Shown piece by piece: positions 1 to 52,367 of a stretch of DNA of 52,367 nt. The notes below the pieces were generated by a model that saw only the letters and a list, made by a program, of their open reading frames with translations, made no database searches and had not been told where the DNA came from. Every line of letters begins with the position of its first letter. Position 1 is the stretch's first letter. Location of the stretch: NCBI GenBank assembly GCA_964468755.1, contig CAYXWH010000005.1, positions 1-52,367 of the forward strand. The letters are read 5' to 3'. Origin of the DNA: an uncultured Dehalococcoidaceae bacterium (GTDB lineage Bacteria; Chloroflexota; Dehalococcoidia; Dehalococcoidales; RBG-16-60-22). A program made the position numbers and the translations under genes.

Positions 1-1238
1 TCTCTGATAGTAGCCTGGTTGTCCTCCAGCGACTGAAAGTCGACGGTGACGCAGAACGGTGTGCCCAGTTCATCCTGGCGGCGGTAGCGCCGGCCGATGC
101 TCTGGGTATCGTCATACTGCACCGCCCAGCAGGAACGCAGGTCAGTGTATACGTCTTTCGCCAGTTTGGCCAGATGCTCTTTACGGCTCAGGGGCAGTAC
201 CGCTATCTTGACCGGGGCGATATCGGGGTGGAAGTGCAGCACAACTCTTAGCTCGCCCTCAGCCATTTCTTCGTCGTAGGCATCACACAGTACCGCCAGT
301 ACCGAGCGGTCAACACCGGCTGATGGCTCGATGACATAAGGCACCAGGTGTTCTTTGGTCTCATCATCATAGTAGTCCAGGCTCTTGCCACTGTATTGGG
401 AATGTTGCTTCAGGTCATAGTCGCCGCGGTTGGCGATACCCTCCAGCTCAGCCCAGCCCATCGGAAAAAGATATTCAATATCGTAGCAGGCGAGGGCATA
501 GTGTGCCAGTTCATGGTGCAGGTGCTCGCGCAGTTGCAGGTTCTCGCGCCGGATGCCCAGCTTCAGATACCAGTTAAGGCGTTCCTCGACCCAGTAATCA
601 AAGCATTCCTTATCGGTCCCCGGCTTGACGAAGTACTCGATTTCCATCTGCTCGAATTCGCGACTGCGGAAGATGAAATTGCCGGTGGTAATCTCGTTGC
701 GGAATGACTTGCCCACCTGGGCAATGCCGAAGGGCAGTCTCTTCCGGCTGGTATTGACCACGTTCTGGAAATTGACAAAAATGCCCTGAGCCGTTTCCGG
801 GCGCATGTAGACCACGCTGGCATCATCTTCAACGGGGCCCATAAATGTCTTGAACATAAGGTTGAACTGCCGGGGCTCGGTCAGTTCACCGCCGCAGGAG
901 GGGCACTGGTTTATCTCCATCTCGTCCTGGCGCCACCGCTGGTGACAGCTCTTGCACTCTACCAGCGGGTCAGAGAAACCTTCAAGGTGCCCGCTGGCTG
1001 CCCAGACCTGCGGGTGCATCAGTATGCTGGTATCCAGTCCCACCATATCATCACGCGACTGGACCATATCACGCCACCATGCCTGCTTGACATTGCGTTT
1101 CAGTTCCACGCCTATCGGGCCGTAGTCCCAGCAGCTGGACAGTCCCCCGTAGATTTCGCTGCTGGGGAAAATAAACCCGCGACGCTGGCAGAGTGATACC
1201 AGCTTTTCCATACTTACCTTGCTTTGCGCTTCCGCCAT
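1..1238 (-). CDS. glyQS: Glycine--tRNA ligase, alpha2 (eukaryote/archaea-like) type; 3' end runs off the window
   Basis: Not in the ORF track because the stop lies outside the window. Manual minus-strand translation from ATG at 1238 gives [32 protein letters not shown]...[13 protein letters not shown]...GKSFRNEIT...[12 protein letters not shown]. The start overlaps the upstream stop (TAATG); an alternative ATG lies at 1211. Confidence 0.95.
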
Positions 1239-1783
1239 TACTTTTTGCTCCTTGAAACCCGTGCCGTCGACTGGACACGTCGAATCGCTTGAAGAAAGAA
1301 TATGCCCAGGATAATTCCCCCCACCACCATAACCAGCACGGCAAATATCCAGAGGGGGATAAGGTGTATCCGGTACGCATTGTAGCTGAAAATATCGAGC
1401 ATTGCAAAGCCGAGGATTATCTGGGGCAGCGCTATCATATTGCCCATGATGGCCAGCATTATGGATACCGCACCGTTTTCTGTCGGCTGGAGCCGCGCGC
1501 TGAGACGGATGGCTACCCATACGATACCGGCTGCCAGCAGGGTCAGCAAGAACTGGGGTATGAGCAGCCAGGAAGTAATACTGGTGCGGCTCATCCACCG
1601 GTCAGGAGAGCCGTCAGTAAAATGGTAGGCAACCTCACCCGGCATCAGGGGATAGAAAAACACAACCAGGATTATCGCCATGAGTAGTATGGCTAACGGC
1701 GCGACGATGTATTTCCAGCGAAAGGCTACCGTCTTTCTTGAATCGGCTTTATCTGTTGCTTTGGTAAGGTTAATAACGACCAC
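1238..1783 (-). CDS. DUF1648-like membrane protein
   Basis: About 4 hydrophobic helices; [17 protein letters not shown] motif typical of DUF1648 proteins. Confidence 0.65.
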
Positions 1784-1928
1784 CTGTTTGCGATTATCGA
1801 AGTTACCAATTAAAAATTATCAGCTTTGGGCGCCAATGTCAAAGGGGTGGGTCGTTCCAGCACCGTAGTTCACCTCGTTTATCGAGGACTGGCAACCGTA
1901 TTCCACACGTCTGGTTAGTTGCCACGGC

Positions 1929-2606
1929 TTACTCGAAATAGCTCTTGTCCAGGTCGGCTTCATTGGAGTAGCCGCGGCTTTCCCAGAAGCCGCGGTAGCT
2001 GGCATCATCAGACAGTTCGATTTTGGTTATCCACTTGATCCACTTGTAGCCCCACTTGCTCTCGGCAACGAGCTGGAACGGAAAGCCCCGTTCCGGCGGC
2101 AGGGCGACCTCATTCATCTTGTACGCCATGATGATGGGATTGTCCATGACGTATTCCAGAGGTAACGACGTGGTATAGCCGTCATAGGCGTGAAAGATAA
2201 CGGTATTTGCCTCCGGTAGTGCTTGTGACCTGTTTATCAGGTCGCTGACCAGTATCCCTTCCCACAGGATATTGACACTCCACCCCTCCACGCACTCGAG
2301 CCTGACGACCTTCCGGTAACGCTGGTTGTTGTCCAGCACCTGGTCATAGCTGTAGGTCTGCGGGCTTGCCACCACACCGGTAACGGAGAGCCGGTAGCTT
2401 GCCCCATCGACGTTCTGGGGGCCCTTGATGGAGTTCTCCCGGAAATCATTGATTGAGGACAGTTTTTCACCCTGGTATTCCCTGACTTCGACGCCCTCCA
2501 GTTCCTCAACGTCGCTGGTATCTGACCCGAACATGGTGCATCCGGTAACCAGGGCGGTGATTAGCATTACCAGAGCCGTAAAACCGATAGTTATCCTCCT
2601 CCTCAC
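1929..2606 (-). CDS. Molybdopterin-dependent oxidoreductase (sulfite oxidase/MsrP-like Oxidored_molyb domain), predicted lipoprotein
   Basis: Moco-ligand Cys in LECVEGW; LPPERGFPFQLV and GYKWIKWITKIE motifs; lipobox LVTGC. Confidence 0.85.
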   Translation of the reverse strand: MRRRITIGFTALVMLITALVTGCTMFGSDTSDVEELEGVEVREYQGEKLSSINDFRENSIKGPQNVDGASYRLSVTGVVASPQTYSYDQVLDNNQRYRKVVRLECVEGWSVNILWEGILVSDLINRSQALPEANTVIFHAYDGYTTSLPLEYVMDNPIIMAYKMNEVALPPERGFPFQLVAESKWGYKWIKWITKIELSDDASYRGFWESRGYSNEADLDKSYFE

Positions 2607-2632
2607 GGCACTCCTCCTCGTTTATAATATCA

Positions 2633-2815
2633 CTATCTTATTCCAAACCTGCGCAGTCGGTTACAAGCTTCTTTTTTCTCCTGTAAACCGATTGTTGTCC
2701 GGTTGATAGCGCGGGAGAGCAGCTCAATGCTCTGGTCATAGGTCTTTCTATCCACGGGATAGGGGATACCGTCCTTGCCGCCGTGGGCAATGTCGGCGAT
2801 GGTGGGGGTATTCAT
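2633..2815 (-). pseudogene. DUF763-family remnant (60 aa), probable internal deletion
   Basis: AHGGKDGIPYPVDRKTYDQSIELL resembles the C-terminal signature of DUF763 proteins, which are usually several hundred aa; GGGAGG Shine-Dalgarno upstream. Confidence 0.6.
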
Positions 2816-2835
2816 GGCGTTTCAGCCTCCCCGTG

Positions 2836-3072
2836 TTAGAGGCCGCAGGTACTGCAACTGGAAGAACTGCAGCCGGAGCAGGGACTCCTTGTGCCGCCAA
2901 CCGGGACGGAGAGCCCCGATTCATCGGTGGTATAGGAGGCAAAGGTGGAAATCTTACGTTTTGCCGGCTTCTGGCAACGAGGACAGGGAGCCGCCTCGTT
3001 AGCCTGGCTCAACGGGCGAATGTGCTCGAACTCAAGGTCACACTCCGGGCAGTGGTATTCATAGAGTGGCAT
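2836..3072 (-). CDS. FmdB-family zinc-ribbon protein
   Basis: MPLYEYHCPEC...CPRC, plus C-terminal CSGCSSSSCSTC. Confidence 0.85.
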   Translation of the reverse strand: MPLYEYHCPECDLEFEHIRPLSQANEAAPCPRCQKPAKRKISTFASYTTDESGLSVPVGGTRSPCSGCSSSSCSTCGL

Positions 3073-3090
3073 ATTCTCCCTCCTCTTTTA

Positions 3091-3120
3091 ATTGTACCGG
3101 GGGCAGCCAGAGCCAGTCAA
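3091..3120 (-). promoter_or_regulatory. Sigma70-type promoter of the FmdB gene
   Basis: TTGACT-N17-TACAAT followed by GAGGAGGG Shine-Dalgarno. Confidence 0.7.
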
Positions 3121-3193
3121 GTAAGGGATGTATACCACTGAAGCCGAGCCGCGACTATGCGCTGCGGAACGCTGTCATTATTTTGCTTTTTGC

Positions 3194-3202
3194 TGATATA
3201 AT
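3194..3202 (+). promoter_or_regulatory. Extended -10 promoter of xth
   Basis: TGaTATAAT. Confidence 0.55.
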
Positions 3203-3235
3203 GAAACTACCTCGTATATGTTGGGGGTGATAGGC

Positions 3236-4018
3236 ATGAAGGAGATGACCCTGTTTTCCTGGAACGTCAACGGTGTCCGGGCAGCGCGGGCAAAGGGCTT
3301 CCTGGAATGGCTGTACCGGGAGTCACCGGACATACTATGCCTTCAGGAGACCAAGGCGCGCCCGGAGCAGCTCGATGCGGAATTGCTGGAGCCGCCCGGC
3401 TATCATACGTACTGGAATTATCCCCGGGAAATCAAGGGGTTTAGCGGGGTGGCGACGTTTACCGGGCAAAGTCCGCTTGATGTTCAGTATGATTTTAATG
3501 TTGCCGGTTTTGACACCGAGGGTAGAGTGCTGGTAACGGAGTACCCCGAATTTGTTTTGTTCAATATATATTTCCCCAACGGTAAGAGAAACGCGGAACG
3601 TCTTCGATACAAGATGGATTTTTATAACGTGTTTCTTGATTTCGCCGATGGATTAAAGGCGGCGGGGAAGAAAGTGGTCATCTGCGGGGACGTTAACACC
3701 GCTCACCGGGAAATAGACCTTGCCCGGCCCAAAGAGAATGAAAAGGTCTCCGGCTTCCTGCCCATGGAGAGAGAGTGGATCGACAAGTTTATTTCCCACG
3801 GTTATGTCGATACCTTCCGTCACTTCAACCATGAGCCGGACCAGTACACCTGGTGGGATTTGAAGTCAGGAGCCCGGGCGAGGAACGTTGGCTGGCGGCT
3901 TGATTACTTCTTCGTCAGCGAAGAGCTGCTGCCTTCAGTTGCCCGGGTGTTTATCCTGTCCGAAGTCATGGGTTCAGACCACTGCCCGGTGGGGATTACC
4001 TTGAAGCTATCAGCTTGA
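3236..4018 (+). CDS. xth: Exodeoxyribonuclease III / AP endonuclease
   Basis: SWNVNG, CLQETK, GDVNTAH, WRLDYF and GSDHCP motifs; likely start 3236 (ORF opens at 3218). Confidence 0.95.
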
Positions 4019-4646
4019 GCCCGCTCACCACATCGTTAAGGTCAGCAAAGGGTGTACAGTCGAGTCCTTCCCGTTTACATTGCTCCAGCAGGTCGCCGGT
4101 GGCGAAGACATGGTGAGCCAGTCGCGCCGAGTAGATATCGGAAGCGCCGTTACCCACATAGACGAGATAATAACCCTGTTCCAGGAAAAGCCTGGTGTAT
4201 GCCTCTTTGAATCCTTCTTCCAGTATGGCGCCGTCCGGTCCAGTATAGTTAACTTCCATGCCATCCGCGCGGAACCGGCTCCGGGCAGCGAATGCCTTCA
4301 CCCGGTCAATGCCCAGTCGGGACAGGAGGGCGTCGATGTAGAAGTCCTGCCCGTTGCTGACGATGACAAATTCCAGCCCGTGCTGAGCGCAGTAGTTGAG
4401 CAGTTCGGAGAAGCCGGGTCGCATTTTTACCTCGGGGCTGTTCAGGACGAAGTCGATGACGGTATTCCGGTCAGCTTTAATCATGGCAAACGCCTTTCGG
4501 TTAAACGCCCCGACCGATATCCGGCCCTCATTATATTCTTTCAGCATCCACCTCCAGCTCCGGTCGGTGAAGGCGTCCAGCAGCAGGAAACTCACGTCCT
4601 TCTCGGTAATGGTGCCGTCGAAATCGCATTGGACCAGGGTTTTCAT
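3996..4646 (-). CDS. HAD-IB phosphatase, MtnX-like
   Basis: CDFDGTIT motif I, IVSNG, VGNGASD; 3' end overlaps the xth 3' end by 23 bp. Confidence 0.8.
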
Positions 4647-4791
4647 AGTATCGTTAATAGCTCCTTTTGGTGTTGCTCTCCCGTTTCAATATATCGAAAT
4701 GGGGGGGAGGGGGTCAAGCGGGGCGCCTTCATTGAAAGTCGGCTGTTGCCGGTGCTAGAATGAACTGAGAACGTGGCGGAGGGGGTCCAGG

Positions 4792-5520
4792 TTGGCAGAC
4801 TACCATATCGGTACTTCCGGCTGGCACTACGCGGACTGGCGGGGCCGGTTCTATCCGGAAAAGCTGCCCATGACACAATGGCTGGAATTCTACGCCGGTC
4901 ATTTCAGCACGGTCGAGCTCAATAACAGTTTTTACCGCCTGCCGACAGTGAACGCCTTTGCCGGCTGGCGCGAAGCGGTAACCGCCGGTTTTACCTTCGC
5001 GGTAAAGGTGAGCCGGTTTATTACCCACATCAAGCGACTGAAAGGCGTTGAGGAACCGATGGAAAGCTTTATCTCCCGGGCGCGGAATTTAAATGAGAAG
5101 CTGGGCCCGCTTTTGTACCAGCTGCCGCCCAATCTGCACCGCAATGACGATTTACTGGAGTCTTTCCTGCGGACTCTGCCCGGGGGAATGAAGCACGTGA
5201 TTGAGTTCCGGCACCAGTCCTGGCTTGATGATGAGGTCTTTGCTGTTTTGCGCCGGCACAATATCGGTCTCTGTATCTTCGATATGCCTGCATTGCGTTG
5301 CCCTTTAGCCGCGACGACTGACTTTGCCTATATCCGTTTTCACGGGAGCGGCAGCCTGTACTCAGGCTGTTACCCGGACGAGGAGCTTGCCGACTGGGCG
5401 GGGAGCATAGCGCAGCTGGCTGACGGGTTGAAGGAAGTCTATATATATTTTAACAATGATGTTGCCGGGTATGCGGTGAGAAACGCATTCACCCTGCGGG
5501 ACTACCTGCAAAAACAGTAA
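4792..5520 (+). CDS. DUF72 (YecE-like) protein
   Basis: IGTSGWHY, TVELNNSFY, FAVKVSRFITH, LYQLPP, YIRFHG, YFNND motifs. Confidence 0.9.
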   Translation: MADYHIGTSGWHYADWRGRFYPEKLPMTQWLEFYAGHFSTVELNNSFYRLPTVNAFAGWREAVTAGFTFAVKVSRFITHIKRLKGVEEPMESFISRARNLNEKLGPLLYQLPPNLHRNDDLLESFLRTLPGGMKHVIEFRHQSWLDDEVFAVLRRHNIGLCIFDMPALRCPLAATTDFAYIRFHGSGSLYSGCYPDEELADWAGSIAQLADGLKEVYIYFNNDVAGYAVRNAFTLRDYLQKQ

Positions 5521-5531
5521 GGGAGGGAACC

Positions 5532-6353
5532 TTGGCACCGAACCATTATAAACTTCTGGTGATAGATATTGACGGCACTCTGGTGGGCAGCAGCCGGCGG
5601 ATATCCGACGAGAATAAGAGAGCCCTGGCCAAAGCCCGTAAGTCCGGGGTTCGCGTTGCCTTGTCCACCGGACGCTCCCTGAAGTCCAGCTTGGGTATTA
5701 GCAAGGAGCTTTCGCTGGACAGCTACCACATATTCTTTGACGGGGCTCTGGTGAGTAGTATCGACCTCGCTGAGGAAATTTACGTGCAACCCATCGACAG
5801 GGCGGTCGTGCGGCGGATGGTGGAGTTTGCTCGGTCGCATGCCATTGACCTTGAGCTTTTTACCACCACGCGCTATTTTTCGGAACGGGAGACATGGTCT
5901 ACCGGGGCGCACCGCCGGTTTTTTGGTCTGGAGGCGACCATCACCGATTTTGACGGGCTCTGGGAACAGGAACGCATTGTCAAGGGCGGTCTGGTGACGG
6001 CAAGTTCCGATGAAGAGACCAAGGCAACACTTTTCCGTACTCACTTGGCTGACAGCATTCATTTCTCCCAGGCGCGGACACCGGCATTCCCCGGAGTTGT
6101 TTTCAATAACCTGCTGGCACCGCAGGTCTCCAAGGGGAGGGCGCTGGAAGCCCTCGCCGCACATCTGGGGTTGTCTCTGGACGAGGTAATGGCGGTCGGT
6201 GACGGCAGTAATGATATCTCGTTGCTGGCGACCGCCGGTCTGGCGGTGGCGATGGGTAACGCCCGCGACGAGCTCAAGGCACTGGCCGACTTCGTGACGG
6301 GGGATGTCGAGCATAACGGTCTGGCTGAAGTGATTGTCCGGTTCCTGTTATGA
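5532..6353 (+). CDS. Cof-type HAD-IIB hydrolase
   Basis: DIDGTL, STGR, SKG, VGDGSND, AMGNA motifs. Confidence 0.9.
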   Translation: MAPNHYKLLVIDIDGTLVGSSRRISDENKRALAKARKSGVRVALSTGRSLKSSLGISKELSLDSYHIFFDGALVSSIDLAEEIYVQPIDRAVVRRMVEFARSHAIDLELFTTTRYFSERETWSTGAHRRFFGLEATITDFDGLWEQERIVKGGLVTASSDEETKATLFRTHLADSIHFSQARTPAFPGVVFNNLLAPQVSKGRALEALAAHLGLSLDEVMAVGDGSNDISLLATAGLAVAMGNARDELKALADFVTGDVEHNGLAEVIVRFLL

Positions 6354-6360
6354 TGCGTGG

Positions 6361-7134
6361 CTATTTTACCGAGCTGAGGTACATGCAGATAGCCCCGCTG
6401 GCAGCCACGTTCAGTGATTCTGCTTTATCCCGCTCGGTGGGGATTCGAAAGCGGTAGTCGGCAGCACCAAGCAGTTGCGGAGAGAGACCGGCAGCCTCGT
6501 TGCCCAGCGCCAGCAGGAGCGGTTCGGAGCGATGCATGACCGAGGGGTCAGGCTTGCCGTTGAGGGCGGCAGCAACCAAAAAATAGCCGTCTTTTTGCAG
6601 TGCCTGCACCAGTTCCAGGTAGCCGGAGGTTCTTCGCAGCCAGACCGAGAGTATCGTCCCCGCCGTCGCCTGAACGCACTTGGGGGAGAAGGGGTCGGCG
6701 CTTTTTTCGGTCAGGATAACCCCGCTAAAATCAAAGGCAGCGGCGGTGCGGATAAGGGTGCCCACGTTACCCGGGTCCTGAATATCTTCCAGCAGCAGGA
6801 TTTTACGGCCGGGCTTCCCGGGCAACCGGTTTGAGTAGGCTTCCGGGGGCAGGCTGACTACCGCCATGGTTCCCTGCGGGGTCCGCGTGTGGCAGATTTT
6901 GTCGAGCTGGCTGCCGGTGATAGTCCGCGCCGGATAGTGACGGTACTCAGGCGGTGGTTCGTTCACCGTTATAATTTCAATGAGTGCATCCGGGTGACTG
7001 GTCATCACCTGCCGGATAGCCCGCTCGCCTTCAATGATGAAGGCTCCGGCTTCCCGCCGGGCTTTCCGGGTAGCCAGTTGCTTATACCACTTGAGTGGCT
7101 TAAGCGGGTAATTATGACTGTCGGCGGTATTCAT
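6361..7134 (-). CDS. TrmH/SpoU-family RNA methyltransferase
   Basis: LEDIQDPGNVGTLIRTA, LGNEAAGL, ESLNVAAS motifs. Confidence 0.9.
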   Translation of the reverse strand: MNTADSHNYPLKPLKWYKQLATRKARREAGAFIIEGERAIRQVMTSHPDALIEIITVNEPPPEYRHYPARTITGSQLDKICHTRTPQGTMAVVSLPPEAYSNRLPGKPGRKILLLEDIQDPGNVGTLIRTAAAFDFSGVILTEKSADPFSPKCVQATAGTILSVWLRRTSGYLELVQALQKDGYFLVAAALNGKPDPSVMHRSEPLLLALGNEAAGLSPQLLGAADYRFRIPTERDKAESLNVAASGAICMYLSSVK

Positions 7135-7312
7135 TCTGTATTTAATTCATCATGAGGTGTTAAAAGGTGCGTTCGGTTATTGTTTCGTATTGGCGATTCA
7201 TCATTGTTTACGGCTCCGGATGGTTGCCGGTCACGGCGTCATGGGCTGCCCGGTTGCTGGTGGGTGGCAATGGCCGGTCGGGGTTGGAATGGGTGCCGGT
7301 AACAGGTCGTGT

Positions 7313-7588
7313 TCACGATTCCTTCTTGTTTTTTTTGGCTATTTTGGCTTCGGCTTTGGCTCTTTTCTTCTCCGCCTTGAGTCGGCTGGTTTCAACAGTG
7401 TCCTGCCAGGTGGGTGCCGCTGTCGGTTCCGGTGCTGAGGAGGCGGCTGACCCGGTCTTCCGCCTTCGAACTCGTTCAATTATAAACATGCCCAAATACC
7501 GCCCGAAGTAACCGATAAAGCCAGCGGCAAATGCCAGCGCTACCCATTTCAGAATATTGACCAGCTGGCTATCCCCGAAAATTTCCAT
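7313..7588 (-). CDS. Small single-pass membrane protein, hypothetical
   Basis: One hydrophobic helix and a basic C-terminus; has its own promoter. Confidence 0.6.
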   Translation of the reverse strand: MEIFGDSQLVNILKWVALAFAAGFIGYFGRYLGMFIIERVRRRKTGSAASSAPEPTAAPTWQDTVETSRLKAEKKRAKAEAKIAKKNKKES

Positions 7589-7640
7589 TATCCCGGTACC
7601 TTATATTCATTTCATCCTGGCAACATTCCCGGCTAATAGA

Positions 7641-7669
7641 ATACTAAAGAGCTTGTCTATCCTTGTCAA
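7641..7669 (-). promoter_or_regulatory. Sigma70-type promoter of the 91-aa gene
   Basis: TTGACA-N17-TAGTAT. Confidence 0.6.
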
Positions 7670-7686
7670 GAAACAGTGTCGGACTA

Positions 7687-7716
7687 TTGACCGGACGGGT
7701 TCCGGTTCTATATAAT
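7687..7716 (+). promoter_or_regulatory. Sigma70-type promoter of the dodecin gene (divergent pair)
   Basis: TTGACC-N18-TATAAT. Confidence 0.6.
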
Positions 7717-7757
7717 ACAGCACCGTAACTAACTGCTTGGTGAGAAAGGAGGCAGGC

Positions 7758-7976
7758 ATGGCTGATAGCGTCTATAAGTTTATTGATCTGGTGGGCACCA
7801 GCCCGGAGTCATGGGAGAAAGCCGCCGCCGCTACGGTGGAGATGGCAGCCAGGACATTACGTGACCTGCGTATTGCCGAGGTGGTCGAACTGGATATGCA
7901 GCTGGAAAATGGCAAAATTCGATGCTACCGCGCCAAGGTGAGGCTATCCTTCAAGGTTGAGGAAAAGGTAGCCTGA
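7758..7976 (+). CDS. Dodecin-family protein
   Basis: VYKFIDLVGTSPESWEKAA...YRAKVRLSFK; AAGGAGG Shine-Dalgarno before ATG at 7758. Confidence 0.85.
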   Translation: MADSVYKFIDLVGTSPESWEKAAAATVEMAARTLRDLRIAEVVELDMQLENGKIRCYRAKVRLSFKVEEKVA

Positions 7977-7997
7977 TAGCTCAATCAGCCCGTTGTA

Positions 7998-8972
7998 TTA
8001 TTTGTGCAGCTCGATAATATCACCGTCCTGCAGGACGTGGTCTCTTTTAGCCATAATGCCGTCGTGCTTGGCAGAACCCCAGATGCGGGCATACCTCATT
8101 TTGGCAGCGAAATCCTTATGCACGGAAGTAGCGGCATCGCCTACGGTGCTTCCCGCCTCCAGGACTATGGGGTCGCTGTAGTCGGGCTTATGTCCGGGTG
8201 CCTTGGTGTAGACCCGAATAACACATAGTGTCTCCAGTATCCTGCGCTTTAATTCCTCCAGACCGGCCCCGGTCAGTGTCGAGATGGCGATGATGGGTAG
8301 TTGGTCGCGGTACCTGGCTTCCAGGGTGCGGTAGTGCTCACCACTGTCGAGGTCAGCTTTGTTGCTCACTATCAGCGCCTTTTTATAGTTGACCGAGGAT
8401 TCATCGGACTCGATGGCGCCCGGTCTTATTCTTATTCGTATTCGCTCCAGCTGATTTATAATGGTCTCCATCTGCTCCCGCGGTGAGCTGCTCAGGTCGA
8501 TGACAACCATAAGGGCATCAGCCCGCCGGATGATGTTAGCCAGCCACCACTCGGGTAGTTGCTCGGTCAGTGGCGGGGTGTCTATGAGCTGTATCTGGAT
8601 ATTCTCGAACGGCATCATGCCCGGGGTAGCGTTGCCGGTGGTAAAGGGATAGGGCGCCACGGTGGGGGTGGCTTTGGTCAGACTGCTGACCAGCTGGGAC
8701 TTGCCGGAATTGGGCAGCCCGATTACCGCTACCTGGGCGGCGCCAACCTTCTCAATGGTCATGGATGCCCGCTGGGTGGCTGATTTCTTGTCCAGCGACT
8801 GGGTCATCTTGGCGATTTTGGTCCTCAGCTCCGCCCGGAGGTGGTCAGTGCCCTTGTGCTTGGGCATCACCGCCAGCATTTCCTCCAGGGCGGCTATCTT
8901 TTCCAGCGGGCTTTTGGCGGCCCGGTAATTCTTTTCGGCTTCAAAATACGCTGGCGTTAAATTGGCTGGCAT
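7998..8972 (-). CDS. DRG/OBG-family GTPase with C-terminal TGS domain
   Basis: PKHKGTDHL N-terminus, G1 GLPNSGKS, G2 YPFTT, G4 NKAD; TGS segment IRVYTK...DHVLQDGDIIELH. Confidence 0.9.
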   Translation of the reverse strand: MPANLTPAYFEAEKNYRAAKSPLEKIAALEEMLAVMPKHKGTDHLRAELRTKIAKMTQSLDKKSATQRASMTIEKVGAAQVAVIGLPNSGKSQLVSSLTKATPTVAPYPFTTGNATPGMMPFENIQIQLIDTPPLTEQLPEWWLANIIRRADALMVVIDLSSSPREQMETIINQLERIRIRIRPGAIESDESSVNYKKALIVSNKADLDSGEHYRTLEARYRDQLPIIAISTLTGAGLEELKRRILETLCVIRVYTKAPGHKPDYSDPIVLEAGSTVGDAATSVHKDFAAKMRYARIWGSAKHDGIMAKRDHVLQDGDIIELHK

Positions 8973-8978
8973 GGCTGA

Positions 8979-10799
8979 TTACAGATACTCCTTAATTCTC
9001 CTTGCCTGACTCAGGTTTATGCCGGCGGTGGTTGCCAGTTCGTCGGCTGACGCCTGCCTGATGGCGCGTACCGTGCCGAATTGTTTCAGCAGCGAGCGCT
9101 TGCGTTTGGGGCCAATACCGGGAATGCCGTCCAGAGCCGAGGCAAAGGTCTGCCGCTGGCGTACCCTGGTATGGTAACTGATGGCGAAGCGGTGGGCTTC
9201 ATCGCGGAGTCGCTGGAGTAGCTGGAGACCGGGGGAGGAGTGGGGCAGGACAATCGGCTTGGCTCTATGGGGGACGAACAGCTCTTCGTTTTCCTTGGCT
9301 ATACTGGCCAGGGGTGCCGCGTTGCCCGCCTCGTTTAATGCCGACCGGGCGGCGTTGAGCTGTCCCTTGCCGCCGTCAATCAGGACGAGGTCGGGAACGG
9401 AAGCCCAGGTGTCCGGTGTGGAAGTCTCCGCTTTGGCATGTTTGAAGCGCCGCTTGAGCACTTCCTGAAGCATGGCATAATCGTTGGCGCCGGAGACAGT
9501 TTTAATCTTGAAACGCCGGTAATGGGCTGGTTTGGCTATGCCCTTTTCAAAGACCACCATACTGCCCACGGCGGCGTATCCCTGCAGGTTGGAGATATCG
9601 TATGCCTCCATGCGGAGCGGCGGGTGCTCCAGACCGAGTTCCTGCTCAATTTGCTTCAGAGCGGTTTCCAGTGCTCGGGGGGTACCCAGTTGCCTGATTT
9701 TCATCTGCTCCAGTCCCTGCCGGGCGTTCTCGGCAACTATGTCAATCAACTCCTTCTTACTGCCGCGTTGCGGTACCTGAAGGACAATCGAACCTCGCCG
9801 CTTGTCCCGGAGCCACTCCTTGATAACGGCAGCATCTTCTACCGGGTGCTGTAGCAGTAGCCGGGGTGGTAGTGAGGGAGCGGAGTCATAGAACTGTTTG
9901 ATAAAGCCGGTCATGATTTGCGGGGGCTCCTCATGGCGGGTGCCCTGCAGGACAAAGCTCTCCCGGCCGGTCAGCTTGTTACTGCGAATAAAAAACACCT
10001 GGACATAAGCTACATCTCTGTCCTGGGCGAAGGCAATGACATCCTGTTCGCCCCTGACCCTGGTGGCGATTCGCTGCCCCTCGATAACCTTCCGGATGGC
10101 TTGAATCTGGTCCCGGATAAAGGCGGCTTTTTCGAACTGGAGGGCATCGGCAGCCTCGCTCATCTTCTGCTCCATCTCTTTGACCACCCTCTCCTGTTTT
10201 CCTTCCAGAAAGAGAATTACCTCCCTGATTATTTCAGCGTACTCTTCCCGGCTCACCGCCCCGATACAGGGAGCCAGACAGCGTCCCAGATGGTATTCGA
10301 GGCAGGCGCGTTCGTTGCCGGTGATGCGCTTGGAGCAGATACGAAAGGGGAAAATTCCCTTGATGACCTTCAGGGTCTGGCGCACCGACCGGGCATCGGT
10401 AAACGGCCCGAAGTACCGTCCGCCGTCCTGCTCGAGTCGGCGGGTCACGTAAATCCGGGGCCAGTCCTGGCCGGTCTCAACCTTGAGGTAAGGGAAGGTC
10501 TTGTCATCTTTTAGCCGGACATTGAAGCGCGGGTGGTGCCGCTTTATCAGGTTCAGCTCAAGGATAAGTGCCTCCTGCTCCGAACCGGTGACCAGAAAAT
10601 CGAGGTCGGTTATCCGGGCTACCATCCGTTGTATTTTCGGCGATAGCTTGTTGGTTGCGCCGAAATAAGACCGCACCCGGTTCTGCAGGTTGGTTGCCTT
10701 ACCGACATAGAGGATGTTCCCCCCGGTATCCTTGAACAGGTAGACGCCCGGGCCGGTGGGCAATCGTTTCAGTTGTTCTTTTATCAGGCTGCTGACCAA
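8979..10799 (-). CDS. uvrC: Excinuclease ABC subunit C
   Basis: GIY-YIG (GVYLF..ILYVGKA), Cys cluster, UVR domain, RNase H-like DISN and LIDGGKGQL, HhH GIPGIGPKR. Confidence 0.97.
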   Translation of the reverse strand: MVSSLIKEQLKRLPTGPGVYLFKDTGGNILYVGKATNLQNRVRSYFGATNKLSPKIQRMVARITDLDFLVTGSEQEALILELNLIKRHHPRFNVRLKDDKTFPYLKVETGQDWPRIYVTRRLEQDGGRYFGPFTDARSVRQTLKVIKGIFPFRICSKRITGNERACLEYHLGRCLAPCIGAVSREEYAEIIREVILFLEGKQERVVKEMEQKMSEAADALQFEKAAFIRDQIQAIRKVIEGQRIATRVRGEQDVIAFAQDRDVAYVQVFFIRSNKLTGRESFVLQGTRHEEPPQIMTGFIKQFYDSAPSLPPRLLLQHPVEDAAVIKEWLRDKRRGSIVLQVPQRGSKKELIDIVAENARQGLEQMKIRQLGTPRALETALKQIEQELGLEHPPLRMEAYDISNLQGYAAVGSMVVFEKGIAKPAHYRRFKIKTVSGANDYAMLQEVLKRRFKHAKAETSTPDTWASVPDLVLIDGGKGQLNAARSALNEAGNAAPLASIAKENEELFVPHRAKPIVLPHSSPGLQLLQRLRDEAHRFAISYHTRVRQRQTFASALDGIPGIGPKRKRSLLKQFGTVRAIRQASADELATTAGINLSQARRIKEYL

Positions 10800-10826
10800 A
10801 GTTTCTCCTCGGATAGTCTCATAGAT

Positions 10827-10835
10827 ATTTTAGCA
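10827..10835 (-). promoter_or_regulatory. Extended -10 promoter of uvrC
   Basis: TGcTAAAAT upstream of GAGGAG Shine-Dalgarno. Confidence 0.5.
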
Positions 10836-10841
10836 TAGCCC

Positions 10842-11255
10842 GTGGTGCGGACAAAGCGCCTGGCGGGTAGATTACGGGCGGAGCTGGTAGGTATGAAAAA
10901 TATCATCGCCGGAGTAGTGATAGGCAAAGACGATGGCGTATCGATTGCGTCAGGCAGCACACTTCAGGCGATTTCTGATTGTGATGTGGGAGACCGGGTC
11001 TATGTGCTTACCAGACCGGAGGATATTGCGCTGACGCTCGCCAGGGATACCAGTAGCGCGCGGAATGTCTACCCGGGCCGGGTCACCGGCACCGTGCTGG
11101 CGGGACCACTGGTCAGGATGAAGCTGGACTGCGGTTTTCCCCTTAATGTGCTGCTCACCCGGCGCTCAGCCGAAGAAATGGGCCTGGCTTTGGGCAGCGA
11201 GGTCTTTGCCAGCTTTAAGGCGACGGCCCTGCGGGTCATCAAGAGGCTGGACTGA
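10842..11255 (+). pseudogene. Stand-alone TOBE/Mop domains; likely C-terminal remnant of a molybdate/tungstate ABC ATPase
   Basis: SARNVYPGRV and VFASFKATAL Mop motifs, RPEDI; no Walker A/B. Confidence 0.55.
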
Positions 11256-11308
11256 AGTACCGTCACCCGCCGGTTTCATAGTTTTTATGCGGCTGCCGGC
11301 TAGCCGTC

Positions 11309-11992
11309 TTAGCTTAAAGAGATAAGCCCCTGTTTGATGGCGACGACCACGGCTTCGGTGCGGGCATTCGCGTTCAGCTTACGCAATATGGAAGTCACAT
11401 GGTTTTTAATGGTCTGCTCGCTGATGCCGAGTTCGGCGGCAATCTGCTTGTTCAGGAACCCCTTGGCAATATAATCGAGTATCTCGGTTTCTCGTGGAGT
11501 AAGCGGGGAAAGGAACGGTTCGGCTTCGCTTCGCCAGTAGAGTTCCTGAAACTGGTGCAATACGTGTTCGGCGACTTTGGGGCGGGTGGTGAGGCATTCG
11601 TTTATCGGGTGCTCGCCGCGGGCTACCCGTCGGATATGGTCGATGAGCTGGCTGGCGGTAACCTCCTTGCTCAGGTACGCCACTGCCTGTGCCTTGAGTG
11701 CCTGGAACAGCTGGGCGTCGTTGGGGCTGGAGCTAAGCACGATTACGCCGATATTCGGTGAGCGCTGTTTTATCCGGTGAGCCAGGCTCAGACTGTCATC
11801 GGAAGGACCATCAATATCTACCAGGGCTACCTCCGGTGGTAGATTATCGATGGTAGTCAGCGCTTTCTCATTGACATCCACCACTCCCGAAATTTCTATG
11901 TCGTCAACATCACCAAGGGAATGCTCGATGCCCTGTCGGAACAGGGACTGCTGGCTGACCACGAATACTTGAATTTTATTACGCGCGTTCAT
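11309..11992 (-). CDS. NarL/LuxR-family response regulator (REC + LuxR HTH), atypical receiver
   Basis: LTPRETEIL..IAKGFLNKQIAAELGISEQTIKNHVTSILRKL HTH; REC with LVD but SQQ in place of DD. Confidence 0.9.
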   Translation of the reverse strand: MNARNKIQVFVVSQQSLFRQGIEHSLGDVDDIEISGVVDVNEKALTTIDNLPPEVALVDIDGPSDDSLSLAHRIKQRSPNIGVIVLSSSPNDAQLFQALKAQAVAYLSKEVTASQLIDHIRRVARGEHPINECLTTRPKVAEHVLHQFQELYWRSEAEPFLSPLTPRETEILDYIAKGFLNKQIAAELGISEQTIKNHVTSILRKLNANARTEAVVVAIKQGLISLS

Positions 11993-12043
11993 GATGCGAC
12001 TGATCAGGCGATCCCCGAATGCCGGGTTCGCCTGGAAACAGCT

Positions 12044-15000
12044 TTACCTCCTCCTTTTTTGCGGTACCGGTATGGCAGATTTGGTCACCGAACGGAAGAC
12101 TTCGACGAGATGCGGGTCGAACTTCGTGCCCGCCCCCAGTCTTATTTCCTCCAGAGCGCGGTCAGGGGTGAATGCCGCTGCGTCGGGCCGATCCGAGGTG
12201 AGCTCGGCAAAGGCGTCAGCAATCGCCAGAATACGGGCTTCCAGCGGTATCTCCTCACCCTTTAGCCCTTTGGGATAACCACCGCCGTCATATTCCTCAT
12301 GGTGGTAGAGAATGCCATCAACGCATGGCGCCAGCTGGTGCGACTGGTTGATAATAGCTGCCCCAAGCTGCGGGTGTGTTCTTACCACGTCCCACTCCTC
12401 GTCAGTGAGCTTATCATGCTTGTTGAGGATTTCATTACTTATACCAATCTTACCAATATCATGCAGCATTGCACAACACTCCAGCCGGTTTTTCTCCAGC
12501 GATCCCAGATTGAGGGCATCGGCCAGAGCCAGTGAATACTCAATAACCTTCTTGGAGCGATGGCTGGTATAAGGGTTTCTGGCGTCTACTGTTGCTGCCA
12601 GGGCGTAAATTGAGCTTAGTGAGCCGCTACTATCGTCGTGAATTGCCGGGCTGAGACTGACGTGCTCCGGTAATGTTTTTTCCGAGGCGCACTGGCACTG
12701 GTTACCGCCATTGTGTTTGGCGTAGTAAAGCGCCGCGTCCGCCGTCATGATAATCTCATCGGCGCTGATACCGTCCACCGGCCAGGTGGATAGTCCCAGG
12801 CTGGCGGTTAATTGAATATCCCTGGCGTTCACCTTTTTCGAGATCTGTGTGCGTACCCGTTCCGCTACCTGTTGTGCGGCTTCGATGCCTGTCTGTGGTA
12901 ACAGGATAGCAAACTCGTCACCACCGTAGCGGAAAGCCTGGTCAGCAGTTCTAATGGTCTTCTTAAGGGTATTGCCAACCTGTTTGAGTAGCTTATCCCC
13001 GGCAGGGTGTCCGTAACTGTCGTTGAACAACTTGAAAGAATCGAGGTCAAGTATGATTAATGAGAAAATGCCACCGTAGCGCGAGTGACGCCCGATTTCA
13101 CTGGTAATCATTTCATCCAGAGAGCGGCGATTAAGCAGCCCGGTTACCTGGTCGACGCGGGCTTGCTCCTCTACTTTGGCGTAAAGCTGAGAATTCTTCA
13201 CGGCGATGGAAATCTGTGAAGACAGGTGGTCAAGAATCTTGATGTAGCGCTGGCTAATGGCATTCGGCTTCAGACTGGTTATCATCAGGCTGCCCATCAC
13301 TTTGCCTTCGGCAAAGAGCGGCAGGCATGCAACATAGCGTATTCCTTGCTTCCGGTGATAGTCCCCGATAGTGGTAGTGGTATTCTGTTGCAGGTCTGGC
13401 TCAATCAGCGGCTTCTGATGGTTAATCACCCATTCCGTGAAGGTGCCTTTGAGTGCCAATCGGTCCTGCACTTTAAATTTGGGGTCTATCTTGCTGGAGA
13501 CCGCTATGACGCGAAGCTCTTCCCCCTCAACCAGGAGGATTGATGCCCAGTGTATCTGTATTAATTTTTTAATCTCGGCTATGAAGCTGTCGAATATTTC
13601 CTGTATATCCAGTTTGGAAGTAATGATGGCGATGGAGCGGTTAAGCAGGGATAGTTCTTCTTCCCGTGCTCGGAGCTGCTCCCGCAGGTATTCCTTCTCC
13701 ATGCTTACCGCTACTATATTGGTCACATCCTCGAGAAGATTGAGGTCTTCCAGCGAGTAGCGCCCGTGTTGTCTTTTACTCAGTGCCAGGATGGCAATCA
13801 GCTTCTCGCGGCTTATGAGCGGCATAAAGAGTTCTATCTCATTCCGGGAAATTACTTCCTTTTCCTGTTCCCAGAGGCTGCGGAATTCAGGCAGGATGGA
13901 CAGACTTTCTCTGGTCAATGGTTTTTGTTCTCGATTCAGATACTCGATAATAGGATGGTTCTCTTTTATCGTGAGGCCGGAGAGGGGGTTAGCTTTCTCC
14001 GCGGGCTCGGCAAGCTGGGTCGTGAAATCATTGCTGCCGGTCTCGGGGAAAAGCAGACAGACCCGTTTGCAGCTGACTGACTTGGCGATAAGGCTCAGCA
14101 GGTTCCCGCCTTGTGCCTTGAGGGTGAAGACGTTGTGAATGGTGTTGGCGAAATACGTGAGTTCCTGGCGGTAATTGTAGATTTGTCCCTGGATCCCGCG
14201 GCTTATCAGGAAAAAGAGGGAGCTGCGCAATCGGTAGACGAATGTGGCGATGGCGATAGCCACTGCAGTAGCGGCAGTAGTCGCGGTTAGGCTGAGATCA
14301 AAGTCCAGCACGGAATGCAGGATATAAAGCAGAACCCAGTAGCTTGCGCAGCCGATAACTACCAGTGTTGCCCAGGCTACACTCCGCCTCAGTACTATCT
14401 TGATGTCCACCAGTTGGTGCCGGATTACTGCATAGCTAAGGATAAAGGCGTTGATAAGGCTGCCGAAGTGGCTTATCGGGTACACACTTATCGAGGGGAT
14501 AATGGCAAGGACGGAAAACGCGGTTACCACGCAGATGCCCAGTATAAGCGTGATAATTTGATTGTACAGTATCAGATTGTCGAGTGTCTTCAGTCGCTTT
14601 ACGAATACATAAAGGTTCCTTACTACCAGAGTTATCAGGGGAACTACTATGGCAATGATGCCGATGCCGTAATCAGGGTAGTGCCGCTCGCCAATTATCT
14701 CGATATCTCTGGGAACGTATCCCAGCCCCACCAGAATCATCATTATTCCCAGACAGATATAGGCGAATGGCAGCCAGCGGCCCTGTCCCGGCGCAAAGAA
14801 AGAAGAAGTGAAGCAATGGAACTGCACTGCCATGAATGCGAAGGCCAATATGACTATCCGAAACAATACGAGGCCGTGTTCCGGGAAAAAATTACTGCGG
14901 GCAAAGTAGTCGGTGAGACTCCATATGATGGCCGAGATGAGAAATATCACGAAAAGCGTGTTCCGTCGCTGCCAGGGGCGACTGCTTAGCGCGGTTACCA

Positions 15001-15055
15001 GAAGCGGTATATACGCAATGGTCGCGATGAATGGAAAAACGGAGTATACATTCAT
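12044..15055 (-). CDS. Membrane-bound diguanylate cyclase / HD-GYP protein (7TM-like sensor, 2 GAF-like domains, GGDEF, HD-GYP)
   Basis: About 10 N-terminal TM helices; DQVTGLLNRR; RTAD-x5-GGDEF; HDIGK; HHEEYDGGGYP. Confidence 0.9.
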   Translation of the reverse strand: MNVYSVFPFIATIAYIPLLVTALSSRPWQRRNTLFVIFLISAIIWSLTDYFARSNFFPEHGLVLFRIVILAFAFMAVQFHCFTSSFFAPGQGRWLPFAYICLGIMMILVGLGYVPRDIEIIGERHYPDYGIGIIAIVVPLITLVVRNLYVFVKRLKTLDNLILYNQIITLILGICVVTAFSVLAIIPSISVYPISHFGSLINAFILSYAVIRHQLVDIKIVLRRSVAWATLVVIGCASYWVLLYILHSVLDFDLSLTATTAATAVAIAIATFVYRLRSSLFFLISRGIQGQIYNYRQELTYFANTIHNVFTLKAQGGNLLSLIAKSVSCKRVCLLFPETGSNDFTTQLAEPAEKANPLSGLTIKENHPIIEYLNREQKPLTRESLSILPEFRSLWEQEKEVISRNEIELFMPLISREKLIAILALSKRQHGRYSLEDLNLLEDVTNIVAVSMEKEYLREQLRAREEELSLLNRSIAIITSKLDIQEIFDSFIAEIKKLIQIHWASILLVEGEELRVIAVSSKIDPKFKVQDRLALKGTFTEWVINHQKPLIEPDLQQNTTTTIGDYHRKQGIRYVACLPLFAEGKVMGSLMITSLKPNAISQRYIKILDHLSSQISIAVKNSQLYAKVEEQARVDQVTGLLNRRSLDEMITSEIGRHSRYGGIFSLIILDLDSFKLFNDSYGHPAGDKLLKQVGNTLKKTIRTADQAFRYGGDEFAILLPQTGIEAAQQVAERVRTQISKKVNARDIQLTASLGLSTWPVDGISADEIIMTADAALYYAKHNGGNQCQCASEKTLPEHVSLSPAIHDDSSGSLSSIYALAATVDARNPYTSHRSKKVIEYSLALADALNLGSLEKNRLECCAMLHDIGKIGISNEILNKHDKLTDEEWDVVRTHPQLGAAIINQSHQLAPCVDGILYHHEEYDGGGYPKGLKGEEIPLEARILAIADAFAELTSDRPDAAAFTPDRALEEIRLGAGTKFDPHLVEVFRSVTKSAIPVPQKRRR

Positions 15056-15084
15056 GGGAAAATTATTACCTTAAATGTGGGGGC

Positions 15085-15133
15085 TGTCAAGTAAAACTAA
15101 AGTAGGTTAGCTAAAGTAAGCAAGACTAAAGTA
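15085..15133 (-). promoter_or_regulatory. -35 box (TTGACA) of the cyclase gene preceded by three CTAAAGTA direct repeats
   Basis: CTAAAGTA at 15097, 15111 and 15126; TGTCAA at 15085-15090. Confidence 0.6.
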
Positions 15134-16804
15134 CTATCGTACCGTTGCCGTGCCAGCTTCAACTGCTTCACTGGCGGCAGCCAGTGTTTCCGCTGTGCTG
15201 AGCAGGAAGGAAAGTATAGTTGCCGGAGGATTAACATGTGGCGGTTTGAGGTGCGCCAGGTCCGCCCCTTCCTGCTGTTTCTGGCGGGTATAGTGAGCAA
15301 AGGTCCCCTTTGGGAGCAGAGTGACCGCAACCCCGAACTTAATAGATTCAGCATAATCGCCGCGCAGCGGTGAATCGGCGCTGAAATCATCATTCTCGGT
15401 TTCCATAATCTGGCGGTGTACCGCCTGGGCTATATCTGCCTCGCTGGGTAATGAGTCATGCTTGGGTTCAATGAGGAGGTGCAGCACCGCTTTCCCCGGT
15501 TGCTTGTAGGCTGTCCATTCCTGGTAATCGATACCGGTATCCTGGATTGCCCGCCATATGGTCTTTTCCGTGAGCCGGACGACCACGAAATCGAGCAGGT
15601 CATCGGCCCGTCTCTCAAAGACCATCTGTGGCAGGTTGATGCCCACCTTTTCATTTCGGAGCGAAGTTATCCGTATTATATCACCGACCCGGTATCTCAC
15701 CAGGGCGCCGCCATGGAAACTGGTGACAACAATCTCGTAATTTTCCCCGGGGATTACTTCATCGAGCAGAACCGTCTGCGGCTGGTAACTTTTATCCTCC
15801 TGCCACTTGAAATGTTCCTTTTCCGGAATGAACTCCAGGAAATTGAGGCTGGGAACGAAGGTCATTGATTGGTAGTCCCAGGTCTGGGTGGCGACGATGC
15901 CCATTTCGGTGCCGGCATACACGTCCAGGGGATATCGGCCCCAGAGTTCCTTGATCTTATCCCGGTACACCCAGCTATCCAGTCCGCTGCTGATAATCCC
16001 CCGCACCGACCACAGGTCTCTGGGGAGCATCGCCCGACGGGCTAGCTTGCTCTTGACCGCTCCTTTAGCCAGACGGAGCAGCGCCCGGGGTTGGGACAAC
16101 AAGGGGCGGATATCCATTTTGGTTGAGGAGGAACCCAATTTTTCACCAACGGCGACCAGCACCAGGGACAGACCAAAGAAATAGTCGATTCCTTCACTGA
16201 GGGCGCACTTGAATCCTGATTTCACCCGGTCTTCAAATGATAGGTTTTCCGCTTCTTCCAGCGGGGGCAAATGTTTAATGGGGGTCTGTTGCTCCAACAT
16301 GCAAGCCATGGCACCGGACATGTATGGCCTGGGGGCGACCGTGTAGACCAGCCGGGGATGATTGGGCAGCCGCGAAGTATCGTTCCAGCCCCGGCAATTT
16401 GACAAGTTGCCGATGCCGTACATTATCACGCTTAATTCTTCGGAGTATGCCTTGGTTACCGGCACCCACTTGCAGGGGTATTCACCGGACCTTCCCGAGG
16501 TGTGTACCCACATGACGGGACTGTCCGGTAATACGTCTTCTCGCTTCTCAAGCAGTTCCGGACAGTAATCAGCATAGGTGGTCAGGGGTGCCATCTCGCG
16601 AAACTCGTCGACGGTTTTCGGTTTTAACCCGCGCATAATCTTATCGCCAAGAGCGCTGCGGTTTAATAAATCAAGCTGCTCCAGTAGCAGGCGGTTTTGA
16701 ATGGTCATAAACTGCTCGATGTCAAGGCCGGTGAATCCACAGCACATCTGCCATAGCTCTTCATTCCTGCCCTGCTGAAGGAGCTCAATGGCTCTAGGCA
16801 TCAA
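15134..16804 (-). CDS. GH3 auxin-responsive-promoter family acyl-acid amido synthetase
   Basis: Adenylation motifs TSGRSG..K, YAGTE and YRVGD; PLTTYADY; overall length 556 aa. Confidence 0.85.
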   Translation of the reverse strand: MMPRAIELLQQGRNEELWQMCCGFTGLDIEQFMTIQNRLLLEQLDLLNRSALGDKIMRGLKPKTVDEFREMAPLTTYADYCPELLEKREDVLPDSPVMWVHTSGRSGEYPCKWVPVTKAYSEELSVIMYGIGNLSNCRGWNDTSRLPNHPRLVYTVAPRPYMSGAMACMLEQQTPIKHLPPLEEAENLSFEDRVKSGFKCALSEGIDYFFGLSLVLVAVGEKLGSSSTKMDIRPLLSQPRALLRLAKGAVKSKLARRAMLPRDLWSVRGIISSGLDSWVYRDKIKELWGRYPLDVYAGTEMGIVATQTWDYQSMTFVPSLNFLEFIPEKEHFKWQEDKSYQPQTVLLDEVIPGENYEIVVTSFHGGALVRYRVGDIIRITSLRNEKVGINLPQMVFERRADDLLDFVVVRLTEKTIWRAIQDTGIDYQEWTAYKQPGKAVLHLLIEPKHDSLPSEADIAQAVHRQIMETENDDFSADSPLRGDYAESIKFGVAVTLLPKGTFAHYTRQKQQEGADLAHLKPPHVNPPATILSFLLSTAETLAAASEAVEAGTATVR

Positions 16805-16960
16805 TTACCTCCCAGGCAAAGCTATACCAAATTCACTATGGCAGGTGTAGCCTTAGCTTGGGAAGTGATAAGGTTCTAGAACATAGTTCTATTGTGTGTG
16901 TGAACCCGTGAGCGTGGTGAGGCATGTGGCGTGGTTAGCGGGCGGTGTGGTAACGAGTAA

Positions 16961-17323
16961 TTAGGGCTCTTGAGAAGCCGATTCCTGGGAAATGGCAAGC
17001 TCCCTGAGTTGCCGGTCCAGTTCCTCAAGGCAGTCATTTAGCGGCGGTTCTGCCAGTCCCAGTCCGCAGCTGAGGAAAAACTCGAGGAAGCTGCGCATGA
17101 GTATCCCTGTCTTCCGGGTAAACTGGAGGAATTCTCGCCTGGTTATGTAGTCTCCCTGGATTTGAGCCTCGTCATTATTTTGCAACTGGCTATCAATGAG
17201 GGTATGGAGATATTCCGGTCGGCTCATGTCACCGCGTTGAACGTCTATTTTGCTTACTAACGCCTCATCGACGACCAGGATGGCCTCTTTTTCGTCAACT
17301 ATCAGTACCCTGTCCCCAGCCAC
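16961..17323 (-). CDS. Hypothetical protein, RHH/CopG-like N-terminus
   Basis: ILVVDEALVSKID.QRGDMSRPEYLHTLIDSQL pattern; likely GTG start at 17323 (ORF opens at 17344). Confidence 0.55.
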   Translation of the reverse strand: MAGDRVLIVDEKEAILVVDEALVSKIDVQRGDMSRPEYLHTLIDSQLQNNDEAQIQGDYITRREFLQFTRKTGILMRSFLEFFLSCGLGLAEPPLNDCLEELDRQLRELAISQESASQEP

Positions 17324-17481
17324 TGTATGCCCCCTTGGTTGCATCTTGTCTGATTTACACTCTCAATATAGCACCGGGGCATAAAGCGAGGTATAAAAGT
17401 GATAAATAATACATAAAATTTTTATTAAGCTTTCATTAAGACTATTGTACCGGGGGTGTTCCCATGCTTCCGGCGAAATGA

Positions 17482-17513
17482 ATGAACCGAAGGCAATTGT
17501 GCCTTCGGTTCAT
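17482..17513. terminator. 14-bp perfect stem-loop downstream of the wHTH gene
   Basis: ATGAACCGAAGGCA-attg-TGCCTTCGGTTCAT; weak U-tract. Confidence 0.55.
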
Positions 17514-17538
17514 GGGTAAAACCGTATACTACTGGTGG

Positions 17539-17820
17539 CTAGGCGACCGTACCAGTTTCCGGTTCCAGCATCTCCTGGATATTGCCAATCAATTCCAGTA
17601 GCTTGAGACCGTTCTCCGTCACCTGGTAGGTAACCGATGGGTTGCCAACCTGGACCTTGTCGATGAGACCTTGCTTCATCAGGAAACTGAGATATTTTTG
17701 TATCTGGCTGTAGCTCAGATTGGCATTGTACATGATTTTGGTTTTCCCCGCTCCGTTTTCGCCCACCTTCAACATGTCGGCAATTATCTCGATGTCGGAG
17801 CGGCGCTGATTTACCATCAT
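17539..17820 (-). CDS. Winged helix-turn-helix regulator (COG3432/HTH_45-like)
   Basis: RRSDIEIIADML...GKTKIMYNANLSYSQIQKYL...YQVTENG. Confidence 0.8.
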   Translation of the reverse strand: MMVNQRRSDIEIIADMLKVGENGAGKTKIMYNANLSYSQIQKYLSFLMKQGLIDKVQVGNPSVTYQVTENGLKLLELIGNIQEMLEPETGTVA

Positions 17821-17855
17821 CCACTTGCCTCCACCAGTACATAGTAACTAGGACT

Positions 17856-17884
17856 ATTGTAATGCTCATTGCGCGTACTGTCAA
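17856..17884 (-). promoter_or_regulatory. Near-consensus sigma70 promoter of the wHTH gene
   Basis: TTGACA-N17-TACAAT, then GGAGG Shine-Dalgarno. Confidence 0.75.
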
Positions 17885-17933
17885 CAGTTTGAGGCTGTTT
17901 TATGGCATTTGGCGCCAAAATAGTGTCAGAAGG

Positions 17934-18737
17934 CTAAAAAAAGGCAAGGTACCAGCCGAGGATATCCTTTCCCCAGAAAAGGGTAACGATAGGCCCTATT
18001 GCCAGGAAGGTGCCGTACGGTATAACATCTTTGCGCCCCTTTTTTCTCAGCAGGAGCAGGGCGATGGCGTAGACGCCCCCGATGACAATACCGATTAAAA
18101 GGGCGGTAAATACCCCGGGGAAGCCAGTGACCAGTCCAATCAGTGCCGCCAGCTTCACGTCTCCCCAGCCCATTCCCTGCGGACTGATAAGAATCGGTAT
18201 CAGAAAAAAGAAAAAGCCGATGGCACCACCGAGCAGGCTGCCGGTGAGCCCGCTCAGTCCGGCTGCCACCATGGGCCAGGGCAGCGAAATATCGATGATT
18301 CCCGGCGGCGGGTGAAAGAAGCTGATAACCAGAGCCAGCAGCGCTGCCGGGTAGGTTACCTTGTTCAGGATAAGCTGGTGTTCCCAGTCGATAAACAGGA
18401 TGGCCAGGAAAAGGCAGCTGTAAAAAGCGGTGACGACGAAGGCAGCGCCAAGCCCGTAGTGCCAGTAACTGAAAGCCACCAGGCCGGCGCTGGCTATCTC
18501 TACCCACAGTGAGCGAAGCGGGATATGGGCATGGCAGTAGCGGCAGCGGCCTCTCAGCCATATATAGCTGAGCAACGGTACCAGGTCTTTAATTGAGAGC
18601 CGGCGCTGGCAGGCATCACAGTGCGACGGCGGAGACAGCAGCGACCGGCCCGCCGGTAAGCGGTCAATACAAACGTTGAGAAAGCTGCCGATAGCCAGAC
18701 CGAGCAGAACGAAGATGATGGTCAGGGTGATTTCCAT
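17934..18737 (-). CDS. pilD: Prepilin peptidase (A24)
   Basis: GSFLNVCIDRLP, SHCDAC, CRYC, GMGWGDVKL, IPYGTFL motifs. Confidence 0.95.
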   Translation of the reverse strand: MEITLTIIFVLLGLAIGSFLNVCIDRLPAGRSLLSPPSHCDACQRRLSIKDLVPLLSYIWLRGRCRYCHAHIPLRSLWVEIASAGLVAFSYWHYGLGAAFVVTAFYSCLFLAILFIDWEHQLILNKVTYPAALLALVISFFHPPPGIIDISLPWPMVAAGLSGLTGSLLGGAIGFFFFLIPILISPQGMGWGDVKLAALIGLVTGFPGVFTALLIGIVIGGVYAIALLLLRKKGRKDVIPYGTFLAIGPIVTLFWGKDILGWYLAFF

Positions 18738-18745
18738 TTGACTCT

Positions 18746-18774
18746 ATTTTGCCTGCTTTGCCGGGTCTAGTCAA
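18746..18774 (-). promoter_or_regulatory. Promoter of pilD
   Basis: TTGACT-N17-CAAAAT. Confidence 0.5.
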
Positions 18775-18920
18775 CCAGAGAAACCTGTAGATTGGCACCT
18801 GGTTTGCCTGTACTTTGCTGCCATCATTACATGTAGCGCCGTGCTTTTCAAGGCAGGTGATGTCTCTTCACCGCTTCATACATGACTATATTACTATCAT
18901 GAACCAGTACCAATACCTCA

Positions 18921-18948
18921 TTGAAATAGAATCGGAGTATGTTAATCT
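18921..18948 (+). promoter_or_regulatory. Promoter of the major pilin
   Basis: TTGAAA-N16-TAATCT with an extended TG; AAGGAGG Shine-Dalgarno. Confidence 0.5.
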
Positions 18949-18996
18949 TAGAATTAGTCAAATAATTTATAATTCATCGCGATAAGGAGGCAACTG

Positions 18997-19425
18997 GTGA
19001 GAAAATTATTTAAGAAGTTTCGCTATGGCGAAAAGGGGTTCACCCTGATTGAGCTGCTGGTGGTGGTAGCCATTCTGGGTGTACTGGCGGCGGTAGTGGT
19101 CCCTAATGTAGGGAAATTCATGGGCAGAGGTAAAAATGAAGCCGGTCTGACGGAACTCCACAACGTCGGGACTGCCATGATGGCAATGATGGCGGATACG
19201 GGGACAGCTAATATTACGGCGGTTGCCGCTACCGATCCTGCCAATGACATGAGCGCTTTCCCCGATGGCACTAGTCCGCTCTACGGAGCTTCCGGCTCGC
19301 GTTACCTGATGAAACAAACAACCAAATACTGGTATAGCTGTGAAGGCGACGGTACAGTACGTGGCTGGTGGACAGCAGACGGGTCTACCAGTGGTGGAGA
19401 GATAGGCGTAGATGACGCGCCTTAG
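18997..19425 (+). CDS. pilA: Type IV pilin, probable major pilin
   Basis: Class III signal KG|FTLIELLVVVAILGVLAAVVVP; monocistronic with a strong Shine-Dalgarno and terminator. Confidence 0.85.
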   Translation: MRKLFKKFRYGEKGFTLIELLVVVAILGVLAAVVVPNVGKFMGRGKNEAGLTELHNVGTAMMAMMADTGTANITAVAATDPANDMSAFPDGTSPLYGASGSRYLMKQTTKYWYSCEGDGTVRGWWTADGSTSGGEIGVDDAP

Positions 19426-19473
19426 TGTTTATTACCTGAGCCATAGCTAAGTTAGAAAATAAAGTAAATAAGG

Positions 19474-19508
19474 GAGCCTGCCGGTTCTGTCGGCAGGCTC
19501 TTTTTTTT
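19474..19508 (+). terminator. Intrinsic terminator of the pilin gene
   Basis: GAGCCTGCCG-N7-CGGCAGGCTC followed by T8. Confidence 0.9.
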
Positions 19509-19561
19509 ATCCACAACCCTGCGTTTTCAGTGACAGTCTACAAGCGGATATTTTGCAGGGT

Positions 19562-20647
19562 TTACCGGGTTACCGTTGTGGAGAAGGTATCGCTCTCGCC
19601 GATGAGCTTGGTTACTTCCTCCCGCTCGTTGCAGAAGGAAAACAGGCTGTCCCGGTCGATGTCACTATTCCGGTACAGGTCCACCAGTGCTTTGTCGAGC
19701 AGTTGCATTCCGAGATGAGCGTTCATGCGGATGGTGTTGGGTAGCTGGTAAATCTTTCCGTCCCTGATGAGGTTTCTCACCGCCGAGTTAGCCAGCATAA
19801 CCTCGACAGCGGCTACCCGTCCCGAGCCATCGGCTTTGGGGACAAGTGCCTGGCAGAGCACGCCGACGATGAGTGAGGCGAGCTGGGTCTGGGCGAGATG
19901 GCGCTCGTAAGGCGGGAACAGGTCAATGATTCGGTCGATTGCCTGCGAGGCGCTGGGGGCATGGCCGGTGGTTAATACCAGATGCCCCGTCTCGGCTACC
20001 GTGAGCGCCGCCGCCGCCGTTTCCAGGTCTCTCATTTCGCCAACCAGAATCACGTCCGGGTCCTGTCTCAATACGTGCTTCAGTGCCTCGGCAAAGGAGA
20101 GGGTGTCACTACCGAGTTCCCGCTGCGTTACCATGCAGTTCTGGTTAAGGTGAACATATTCGATGGGGTCTTCAATGGTGACTATACGGCGGCTCTCCGT
20201 ATTGTTCAGGTGGCGTATCATGGCGGCCAGGGTAGTGGATTTGCCGCTGCCGGTAGGGCCGCTGACCACCACCAGTCCGCGGCGCTTGAGCACCAGCTCC
20301 CGGCAGATTTCGGGTAACCCCAGTTCTCCGATGGTGGGGATGACCGACGGCAGCAGGCGGATGACCAGGCTGACTGTCCCGCGCTGTCGGGCGGCGTTAC
20401 AACGGACCCGGCCGACATCGGGGATATCCTCGCCAAAGTCCAGCTCCAGGTTCTGCTGGTATGTTACCCTTTGTTCTTCGGAAGCCAGCTGCCGGAAAGC
20501 CTGCTCGGCTTCATCGCTGGTTAGCGTCGGCAAATCGGCCGGCTGTAACAGACCATGGACCCGGAACTGTGGCGGAGTGCCGGCTACCAGGTGCAAATCG
20601 GAAGCGCCTGCCTCCTTGGCTGCTCGCAGTAATGAGAAAATATCCAC
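19562..20647 (-). CDS. pilT: Type IV pilus retraction ATPase
   Basis: GPTGSGKST, ITIEDPIE, ILVGEMRD, AVRNLIRD (AIRNLIRE motif). Confidence 0.92.
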   Translation of the reverse strand: MDIFSLLRAAKEAGASDLHLVAGTPPQFRVHGLLQPADLPTLTSDEAEQAFRQLASEEQRVTYQQNLELDFGEDIPDVGRVRCNAARQRGTVSLVIRLLPSVIPTIGELGLPEICRELVLKRRGLVVVSGPTGSGKSTTLAAMIRHLNNTESRRIVTIEDPIEYVHLNQNCMVTQRELGSDTLSFAEALKHVLRQDPDVILVGEMRDLETAAAALTVAETGHLVLTTGHAPSASQAIDRIIDLFPPYERHLAQTQLASLIVGVLCQALVPKADGSGRVAAVEVMLANSAVRNLIRDGKIYQLPNTIRMNAHLGMQLLDKALVDLYRNSDIDRDSLFSFCNEREEVTKLIGESDTFSTTVTR

Positions 20648-22263
20648 TATTCATTTCCCCCGGCTTTCAGTATAATATTAAAGACCATATCTTCGTTTAC
20701 ATCCTCTATGTACTCTTCCCCGGCGTCTTCCTCGCCGCCGCCTTCCCCGCCGGTGGTTTCTCCTTCTTCACCGGTAGCTTCTCCTTCCTCGCCAGTGGTT
20801 TCCTCGCCCTCAGCGGACCCTTCTTCACCGAAACCTTGCTCGCTTTCTGCCTGACCAACACCAACCCTTCTGATACTGGCGATGGTGACTTCGGTGAATC
20901 TGCCGCACTTGTCGAGTTTTCTGGCAAATGAGAGGACTTCCTGTTCGCTCAGCGCCTGCCCCGATAAATTTATTTGAGTACTGCTGTGAGCAATGTGGCT
21001 CAGCTGGATACCGGCGAACAGGTTGTCAGTGACCGCCTGTAAATCGCCATTAATGGTGCTGCCGCCATTTTCTATTTCAGCCAGTGCCGACGTAAAGCTA
21101 TCCCGCGATGCTGTGGCGGTGGCAACTTTTTGTTCCAGTTGGTTAATTTCCTGCTGCAATTCCTGTTTCCGGAGCAGTTTCTGCTCCAGTATATAGTTGG
21201 TGTTGTCGAGCTGGCCATTCATGGCGCTAATACTCGCGGAGGTCGCCTGGATAGCCATTATCCCGCCGGCGATTAAGCCAATGATTACCACGGCACTGGG
21301 CACGGCAATGATGCGCGACACGGAAATCGGTTTGGCGCGGTAGGGGGCAGGTAGCGCATTGAGATTGGCGACAGACGGCCCCGCTTCTTTGTCCAGTTCT
21401 TTGAGGGTGAGCCCGACATTCACCATATAATTGGTGAGGTCCAGCTTTTTGGGGTTTTTCAGTGGTGATGCGAGTACTGACAGCGGATAGCCCAGTTCAT
21501 CAGCCAGGGACTTGCCCAGGTCAGGCTTTTCCGCCAGCTCTCCGGTGACGAATATCGGTGTCTCATCGTCAAGAGGGTTTTCCGGATTGTTTGAGTTATA
21601 GAATTCGATGGTCCGCCGCACATCATCCCGCACCATGGCGAGCTTTTCCTCTGATGAGAGGACTTCGCTGGGAAAGGGGATAGTGCGTACCGGCTGGGGA
21701 GTCCCGTTCGCCATGATGATGATGTCGGCTTCAATCGACTGCATATCGACGATGATTGCCGTCTCTTCCTTAACTACCCTGGCGAGGGCAAGTGGTTTAA
21801 TATCCATCAGATAGGGCTTCAACCCCACCTGCCGGGTTATCTTGATCAGGTTATCGGCGCTACGACGGGGTATGGCAACCAGGAATACCTGTATTTTCCC
21901 TTCCGGCGCCGGTCTCGCCTGCCAGGAAAGGTATAGTTGATCGGGAGGTACCGGCAGCACTCGTTTTGCTTCCCGGGTCACCGCTTCCTCGAGCATTGCC
22001 CGGGGTAACTGGGGCAGAGTGACCGGGCGGGACAAACAGTTACGGCCGCTTATGCCCAGGACAACCTTTTTTGCCCTCACCTTGTTGGCTTTGAGCAGAT
22101 GTTTTATCTTGGTAGTAATTTCCGCCTCTTTGATGTCTTCCTTAAGCTCGGCGGAGCCGAGCTGGAGCTGCGCGCTGGCTAGCTTGTTGAGGCGTTTGCC
22201 CCGGCTCACCATCAGCCGGATGCTGGAGTCATCGATATAAAGGGTAACAATCTTCCTGGCCAA
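20647..22263 (-). CDS. pilM: PilM-PilN fusion protein (actin-like domain, TM, coiled coil, PilN-like domain)
   Basis: PilM-like N-terminal ~300 aa; NLNALP resembling the PilN INLLP motif; one TM; LSGQALSEQEVLSFARKL PilN-like fold. Confidence 0.75.
   Translation of the reverse strand: MARKIVTLYIDDSSIRLMVSRGKRLNKLASAQLQLGSAELKEDIKEAEITTKIKHLLKANKVRAKKVVLGISGRNCLSRPVTLPQLPRAMLEEAVTREAKRVLPVPPDQLYLSWQARPAPEGKIQVFLVAIPRRSADNLIKITRQVGLKPYLMDIKPLALARVVKEETAIIVDMQSIEADIIIMANGTPQPVRTIPFPSEVLSSEEKLAMVRDDVRRTIEFYNSNNPENPLDDETPIFVTGELAEKPDLGKSLADELGYPLSVLASPLKNPKKLDLTNYMVNVGLTLKELDKEAGPSVANLNALPAPYRAKPISVSRIIAVPSAVVIIGLIAGGIMAIQATSASISAMNGQLDNTNYILEQKLLRKQELQQEINQLEQKVATATASRDSFTSALAEIENGGSTINGDLQAVTDNLFAGIQLSHIAHSSTQINLSGQALSEQEVLSFARKLDKCGRFTEVTIASIRRVGVGQAESEQGFGEEGSAEGEETTGEEGEATGEEGETTGGEGGGEEDAGEEYIEDVNEDMVFNIILKAGGNE
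20750..20812. repeat. Three imperfect 21-bp tandem repeats encoding TGEEGE(A/T)-type units
   Basis: ccggtggtttctccttcttca / ccggtagcttctccttcctcg / ccagtggtttcctcgccctca. Confidence 0.8.
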
Positions 22264-22265
22264 GG

Positions 22266-22832
22266 TCAGTCTCCTTGATTATGGTTATAGACAACGAACT
22301 GGAGGTGGGTTGTCGCCCAAACTTCGTTTTCATCGGTAGTTTCGGGAATATTCATATCGGCGGATTTAACCACACCGGTGGTAAAGTCAGTATTCAGCTT
22401 GATAATGAATTCAATCAAATCGTCCACTTTCCCTTCGGCTCTGGCATTAAAGGATAATGCCACGCAGTTAACACCGGCCATTTCTTCCGGTGAGATGCCT
22501 GATGTGGACAGGACCATCAGTTTCACATTACAGGACTTGGCAATCTCAAATAGAATGTCGGTTTCCTCGATGCTATCGATGGGAAAACACAGGTCATCCC
22601 GGGCAGTTTCCAGTTCGGCTTGAATCTGCTCAGCCTGCTCGTCCAGCGCTGCTTTTCGGGACGAGAGGTCTTTGAGTTCAAAATTGCTTAACCTTTGTTC
22701 GGCAATGGCTATATCCGCATTGAGCTGGTCCTGCGCCTCAATTTGCTTGGCGTAGGTAAAACCAAGGCTGGCGACAGCTACAATGAAAATGCCGGTGATG
22801 AGAACGAGATAGCCTGTTTTGCTTAGCTTCAA
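22266..22832 (-). CDS. PilO-like pilus alignment protein
   Basis: N-terminal TM, coiled coil, ferredoxin-like C-terminus (FNARAEGKVDDLIEFI); position next to pilMN. Confidence 0.65.
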   Translation of the reverse strand: MKLSKTGYLVLITGIFIVAVASLGFTYAKQIEAQDQLNADIAIAEQRLSNFELKDLSSRKAALDEQAEQIQAELETARDDLCFPIDSIEETDILFEIAKSCNVKLMVLSTSGISPEEMAGVNCVALSFNARAEGKVDDLIEFIIKLNTDFTTGVVKSADMNIPETTDENEVWATTHLQFVVYNHNQGD

Positions 22833-22854
22833 TTTATGCTCCTAACCGGCGGCA

Positions 22855-23697
22855 TTAGTTCACTACTCGCCAGGAAATAATAGTTGGCACTGAGTCAATC
22901 ATTATAATATCGGCAACTATGGTGGCGGTGGTCTCACTGTCTTTGCTGGCGGTAGCCGTAATGACGTAGAGTTCACCGGTCATTTCGCCCACCTCGCCAA
23001 TGTCAGTCCGGTTAGCCACCACCCAGGAATAATCACCCTCCAGTTCTCCGTCTCCGGTGATGTAGAAACTCTGGGTCTCTATCGGATCATTCTTGGAAAC
23101 ATCGGGATAGGGTTCCGGGAATTCCCATTTGTACATATAAGCTCCCGCCGAGTCCTGGTGTTCTGCCGGCTCGGCGGCTGACAGGTTATCGGGAAAACTG
23201 GCCGCTGAATCTGGCTTGTACTGGTAGCCGGGCGGCAGCCTGGCTCCGACCTCGGTTATGTGTATGACCGTCGTTTCTCCCTGCCAGGTAACCGTGATGG
23301 TGTATTTCCAGGCTTCGGCACCTCCGTCCCATACGATATCCCCGCTTACCCCGAGATGCTGATTGTGGCTGCCAGCCTGTACCAGTTCGCCAAAATAGAC
23401 GGTGAAAACCCCTTTATCGTCGGTCTGTATATCCACCTGCATCCGGTTAACGTTATCCGACAGTTGTGCCGGTGGTGAGGTGCTCTCTGACAGGCACCAG
23501 AGGGTGTTTTCTATCCCCGCCTCCGCCGCATATATTCCATTTATGCCTTTATCGACGACACGGGTGTGGTTGAGGGTGGTTGCCGCGTAGTTCAGCGTGG
23601 GGACGATGGTCAGCCCACCGAGCATCAGGAGCGCTAGGACGATGGGCAGGGCCTGACCTCGTTCACTGGCAATGGCTCGCTTTAAAAATCTTATCAT
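22855..23697 (-). CDS. PilX/GspK-like minor pilin
   Basis: RG|QALPIVL lacking Glu5; YAAEAGIE motif. Confidence 0.75.
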   Translation of the reverse strand: MIRFLKRAIASERGQALPIVLALLMLGGLTIVPTLNYAATTLNHTRVVDKGINGIYAAEAGIENTLWCLSESTSPPAQLSDNVNRMQVDIQTDDKGVFTVYFGELVQAGSHNQHLGVSGDIVWDGGAEAWKYTITVTWQGETTVIHITEVGARLPPGYQYKPDSAASFPDNLSAAEPAEHQDSAGAYMYKWEFPEPYPDVSKNDPIETQSFYITGDGELEGDYSWVVANRTDIGEVGEMTGELYVITATASKDSETTATIVADIIMIDSVPTIISWRVVN

Positions 23698-23709
23698 TGT
23701 TGTCCCCGG

Positions 23710-24243
23710 TCAGTTAAAATTGTTGCGGCGGCTAATCTGGTACTCCCTGGTCTCACCGGCATCTTCGTAGGTTGTTGCTATCTTTACCGTGAAAATCTCA
23801 TTCTGATAGCTGACATTGCTGGTATTTGCGGGGTCAACCGGGTCATAGCCGATGTAATCGGCAATTCTGGTATCGGCATTCAACCCGTCGCTGCTCCAGT
23901 GGTTCCGCATGAGGGTTCCCACATGGTCCGACAGCCCGGTGAAATAGTACGTCACCGAGTGGTACACGTCATCACTTTCATAGTCCCGTTCTGTCCAGGA
24001 TAGAATCATAAAATCATCAGCCGACAGGTTATCGGTGACCACGATCTCCGCCATGCGGGCATCGCGGCTGATCCAGTAGCCGGCGTTCTGCACCTGGCGG
24101 ATAACCGTCATCTCGTTGTTATTGCGCTCGTTACAGTTAAAAATCTGGAAAGTGGTGGTCATGGCGGCACTACCTATGAGCGCGATAATCACTGAAGCCA
24201 CTATCAGTTCGAGCGCAGTGAAACCTTTTTGCCCTTTCCTCAT
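23710..24243 (-). CDS. Minor pilin (PilW/GspJ-like)
   Basis: KG|FTALELIVASVIIALIG. Confidence 0.8.
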   Translation of the reverse strand: MRKGQKGFTALELIVASVIIALIGSAAMTTTFQIFNCNERNNNEMTVIRQVQNAGYWISRDARMAEIVVTDNLSADDFMILSWTERDYESDDVYHSVTYYFTGLSDHVGTLMRNHWSSDGLNADTRIADYIGYDPVDPANTSNVSYQNEIFTVKIATTYEDAGETREYQISRRNNFN

Positions 24244-24668
24244 CTGTCCACCTTGTAGCTCTCCAGTTCGAGAACTTCCTTGCTGTTACGAGTAACGGTG
24301 ACGGTTATCTTCTGAATACCGTCATCGGTTGCGTGTACCGGTTCAGCGGTGATACTGGCCGAATAACCGGTATAGTCTACGTCATCGGGGACCGGTGCCG
24401 GGGCGTATCCCGTGGCATTCTCAGAATAAGCAAGCTGCTTGGCCCACTCCATTTGGGCAAGAGCCAGACTTTCCGCGGTATTCTGTTCATTGGCGACCAC
24501 GGTGGCTTTGGCGCTGGTCGATAAGCCGCTGAGAAAGGCAACCGCGATTGCGCCCAGCAGGGCCAGCGCGACCAGTGTTTCCAGAAGAGCCACCCCTGAC
24601 TGGTTGCCGGGGAGACTCCCTAGTCTTTTCAGTAGTTGATATGGGACTATCATGGTTCTCCGGAACAT
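24240..24668 (-). CDS. Minor pilin (PilV/GspI-like)
   Basis: SG|VALLETLVALALLGAIAV. Confidence 0.78.
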   Translation of the reverse strand: MFRRTMIVPYQLLKRLGSLPGNQSGVALLETLVALALLGAIAVAFLSGLSTSAKATVVANEQNTAESLALAQMEWAKQLAYSENATGYAPAPVPDDVDYTGYSASITAEPVHATDDGIQKITVTVTRNSKEVLELESYKVDR

Positions 24669-24694
24669 AAGCCGGCCTGGCCTCCCTCTTTATA

Positions 24695-25903
24695 CTAGAA
24701 TGCCTGCCCGTACATGGAGTACATGGCGCTTACCAGCGACAGTGCCATCAACCCCACCACGATGGCGATAACCAGGGTCATCGCCGGTTGAATGAGATTG
24801 ATGAGCGAGCGGGTGCTATCCTCAGCCTCGGCTTCATAGCTCTGGGCTACCGCGTTCAGCGAGGTGTCAAGGTTGCCGGTTTCCTCCCCGACCTTGACCA
24901 TTTGCACCATCATTGGCAGGAAAAGGCTGTTCTTGGTCATCGGCTGGGATAAACCTTCACCTTTCAGCATATCCTGCTGCACATCGGTGAGAGCCTGGGT
25001 AAGCACTCTATTACTGCCGCTCTGGATGACCAGGGGCATGATTTCCGTCAGTGGCAGACCGGCGCGAAAGAGCAGAGCGATATTGCGACAGTAGCGCGAT
25101 AGCTCATTGAGCAGGTTTACCCGTCCCATCAGGGGCAGGCTGATGAGCATTTTATGCCACTTATATTTCCCTTCCGGCGTTTTAATATAGGCAACGGCTA
25201 CGCCGGTTACAAAGAGTAGTCCGAGCACAATGTAAAGGATGTTGCTCCGCAGCATGTTCGCCATGTCAATAACTATCCTGGTCATTGCCGGTAGTTCGGC
25301 GCCGAGCGACTCATACAGACTGCTGAAAGCGGGCAGGACAAAGACAACCAGTACGCCGATAACAATAATGGCGACTACGGCGGTGATTACCGGGTACATC
25401 AGGGCGCTTTTAATCTTCTTATTGGCGACGACTTCCTTCTCGATGTAGTCGGCTATCTGCCTCAGCATCGTCTCCAGGCTGCCCGTCTGCTCACCGACAC
25501 TCAATGACCGGCAGTAAATTGCCGGAAAGACCTCAGGGTGCTTGCCCAGCGCCGTGGATAACTGACTGCCGTTCCTCAGGTCGGCGATGACCTCGTCGAG
25601 TACCTTCTTCAGAACGCGGTTGGACATCTGGCTCTGGAGCAGCTCCAGAGCAGCAACAATATTCACCCCGGAGTCCAGGAGGAGGGCGAGCTGGCGATAG
25701 AAGAGTACTATATCGTTTGGTTTTATTTTAAAGAACTGCAATGCCAGCCGGTCTGAGCTGAGAAAGGGTGTGTAGGACTTCAGGTTAATCAACCGGTAAC
25801 CGGCATAGCTCAGCAAATCAGCAGCAGCTTCCTCGCCGGATGCGGAGAGCTTCCCTTTGACTATTTCACCCCGTTCATTGTAGGCTACATATTGGTATAC
25901 CAT
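24695..25903 (-). CDS. pilC: Type IV pilus platform protein (GspF family)
   Basis: FYRQLALLLDSG, GEQTGSLETML, ALMYP, GEETGNLD, IQP motifs. Confidence 0.95.
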   Translation of the reverse strand: MVYQYVAYNERGEIVKGKLSASGEEAAADLLSYAGYRLINLKSYTPFLSSDRLALQFFKIKPNDIVLFYRQLALLLDSGVNIVAALELLQSQMSNRVLKKVLDEVIADLRNGSQLSTALGKHPEVFPAIYCRSLSVGEQTGSLETMLRQIADYIEKEVVANKKIKSALMYPVITAVVAIIVIGVLVVFVLPAFSSLYESLGAELPAMTRIVIDMANMLRSNILYIVLGLLFVTGVAVAYIKTPEGKYKWHKMLISLPLMGRVNLLNELSRYCRNIALLFRAGLPLTEIMPLVIQSGSNRVLTQALTDVQQDMLKGEGLSQPMTKNSLFLPMMVQMVKVGEETGNLDTSLNAVAQSYEAEAEDSTRSLINLIQPAMTLVIAIVVGLMALSLVSAMYSMYGQAF

Positions 25904-25927
25904 TACCTCTCCCCTGGAAGCTGCAAA

Positions 25928-27445
25928 TTACTCAACCGTGTAGGCATTGCGCAGCACTTCGGATGGGGTAGTGATTTCCTCTTTCACTTTGTACATGCCA
26001 TCCTTGAGCAGCGTTACCAGCCCGTCTTTAATCGCTTGCTCCCGTAGCTGGCTGGAACTGGCCTCGTTAAGTAACAATGTTCTCAGCTCGTCGGTAGCCT
26101 GTAATATTTCAAAAATACCGGTTCGTCCTTTGTAGCCGGAATTGGCACAGGCTTTGCAGCCGCTGCCGTAGAGGAACTCGTCTCGTTCTTCCCCAACCTC
26201 TTTGCTGTAGGTCAATTGCTCAATTATGGGCACCTTTTTCATCTGGCCGCAGTTGGGACAGATGGTGCGCACCATTCGCTGAGCGACCACTCCAATGAGC
26301 GCCGAGGATACCAGAAACGGCTCGACCCCCAAATCGATGAGGCGCATTACCACACCGATGGCGTCATTGGCATGGATTGAAGACAGCACCAGGTGGCCGG
26401 TGAGGGCTGACTGTATGGCGATGTTGGCGGTTTCGGCGTCGCGTATCTCACCGACCAGGATGACATCGGGGTCAAGACGTAGTATGGACCGCAGCCCGCT
26501 GGCAAAGGTAATCCCCGCCCGGGGATTCACCTGTATCTGGTTGATGTTTTTAAAGCGGTACTCTACCGGGTCTTCAATGGTAATAATGTTTCTTCCTATC
26601 TTATCCAGGCGGTTAATCGAGGCATAAAGGGTGGTCGTCTTGCCGGCGCCGGTGGGACCGCTGGCCAGAATCATGCCGTAAGGGACTTTCAGCATCTTTT
26701 CAAACTTTTCCAGGCTATCGGGAAGGAAACCGAGTTCGGGAAGGTTAATCATTGCCCGTGACTTATCGAGGAGTCGAAGGGCAGCCATTTCGCCGTAGAC
26801 AGTGGCAATAGTGCCGACCCGGACATCGATGAGCCGACCCTTTGTTTTTACGGAGAACTGACCGTCCTGCGGGCGGTGGTGGTCGGCGATGTTCATGCTC
26901 GCCAGGATCTTGATTCGTGAGATGAGGGGGGTGGCGGTTTCCAGGGGCAGGGAAAACATGTCCAGGAGAGTGCCGTCAACGCGATAGCGCACCCGCAGCC
27001 TGTCTTCTTCCGTTTGAAGATGAACATCGGAAGCCCGGGCTTTTACCGCCTCGTCAACAATGAGGGTAAGTGCCTGGGCTACCGGTGCCTCGGTGGACGT
27101 ATCCAGTTTGATTTGTTGAGTGCTTTTTTCACCGGGAAGGGTGATGTTGGAAATCTGCTTCTCAATTTCATCATAGGCTTTATAATTAAAGTCTATGGCT
27201 TCATGAACCTCCTCAGCACTGGCGGCTTCCGGCTCGATCCGCATCTGGGTCTGGCTGGCGAGGGCTTCCAGGGCGAAGATATCAGAGGGATTCACCATGG
27301 CTACCGTTAAGACGTTACCTTCGATAGCGACGGGTATAGCCGCGTATTTTCTCGCCATTGCCTCGGGTATTAACTTTAATGCCTCAGTTTCGGGCAGATG
27401 CTTTCGCAACAGCGTCTGAGCTTGTTCTAACTGTTTTTTTCGCAT
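25928..27445 (-). CDS. pilB: Type IV pilus extension ATPase (GspE family)
   Basis: ASDVHL, PQDGQF, GPTGAGKTTTLY, LVGEIRD, CPNC..CKAC zinc site, GRTGIFE. Confidence 0.95.
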   Translation of the reverse strand: MRKKQLEQAQTLLRKHLPETEALKLIPEAMARKYAAIPVAIEGNVLTVAMVNPSDIFALEALASQTQMRIEPEAASAEEVHEAIDFNYKAYDEIEKQISNITLPGEKSTQQIKLDTSTEAPVAQALTLIVDEAVKARASDVHLQTEEDRLRVRYRVDGTLLDMFSLPLETATPLISRIKILASMNIADHHRPQDGQFSVKTKGRLIDVRVGTIATVYGEMAALRLLDKSRAMINLPELGFLPDSLEKFEKMLKVPYGMILASGPTGAGKTTTLYASINRLDKIGRNIITIEDPVEYRFKNINQIQVNPRAGITFASGLRSILRLDPDVILVGEIRDAETANIAIQSALTGHLVLSSIHANDAIGVVMRLIDLGVEPFLVSSALIGVVAQRMVRTICPNCGQMKKVPIIEQLTYSKEVGEERDEFLYGSGCKACANSGYKGRTGIFEILQATDELRTLLLNEASSSQLREQAIKDGLVTLLKDGMYKVKEEITTPSEVLRNAYTVE

Positions 27446-27603
27446 AGTGACCCTTTCCGGTTTGAGACGGATTACCCCTGTTTATATTACTGGCACTTTT
27501 TGGGGGATGACAATAGCTCTTTGGTCATGGGAATAAATGGTCAATCGGGGGCGGGCAAGCGTGCCGGGGTAATGGGTGGGGTACCGGAAAGCCGGGGGAG
27601 TTT

Positions 27604-30369
27604 TTACTCTGTGGAGGTAAGCTCAGCGAGCCGATTCAGCACGTCTTTCAGGGCGTCCAGCTCTTCACCGTAGCCTGACCAGTCGCCATCTTTAAGGTAC
27701 TGTTGTGCCTGGTCATAATGCTCCTGTGCCTGGGCGATAAGGTCGGCAACCTCGCTGGTTATGATTTCTGATGGCGCTGGTGGCGTCGGTCCTGGTGTCG
27801 GAGCCGGTGGTGGTTGCTCGATGCCAAAGATAGCCGCGATGCTTTCCTGGAGCGTGGGTTCCATAGCTATCTGCTCGCCGATAACGACAATAACACGCTT
27901 CAGTTCCGGGAGTCCGCCGGCTTCTGCCTGAAGAAAGACCGGTTCCACGTAGAGCATGGACTGGTCAAGGGGTATCAGCAGCAGGTTACCCCGAATAACC
28001 CGCGAACCGCCGCGACTCCACAGCGCGAGTTGCTCGGTAATGGCGGTGTCCTGGGAGATCCGCTTATCTATCTGGCTTGGCCCCTTAATCACCCGCTCCT
28101 TGGGAAAGAGGTAGGCAAGCAGGCTGCCATAGCGCTCGCCGTCGCAGCGGGCTGCCATCCAGCTGATGGCATTGTTTTTGTTCGCCGGGGTGAAAGGCAG
28201 CATCAGTAGAAATTCTTCCTTATCCTCTTCAGGAAGACGCATGATTACGTAGTAGGGTTCCACTGCCTGCTGCTCATTCCCGTAGTAGACCTCGTTGGGG
28301 ATTGACCACAGGTCTTCTTTGTTATAGAACACCCTGGCGTCCTGCATGTGGTAGCTCTGGTATACTGTGGACTGGATGGAGAACATGTCCTCCGGATAGC
28401 GAATATGGGCGCGCAGTGAGGCTGGCATCTGCTCAACCGGGACAAAGAGGTCAGGAAAGATGGCCTGATAGGTCTGTATCAGCGCATCATCCGGGTCAGT
28501 GACATAGAAGGTCACATCGCCATCATGCGCGTCGATAACCGCTTTGACACTATTCCGGATATAGTTCAGCCCGCCAAACGGCTGCGAGTAAGGATAACGG
28601 TCAGTGGTAGTATAGGCATCCTGCACCCAGAATAAGTGACCGTCGATTACCACCAGATAGGGGTCATTATCAAGCTGTAGAAATGGCGCGAGGTGATTCA
28701 CCCTTTCCCGGATATTGCGGTAGTAGAGCACCCGGCTCTCTCCGCTGATTTCGCCGCTGATAAGGATGTTCAGGTCGGCAAGTTGCCAGGCATAAGCCAG
28801 GCGGCGGATGCCGTTCAGGCTGACTCCGCCCTCACCTTTGTATTCACCGTATACATTCTCATCACCGCTGGGATAATCAAATTCTTCGGTCTTGGTGTGT
28901 ACAATCACATAATTATTGGTCTTTTCACCGTAATATATCTCCGGTTGCTGGACATCAAAGGAGCCAACCGGTGGTATGTTCTCTACCAGTAGCTCAGGGA
29001 GTCCCTGGGGGGTGATTTCATTGACCGGGCTCATCACCAGACCATAGCCATGAGTGAATTGCAGCCGGCGGTTGACCCAGGTCTGGGCTTCCCCCGCCAG
29101 CTTCTCCGGGGAGAGTTCACGGGCGGAAAGCATAACCTGGCGGTACTGGCCATCGATAGTATAACGGTCAATATCCACGTCATTGAAATCATAGTAAAGC
29201 CTGATGGCATGGAGCTCTTTATAGGTGTCTTTAAGCGGGCGCGGGTCCCAGAGCCGGATATTGTTGATGGTTACCTCATTTCCGACCAGGTCCTGCTGGC
29301 TCAGTAGCTCTTCGGCGGGATATGATTGCTCCTCAATACGGTTTAGGGCAAAGCCTTCCCGGGTGAATTGAATATTGTATTCAATATAGGGCTTTTCCCG
29401 GGCAAGTTCACTGGGTTGAACCTGGAAACGCTGCACGATGCCGGGAAAGATAGCCCCGACGATGATAACGGCCACTATCCATCCTCCGATGGCGTAGAGG
29501 GGCCAGCGGAATTTGCGCCGCCAGATGGCGGCGGCTATGACCACGATGCAGATGAGCACCACGATGAAAAGGATCCATTGTGCGGGAAGCTGGGCGTTCA
29601 TATCGGTGTAGCCGGCACCGAAAATCACCCCACGGTCCGAGAAGACCAGTTCCCAGATACCCAGCCAGTAGCCCCAGGCGAAAAGACCGAGAATAGCCAT
29701 GACCAGTCCGCCGAGATGAGCCAGTACCGGACGGGGTAAATCAAACCGGCGTCGCTGTAGCATAGAGCCAATAAAGTAACTGCCAAGGGTCACCAGGAAG
29801 GTAACTATCAATACACCCAGGAGCCAGCCTCGCAGCCAGTTAAAGAAGGGCAGGGAAAAGACATAAAAACCGAGTTCCCGGGAAAAGACAGGGTCGGTAG
29901 CGCCGAAGGGCTGCCCGTTGAAAAAGCGGAGAAATGCCAGCCAGTTCCCCTGGGCTACCAGACCAAAGATTAAGCTGAGTATCGCTGTTCCCAGAATCAC
30001 GGCCAGCCGGGCAGACCGCTTTATCCGGGTCATTACAGACCAGGGCCAGATGTTCTTCCCGTTCGGGGATAGCAGTCGCGCTGCCAGCATTAAGTTCCCG
30101 AAAATCAGGATGCCGGCGATAATGGCTGCTATGAAAAACGACAGCACCCTGGTGTTGACAATGGTGGTGTAGACACTGCTGTAATCCAGGCTACCGAACC
30201 AGAGCCACTCCGTGTAAATGCCTTTGGCGGTGTTGATAATGATGAACAGGAGCAGGATTCCACCAAGGGTCAGTAAAACCTTGGAGGCGGTACCCTGGCG
30301 GCGACGGGGTGGAGATGGTTTTTCTTCTTCCGGGAACCAGCGTTGCCACTGCTGCTCGAATGAATCCAT
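27604..30369 (-). CDS. UPF0182-family membrane protein
   Basis: TEWLWFGSL, DPVFSRELGFYVFSLP, NIRLWD, LQFTHGYG, NYIRNSVKAVIDA, RYPEDMF, VIRGNLL motifs. Confidence 0.92.
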   Translation of the reverse strand: MDSFEQQWQRWFPEEEKPSPPRRRQGTASKVLLTLGGILLLFIIINTAKGIYTEWLWFGSLDYSSVYTTIVNTRVLSFFIAAIIAGILIFGNLMLAARLLSPNGKNIWPWSVMTRIKRSARLAVILGTAILSLIFGLVAQGNWLAFLRFFNGQPFGATDPVFSRELGFYVFSLPFFNWLRGWLLGVLIVTFLVTLGSYFIGSMLQRRRFDLPRPVLAHLGGLVMAILGLFAWGYWLGIWELVFSDRGVIFGAGYTDMNAQLPAQWILFIVVLICIVVIAAAIWRRKFRWPLYAIGGWIVAVIIVGAIFPGIVQRFQVQPSELAREKPYIEYNIQFTREGFALNRIEEQSYPAEELLSQQDLVGNEVTINNIRLWDPRPLKDTYKELHAIRLYYDFNDVDIDRYTIDGQYRQVMLSARELSPEKLAGEAQTWVNRRLQFTHGYGLVMSPVNEITPQGLPELLVENIPPVGSFDVQQPEIYYGEKTNNYVIVHTKTEEFDYPSGDENVYGEYKGEGGVSLNGIRRLAYAWQLADLNILISGEISGESRVLYYRNIRERVNHLAPFLQLDNDPYLVVIDGHLFWVQDAYTTTDRYPYSQPFGGLNYIRNSVKAVIDAHDGDVTFYVTDPDDALIQTYQAIFPDLFVPVEQMPASLRAHIRYPEDMFSIQSTVYQSYHMQDARVFYNKEDLWSIPNEVYYGNEQQAVEPYYVIMRLPEEDKEEFLLMLPFTPANKNNAISWMAARCDGERYGSLLAYLFPKERVIKGPSQIDKRISQDTAITEQLALWSRGGSRVIRGNLLLIPLDQSMLYVEPVFLQAEAGGLPELKRVIVVIGEQIAMEPTLQESIAAIFGIEQPPPAPTPGPTPPAPSEIITSEVADLIAQAQEHYDQAQQYLKDGDWSGYGEELDALKDVLNRLAELTSTE

Positions 30370-30436
30370 TTGGTAGCTGCTCCAGTCCTGCGAGGCAATT
30401 TTATCTTATTGCTGATTTGATCCTCTATATGGGGAA

Positions 30437-30465
30437 AGGATAACACACCCCGTAGTCTCGGTCAA
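30437..30465 (-). promoter_or_regulatory. Promoter of UPF0182
   Basis: TTGACC-N17-TATCCT. Confidence 0.5.
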
Positions 30466-30534
30466 TACGCAGTCAAGTAATGTGGTAACGAGGAATTAGG
30501 TTACCGAATCCGTTAGCTATTCTCTCGGTGACTT

Positions 30535-30543
30535 TGCTATAAT
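30535..30543 (+). promoter_or_regulatory. Extended -10 promoter of the MFS gene
   Basis: TGcTATAAT 12 nt before the ATG; no Shine-Dalgarno. Confidence 0.6.
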
Positions 30544-30555
30544 CAATATATCCCT

Positions 30556-31800
30556 ATGTATCAAGATGCGCAAGGCTCCGCCGGGTTTAAAAGAAACCGG
30601 GTTGTCACCGTTTCCCTGGTTACCCTTTGTCAGAGTTTTCAGGCGCTCTCTTTCGGTGGTATTGCCCTCTTTTTGCCGTTAATTCGCGGAGACCTCGGTT
30701 TGTCCTTTACCCAGGGAGGGACTCTCTCGGCAGTAGCCGTTCTTGTCTACGCTTTGATGCAGGTCCCGGTGGGGTACCTGACCGACCGCTTCGGTCCCAA
30801 ACGGTTGTTTTTCATTGGTGTGCTGGGTACCACCATTCTGGCGTTGGCTCTTGGCCTGGTGACCGAGTACTGGCAGGCACTGGCGGTGCAGGCACTATCC
30901 GGGTGCTCCCGGGCTTTTCTGTTTGCCCCGGGGCTGGCGCTGCTTTCCGGATGGTTCCCCCCGCACCGGCAGGCTACCGCTATGGGACTCTATCTGGTAG
31001 GCATGTTTGTAGGCACTATTACCCTTGATATCGTTGGCCCGTTACTTGTGGCGCACTATAGCTGGCGTGTACCGTTTATTGGTTTCGCTTCATTGGGGAT
31101 AATTATCTCGTTTATTTTTGCCCGCTTTGGCAGGGTGTCCTCTTCCCGGGGCGGACAGCAGAAGGTGACCATTGGGGAAATACTGCGGCTCTTTCGCTAC
31201 CGGGTCATGTGGGTCTGTGGTATTCTGCAGTATATCAGGCTGGCGATTTGGCAGGGTATTGAGTTCTGGCTGCCCAGCCTTCTCATTGAGGAGAAAGGGC
31301 TGGCTTTACAGCTCACCGGACTGCTCATTGCCATCCGTACCGGTATTATTGCACCGTCGAACATGCTCGGTGGTTACATCTCTGACCGGATGAAAAACCC
31401 GGTTCTGGTTATTGGTTTATCCCTTGTCATGCTGGCGGTTACTGTCGGGTTGTTTATCGTGGTGAAAAGCATGGTGTTGCTTATTGTCGCCATCTTTATT
31501 AACGCGCTATTTGTGCAGATGTATTTCGGGCCACTGTTTGCCTTTCCGGTGGAAATCCTGGGTACGCGTACCGCCGGCATATCACGGGGCTTCAGCAATT
31601 TATTTGCCAATCTGGGTGCGTTCAGCTTCATCTATCTCCTTGGCGGGCTGCGGGACTTCACCGGTTCTTTTGATTCCGGCTTTTATGCCATTATTGGGCT
31701 ATGCCTTATTGGTCTGGTGATGACCTTTGTCCTTGCCCGACTACGGCGTACCACGCCCGGGCGGCAACCGCCGGCCGGACATACCGGCGCCGGTTTTTAG
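30556..31800 (+). CDS. MFS transporter
   Basis: About 12 TM helices; GYLTDRFGPK motif A, repeated as GYISDR. Confidence 0.9.
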   Translation: MYQDAQGSAGFKRNRVVTVSLVTLCQSFQALSFGGIALFLPLIRGDLGLSFTQGGTLSAVAVLVYALMQVPVGYLTDRFGPKRLFFIGVLGTTILALALGLVTEYWQALAVQALSGCSRAFLFAPGLALLSGWFPPHRQATAMGLYLVGMFVGTITLDIVGPLLVAHYSWRVPFIGFASLGIIISFIFARFGRVSSSRGGQQKVTIGEILRLFRYRVMWVCGILQYIRLAIWQGIEFWLPSLLIEEKGLALQLTGLLIAIRTGIIAPSNMLGGYISDRMKNPVLVIGLSLVMLAVTVGLFIVVKSMVLLIVAIFINALFVQMYFGPLFAFPVEILGTRTAGISRGFSNLFANLGAFSFIYLLGGLRDFTGSFDSGFYAIIGLCLIGLVMTFVLARLRRTTPGRQPPAGHTGAGF

Positions 31801-31990
31801 CTTTCATGTAATATCTCTTGCCAGCCCTGTTCAACTAGATGGAGTTCGTTATCAACAACGGTGAATAAATTACTGGACATAATGTGGTAAAAATGGTACT
31901 ATAAATCGTGAAATAGTGTTTATTATATGATTCTGTTCAATCAGCATTATTGAATAGAGAAACCGGGCTTTTTTAAAGCCGAGAGGAGGC

Positions 31991-32908
31991 GTGGTGAGAG
32001 AGGAGATAAAGAACTTTCTGAATTATCTGACAGTGGAGAAAGGCTACTCGGAGAATACAATTGCTGCCTACCGGAATGACCTGAACAGCCTGGCTGATTT
32101 TATAGAGGCAGCGGCAGCCAGGCGTGGTGAAGTGCCATCGTGGGTAAATTTTGACCGGCAGGGGATGTTGAGCTATCAGCTTGATTTGAAAGAACGGGGC
32201 TATGTGCCCACTACACTGGCTCGCAAGGTAGCTGCCGCCCGGTCTTTCTTTGGCTTCATGGTGGCAGAGGGCGTTCTCAAGATTGACCCTACCGAAAATA
32301 TGCGTTCTCCCGGTGTGGGCAAGGCATTACCCAAACCTATTTCCATCGATCAGGTACGCCGTTTGTTAGCGCAGCCAGCCAAGCTCACCACAGCGGAGGC
32401 GAAACGGGACAGGGCTATGCTGGAGTTACTGTACGCCAGTGGTATGCGGATAACTGAGCTGGTGTCTTTGAACCTGGGTGATATCAATACCGAGGGGGAA
32501 TATTCCGTTCGTTGTTTCGGGAAGGGACACAAGGAACGTATCATTCCCATCTATGAGCAGGTAGCCAGGACAGTGAAGGAATATATCGATGAAATCCGCC
32601 CCCGGTTAGCGCGTGGTAAGAATGAGACGGCTATTTTCCTCAATGCCCGCGGGGAGCGGCTGACCAGGCAGGGATTCTGGCAGAAGCTGAAGGAGTATGC
32701 CAAATCAGCCAAACTGGATACCAAGATTAGCCCGCATACTTTGCGGCATAGTTTTGCCACGCATATGCTCAGTGGCGGGGCTGACTTGCGGGCGGTGCAG
32801 GAACTGCTGGGTCATGCCAATATATCAACCACACAGGTCTATACTCATTTGACCACCGAACACATCCGAAGGGCGTATGAGAAATCTCACCCGCGGGCTA
32901 AGAAGTAA
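31991..32908 (+). CDS. xerD: Tyrosine recombinase XerD
   Basis: RDRAMLELLYASGMR, GKGHKER, SPHTLRHSFATH, LLGHANISTTQVY; complete R-K-H-R-H-Y set. Confidence 0.9.
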   Translation: MVREEIKNFLNYLTVEKGYSENTIAAYRNDLNSLADFIEAAAARRGEVPSWVNFDRQGMLSYQLDLKERGYVPTTLARKVAAARSFFGFMVAEGVLKIDPTENMRSPGVGKALPKPISIDQVRRLLAQPAKLTTAEAKRDRAMLELLYASGMRITELVSLNLGDINTEGEYSVRCFGKGHKERIIPIYEQVARTVKEYIDEIRPRLARGKNETAIFLNARGERLTRQGFWQKLKEYAKSAKLDTKISPHTLRHSFATHMLSGGADLRAVQELLGHANISTTQVYTHLTTEHIRRAYEKSHPRAKK

Positions 32909-32976
32909 TCTTGCCGGAGAGAACAGAAGCATGTCAGTATTACAACTATTATGGTTATCAGAGGGGGAGGTGCCGG

Positions 32977-33270
32977 ATGCCAGCTAAACATCACGGGAAA
33001 GGAAAGCAGGTTCCCCAAAGTAAAAAAGGTAAAGCCAAGCTCCGGGCTATGATGAGGTCGTCACAGCCGGCGGCTCCGGACATGACGACTCCCGGGGTGG
33101 AGACGCTGACTCCTGTGGAGAGGCCAGCGGTAGCGGTACCGGTATCGCCCCATGTGGTAAAGCCGGATGCTGCCCGGTATCCGTATATTTCCATTGAGCT
33201 GCGAAGGATCGGTATTTTAGCCGGGATAATTATCGTCATCCTCATCGTGCTTGTTGTGGTTATACCCTGA
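32977..33270 (+). CDS. Small C-terminally anchored membrane protein, hypothetical
   Basis: GGGGGAGG Shine-Dalgarno before ATG at 32977; basic N-terminus, Pro-rich linker, ELRRIGILAGII TM. Confidence 0.7.
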   Translation: MPAKHHGKGKQVPQSKKGKAKLRAMMRSSQPAAPDMTTPGVETLTPVERPAVAVPVSPHVVKPDAARYPYISIELRRIGILAGIIIVILIVLVVVIP

Positions 33271-33290
33271 CTTCTTACTAGCGATTAGTA

Positions 33291-33926
33291 ATGGACTTTA
33301 CGGCTGAAAGAGCGAGATTAACCAGGTATCTGAGCAGCGAAATCCAGGATGAACGGGTATTGGCGGTTATGTCCCGTTTACCGCGCGAACTCTTTATCCC
33401 GCCGGAGAACCGGCGCTTTGCCTATGATGATAGGCCGCTGTCTATCGGCATGGATCAGACTATCTCTCAACCTTACATCATTGCCCTCATGACCCAGGCG
33501 CTGGAACTGACCGGTGATGAAAAGGTACTGGAAATAGGGACCGGTAGCGGCTATCAGACAGCCATCCTGGCAGAACTGGCGAAGTATATCGTCACGGTAG
33601 AGCGTCTGGAGGCACTGGCGCAGCGTGCCCGCAAGGTGCTGGACAGGTTGGGCTATACCAATATTGAAATGCACCCCGCCGGGGAAACGCTGGGCTGGGT
33701 GGAGGGCGCCCCCTATGATGCCATCCTGGTGACGGCTGGAGCTCCCAGAGTGCCGGATACCCTTTTAGACCAGCTGGCTATCGGCGGGCGGATGGTGATT
33801 CCGGTAGGCTCCCGCTACTTACAGGAACTATGTAAAATTACCAGGCACAAAACCAGGACCAAGGTTGAAAACCTGGGTGGTTGTCACTTTGTCTCCTTGA
33901 TTGGTAAGGATGCCTGGGAAGAGTAA
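33291..33926 (+). CDS. pcm: Protein-L-isoaspartate O-methyltransferase
   Basis: QTISQPYI, VLEIGTGSGYQ, APYDAILVTAG, LAIGGRMVIPVG motifs. Confidence 0.95.
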   Translation: MDFTAERARLTRYLSSEIQDERVLAVMSRLPRELFIPPENRRFAYDDRPLSIGMDQTISQPYIIALMTQALELTGDEKVLEIGTGSGYQTAILAELAKYIVTVERLEALAQRARKVLDRLGYTNIEMHPAGETLGWVEGAPYDAILVTAGAPRVPDTLLDQLAIGGRMVIPVGSRYLQELCKITRHKTRTKVENLGGCHFVSLIGKDAWEE

Positions 33927-33998
33927 GCCGTCTTTTACCATGGGGGATAGTCGGGGGGATTTACCTTGGCAAAGTAACTCGGTTTCAACGGGGTATAC

Positions 33999-34547
33999 AT
34001 GAAGTATCGATGGTGGCTCGTCGTCACTGCTGGCCTCTTTGTCATCGGTATGGTGGCCGGGCTGGCTATGCCGGTCGGCGTGGGCGATATCCTTACCGAT
34101 GAACTGGCGGTACTGGGGGAGCTCGGTAGCGCCTTAGCGCCATTTACCGTGTCAACCGCGCTATTTATCTTTTTTAAAAATGTCCTGGCGCTGCTGGTAG
34201 GCTTTATCCTCAGTCCGCTGTTATGTGTGGTGCCGGTGTTGACTTTGCTTCTCAATGGTGGGGTGCTGGCAGTGGTGGCGGCGGAGGTTGCCCGGGAAAC
34301 ATCGGTGGGCCTGGTCATTGCCGCCTTGCTCCCGCACGGCATATTAGAAATACCGGCAATAATTATCGGTGAGGCGGCGGCTCTGAACTTTGGTGTAATG
34401 GCTATGATAGCGCTTGTCTCCAGAAAACGGAGACAGCACTTTCCCTCCGCGATGAGGCTGAGCTTGAAATACATGGGGGTAGCCTGTGTCTTGCTGGTAC
34501 CGGCGGCTCTCATTGAGACCTTTGTTACCCCGATGGTACTGCGGTAA
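33999..34547 (+). CDS. SpoIIM/DUF95-family membrane protein
   Basis: IFFKN, LLLNGGVL, LLPHGILEIPA, AALIETFVTP motifs. Confidence 0.85.
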   Translation: MKYRWWLVVTAGLFVIGMVAGLAMPVGVGDILTDELAVLGELGSALAPFTVSTALFIFFKNVLALLVGFILSPLLCVVPVLTLLLNGGVLAVVAAEVARETSVGLVIAALLPHGILEIPAIIIGEAAALNFGVMAMIALVSRKRRQHFPSAMRLSLKYMGVACVLLVPAALIETFVTPMVLR

Positions 34548-34566
34548 CGGCTGAGCCCTGATTAAC

Positions 34567-34596
34567 TTGCCCCTGCTCCCCGACTGCGGGTATAAT
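34567..34596 (+). promoter_or_regulatory. Promoter of the EF-G2 gene
   Basis: TTGCCC-N18-TATAAT. Confidence 0.6.
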
Positions 34597-34630
34597 GATA
34601 GTCAGATATTTCTTAAGAGTGGGTGATTAA

Positions 34631-36676
34631 ATGCAGACATACGGACTGGATAGCATTCGAAATGTGGTGTTACTGTCCCATTGCGGTGCCGGGAAAACAT
34701 CGGTTGCGGAAGCAGCCCTGTTCACTGCCAAAGCAATCAGCCGGCTGGGCAAGGTTGATGAGGGCAGTTCTACCTCTGATTATGACCCGGATGAAATCAA
34801 GCGCAAGATAAGCATTAATCTGTCGATACTTCCCTGCCAGTGGCGGGATACCAGGATTAATCTTCTGGATACCCCCGGTTATGCTGACTTTGTCGGCGAA
34901 GTCAAAGCGGCAATGCGCGTTTCTGAAGCGGCTATTGTCGTTGTCTGTGCCGCCTCCGGAGTCGAGGTGGGCACGGAAATGGTGTGGAGCTACTGTGATG
35001 AAGCCAAGTTACCCCGCCTGATACTGGTCAATAAGATGGACCGGGAGAACGCCGATTTTTTCCAAACGGTGCAGGCAATACAGTCGAAATTCGGTGCCAA
35101 GTGCCTGCCGTTACAGCTCCCCATTGGAGCCCATACCAGTTTTGAGGGGATAATCGACCTGCTGACGCTCAAAGCCTGCACCGGCTCTCCAGCCAAGGAG
35201 GTGGAGATACCGGCGGCGATGCAGAGCCAGGTTGAATCATACCGGGAGAAACTGGTTGAGGCGGTAGCGGAGACCGACGATAGTCTCATTGAGAAGTATC
35301 TGGGTGGTGAGGAGCTTTCCCTTGAAGAGATGAGGTCCAACCTGCGTAAGGCGGTAATCGCTGGCAGCATAGTCCCCATACTCGCTGGTTCCGCCCTGCA
35401 GAACACAGGTATGGACTGGCTGCTGGACATGATTGATGATTACCTGCCATCAGCCGGAGAGCGGGAGGTGATTACCGAAGGTGGTGCCATCGCGCCGAGT
35501 CAGGACGGTCCGCTGGCGGCGCTCGTGTTCAAGACCAGTGCTGACCCATACGTGGGTAAACTTACCTACTTCCGGGTTTATACCGGCGTTATCGAAAGTA
35601 ATTCTCAGGTGTGGAATGCCAACCATAACGGCGTGGAGCGGATAGGTCAGCTCTATGTCATGCGGGGAAAGAACCAGGAACCGGTGACCCAGGTGAGAGG
35701 CGGGGACATCGGGGTGGTTGCCAAGTTAGGCCAGACCGGTACCGGTGAGACCCTGAGTAGCCAGGACAAGCCGGTAAAGATTGTCCCTATTGTCTTCCCC
35801 GACCCCATTTTCAGCGAGGCGGTATTCCCCAAGACCAAGGCTGATGTCGACAAATTGGGTTCGGCATTGTCCCGGCTTACTGAGGAAGACCCCACGCTGC
35901 GTGTCCGACGGGAGGTTGACACCGGGGAAACGATTCTCTCCGGTATAGGAGAGACCCAGCTGGATGTGGCTGCCGAGAAGATGCAGCGGAAGTTTGGCGT
36001 TGAGGTGGATATGGTAACTCCCCGGGTGCCTTATAAAGAAACCATCACCACGTCAGCCAATGCCGAATACAAGCATAAGAAGCAGACCGGCGGGCATGGC
36101 CAGTACGGGCATGTCCTTCTGGAGCTGGAGCCATTGCCCCGTGGCAGTGGCAGCGAGTTTACCGAAAAGATTGTGGGCGGCGCCGTGCCGAAAAACTACA
36201 TTCCCGCTGTCGAGAAGGGGGTAAATGAAGCCTTTCACGATGGCGCAATCGCCAATTTCCCGGTCGTGGACGTCAGGGCAACCCTGTACGACGGCAGTTT
36301 TCACCCGGTTGATTCTTCCGAAATCTGCTTCAAAATCGCCGGGGCGCAGGCATTCAAAAAGGGGCTGGCTCAGGCAAACCCCATTCTGTTAGAGCCGATA
36401 ATGAATCTCAAGGTGACGGTGCCCGGTGACCTCACCGGTGATATCATTGGTGACCTCAATACCAAGCGGGCCCGGGTACAGGGGATGAACCCGGCCGGTG
36501 ATTATAATATTATTGAGGCTCAGGTACCGCTGGCTGAAGTTCAGCGCTACGCCATTGACCTGAGGTCATTGACGCAGGGAAGAGGCATTTATACCGTGGA
36601 ATTCAGCCACTATGAAGAAGTGCCGGGCCAGATTACTCAGAAGATAGTTGCCGAGCGAGCAGCGGAGAAGGAATAG
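34631..36676 (+). CDS. fusA2: Elongation factor G paralog (EF-G2)
   Basis: Five-domain EF-G layout; G1 SHCGAGKTS, G3 DTPGY, NKMD; KKQTGGHGQYG, DGSFHPVDSSE. Confidence 0.88.
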   Translation: MQTYGLDSIRNVVLLSHCGAGKTSVAEAALFTAKAISRLGKVDEGSSTSDYDPDEIKRKISINLSILPCQWRDTRINLLDTPGYADFVGEVKAAMRVSEAAIVVVCAASGVEVGTEMVWSYCDEAKLPRLILVNKMDRENADFFQTVQAIQSKFGAKCLPLQLPIGAHTSFEGIIDLLTLKACTGSPAKEVEIPAAMQSQVESYREKLVEAVAETDDSLIEKYLGGEELSLEEMRSNLRKAVIAGSIVPILAGSALQNTGMDWLLDMIDDYLPSAGEREVITEGGAIAPSQDGPLAALVFKTSADPYVGKLTYFRVYTGVIESNSQVWNANHNGVERIGQLYVMRGKNQEPVTQVRGGDIGVVAKLGQTGTGETLSSQDKPVKIVPIVFPDPIFSEAVFPKTKADVDKLGSALSRLTEEDPTLRVRREVDTGETILSGIGETQLDVAAEKMQRKFGVEVDMVTPRVPYKETITTSANAEYKHKKQTGGHGQYGHVLLELEPLPRGSGSEFTEKIVGGAVPKNYIPAVEKGVNEAFHDGAIANFPVVDVRATLYDGSFHPVDSSEICFKIAGAQAFKKGLAQANPILLEPIMNLKVTVPGDLTGDIIGDLNTKRARVQGMNPAGDYNIIEAQVPLAEVQRYAIDLRSLTQGRGIYTVEFSHYEEVPGQITQKIVAERAAEKE

Positions 36677-36683
36677 ACCCCGG

Positions 36684-37622
36684 TCAGGTGGCCCGTATTT
36701 CCTGCCTCATAAAGACCACGTAGCTAATCGCGAAGCAGATAACGCTCAGACTTATCAGGCTGGTGAGGTGCGGCCAGACGATGAGCAGGCTCTGACCGAG
36801 GCTGAGCGGGTTATCTATCATATAGGCTGCCTGACCCGAGGCAAGTGCGCCAACCAGCCCCATGTTTGTTTCCAGTATCACCGGATGTAGCAGTACTGTG
36901 GTCGCTTCTCCAAATAGTGAGTTGGGGGAGAACCGCATGATCATTTGCTGCAGCTCGGCGTTGCGGATGATTTCTGCCGTCGAACCATCAGCGGTGGGTG
37001 ATAGCCCGTTGGCGATGGCCGGGGCGATCATCAGCATGAAGAAGCTGAAGAATAGCCAGATGGCTACGGAGACCAGCAGTGAGGCAGCCACCCTGCGGAG
37101 GATAATGGAGAAGAGGATGGACAGACCCAGCCAGAAAGCCCCATAGATGATGCTGAAGAATAAGAAAATGAATATCCGGATGATTTCCTCGGCATTTGGT
37201 GGCACGCCAATCATGCGCAGGCCATATCCGGAGACGAGCAATACAATGGTGGTTACCATAATGGCGAGGGTAACCATTCCCGCCAGGAACTTCCCATTGA
37301 TGACGCTGTCCCGGTAAACCGGTTGCGATAGTACCCGGCTTAGCGTGCCGCCGGAGCGCTCGCTATTGATGGCGTCAAAGCCCAGAGCAATGCCGACGAG
37401 GGGGATAAAGAAGAGGGCAACAAAGCTGGAAAGCGAGGGAAGTATGCCACCGGAAGTGGTGAACAGGCGGAGAAAAATAAACCCCTCGGCTCCAGCGCTG
37501 CGGATTCCCTGGTGGGCTGCGTAGAGCCCGGCGCCACTGGCAAGTAATACCAGGATGAACAGCACCGGTACTCTTATGCCGTTGAAATAATCGGCCAGCT
37601 CTTTGCGTACAATCGCTGCCAT
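36684..37622 (-). CDS. ABC-2-type transporter permease
   Basis: IVRKELADY, LGFDAINSERSGGTLSRVLSQP, FMRQEIRA. Confidence 0.88.
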   Translation of the reverse strand: MAAIVRKELADYFNGIRVPVLFILVLLASGAGLYAAHQGIRSAGAEGFIFLRLFTTSGGILPSLSSFVALFFIPLVGIALGFDAINSERSGGTLSRVLSQPVYRDSVINGKFLAGMVTLAIMVTTIVLLVSGYGLRMIGVPPNAEEIIRIFIFLFFSIIYGAFWLGLSILFSIILRRVAASLLVSVAIWLFFSFFMLMIAPAIANGLSPTADGSTAEIIRNAELQQMIMRFSPNSLFGEATTVLLHPVILETNMGLVGALASGQAAYMIDNPLSLGQSLLIVWPHLTSLISLSVICFAISYVVFMRQEIRAT

Positions 37623-37630
37623 AGCTTTGC

Positions 37631-38566
37631 CTAACCTTCTTTAAAATACTTCATATAGATGTCATCAAGGGATAATTCCTGCATCTTCACCTGGACCAGC
37701 GGAATATCATTCTGGACGACGGCTTTGGAAATTTCAGAGCGGAGGTCAGCATTGGTACTGACTCTCAGCACATTTTCCCTGGCTTCGGCGCTGATGACTC
37801 CCTTGATTTTTTTAACAATATCGACCAGTTGCGGACTTGACTGTCCGGTTTCGACCTCGATAGTGTACCGCCCTCTCGCCAGCGCATCACGGCCAACTTT
37901 ATCCATCGGTCCCCCGATAACCATTTTGCCTTTGGAAAGGATGCCAACGCTGTTACATACCTTTTGCACCTGGTAGAGCTGGTGGGAGCACAGCACGACC
38001 GTGGTACCCTTCTGGGGAAGTTCGCCAATCAGGTTCAGGAGCTGGTTAATCCCCTGCGGGTCAAGTCCGGACGTGGGTTCATCGAGGATAACCAGTTTCG
38101 GTCTCTTTATCAGGACATCGGCTATACCCAGGCGCTGTTTCATTCCCCGTGAGAATTTACCAACTGCCAGCATTCTATCCTTGGTCAGTTCCACCCTTTC
38201 CAGCAGTTCGTCAATAAGCCTGTCCGCCTCCGTACCGGTGATATTATTCAGCTCGGCAATGAACCTCAGGTTTTCCGCCGGAGTCAGGCTATCATAAAAG
38301 CCCACCTTTTCCGGCAGGTAGCCGACCTGGCGTTTCACCTTGAGGGGTTCGCGGGTAGGACTGAACCCGCATACCTGCGCCGTACCTGATGTTGGCTCGG
38401 TCAGTCCCAGCAGCATGAGAATGGTGGTGGTCTTACCGGCACCATTGGGGCCAAGCAGTCCGAATATCTCGTTTTCACGGATATTCAGGTCCAGATGGTC
38501 GACTACCGTAACCCCATCATAGTTTTTAGTCAGGTCTTTGGTTTCTACAGCAAGTGTCTCGGTCAT
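37631..38566 (-). CDS. ABC transporter ATP-binding protein
   Basis: GPNGAGKT, FSRGMKQR, LDEPTSGLD, SH motifs. Confidence 0.95.
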   Translation of the reverse strand: MTETLAVETKDLTKNYDGVTVVDHLDLNIRENEIFGLLGPNGAGKTTTILMLLGLTEPTSGTAQVCGFSPTREPLKVKRQVGYLPEKVGFYDSLTPAENLRFIAELNNITGTEADRLIDELLERVELTKDRMLAVGKFSRGMKQRLGIADVLIKRPKLVILDEPTSGLDPQGINQLLNLIGELPQKGTTVVLCSHQLYQVQKVCNSVGILSKGKMVIGGPMDKVGRDALARGRYTIEVETGQSSPQLVDIVKKIKGVISAEARENVLRVSTNADLRSEISKAVVQNDIPLVQVKMQELSLDDIYMKYFKEG

Positions 38567-38570
38567 TTTT

Positions 38571-39455
38571 CTATCGCCTGCTAAAGCGCATGAATATTAC
38601 GACCAGTCCGGCAATGACGATGACGATGATGATTATCCCCACCCATCCCCAGATGGTGGGGGTTTCCACGGTAACTCTTACATCAATTTCCTGGGCTGAG
38701 GCCTGCTCGCCCCGGGCGCTGAGGTTAATCAGATAGTCGCCGGCAATGGTCTTGCTGGATGGTTGGATATTGACGTCCACGGTCTGCTTATCAAAAGCCG
38801 GCAGGGATTCTATTTTTTCCGGAGTAAATTCAATTTCCCAGCCGTCGGGATTGACGGCTTCGAGCTTGATATTATCCACCGGTGCCGTACTTGCGTTGAC
38901 CACTTCTACCTGATAGCTATTGTCTTCACCGGCGGTAGCCTTGGTATTGTAACGCTCGGTTACCGGTATCAGTTGCATGGCATACCTGGCGGTTACTGCC
39001 GCAGTGAGTTTCGTAGAGTTGGTAATATCGCCAGAGGTTGCCTCAAAAGTAATCTCGTATTCTCCGGGGTCGGGAAGGGGCCAGAAGGGCGCGCTGACAA
39101 CCACCCGGATTGGTTCCGAAAATGTGGTTGTCGGCTTGATGTTGATTGATTTAATCTTCTTTTCCTTCTCATATTTGGGAGTCATGTAGGCTTCCCAGCC
39201 GGTGGGCGCTATCGTATTCAGTTCAAAATCACGGTCTTCCACTCCGGTATATCTGAATTCCACTTCGAATTCAAAGTTGCCACCGGCAATGGATTCTACC
39301 GAAGGGTAGGGCACATCGAACTCTATCTTTTCCGCTGGCTCTCCCTCAGGCTCTTCCGAGATGAGCGCCGGTTCCTGGGCAAGGACCACACTGGCTGGCA
39401 CTATTGCCAGCAGGCACAGTAATACGAAACAGCTGACTAGTCTCACCATTTTCAT
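38571..39455 (-). CDS. Exported NEW3-domain (Ig-like) protein with C-terminal TM anchor
   Basis: Signal peptide ..VVLA|QE; two PxGW beta-sandwich repeats; TIAGDYLINL; C-terminal TM plus RFSRR. Confidence 0.75.
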   Translation of the reverse strand: MKMVRLVSCFVLLCLLAIVPASVVLAQEPALISEEPEGEPAEKIEFDVPYPSVESIAGGNFEFEVEFRYTGVEDRDFELNTIAPTGWEAYMTPKYEKEKKIKSINIKPTTTFSEPIRVVVSAPFWPLPDPGEYEITFEATSGDITNSTKLTAAVTARYAMQLIPVTERYNTKATAGEDNSYQVEVVNASTAPVDNIKLEAVNPDGWEIEFTPEKIESLPAFDKQTVDVNIQPSSKTIAGDYLINLSARGEQASAQEIDVRVTVETPTIWGWVGIIIIVIVIAGLVVIFMRFSRR

Positions 39456-39564
39456 TACTTTGTCACCTCACCGCAACAAATTTGCCAACATTAAATATTG
39501 AGTAGACAAAACCCACTAATGTCTGGCAGTATGTCTTATTTTGTTTATACCGAGCCGCCCTCTT

Positions 39565-40563
39565 TCAGGAGGCCAGGAGGTTCCTGACCTTTTCGGTAAA
39601 GGCCGGCACTATCTTTTTCCAGTCGCCAACAACGCCGTAGTGTGCCTGGCGAAAGATATTGGCTTCAGCATCCTTGTTGATGGCAACCACGGTCTTCGCC
39701 CCGGAGCAACCGCTCATATGCTGGCTGGACCCGGAAAGGCCGACGGCAATATAGAGGTCAGGGGCGACAATTTTACCGGTGATCCCTATTTGCACGGTGT
39801 CCGGCACCCAGCCGTTGTCGCACGGCGGCCGCGTAGCGCCTACCGCCCCTTTCAGCGTTTTGGCCAGATCTTCCAGTTGCTGGAAACCTTCAGGACCGCC
39901 GATTCCCCTGCCTCCGGCGACGATTGTCTCTGCATCCTCCAGTTTGATTCCGGCTACCTCTTCAACAACCCTGTCCAGGACCGCGGTCCTGATTGCTGCC
40001 GGGTCTAATCCGGCGTCGATTTTAATAATGTCACCCTTTCGCGAAGTGTCCGGTTGCAGCGGGGTCATCGCTTTGGGCCTGATGCTGGCAATCTGCGGGT
40101 TAGTCTCGCTGTTGAATACAGCCTGCGCATTACCCCCGTAGACCGGTTTGGTGCGCAGCAACTGCTTTGATTCGGGGTCGATGGTCAGGTCAATACAGTC
40201 CAGCGTGGCGGTTGTGCCCAGGTGAAAGGCAAGACTGGGGGCAAGGTCACGGCCGACGGTGGTCTGTCCCATAAGTATAATCTGTGGCTTTGCCTCGTTG
40301 ACCACCTTCTCCATGGCTGCCAGATAGGCATCAGTTCGATAGTCTTTCAGCAAGGGGTCATCAACGACATATACCTTATCGGCTCCGAAGGTAATGGCTT
40401 CACCGGCAAGGCTCTCTACATCAGCTCCCAGCAGGACTGCGGATAGTTCCTGGCCGAGGTCGTCAGCCAGCTTCCGGCCACAACCAAGCCCTTCAGTAGC
40501 CATCGCGGTCAGCATGCCTTCAGCGGTCTCAGCATAAACCATAACGCCGTTATTTTCTGCCAT
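39565..40563 (-). CDS. etfA: Electron transfer flavoprotein alpha subunit
   Basis: [47 protein letters not shown] motifs. Confidence 0.95.
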
Positions 40564-40604
40564 AGTAAATCCCTTTTACTTTATTGCTCTCGCCGGGTAG
40601 CCCA

Positions 40605-41402
40605 TCATAATACCTTGGCATCTCTGAGTTTCTGGGCCAGGTTGGCGGCCGCCTCTTCCGGGCTCTCTCCTTCGATGAGTTCACAGGTGCCTTCACGAAC
40701 CGGTTGAAAGAGCTTGACTATCCGGGCGCGTTGACCGGCAGTACTTACTTGAGAAGATTCCAGTCCGGTATCGGCTGGTTTCCAGACCGCCGGCTCCTTC
40801 TTTTTCGCGGCCATGATACCTTTTATGGTTGGGTAGCGGGGCTCCCCAACTTCATTGCTTACCGTAATTACTGCCGGCAGGGATACCTCAATGACCTCGT
40901 AGCCATCATCGGTTACCCGCTCTATCCTGGCTTTGCCATCGCTCACCTCTATTTTGCGGGCGAGGGTAACTACGGGGAGTCCCAGTAGCTTGGCGATGGC
41001 CGGACCTACCTGACCGGCATTGGTGTCCGATGCTTCCCGTCCGCAGAAGATGAGGTCATACTCAGCTACCTTCCTGATAGCCGCTGCCAGGGCGAAAGCC
41101 GTTGTCCAGCTATCGCCGTCAGTGAAGGCGTCATCTTCAAGGAGAATAAGCTCATCCGCTCCCATTGAGAGCGGCTTTTTCACCACCTCGCGCAGCATGT
41201 TGTTGCCCAGGCTGATCGCTGTAATCGTGCCGCCCTGCCCGTCTTTAATTTTCAGGGCAGCTTCCACCGCATATTCACTGTACGGATCAACCACCGGTGG
41301 TACTCCAGACAGAACTGCCTTCTTGCTCGCGGTGTCAATTTTAAAACTGGACGGCGGCGCTTCGGGGTCAATCACCTGTTTGATGCACACAATCGAGTTC
41401 AC
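40605..41402 (-). CDS. etfB: Electron transfer flavoprotein beta subunit
   Basis: IVCIKQVID, ALSMGAD-like PLSMGAD, GREASD..GQVG, PRYPTIKGIMAAKKK. Confidence 0.95.
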   Translation of the reverse strand: MNSIVCIKQVIDPEAPPSSFKIDTASKKAVLSGVPPVVDPYSEYAVEAALKIKDGQGGTITAISLGNNMLREVVKKPLSMGADELILLEDDAFTDGDSWTTAFALAAAIRKVAEYDLIFCGREASDTNAGQVGPAIAKLLGLPVVTLARKIEVSDGKARIERVTDDGYEVIEVSLPAVITVSNEVGEPRYPTIKGIMAAKKKEPAVWKPADTGLESSQVSTAGQRARIVKLFQPVREGTCELIEGESPEEAAANLAQKLRDAKVL

Positions 41403-41467
41403 TGTGTCTCCTTTTTAAGACAATACACCGTTGGAGTTCTCTAAGGCTCATGCAGGTTAAAAGTATT

Positions 41468-42313
41468 TTAGCAATTGGTGAAGTTGACTGTCAAGTGCAG
41501 GCTCACCACCCGGTCGATACCGCCGAGGTCAGACCTTACCTCAATCTGAGCTGAGGGCAAGCAGCGGCGCAGTCGGGAAACCACGGCTTCCCCCTGTCCC
41601 TGACCAATTTCAAGGAGCACCGAACCCCGGGGGGTGAGTTTGCGGTTAAGCTCACCGCAGAGTCTTGCTATCTTGTCCAGCCCATCCATTCCTCCGTTGA
41701 GGGCGAGGGGTGGTTCTCCGGTTGGCGGCAGTTCTGATTCTTTGACGTAGGGCAGGTTGGCTACGATGAGATCGACCGGTTTGGGCAGGGGAGCCAGCAT
41801 ATTCCCGCGGAGAAGGCGGACGCGGCCGGTTAGCCCGTGCCTCTGGATGTTTACTCCGGCTACTTTGAGCGCCGCGGCTGAGATATCAGTGGCGTAAACG
41901 GTGGTTTCAGGCAGGTTCAGTGCCAGGCTGACGGCGATAGCTCCGCAGCCGGTGCCGATGTCGGCAATGGTGGCAATGGCACGCTTCCGGGCGAGTTCGA
42001 TGGCTTTGTCCACCAGTAATTCACTTTCCGGGCGCGGGATAAGGACCGCAGAGTTGACATAAAAATCATTTCCATAGAATTCACGATGACCGGTAATGTA
42101 GGCGGAAGGCTCACCGGCCAACCGGCGCTTAACAAGTTGCTGGAAGGTTTTTTCCTGTTCCGGGCTGAGTTCGCAGGTAAGCTCGGTGAAGAGCTCCGCC
42201 CGACTTATCTGCAGCGCGTGCCGGAGCAGCAGTTCGGCTTCAATTGAGGCGTCGTCAATATTGTGGTCGGTCAGACTGGCTCGGCTCTGGGCCAGTGCCT
42301 GTTTCCGGTTCAC
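41468..42313 (-). CDS. prmC: Release factor glutamine methyltransferase
   Basis: [29 protein letters not shown] (NPPY variant); overlaps the prfA stop. Confidence 0.93.
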
Positions 42314-43380
42314 GCAAGCTGTTCCTCCAGTTGCTTTGCCTGTTCCGACGTTGCCAGGGTATCAATGAGCTCGTCCAGGTCTCCTTCCATCAATCCCGGC
42401 AGGTTGTGGAGGGTGAGGTTGATGCGGTGGTCTGAAACACGGTCCTGGGGGAAATTATAGGTTCGGATCTTCTCGGCGCGATCGCCGGTGCCTACCTGAG
42501 AGCGGCGGTCGGAGACTATCTGTTCTTCCTGCTTGCTTCTCTCAATGTCGAGGAGACGGGTCCGCAGCACTGACATCGCCTTGATTTTATTCTGTAGCTG
42601 GGAGCGTTCGTCCTGGCAGACCACCACCATACCGGTGGGAATATGGGTAATACGGACGGCGGTGGCTACTTTATTCACATTCTGTCCGCCGGCGCCACCA
42701 CTGTGGAAGATGTCCGTCTTGAGATCATCGGGATTAATCGCTATGTCTACCTCTTCCGCCTTGGGCAGTACGGCAACGGTTGCCGTGGAGGTATGAATCC
42801 TTCCCGATGATTCGGTAACGGGTACCCGCTGTACCCGGTGGACACCACGCTCATACTTTAGCCGGCTATACGCCCCCTTGCCTTTCACTTCAAAAATGAT
42901 TTCCTTGAAGCCGCCAATTCCACTCTCGTTGGCACTGAGAATCTCGGTTTTCCAGCCTTTCGACTGGGCGTATCGACTGTACATGCGGAAGAGGTCGGCG
43001 GCAAACAGAGCGGCTTCATCACCGCCAGCCCCGGCCCGGATTTCGATGATGATGTCCTTTTCGTCGTTGGGGTCTTTGGGTAATAGCCCGATTTTTATCT
43101 CGTCGAGCAGTTGCTCCAGCTTTGATTCAAGGCTGGCTATCTCCTGTTCGACCAGATGTCTCATTGCTTCATCAGGCCCGTCACTCAGCATCGCCCTGGT
43201 CTCTTCAAGTGTCCCGGTGGCGGCTTTATATTCCCGGTAACCGGCTACCAGGTTTTCCATGCCTGCCCGCTCCCGGACCAGTTCCTGGAGCTGTGCCATG
43301 TCCGAAGCTACCTCCGGCCTGGCCATTTGCTCTTCTATTTGGGTATAGCGCTTCTCTATTTTTTCCAGTCGCTCTATCAT
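42310..43380 (-). CDS. prfA: Peptide chain release factor 1
   Basis: [13 protein letters not shown] (PxT specificity motif), GAGGQ, RTYNFPQ. Confidence 0.97.
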
Positions 43381-43402
43381 GGTTTCACCTTACCCCGGTT
43401 AT

Positions 43403-43431
43403 ATTATATACCAGTCACCGGATACGCTCAA
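43403..43431 (-). promoter_or_regulatory. Promoter of prfA-prmC(-etfBA)
   Basis: TTGAGC-N17-TATAAT. Confidence 0.65.
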
Positions 43432-43515
43432 TGAGGGCTTCAAAAAGTGCGCATTCCGACGGTTTATGGTATAGTTTTAAGTAGTGAAATTACACTATGT
43501 AGTATATGGATTGAG

Positions 43516-44118
43516 ATGAAAGCGCAACTGGCGAAAATAACCTCCACTATACTGAACCCATTTCTGGTAGGTTTGGCGTTGATTGTGCTTCTCGCTTTCG
43601 AATCAACTTCCAGCGTTGCGGAAGCGATTAAATGGTCGTTAATCTCGCTGGTGTTCAGCATTCTGCCGGTCCTCGTGGTTATTTTATATCTGCTTTATAA
43701 TGAACGGATTGAGGGCCTGTCCATTAAAGTACGCCAGCAGCGGGGCAAGATTTACCTGCTTGCCAGTGCCTGTGCGGTGGTGAGTTGCGTCGTTCTTTTA
43801 TACCTGGGAGCACCATCGCTACTGGTAGCCTGTTTCGTGGCCGGGCTTTCGGCGGTAGTTATCTTCATGTTCATTAATCTGTGGTGGAAGATAAGCGTTC
43901 ACACCGCCCTGGTCGGTGGTTCGGTAACCGTGTTTATTTTCCTCTACGGTCTAGCCGGGGCAATATCAGTGGTGTTGCTCCCGGTGGTAACCTGGTCACG
44001 GTTGGAGCTGAAGCATCACACCCTGGCGCAGGTGACGGTTGGAGCTATTCTGGCAGCCTCAATTGTGGGCGTGGTATTTCGCCTTTTTGGTCTGCCCGGA
44101 ATAATAGCCACCGCGTAG
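43516..44118 (+). CDS. PAP2-superfamily membrane protein
   Basis: KISVH and SRLELKHHTLAQV motifs; about 6 TM; likely start 43516. Confidence 0.65.
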   Translation: MKAQLAKITSTILNPFLVGLALIVLLAFESTSSVAEAIKWSLISLVFSILPVLVVILYLLYNERIEGLSIKVRQQRGKIYLLASACAVVSCVVLLYLGAPSLLVACFVAGLSAVVIFMFINLWWKISVHTALVGGSVTVFIFLYGLAGAISVVLLPVVTWSRLELKHHTLAQVTVGAILAASIVGVVFRLFGLPGIIATA

Positions 44119-44429
44119 CAGTATCATCTGGATAAATATTCACTCACCGCATCCCATTTACCCTGGCCACGCATTAACGGTTTTCTTTCACTGTCTTTGT
44201 GGCGGGCTATAGCCGCGAATCACCTTTCCGGGTACTATTGACTACCTTCTACGGTGTTTGGAATACGCATATGTACCTACATTGGTGTGATGGCTCCTCA
44301 GTAAAAGAAGCACCAACCGGCAATGATAGTTTAGGTGTTTTGATATTTCTAAAATAGGTATGGCGGCGGAAGTTATTCCGGTCACCGGGGTATACACTGT
44401 AAGTAGATAAAAAAGGGAGGTGAAAAACA

Positions 44430-44588
44430 ATGCAGTGGGAGTTGGTGATAGCGCTAGCGGTGGCGATACCGGTCATCCTCTTTCCAGCCGCCTTTGTCTG
44501 GTACTTGAACCTCGGTGGCATTGTCCAGGCGGCGAAAAGGGCGAAAGCTATCCGGGAGAAGAAGACTGCCGGAGTGGAAACAGACTGA
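44430..44588 (+). CDS. 52-aa single-pass membrane protein (absent from the ORF track)
   Basis: GGGAGGTG Shine-Dalgarno; MQWELVIALAVAIPVILFPAAFVWYLNLGGIVQAAKRAKAIREKKTAGVETD; downstream terminator. Confidence 0.8.
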   Translation: MQWELVIALAVAIPVILFPAAFVWYLNLGGIVQAAKRAKAIREKKTAGVETD

Positions 44589-44675
44589 GCCAGGGGTAAC
44601 CATGAAGGCCAGGGGAGGAGGTACGGACAACGCGAATAGCTCAAGCTTGCCGAAATAAAGCTCACGACTCATCAT

Positions 44676-44715
44676 GAGGCTGGATACCTGAAAAAAGTAT
44701 CCAGCCTCTTTATTT
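44676..44715 (+). terminator. Intrinsic terminator
   Basis: GAGGCTGGATAC-N9-GTATCCAGCCTC followed by TTTATTT. Confidence 0.85.
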
Positions 44716-44855
44716 AGCCTGTCTTTCCGTGTCCAGAAATTGCTCCCGATTGCCACAGTGCCATCACATTGCAATCCCAGCCGTAACGTTTGCCTCACGT
44801 AGTAATTTCAGCTACAATGAGCCAGTATGCAGTGGTCAGCGAGAAGGAGCTTCTC

Positions 44856-46376
44856 ATGCTCGCCAAGGTAACCAGTTGTGCCGTTGTCGGGCTGGATGGA
44901 GCTATTGTCGAGGTTGAGGTTGATATTTCCAGCGGCTTGCCCGCCTTCACCATTGTCGGCTTGCCGGATGCTGCCGTTCAGGAGTCCAGGGAGCGGGTGC
45001 GCAGCGCCATCAGGAACTCAGGGTGTACCTTTCCCATGAAGCGAATCGTGGTCAATCTGGCACCGGCTGACCTCAAGAAGGCGGGGCCAGCGTATGATTT
45101 GCCGATTGCGGTCGGTATTCTGTTGAGTTCGGAGCAGGTTGCCGCTGAGGTCTCTCATATACTACTGGTCGGTGAGCTATCGCTGGATGGTGGCGTACGC
45201 CATACCAGTGGTGTCCTGCCTATGGTTGCCCTGGCTCACGATGAAGGTATATCTACAGTGATTGTTCCTGAGCCTGATGCCGGAGAGGCTTCATTAATCG
45301 AGGGCGTGAAGATTATCCCGGTGAACTCACTGTCCCAGCTGGTCAGTTATCTACGCGATGAAATCACTATCCCGGAGTACCAGTCTGACCATGTCTGGGA
45401 TGATTTTATACCATCTTCCGGGGCTGGTGATCTGGCGCATATCAAGGGCCAGGAGCATGTGAAGCGGGCATTGGAAGTGGCGGCTGCCGGTGGACATAAT
45501 CTTATCATGTGCGGACCGCCGGGCAGTGGCAAGACCATGCTGGCCCGGGCATTGCCGTCAATATTGCCGCCGATGACTGCCGCTGAGGCCCTGGAAGTAA
45601 CCAAGGTCTACAGTGTCAGCGGGTTATTGCCTTCCGATACGCCGTTAATCAGGCAGAGGCCATTCCGCGCTCCTCACTATACTGTTTCCCATGCCGGTCT
45701 GGTGGGGGGTGGGCACTGGCCGAAGCCGGGTGAGGTAAGCCTCAGCCACCGGGGAATACTGTTCCTCGACGAGCTTCCCGAGTTTGGTCATTCCCTGCTG
45801 GAAGTACTGCGCCAGCCTCTGGAGGACAAGCTGGTGTCCATCAGTCGGGCGCAGGGCAGGGTGACCTTCCCGGCGAACTTCATGCTGGTGGGGGCGATGA
45901 ATCCCTGCCCCTGTGGCTACTACGGGGATCCTGTACGGCAGTGTACCTGTCCGCCCGGTCTGGTTTCCCGCTACCAGCGGCGTATCAGTGGTCCGTTCAT
46001 TGACCGGGTTGACATTTTTATTGAAGTGCCGCGCATTGACTACGAGAAGCTGGCTGATAACCGGTTAGGAGAGCCCTCGGCAGCGGTGCAGTCGAGGGTT
46101 ACCGCGGCGCGCTCCCGGCAACTTGAGCGTTTTACGGAGACCCGCTTGACATGCAATGCCGAGATGACACCGAGCGCGATATGGGAGTTCTGTCCCATGG
46201 AGGATTCTGCCCAGAGCCTGCTGCAGGCAGCCATGAAACAGCTTTACCTTTCGGCGAGGGCATTCCACCGTGTTATCAAATTGGCGCGCACTATCGCTGA
46301 CCTGGAAAATTCTGGTATAATTAAAGCTCACCATGTAGCTGAGGCTATTCAGTACCGGCCGCGGACACTGATATAA
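44856..46376 (+). CDS. comM: YifB/ComM Mg-chelatase-like AAA+ ATPase
   Basis: GLPDAAVQESRERV, NLAPADLKK, GPPGSGKT, RPFRAPH, LFLDELPEF, AMNPCPCG, RISGP; AAGGAG Shine-Dalgarno before 44856. Confidence 0.92.
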   Translation: MLAKVTSCAVVGLDGAIVEVEVDISSGLPAFTIVGLPDAAVQESRERVRSAIRNSGCTFPMKRIVVNLAPADLKKAGPAYDLPIAVGILLSSEQVAAEVSHILLVGELSLDGGVRHTSGVLPMVALAHDEGISTVIVPEPDAGEASLIEGVKIIPVNSLSQLVSYLRDEITIPEYQSDHVWDDFIPSSGAGDLAHIKGQEHVKRALEVAAAGGHNLIMCGPPGSGKTMLARALPSILPPMTAAEALEVTKVYSVSGLLPSDTPLIRQRPFRAPHYTVSHAGLVGGGHWPKPGEVSLSHRGILFLDELPEFGHSLLEVLRQPLEDKLVSISRAQGRVTFPANFMLVGAMNPCPCGYYGDPVRQCTCPPGLVSRYQRRISGPFIDRVDIFIEVPRIDYEKLADNRLGEPSAAVQSRVTAARSRQLERFTETRLTCNAEMTPSAIWEFCPMEDSAQSLLQAAMKQLYLSARAFHRVIKLARTIADLENSGIIKAHHVAEAIQYRPRTLI

Positions 46377-46429
46377 GCATTTGTTTGCCAGCCGAGTCTG
46401 GCTTTTGGTGATGCACTGAGGAGGAAGAA

Positions 46430-46933
46430 ATGATGGAACAGTTGAAACATACCAAGAAGTGGCTGCCGCTGGTGCTGGTTATCGTTCTGATGGCGGTTTT
46501 ACCGTGCCTGGTGACCGGATGTGAGGACTTTCAAATTGCTCCGCCGGCCGGAGAGGAGGCGCCGGAGGAGGTAACGCCGCCTCCCGCCACCATTATCCTT
46601 ACCAAGGACCGGGCGATCCTGGCGGTATATGAACATCTGCTGATTCAGGCGGAAAGTCACGAAGCGAAAGGGTACCTCGCCGATTTCTACGCCGCCTGCG
46701 ATAACTGGACTGCTCAGTCGGAGTATTTCAAAGACGGTTCCGGTATCTGGTATGTTGCGGTTGATATGACCTCGATTGAGTCCTGGGAGCTGAGGGCATA
46801 CTGGCAACAGGCCGGCTGGTTTGTTTTTCGGGAAGGAAAGGTATTACCGGCAAGTCAACTTGAAGCCAACGCGTTGCGGATTGAAGCCGACCTGCAGGAG
46901 CTGAGCCTAATCCCTGAGCCTGACGAGGAATAA
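46430..46933 (+). CDS. Hypothetical lipoprotein
   Basis: Basic N-terminus, hydrophobic stretch, LVTGC lipobox; AGGAGG Shine-Dalgarno. Confidence 0.65.
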   Translation: MMEQLKHTKKWLPLVLVIVLMAVLPCLVTGCEDFQIAPPAGEEAPEEVTPPPATIILTKDRAILAVYEHLLIQAESHEAKGYLADFYAACDNWTAQSEYFKDGSGIWYVAVDMTSIESWELRAYWQQAGWFVFREGKVLPASQLEANALRIEADLQELSLIPEPDEE

Positions 46934-46959
46934 CCGGGGTGGCTGACTGAAAATTGATA

Positions 46960-47220
46960 CTAGGCCATTAACCAGTAAACCAGCCCTATCACCAGCAGCA
47001 CCGCGCCAATAGCAATGGCTATCCAGCCGCCGGTTTTTGAAGCCCCCGGCTGAGGGCGCGGCGGCCAGTGCGCTATGAATTCCCTAAGGTCATCGGTGCG
47101 GGTGGCAATAGTGTCAAAGTACCTTTTTTCTTCCTGCTTACCCCAGAAGAATGCTATCAGGCCAATTACCAGGAAAAACCCGCCCACACCCATCAGTATA
47201 AAGTATTCTCCAGCGGACAT
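46960..47220 (-). CDS. Small two-TM membrane protein, hypothetical
   Basis: Two hydrophobic helices around DLREF..HWPPRPQPG; has its own promoter. Confidence 0.7.
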   Translation of the reverse strand: MSAGEYFILMGVGGFFLVIGLIAFFWGKQEEKRYFDTIATRTDDLREFIAHWPPRPQPGASKTGGWIAIAIGAVLLVIGLVYWLMA

Positions 47221-47260
47221 AGCCTACTTTACTTCTTCACCAAGCAGTACCCCGGTGGTA

Positions 47261-47289
47261 ACTATATGCTATTTGCCGATTAGTTTCAA
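47261..47289 (-). promoter_or_regulatory. Promoter of the 86-aa gene
   Basis: TTGAAA-N17-TATAGT. Confidence 0.6.
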
Positions 47290-47310
47290 ATGGTGAACCG
47301 GCGCCGGTTT

Positions 47311-47847
47311 TTATTGAATTTCGGCAGTAGCCCCGGCGGCTTCCAGTTTCTGTTTCGCGGTGGTAGCTTCTTCCTTGTTCACCCCTTCTTTTACCGGCTT
47401 GGGGGCACCCTCCACCAGGTCTTTGGACTCCTTCAAGCCCAGCGAGGTTAACTCACGCACCGCCTTAATCACATTAATCTTGTTGGCGCCGATTTCCTTA
47501 AGAATTACGGTGAACTCGGTCTGCTCTTCAGCTTCGGCGGCCGGGCCGGCTGATGCCGCCTGGGCCGGGCCAGCTGCGGCTACCGGTACTGCGGCGCTTA
47601 CTCCGAACTCATTTTCTAACGCCTTGACCAGGTCCGCCAGTTCAAGAACTGTCATGTTCCGGATAGCCGCTATAATATCCTCGGTTGCGGCAGACTTTTT
47701 GGCTTTCTCGGCTTTGGCTGGAGCTGCTGAAGATTCAGCTTTTTCTGCCTTAGGCTGCTTGGCTGCCTCCGGGGCAGGGGCTTGCTCTTCAGCCGGAGCC
47801 GCTTGTTCGACTGTTTCCTGTACAGTTTCTACTTCGTTATCGGCCAT
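47311..47847 (-). CDS. rplL: 50S ribosomal protein L7/L12 with ~52-aa N-terminal extension
   Basis: [43 protein letters not shown]; ATG one base after the rplJ stop, with GGAGG Shine-Dalgarno. Confidence 0.95.
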
Positions 47848-47848
47848 T

Positions 47849-48373
47849 TTAGTTTCCCTCCAATTGTGTAATCCTTGCCTGTAATACCCCCATCATGCCG
47901 CGTACTGGACTTGCCAGAACGCTGACCAGATTGGTGATTGGACTTTTCATACCGCCGAGCAGCTGGCTGATTAAGATGTCTCTTGGTGGTAGTGAAGCCA
48001 GCTTCTCGATATCCGCTACGCTCAGTAGCCTGGAGCCCAGGAAGCCTCCCTTGAGGCTTAGCGTAGATTTTGATGTACGGATAAATTCGCTCAGCGCCTT
48101 GGCTGATTCGGTAATATTACCTTCGCCAAAGGCAATAGCTAACGGGCCCTGGAATGAGCTTGTCAGGTCGTCCCGGCCAGCCTTTTCCGCGGCGAAGCGG
48201 GCCAGAGTATTTTTTACCACTTTATATTCAATATTGACCTGGTTTAGTTGACGCCGTAAGCCGTTTATCTCGCCGGCGGTTAGCCCCCGGTAATCGGTCA
48301 AAATAGCATGGCTTGAGGTGGTAAATACCTCCGTTAGCTGGTCAATAACCTGGGCCTTGTTTTCTCGGTGCAT
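47849..48373 (-). CDS. rplJ: 50S ribosomal protein L10
   Basis: [38 protein letters not shown] motifs. Confidence 0.95.
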
Positions 48374-48409
48374 GGCTGTCTACCTCCTGCTCTAGCCCCC
48401 GTTATATCT

Positions 48410-48527
48410 CACCGTAAAAAAATAAATCCTTGTGCATGCACAAGGAACAATCAGCTCACAAACGAGCATTCTGATTTCCTCGGCAGGCACAATTTAAGCT
48501 TTATTCAGCACCCGCTGTCTCAGGAAT
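48410..48527 (-). ncRNA. Ribosomal protein L10 leader (cis-regulatory RNA) with terminator-like hairpin
   Basis: CUGAGACAGCGGGUG...UUAAAUUGUGCCUGCCGAGG core (48478-48524); 20-bp palindrome TCCTTGTGCATGCACAAGGA (48427-48446) followed by a U-tract on the minus strand. Confidence 0.75.
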
Positions 48528-48580
48528 ATTCAATTATACCCGGTATTAGTGTAGCACATTTTTGCCCGGCGGTAAACAGG

Positions 48581-49294
48581 CTAGCCGGCGCTGAGTGCCA
48601 GTGTGGAGTTGAGGTCAAGCCGGATACCCGGCCCCATGGTAGTGGTCAGGTAGGCGCTTTTAATATACTGGCCCTTGGCACCGCTGGGTTTCGCTTTTAC
48701 CACCGCTTCAATGATTGCCGACAGATTTTCCAGGAGCTTGGCGTCTTCAAAGCTGACCTTGCCCAGCGGAAGGTGAATAATTGCCGTCCGGTCCAGTTTG
48801 AATTCCACCCGCCCCTTGCGGGCATCTTCGATTACTCTGGGCAGGTTCTCCGCAGTGACCACAGTGCCTGACTTGGGGTTGGGCATGAGACCTCGCCGGC
48901 CCAGTATTTTGCCGAGCTTGCCTACCTTGCCCATCATGTCCGGCGTGGCCATAGCGGTATCGAATTCCAGCCAGCCATCCTCAATCTTCTTAATCAGTTC
49001 GTCGCCGCCAGTATAATCGGCTCCCGCCGTTTCGGCGATTTTTTCCGCTTCTCCCTGAGCGAAAACAAGAACTCTAACCTTCTTGCCCAGCCCGCTGGGA
49101 AGCAGTGCCACTCCGCGAACCTGCTGACTGGCATTTCTGGGGTCGAGACCCATGCGCAGGTGGAGTTCCACCGTCTCATCGAAGTTGGCCTGAGCCGCTT
49201 TTTGAGCAAGCTCGATAGCCTCCTGCGGCGAGTACGCCTTTGTCTTTTCAAGTAGTGCTACTGATTCGTAATATTTCTTCCCGTGTTTGGTCAT
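48581..49294 (-). CDS. rplA: 50S ribosomal protein L1
   Basis: [35 protein letters not shown]; alternative GTG start at 49300. Confidence 0.97.
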
Positions 49295-49296
49295 TG

Positions 49297-49719
49297 TCAC
49301 TTCACCTTAATGCCCATGCTCCGGGCGGTGCCCTCAATAATTCGTTCCGCGTCTTCGATGCTATTCGCATTTAAGTCCTTGGCTTTTATTTCGGCTATTT
49401 CACGAAGTTTCTCTCTGGGCAGTGTGCCGGCATTCTCGTGACTGGTGGTGCCGCTTCCCTTTTCAATGCCCAGCGCCTTTTTCAGTAAGTCGGTAGCCGG
49501 GGGCGTTTTGGTGATGAAGGAAAATGAACGGTCTTCATATACGGTAATTTCCACCGGAATAATTGAGCCAGTCTGGCTGGAGGTGCGTTCGTTGTACTCC
49601 TTGCAGAATCCCATAATGTTGACCCCATGCTGTCCCAGGGCAGGGCCGACCGGTGGCGCCGGGTTTGCCTGTCCAGCCTGAATCTGTAGTTTAATGATTG
49701 CCCTCACCTTTTTTGCCAT
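49297..49719 (-). CDS. rplK: 50S ribosomal protein L11
   Basis: [33 protein letters not shown] motifs. Confidence 0.98.
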
Positions 49720-49737
49720 GTTGACTCCTCAAGAGAG

Positions 49738-50271
49738 TTACAGTTTTTCTACCTGTAAAAAGTCAAGTTCTACTGCCGTTTCTTTCCCAAAGAGAGACAG
49801 CAGCACCTTAACCTTCCCTTTTCCCATGTTTATTTCATCGACCACACCGACAAAATCGATAAACGGGCCATCGGTCACCCGGACACTCTGTCCGCGGCGG
49901 AAACCAACCTTCACCCGTGGTGCTTCGGCTTCCATTTGTTTCAGAATATCACTTACCTCGTTCTCGGCGAGTGGTGTCGGTTTGCCACCACTGCCGGCGA
50001 ATCCGGTCACGCCAGGGGTGTTGCGTACCAGGTCCCAGCTCTTGTTGGTCATTACCATTTGAACCAGGACGTAACCGGGAAGTATTTTTCTGGTTACCGT
50101 GCGCCGGCGCCCACTCCTGACCTCAATTTCGTCCTCGGTAGGTATCACTATCTGGAGGACATCATTTTCTGAGTCCATGAACTTGACGCGCTGCTCTAAA
50201 TTCTTTTTAACGCGATCTTCCTGCCCTGAGTAAGTGTGAATCACGTACCAGTGCTTTTCGTTCTCAACCAC
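49738..50271 (-). CDS. nusG: Transcription termination/antitermination factor NusG
   Basis: WYVIHTYSGQE, PGYVLV, VRNTPGVTGF, KOW domain VRVTDGPF. Confidence 0.97.
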   Translation of the reverse strand: MVENEKHWYVIHTYSGQEDRVKKNLEQRVKFMDSENDVLQIVIPTEDEIEVRSGRRRTVTRKILPGYVLVQMVMTNKSWDLVRNTPGVTGFAGSGGKPTPLAENEVSDILKQMEAEAPRVKVGFRRGQSVRVTDGPFIDFVGVVDEINMGKGKVKVLLSLFGKETAVELDFLQVEKL

Positions 50272-50360
50272 ATCTACCTCATTGCCGGCATACGTTGAAA
50301 AAAAAGAAAACTAGCCATCGATTGATTAGCTCGCGTTCAACCGGGGAACGCAGTAGCTAT

Positions 50361-50579
50361 TCATTGCCCCAGCATAACCTCATCGACCAGGGTAGTAAAG
50401 CCATAATCCAGTGCTCCCAGGATTATACCTACGGCAAGGGCGACAACCAGCACCAGAACGGTTAAGTAGGCGGCTTCACGCCTGGTGAGCCAGACAACTT
50501 TCTTTAATTCATTAATAATCTCACCGATATACCGAAAAAGCCTTATACCGCCTCTTTTGGTAGCCGCCTGGTGTGTCAT
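50361..50579 (-). CDS. secE: Preprotein translocase SecE
   Basis: ELKKVVWLTRREA plus one TM; operon position. Confidence 0.92.
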   Translation of the reverse strand: MTHQAATKRGGIRLFRYIGEIINELKKVVWLTRREAAYLTVLVLVVALAVGIILGALDYGFTTLVDEVMLGQ

Positions 50580-50614
50580 TGACGAAACCCCGCACATCCT
50601 TTAGGAGCGTGGTG

Positions 50615-50782
50615 CTACTTTGCCTCACGATGCAGTGTATGAACACGGCAACGGGGACAATACTTCTTTAGCTCCAGTCTCTGGGTGTCATTCCTTCTGT
50701 TTTTACTGGTTGTATAGGTCCTTTCCTTGCACTCGCTACAGGCAAGGTAAATGATTCCTCTTGCTTCCGCTTTCCTAGCCAT
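50615..50782 (-). CDS. rpmG: 50S ribosomal protein L33 (zinc-binding form), absent from the ORF track
   Basis: Manual translation [55 protein letters not shown]. Confidence 0.95.
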
Positions 50783-50785
50783 AAT

Positions 50786-51991
50786 TTACTCTATAATCTT
50801 GGTAACGGTGCCGGCACCTACCGTTCTCCCTCCCTCACGGATGGCAAAGCGTAAACCTTGCTCCAGGGCTACCGGGTAGAGAAGCTTGATCTTCATGTTA
50901 ACGTTATCACCGGGCATGACCATCTCCATACCTTGCGGGAGCTCGATGGAGCCGGTGACATCAGTGGTCCTGATATAGAACTGTGGTTTGTAACCGTTGA
51001 AGAACGGGGTATGCCTTCCGCCCTCTTCCTTGGTCAGGACATACACGTTAGCTTCAGCCTGGGTATGCGGTTTGATGGTACCCGGTGCCGCCAGTACCTG
51101 ACCTCGCTCGAGGTCCTCCCGTTCCACGCCACGGAGGAGACAGCCGACGGCGTCTCCGGCTTCGGCATAATCAAGCGTCTTGTGAAACATCTCAAGACCG
51201 GTCACCACCACCTTGCGCGGCTCATGGTGCAAGCCCACTATCTCAACCTCGTCTCCGGACTTGAGTGAGCCTCGCTCGACTCTACCGGTAGGCACGGTAC
51301 CACGGCCCTTGATGCTGAACACGTCTTCTACCGGCATCAGGAACGGCTGGTCCTTGGGGCGCACCGGCAGCGGGATATAGTCATCGACGGCGTCCATCAG
51401 TTTCAAAATAGAACCGCACCACGGGCATTCCGGCTTGCCACAGCCGCATTCCAGTGCTTTCAAAGCGCTCACCCGTACTACCGGTATCTCGTCGCCAGGG
51501 AACTCGTATTTGTTGAGCAGGTCTCTTACTTCTACTTCTACCAGCTCCAGAAGTTCCTCGTCGTCCATCATGTCAACTTTGTTGAGGGCGACGACGATAC
51601 TGGGGACCTGTACCTGGCGCGCCAGCAGGATATGCTCTCTGGTTTGAGGCATCGGCCCATCAGGAGCACTCACCACCAGTATGGTTCCATCCATCTGGGC
51701 GGCGCCGGTAATCATGTTCTTAATATAGTCGGCATGCCCCGGACAATCGACGTGAGCATAATGCCGCTTTGCTGTCTCATATTCGATGTGGGCGATGGCA
51801 ATAGTCAAACCACGCGCCTTTTCCTCTGGCGCATTGTCAATGCTGTCAAAAGTGCGATATGACGTGCTGCCAAGCGCCTTCGATAACGTCATGGTTATCG
51901 CCGAAGTAAGTGTGGTTTTCCCGTGGTCAACATGACCGATGGTGCCCACATTAACATGTGGTTTGGTGCGATCAAATTTCTGTTTAGCCAT
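50786..51991 (-). CDS. tuf: Elongation factor Tu
   Basis: [38 protein letters not shown] motifs. Confidence 0.99.
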
Positions 51992-52176
51992 TTCAACCTC
52001 CGTTTATTGCATGCCCACAACCAGAGCCGAACCGGTATATTCCTGTTCTCCCAGGGAACAACTCAACCGGCTCTCTTCTGACCGTGCCTCCTATCGATAA
52101 CATACTATCATATCACAACGCTTTCAAGCAATGCAATATTAGCGCCCATCCTGCTTAAACGGGGATAAACTCCAAA

Positions 52177-52248
52177 AGCCGCAGAGTGGAATCGAACCAC
52201 CAACCTCACCCTTACCAAGGGTGTGCTCTACCATTGAGCTACTGCGGC
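52177..52248 (-). tRNA. tRNA-Thr(GGT)
   Basis: GCCGCAGTAGCTCAATGGTAGAGCACACCCTTGGTAAGGGTGAGGTTGGTGGTTCGATTCCACTCTGCGGCT folds as a cloverleaf; CCA not encoded. Confidence 0.97.
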
Positions 52249-52314
52249 GTGAAGGTAACACTCTCCGAAATGTTACTTATATCTCTACCGACTCGGAATC
52301 ATTCTAATTTCAGG

Positions 52315-52367
52315 TGGTGGAGGGGGCAGGATTCGAACCTGCGTAGCCCTTAGGGCGGCAGATTTAC
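52315..52367 (-). tRNA. tRNA-Tyr(GTA), 3' half only (5' half outside the window)
   Basis: GTA AATCTGCC, long variable arm, GGTTCGAATCC, CCTCCACCA. Confidence 0.88.

Follow-up and report, generated by a model that had tools for sequence, protein, structure and literature searches.

A recurrent GH3 ligase–membrane sensor cassette beside type IV pilus genes in Dehalococcoidales: a candidate small-molecule sensing module

The gene for a GH3-family acyl-acid amido synthetase and that for a membrane sensor are almost never separated among related genomes, which suggests that the five-gene cassette to which both belong (wHTH, ORF127, GH3, sensor, LuxR) is an undescribed small-molecule signalling module. 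In the DNA analysed here (‘the window’: 52,367 nt from an uncultured Dehalococcoidaceae/Dehalococcoidales bacterium, GCA_964468755.1, contig CAYXWH010000005.1), we read positions 11309–17884 as a self-contained module of this kind, lying beside a separately transcribed pilus cluster at 17934–27445, and give this reading a probability of about 0.5. Gene identities were taken from ORF calls and from Pfam and NCBIfam profile matches, which placed the genes named in an earlier, sequence-only reading at the coordinates it had assigned; housekeeping genes (including UvrC, UPF0182, EF-G, RF1, and ETF) occupy the flanks of the window. The features of the cassette are as follows:

11309–11992, minus strand: atypical NarL/LuxR regulator, REC and GerE domains (Pfam, alignment)
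12044–15055, minus strand: membrane sensor TM-GAF-GAF-GGDEF-HD_5, 1003 aa (Pfam, hydropathy profile, motif conservation)
15062–15090, minus strand: sigma-70-like sensor–LuxR promoter TTGACA-17-AATAAT, 11/12 matches
15097–15133, minus strand: three direct repeats TACTTTAG(T), spaced 14–15 bp, directly 5′ of the sensor −35 box
15134–16804, minus strand: GH3-family acyl-acid amido synthetase (Pfam GH3_M 8.5e-15 and the N-terminal GH3 domain 1.7e-6, each exceeding the gathering score)
16873–16891, minus strand: palindromic operator TAGAAC-TAT-GTTCTAGAAC in the GH3 promoter, unique in the 52-kb window
16961–17344, minus strand: ORF127, small conserved protein (orthologue alignment; no Pfam or NCBIfam match)
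17539–17820, minus strand: wHTH regulator, 93 aa (Pfam HTH_45 3.5e-25; Sso10a family)
17884–17856, minus strand: sigma-70-like wHTH promoter TTGACA-17-TACAAT, 11/12 matches, conserved across loci

Two sets of relatives were compared: a close set of 80 species-level Dehalococcoidales genomes and a distant set of 80 metagenome loci with GH3 proteins 41–57% identical. More than 100 related genomes carry the cassette intact, and its recurrence in the 80 close genomes and, in varied form, in the 80 distant loci shows that the arrangement is not due to chance. Among the 104 of 160 loci long enough to score the gene after GH3, a 7TM-GAF sensor follows in 102 (64/64 close, 38/40 distant), and LuxR follows GH3 in 58 of 60 close loci, counts that do not represent independent events because a single ancestral arrangement probably underlies all loci. 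The earlier claim that GH3, the membrane GGDEF/HD-GYP sensor, and LuxR form a conserved unit is thus upheld, with wHTH (72/80 close loci) and ORF127 (68/80 close, 43/80 distant) as further members, and the reading of the cassette as a signalling module is supported.

The sensor has about eight transmembrane helices by hydropathy (HisKA_7TM-like) and two GAF domains, and its input is largely membrane embedded; the ‘7TM’ label assigned earlier holds for orthologues and relatives, which match PF16927 HisKA_7TM, but the window protein itself has no significant Pfam match there. Its GGDEF domain retains the GGDEF motif and the RxxD I-site, and its HD-GYP domain both HD and GYP, all conserved in 66 orthologues. 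Elsewhere the same HisKA_7TM-GAF input carries GGDEF plus HD_5 (HD-GYP), HisKA_3 plus HATPase, HisKA plus HATPase, a hybrid kinase, or no output at all, and the HisKA_3–HATPase sensors have a canonical NarL-type regulator gene 4–10 bp downstream. That the input is kept while the output is swapped argues that GH3 and the sensor input work together; it is the pattern one would predict if what the input senses is linked to GH3.

The LuxR-type regulator varies with the output of the sensor. Its receiver retains Asp59, Ser/Thr, and Lys, and a conserved S-Q replaces the acidic DD pair, which is missing in 63/63 cyclase-type loci but kept in 5/5 kinase-type loci. Since this Mg2+/phosphoryl-binding pair is lost, the regulator has probably become independent of a kinase, and no kinase gene adjoins it in the window; the VpsT-type W[FLM][TS]R c-di-GMP motif was not found in its sequence.

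Regarding the upstream genes, GH3 likely starts at the ATG at 16801 (555 aa) and ORF127 at the GTG at 17323 (120 aa). A 124-aa ORF at 17510–17884 was rejected as a spurious frame overlapping the true wHTH gene. ORF127 had been called RHH-like, a label that rests on position and on the beta-alpha-alpha order of a low-confidence AF2 model (pLDDT 52.8) and finds no profile match; the protein is possibly a ribbon-helix-helix protein.

Dedicated cis-elements mark exactly the GH3 and sensor promoters. The palindrome lies upstream of GH3 in 72 of 77 close loci and nowhere else in those loci, and in the distant set it accompanies 41 of 42 loci with wHTH/ORF127 versus 5 of 14 without them (counting, for the latter, only loci with at least 1.5 kb upstream). 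At the sensor promoter, whose −35 and −10 boxes hardly vary from locus to locus, about 60 loci retain the triple TACTTTAGT repeat even though protein identity is only 50–70%. Clusters of the repeat are confined to this promoter, and arrays occur upstream of the sensor gene only where a LuxR-type gene adjoins it (3 of 4 kinase-type loci versus none of 34 lacking such a gene). Because the promoter lies 6 nt from the ATG and a Shine-Dalgarno sequence is absent, the sensor–LuxR mRNA is probably leaderless.

Taken together, we suggest that GH3 would adenylate a carboxylic acid, most likely of fatty-acid type, and ligate an amino acid to it, yielding an amphipathic acyl-amino acid. Its expression would be gated by the palindromic operator, for which co-occurrence points to wHTH and/or the RHH-like ORF127 as the probable binder. 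The HisKA_7TM-GAF-GAF input, as its invariant adjacency to GH3 and the swapping of output domains suggest, would sense the GH3 compound or a precursor and shift the balance between GGDEF cyclase and HD-GYP phosphodiesterase. The co-transcribed LuxR protein may then report the module's state, perhaps through direct binding of c-di-GMP or of the sensor, and may activate its own sensor–LuxR promoter by way of the TACTTTAGT repeats, three in number. On circumstantial grounds, the pilus machinery would be the likeliest physiological target, since no other gene system is a recurrent companion of the module.

The pilus cluster, which is of the monoderm type IV kind, comprises the following features:

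17934–18737, minus strand: PilD prepilin peptidase (Pfam A24_N_bact 9.8e-32, Peptidase_A24 1.2e-16)
18997–19425, plus strand: major type IV pilin, G/FTLIE leader motif (Pfam N_methyl 1.8e-9; NCBIfam pilin models)
19470–19504, bidirectional: intrinsic terminator (16-bp stem, 8 GC pairs, T-run)
19562–20647, minus strand: PilT-type retraction ATPase, 361 aa (Pfam T2SSE 3.3e-46)
20647–22263, minus strand: PilM-PilN fusion protein (Pfam PilM_2 4.5e-12, PilN 2e-7)
22266–22832, minus strand: ORF188, in the PilO position, N-terminal TM segment
22855–23697, minus strand: ORF280, hydrophobic N-terminus
23710–24243, minus strand: pilin-like gene, N_methyl motif (Pfam/NCBIfam)
24240–24668, minus strand: pilin-like gene, N_methyl motif (Pfam/NCBIfam)
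24695–25903, minus strand: PilC platform protein (Pfam T2SSF 3.3e-60, two stretches)
25928–27445, minus strand: PilB-type assembly ATPase (Pfam T2SSE 3.5e-125; MshEN 1.1e-15, partial, N-terminal)

ORF188 and ORF280, previously named pilO and a third minor pilin, match no Pfam or NCBIfam family and owe those names to position and N-terminal hydrophobic segments; ORF188 is syntenic in 29 close and 6 distant loci, and the two pilin-like genes and ORF280 (22855–24668) have orthologues at the same position in 9–12 loci. Contrary to the description of pilus genes and cassette as fused and all on one strand, the major pilin gene is on the plus strand (the other listed genes are on the minus strand), a strong terminator separates it from the convergent pilT, and the transcription units of pilus and cassette are separate. 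The promoters reported earlier are strong before the wHTH and sensor genes and weaker before pilB and pilD, and the cluster is therefore more than one operon.

About two loci in three have pilus genes near the cassette, and these are placed in at least five different ways. Unbiased neighbour clustering ranks them as the top non-cassette neighbours in both sets, the only other gene system to recur in both, whereas UvrC and a GTPase recur as neighbours in the close set alone. Fourteen loci have the cassette embedded between the genes for pilus assembly and a block that encodes a PilS-like kinase, a regulator, and pilins. About a third of all loci, among them 19–21 of the 60 close ones, show no pilus gene within up to 10 kb, and the losses are scattered over about ten clades. 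Control of pili by the cassette is therefore a plausible hypothesis rather than a finding.

The sequence-only reading went further, proposing a GH3 product that is secreted and serves as a density-dependent autoinducer sensed by the cyclase, with c-di-GMP and the local regulators switching piliation (attachment, aggregation, and DNA uptake). All evidence for GH3–sensor coupling agrees with this, as do the recurrent pilus juxtapositions and the embedding of the cassette among pilus and PilS-like blocks, and there is a parallel in the Xanthomonas Rpf/DSF system, in which a fatty-acid signal affects pilus motility by way of an HD-GYP protein. However, the loci show no exporter or sign of secretion, and a third of them have no pilus genes nearby; neither the palindrome nor the TACTTTAGT repeats were found at any pilus promoter, so that the two sets of promoters share no cis-element. 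Nor do the pilus proteins include a recognizable c-di-GMP receptor: a motif search of PilB did not find the RLGxxLLxxGLI motif of MshEN, no PilZ domain was found in the cluster (Pfam), and no c-di-GMP riboswitch was found at the pilus genes. The visible pilin regulator, where present, is a separate PilS-like kinase with a canonical regulator. We hold the full circuit to be a tentative possibility, and its ‘quorum-like’ element, a secreted density-dependent signal, to be pure conjecture.

The genes beside GH3 in relatives bear on a second alternative, envelope homeostasis, in which the GH3 product is a membrane aminolipid, an N-acyl amino acid like that of OlsH (PMC12493201), and the 7TM-GAF protein tracks the composition of the membrane or stress on it, adjusting c-di-GMP and transcription. 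About 40 distant loci have a PEMT-like membrane methyltransferase gene 25–55 bp upstream of GH3, and in P0175 the two are fused. FabF adjoins GH3 in 24 loci, in one or other of two arrangements, and some relatives have B12-radical-SAM (B12-rSAM) and ThiF-like genes placed between those for GH3 and the sensor. The methyltransferase, FabF, and B12-rSAM are typical lipid-modifying enzymes, and the sensor input lies mostly within the membrane. The window, however, has no methyltransferase, FabF, ThiF-like, or rSAM gene, its clade is without the methyltransferase and FabF neighbours, and a bulk-lipid enzyme has no obvious need for a dedicated repressor–operator pair and a sensor in every genome; we consider this alternative doubtful.

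The sensor might instead detect an incoming carboxylic acid (a free fatty acid, an aromatic acid, or a foreign signal) that GH3 conjugates and thereby inactivates, much as plant GH3s join hormones such as auxin to amino acids. The adjacency data fit substrate and product equally well as ligand, and the GH3 promoter is operator controlled and apparently inducible, but the methyltransferase, FabF, rSAM, and ThiF-like genes suit production better than detoxification, and we judge inactivation unlikely.

It is very improbable that the order is simply inherited, with GH3, cyclase, and regulators functionally unrelated to each other and to pili in small genomes that rearrange slowly. Gene order is broadly shared among Dehalococcoidales loci, and in the close set unrelated uvrC is kept downstream in 23 of 45 loci, nearly as conserved as PilD upstream (39/60); yet housekeeping neighbours are gone in the distant set, GH3–sensor adjacency outlasts divergence to 41% GH3 identity, output replacement, and gene insertion, the cis-elements are dedicated and conserved, and regulator degeneration follows the sensor output type. 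Acylation of pilins or another envelope protein by GH3, raised earlier as an alternative, has closeness to the pilin and PilD genes in its favour and is remote in the extreme, given that known GH3 enzymes, OlsH included, use free amino acids (PMC12493201), that a third of loci have no pilus genes, and that the invariant partner of GH3 is the sensor, not the pilin.

Compared with known enzymes, the window GH3 matches only plant GH3 structures in the PDB; its motifs TSGRSGEYPCK, Y..TE, and RYRxGD are conserved among 80 orthologues, the first, motif I, diverging from SSGTSxGxxK. The earlier statement that bacterial GH3 roles are largely unknown has been overtaken by the 2025 characterization of OlsH, the only bacterial GH3 so far characterized, whose product is N-acyl-ornithine (PMC12493201). 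No OlsI-like O-acyltransferase (alpha/beta-hydrolase) was found in the cassette (Pfam), which counts against envelope homeostasis. The OlsH precedent, together with the PEMT-like, FabF, ThiF-like, and B12-rSAM genes that adjoin GH3 in relatives, though not in the window, favours a lipid-like acyl-amino acid as a plausible product of the cassette enzyme.

Between positions 11309 and 27445 of the window, the ORF listing and Pfam/NCBIfam scans bear out the gene list of the sequence-only reading, which had described a type IV pilus locus followed by a signalling cassette of five genes—encoding a winged-helix (wHTH) protein, ORF127, a GH3-family enzyme, a membrane sensor, and a LuxR-type regulator. 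Its remark that all of these genes lie on one strand has to be amended, as the major pilin gene was found on the plus strand. The features are as follows:

25928-27445, minus: PilB
24695-25903, minus: PilC
24240-24668 and 23710-24243, minus: two pilin-like genes with an N-methylation (N_methyl) motif
minus: ORF280, without a family match in Pfam/NCBIfam
minus: ORF188, without a family match in Pfam/NCBIfam
20647-22263, minus: PilM-PilN fusion
19562-20647, minus: PilT
19470-19504: strong bidirectional terminator between the major pilin gene and pilT
18997-19425, plus: major pilin
17934-18737, minus: PilD
17539-17820, minus: wHTH protein, 93 aa, HTH_45/Sso10a-family winged-helix
16961-17344, minus: ORF127, without a family match
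15134-16804, minus: GH3, 555 aa from the likely start at 16801
12044-15055, minus: sensor, 1003 aa, TM-GAF-GAF-GGDEF-HD_5
11309-11992, minus: LuxR-type regulator, REC+GerE

PilB, PilC, PilD, PilT, the PilM-PilN fusion, one major pilin, and two N_methyl pilin-like proteins make up a type IV pilus set in which Pfam and NCBIfam recognise an assembly ATPase, a platform protein, a prepilin peptidase, and pilins with N_methyl. The flanking genes are of the housekeeping kind (UvrC, UPF0182, EF-G, RF1, and ETF among them), and base composition is even along the window; the region therefore belongs to the core chromosome and not to an island, and a mobile-element origin was rejected on these two grounds.

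Elsewhere in the window, the interval from uvrC to the LuxR gene holds, on the opposite strand, a 137-aa ORF with a TOBE domain of the molybdate-binding type (10842-11255, plus), and a XerC/D-type tyrosine recombinase (Phage_integrase and SAM-like N-terminal domain; 31991-32908, plus) sits amid housekeeping genes, with no sign of a mobile element next to it. The far window end has a leader of the ribosomal protein L10 type (Rfam RF00557, 66.5 bits; 48412-48542, minus) and a tRNA gene (52177-52248, minus).

Rather than forming a single operon, the gene cluster is made up of several transcription units. The wHTH and sensor genes each have a near-consensus sigma-70-type promoter (17884-17856 and 15090-15062, respectively), and weaker promoter-like sites lie ahead of pilB and pilD. 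The −10 box of the sensor promoter ends 6 nt ahead of the ATG and a Shine-Dalgarno sequence is absent; the sensor transcript is probably leaderless. A perfect hairpin with a 14-bp stem (ATGAACCGAAGGCA / TGCCTTCGGTTCAT) stands 3' of the wHTH gene (17482-17513, minus) and may mark the end of the wHTH transcript, although the terminator scan did not list it because it has no T-run.

Homologues of the window GH3 number in the thousands at ~70% identity among Dehalococcoidales metagenome bins. All window proteins were mapped onto 80 species-level Dehalococcoidales genome loci with GH3s 55-72% identical to that of the window (the close set; individual loci are designated by ‘L’ and a number). The sensor gene directly follows GH3 in all 64 of these loci that have enough downstream sequence, and a LuxR gene follows the sensor in 58 of 60; wHTH and ORF127 lie upstream in 72 and 68 of the 80, respectively. 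As a control, the unrelated uvrC is kept downstream in 23/45. A full-library search then gave GH3 representatives 35-45% identical, five of which were used to fetch 80 metagenome loci (the distant set) whose GH3s are 41-57% identical to that of the window, except for two closer loci (65% and 69%). Here, too, the gene after GH3 encodes the TM and GAF regions of the sensor in 38 of the 40 loci whose sequence extends far enough. The GH3-sensor-regulator module is thus strongly supported by comparative genomics. The sequence-only reading had named, as a check, whether GH3, a GGDEF/HD-GYP protein, and pilD stay together across Dehalococcoidia; the pairing of GH3 with the sensor is kept, the GGDEF/HD-GYP output varies, and PilD lies directly upstream of wHTH in 39 of the 60 close loci with enough upstream sequence. 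We found no description of the cassette in the literature on GH3 and diguanylate cyclases, on pili and c-di-GMP in Dehalococcoidia, or on HisKA_7TM.

In the window sensor, the GGDEF domain (Pfam, 6.1e-44) has the active-site motif and the RxxD inhibitory site of a cyclase, and the sequence IRTADQAFRYGGDEF is kept in 66 orthologues; the HD-GYP domain (HD_5, 3.5e-40) likewise has conserved LHDIGK and HHEEYDGGGYP motifs. Among the distant loci, Pfam found sensor outputs of GGDEF+HD_5, HisKA_3+HATPase, HisKA+HATPase, and hybrid kinase with a receiver domain, as well as a stand-alone 7TM protein, and the HisKA_3+HATPase sensors are followed 4-10 bp further on by a NarL-type response regulator. Every one of these variants matches PF16927 (HisKA_7TM). 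Because the output domain varies and the TM-GAF input is constant, the invariant partner of GH3 is the HisKA_7TM-GAF input and not the c-di-GMP enzymes as such. The ‘7TM’ label that the membrane region had been given from sequence alone is upheld through these relatives, as the window protein by itself falls short of a Pfam match, also when its N-terminal TM region is isolated; searching for homologues of the TM region brought up orthologous fragments alone and so gave no independent test.

The regulator changes along with the sensor output. In an alignment, the window LuxR receiver retains the phospho-acceptor Asp59, the Ser/Thr, and the Lys, and a conserved Ser-Gln stands where the Mg2+-holding acidic pair would be. 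The acidic pair is absent from all 63 loci with a cyclase-type sensor (SQ 55, SP 5, DK 2, SN 1) and is DD in all five loci with a kinase-type sensor. Having REC and GerE domains (Pfam) without the acidic pair, the protein is an atypical member of the NarL/LuxR family and does not have the make-up of a phospho-dependent regulator; its best NCBIfam similarities, to the MadR and NarL families, lie under their cut-offs. Its N-terminal domain is a receiver and not the autoinducer-binding domain PF03472 (Pfam), and the VpsT-type c-di-GMP motif W[F/L/M][T/S]R is absent after the receiver, the sole Trp of that region being in YWRSE. The simplest reading of these sequences would be that an ancestral pair of kinase and NarL-type regulator was rewired to c-di-GMP output and that the regulator then shed its dependence on phosphorylation.

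Two conserved cis-elements, which the sequence-only reading had not mentioned, accompany the cassette. Abutting the −35 box of the sensor promoter are three direct repeats of TACTTTAG(T), spaced 14-15 bp apart (15097-15133), which are kept in ~60 loci whose proteins are merely 50-70% identical; no cluster of the motif occurs in the rest of the window or elsewhere in 1.17 Mb of loci. Where a regulator adjoins a kinase-type sensor, this position is taken by another triple repeat (CCTTTATGAAA), and none of the 34 loci lacking an adjacent regulator has repeats upstream of the sensor. This co-occurrence fits auto-activation of the sensor promoter by the LuxR-type protein through the triple repeat. 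The second element, a palindrome at the GH3 promoter (TAGAAC-N3-GTTCTAGAAC; 16873-16891, single copy in the window), precedes GH3 in 72/77 close loci, which are otherwise essentially free of it. Of the 42 distant loci with wHTH/ORF127 upstream, 41 have the palindrome, as against 5 of the 14 that lack them and have >=1.5 kb of upstream sequence, and it stands ~660-715 bp upstream of GH3, ahead of a PEMT-like gene, in many of the distant loci that have that gene. Given this association, wHTH and/or ORF127 are the likely proteins to bind the palindrome. A search of 5.8 billion proteins yielded only six homologues of ORF127, a profile search of PDB sequences gave no match, and its AF2 models (pLDDT 46 from the single sequence, 52.8 from a 6-sequence alignment) are usable for the order of secondary structure alone; in these low-confidence models, its beta-alpha-alpha start is compatible with a ribbon-helix-helix fold.

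Further repeats were observed around these promoters. A second conserved palindrome, TTTGCCA-N2-TGGCAAA, lies in the GH3 5' leader ~20-40 nt before the start in many loci (including L029, L036, L043, L045, L052, and L061), the window having no clear copy; it may act as a second operator or form an RNA hairpin. In many loci (including L033, L036, L038, L040, L045, and L046), an inverted repeat, TAGTCCT-N9-11-AGGACTA, begins inside or just past the −10 box of the wHTH promoter, where it could serve autoregulation or form a 5' hairpin. The −10 region of the wHTH promoter (AGTACAATAGTC) resembles the sensor-promoter repeat (AGTACTTTAGTC).

By profile, the window enzyme belongs to the GH3 family, scoring 55.0 bits for GH3_M and 27.9 bits for the GH3 N-terminal domain (Pfam gathering score 23.6 bits); GH3_C was undetected by Pfam in the window protein and detected in the relatives P0174 and P0187. 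No NCBIfam model was found for the window GH3, for ORF127, or for the PEMT-like protein. The PDB matches of the GH3 are plant GH3 structures only, the best at E 8e-15 over the central domain. Nucleotide-binding motif III is intact (RYRVGD; reference YRxGD), motif II reads Y-A-G-T-E (reference YGSSE), and motif I is TSGRSGEYPCK, one residue longer than SSGTSxGxxK and with Arg in place of Thr; in this form, all three are kept in 80 orthologues. Comparably divergent motifs occur in an active enzyme, OlsH (Sinac_1599) of Singulisphaera acidiphila, which makes N-acyl-ornithine from free fatty acids and, characterised in 2025, is the sole bacterial GH3 of known function (PMC12493201).

The relatives of the window also have accessory genes beside GH3. 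In ~40 distant loci, a ~190-aa PEMT/DUF1295-like membrane methyltransferase is encoded 25-55 bp upstream of GH3 (e.g. L081:9324-9965), and in one representative, P0175, methyltransferase and GH3 form a single fused protein; neither the window nor any of the 80 close loci has this methyltransferase. FabF stands beside GH3 in 24 loci in two arrangements, divergent and upstream (L003:8252-9523, minus, and 13 other close loci) and collinear between GH3 and the sensor (plus; L081-L085, L093, L094, and L097). With the score of a bona fide fabF equivalog (beta-ketoacyl-ACP synthase II), this FabF was rejected as a specialised KAS, and its place next to GH3 is no more than suggestive. ThiF-family and B12-radical-SAM genes lie between GH3 and the sensor in other loci; the window has none of these four accessory genes. 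Taken together, the OlsH precedent and the accessory genes of relatives lead us to favour a hydrophobic acyl-amino acid as the predicted product, and the proposed chemistry is plausible. One Dehalococcoidales genome (L071:10001-15164) has, instead of the single gene, three GH3 paralogues in tandem with 56-59% identity to that of the window, which suggests substrate diversification.

The association of the cassette with pilus genes is real but facultative. In an unbiased clustering of all ORFs from the 160 loci, pilus genes are the commonest neighbours after the five cassette genes in both sets (close+distant: PilD 41+14, PilT 29+16, pilin 26+11, PilMN 30+6, PilC 21+8), and UvrC (21+0) and a GTPase (16+0) recur in the close set only. 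The placement of pilus genes relative to the cassette takes at least five forms: upstream, either collinear or divergent; downstream, as PilT or as minor pilins; and, downstream of LuxR, as a PilS-like block. The last, found in 14 loci (L014:15589-20412; also L008, L015, L017, L020-L025, L028, L030, L062, and L070) and absent from the window, comprises a PilS-like kinase (6TM_PilS+HisKA_3), a canonical NarL-type regulator, two pilins, and, on the opposite strand, a second PilM-like gene; it has the look of a two-component system dedicated to pilin regulation. Pilus genes are missing from the vicinity of the cassette in about one-third of loci, and the 19-21 close loci with none within up to 9 kb upstream are scattered over ~10 clades of a neighbour-joining GH3 tree. 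Of two such genomes, L026 (CP070810.1) lacks them for 10 kb around, and L015 (CP070693.1) has them next to the cassette.

The pilus and cassette transcription units are separate and have no cis-elements in common; neither cassette element was found at pilus promoters or elsewhere in the window and all loci. Rfam, at gathering and E-value thresholds, found no c-di-GMP riboswitch that would link to pili, and Pfam found no PilZ domain in any pilus protein. PilB has a short N-terminus in which strict and loose regular expressions found no MshEN c-di-GMP motif (a tandem 24-residue motif, RLGxx(L/V/I)(L/V/I)xxG(L/V/I)(L/V/I)xxxxLxxxLxxQ), and an in-frame stop precludes a start further upstream.

Most Dehalococcoidales are uncultured; they abound in anoxic sediments and aquifers, and their small genomes encode few signalling proteins, so that a cassette kept intact across >100 such lineages likely controls something important. 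The sequence-only reading, a quorum-like circuit that switches piliation, is supported in part, for the module itself; quorum sensing and control of the pili by the cassette would be possible further steps. The most far-reaching reading, to which we would give a probability of roughly one in five, is that GH3s of Dehalococcoidia and related lineages make a new class of bacterial signal, an acyl-amino acid (modified further in sister clades by a co-transcribed PEMT-like methyltransferase), that it is sensed by a dedicated family of HisKA_7TM-GAF receptors whose output was rewired in evolution between kinase and c-di-GMP, and that it governs type IV pilus behaviour (such as aggregation, attachment, or DNA uptake) in these uncultured, syntrophy-dependent hosts. 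The invariant pairing of GH3 with a specific membrane receptor offers a concrete, testable hypothesis for the function of a second group of bacterial GH3s, and the orphan HisKA_7TM sensor domain would gain a candidate ligand class. The swap of kinase for cyclase, with matching decay of the regulator pocket, makes for a clean natural case of pathway rewiring, and, were pili its target, the module would account for the regulation of attachment to or aggregation with partners.

Among the closest known systems, for the enzyme, is OlsH, whose substrates are a fatty acid and an amino acid. By its published description, OlsH is, like the window protein, a bacterial GH3-family enzyme; its three nucleotide-binding motifs are recognisable but divergent, and a methyltransferase gene, OlsG, adjoins it, as a PEMT-like gene adjoins GH3 in relatives of the window locus. 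OlsH, however, belongs to a lipid-biosynthesis operon without a sensor or regulators, whereas the window GH3 is paired with both. The BLAST survey of OlsH names mainly Bacteroidota, Pseudomonadota, and Planctomycetota, and its text does not mention Chloroflexota (PMC12493201). The cassette is not the OlsH/OlsI lipid pathway, as the alpha/beta-hydrolase O-acyltransferase OlsI is absent from among the cassette genes and their recurrent neighbours. Plant GH3s (JAR1/GH3.11, GH3.12/PBS3, and VvGH3-1) share the Pfam families and the conserved YRxGD, but the similarity is weak and partial, motif I differs, and substrate-pocket residues are not comparable.

For the circuit, the nearest parallels are the Rpf/DSF system of Xanthomonas (RpfF, RpfB, RpfC, and the HD-GYP protein RpfG) and the BDSF system of Burkholderia (RpfR), in which a fatty-acid-derived molecule handled by a clustered enzyme acts through a membrane or GGDEF-type sensor on c-di-GMP turnover (HD-GYP, GGDEF-EAL) and thereby on pili and biofilm; RpfB, too, is an adenylate-forming ligase. 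The likeness of the candidate circuit is one of logic only, as the architecture differs: the sensor input here is HisKA_7TM-GAF instead of the RpfC or PAS type, HD-GYP is part of the sensor protein, GH3 (with a predicted amide conjugate) is the enzyme, and the phylum is another. Pfam found no RpfF-type crotonase-family gene in the cluster, which is therefore not an Rpf/DSF system. VpsT/CsgD-type regulators, which combine REC with a LuxR-type HTH, have an incomplete phosphorylation pocket, and are partnered with c-di-GMP signalling, are matched by the window LuxR in its domains and in its incomplete pocket beside c-di-GMP enzymes; unlike them, it has no W[F/L/M][T/S]R and retains the phospho-acceptor Asp, the Ser/Thr, and the Lys. 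The pilus genes are unremarkable, being the same set as in monoderm (Gram-positive-type) type IV pilus clusters, with no secretin seen. The cassette is not an AHL LuxI/LuxR system; no LuxI-type synthase was seen in the scan of the window ORFs, several small ones excepted. It can be classed instead with circuits of a kind already known, in which a clustered small-molecule enzyme is joined to a cognate sensor and to a second-messenger or transcriptional output.
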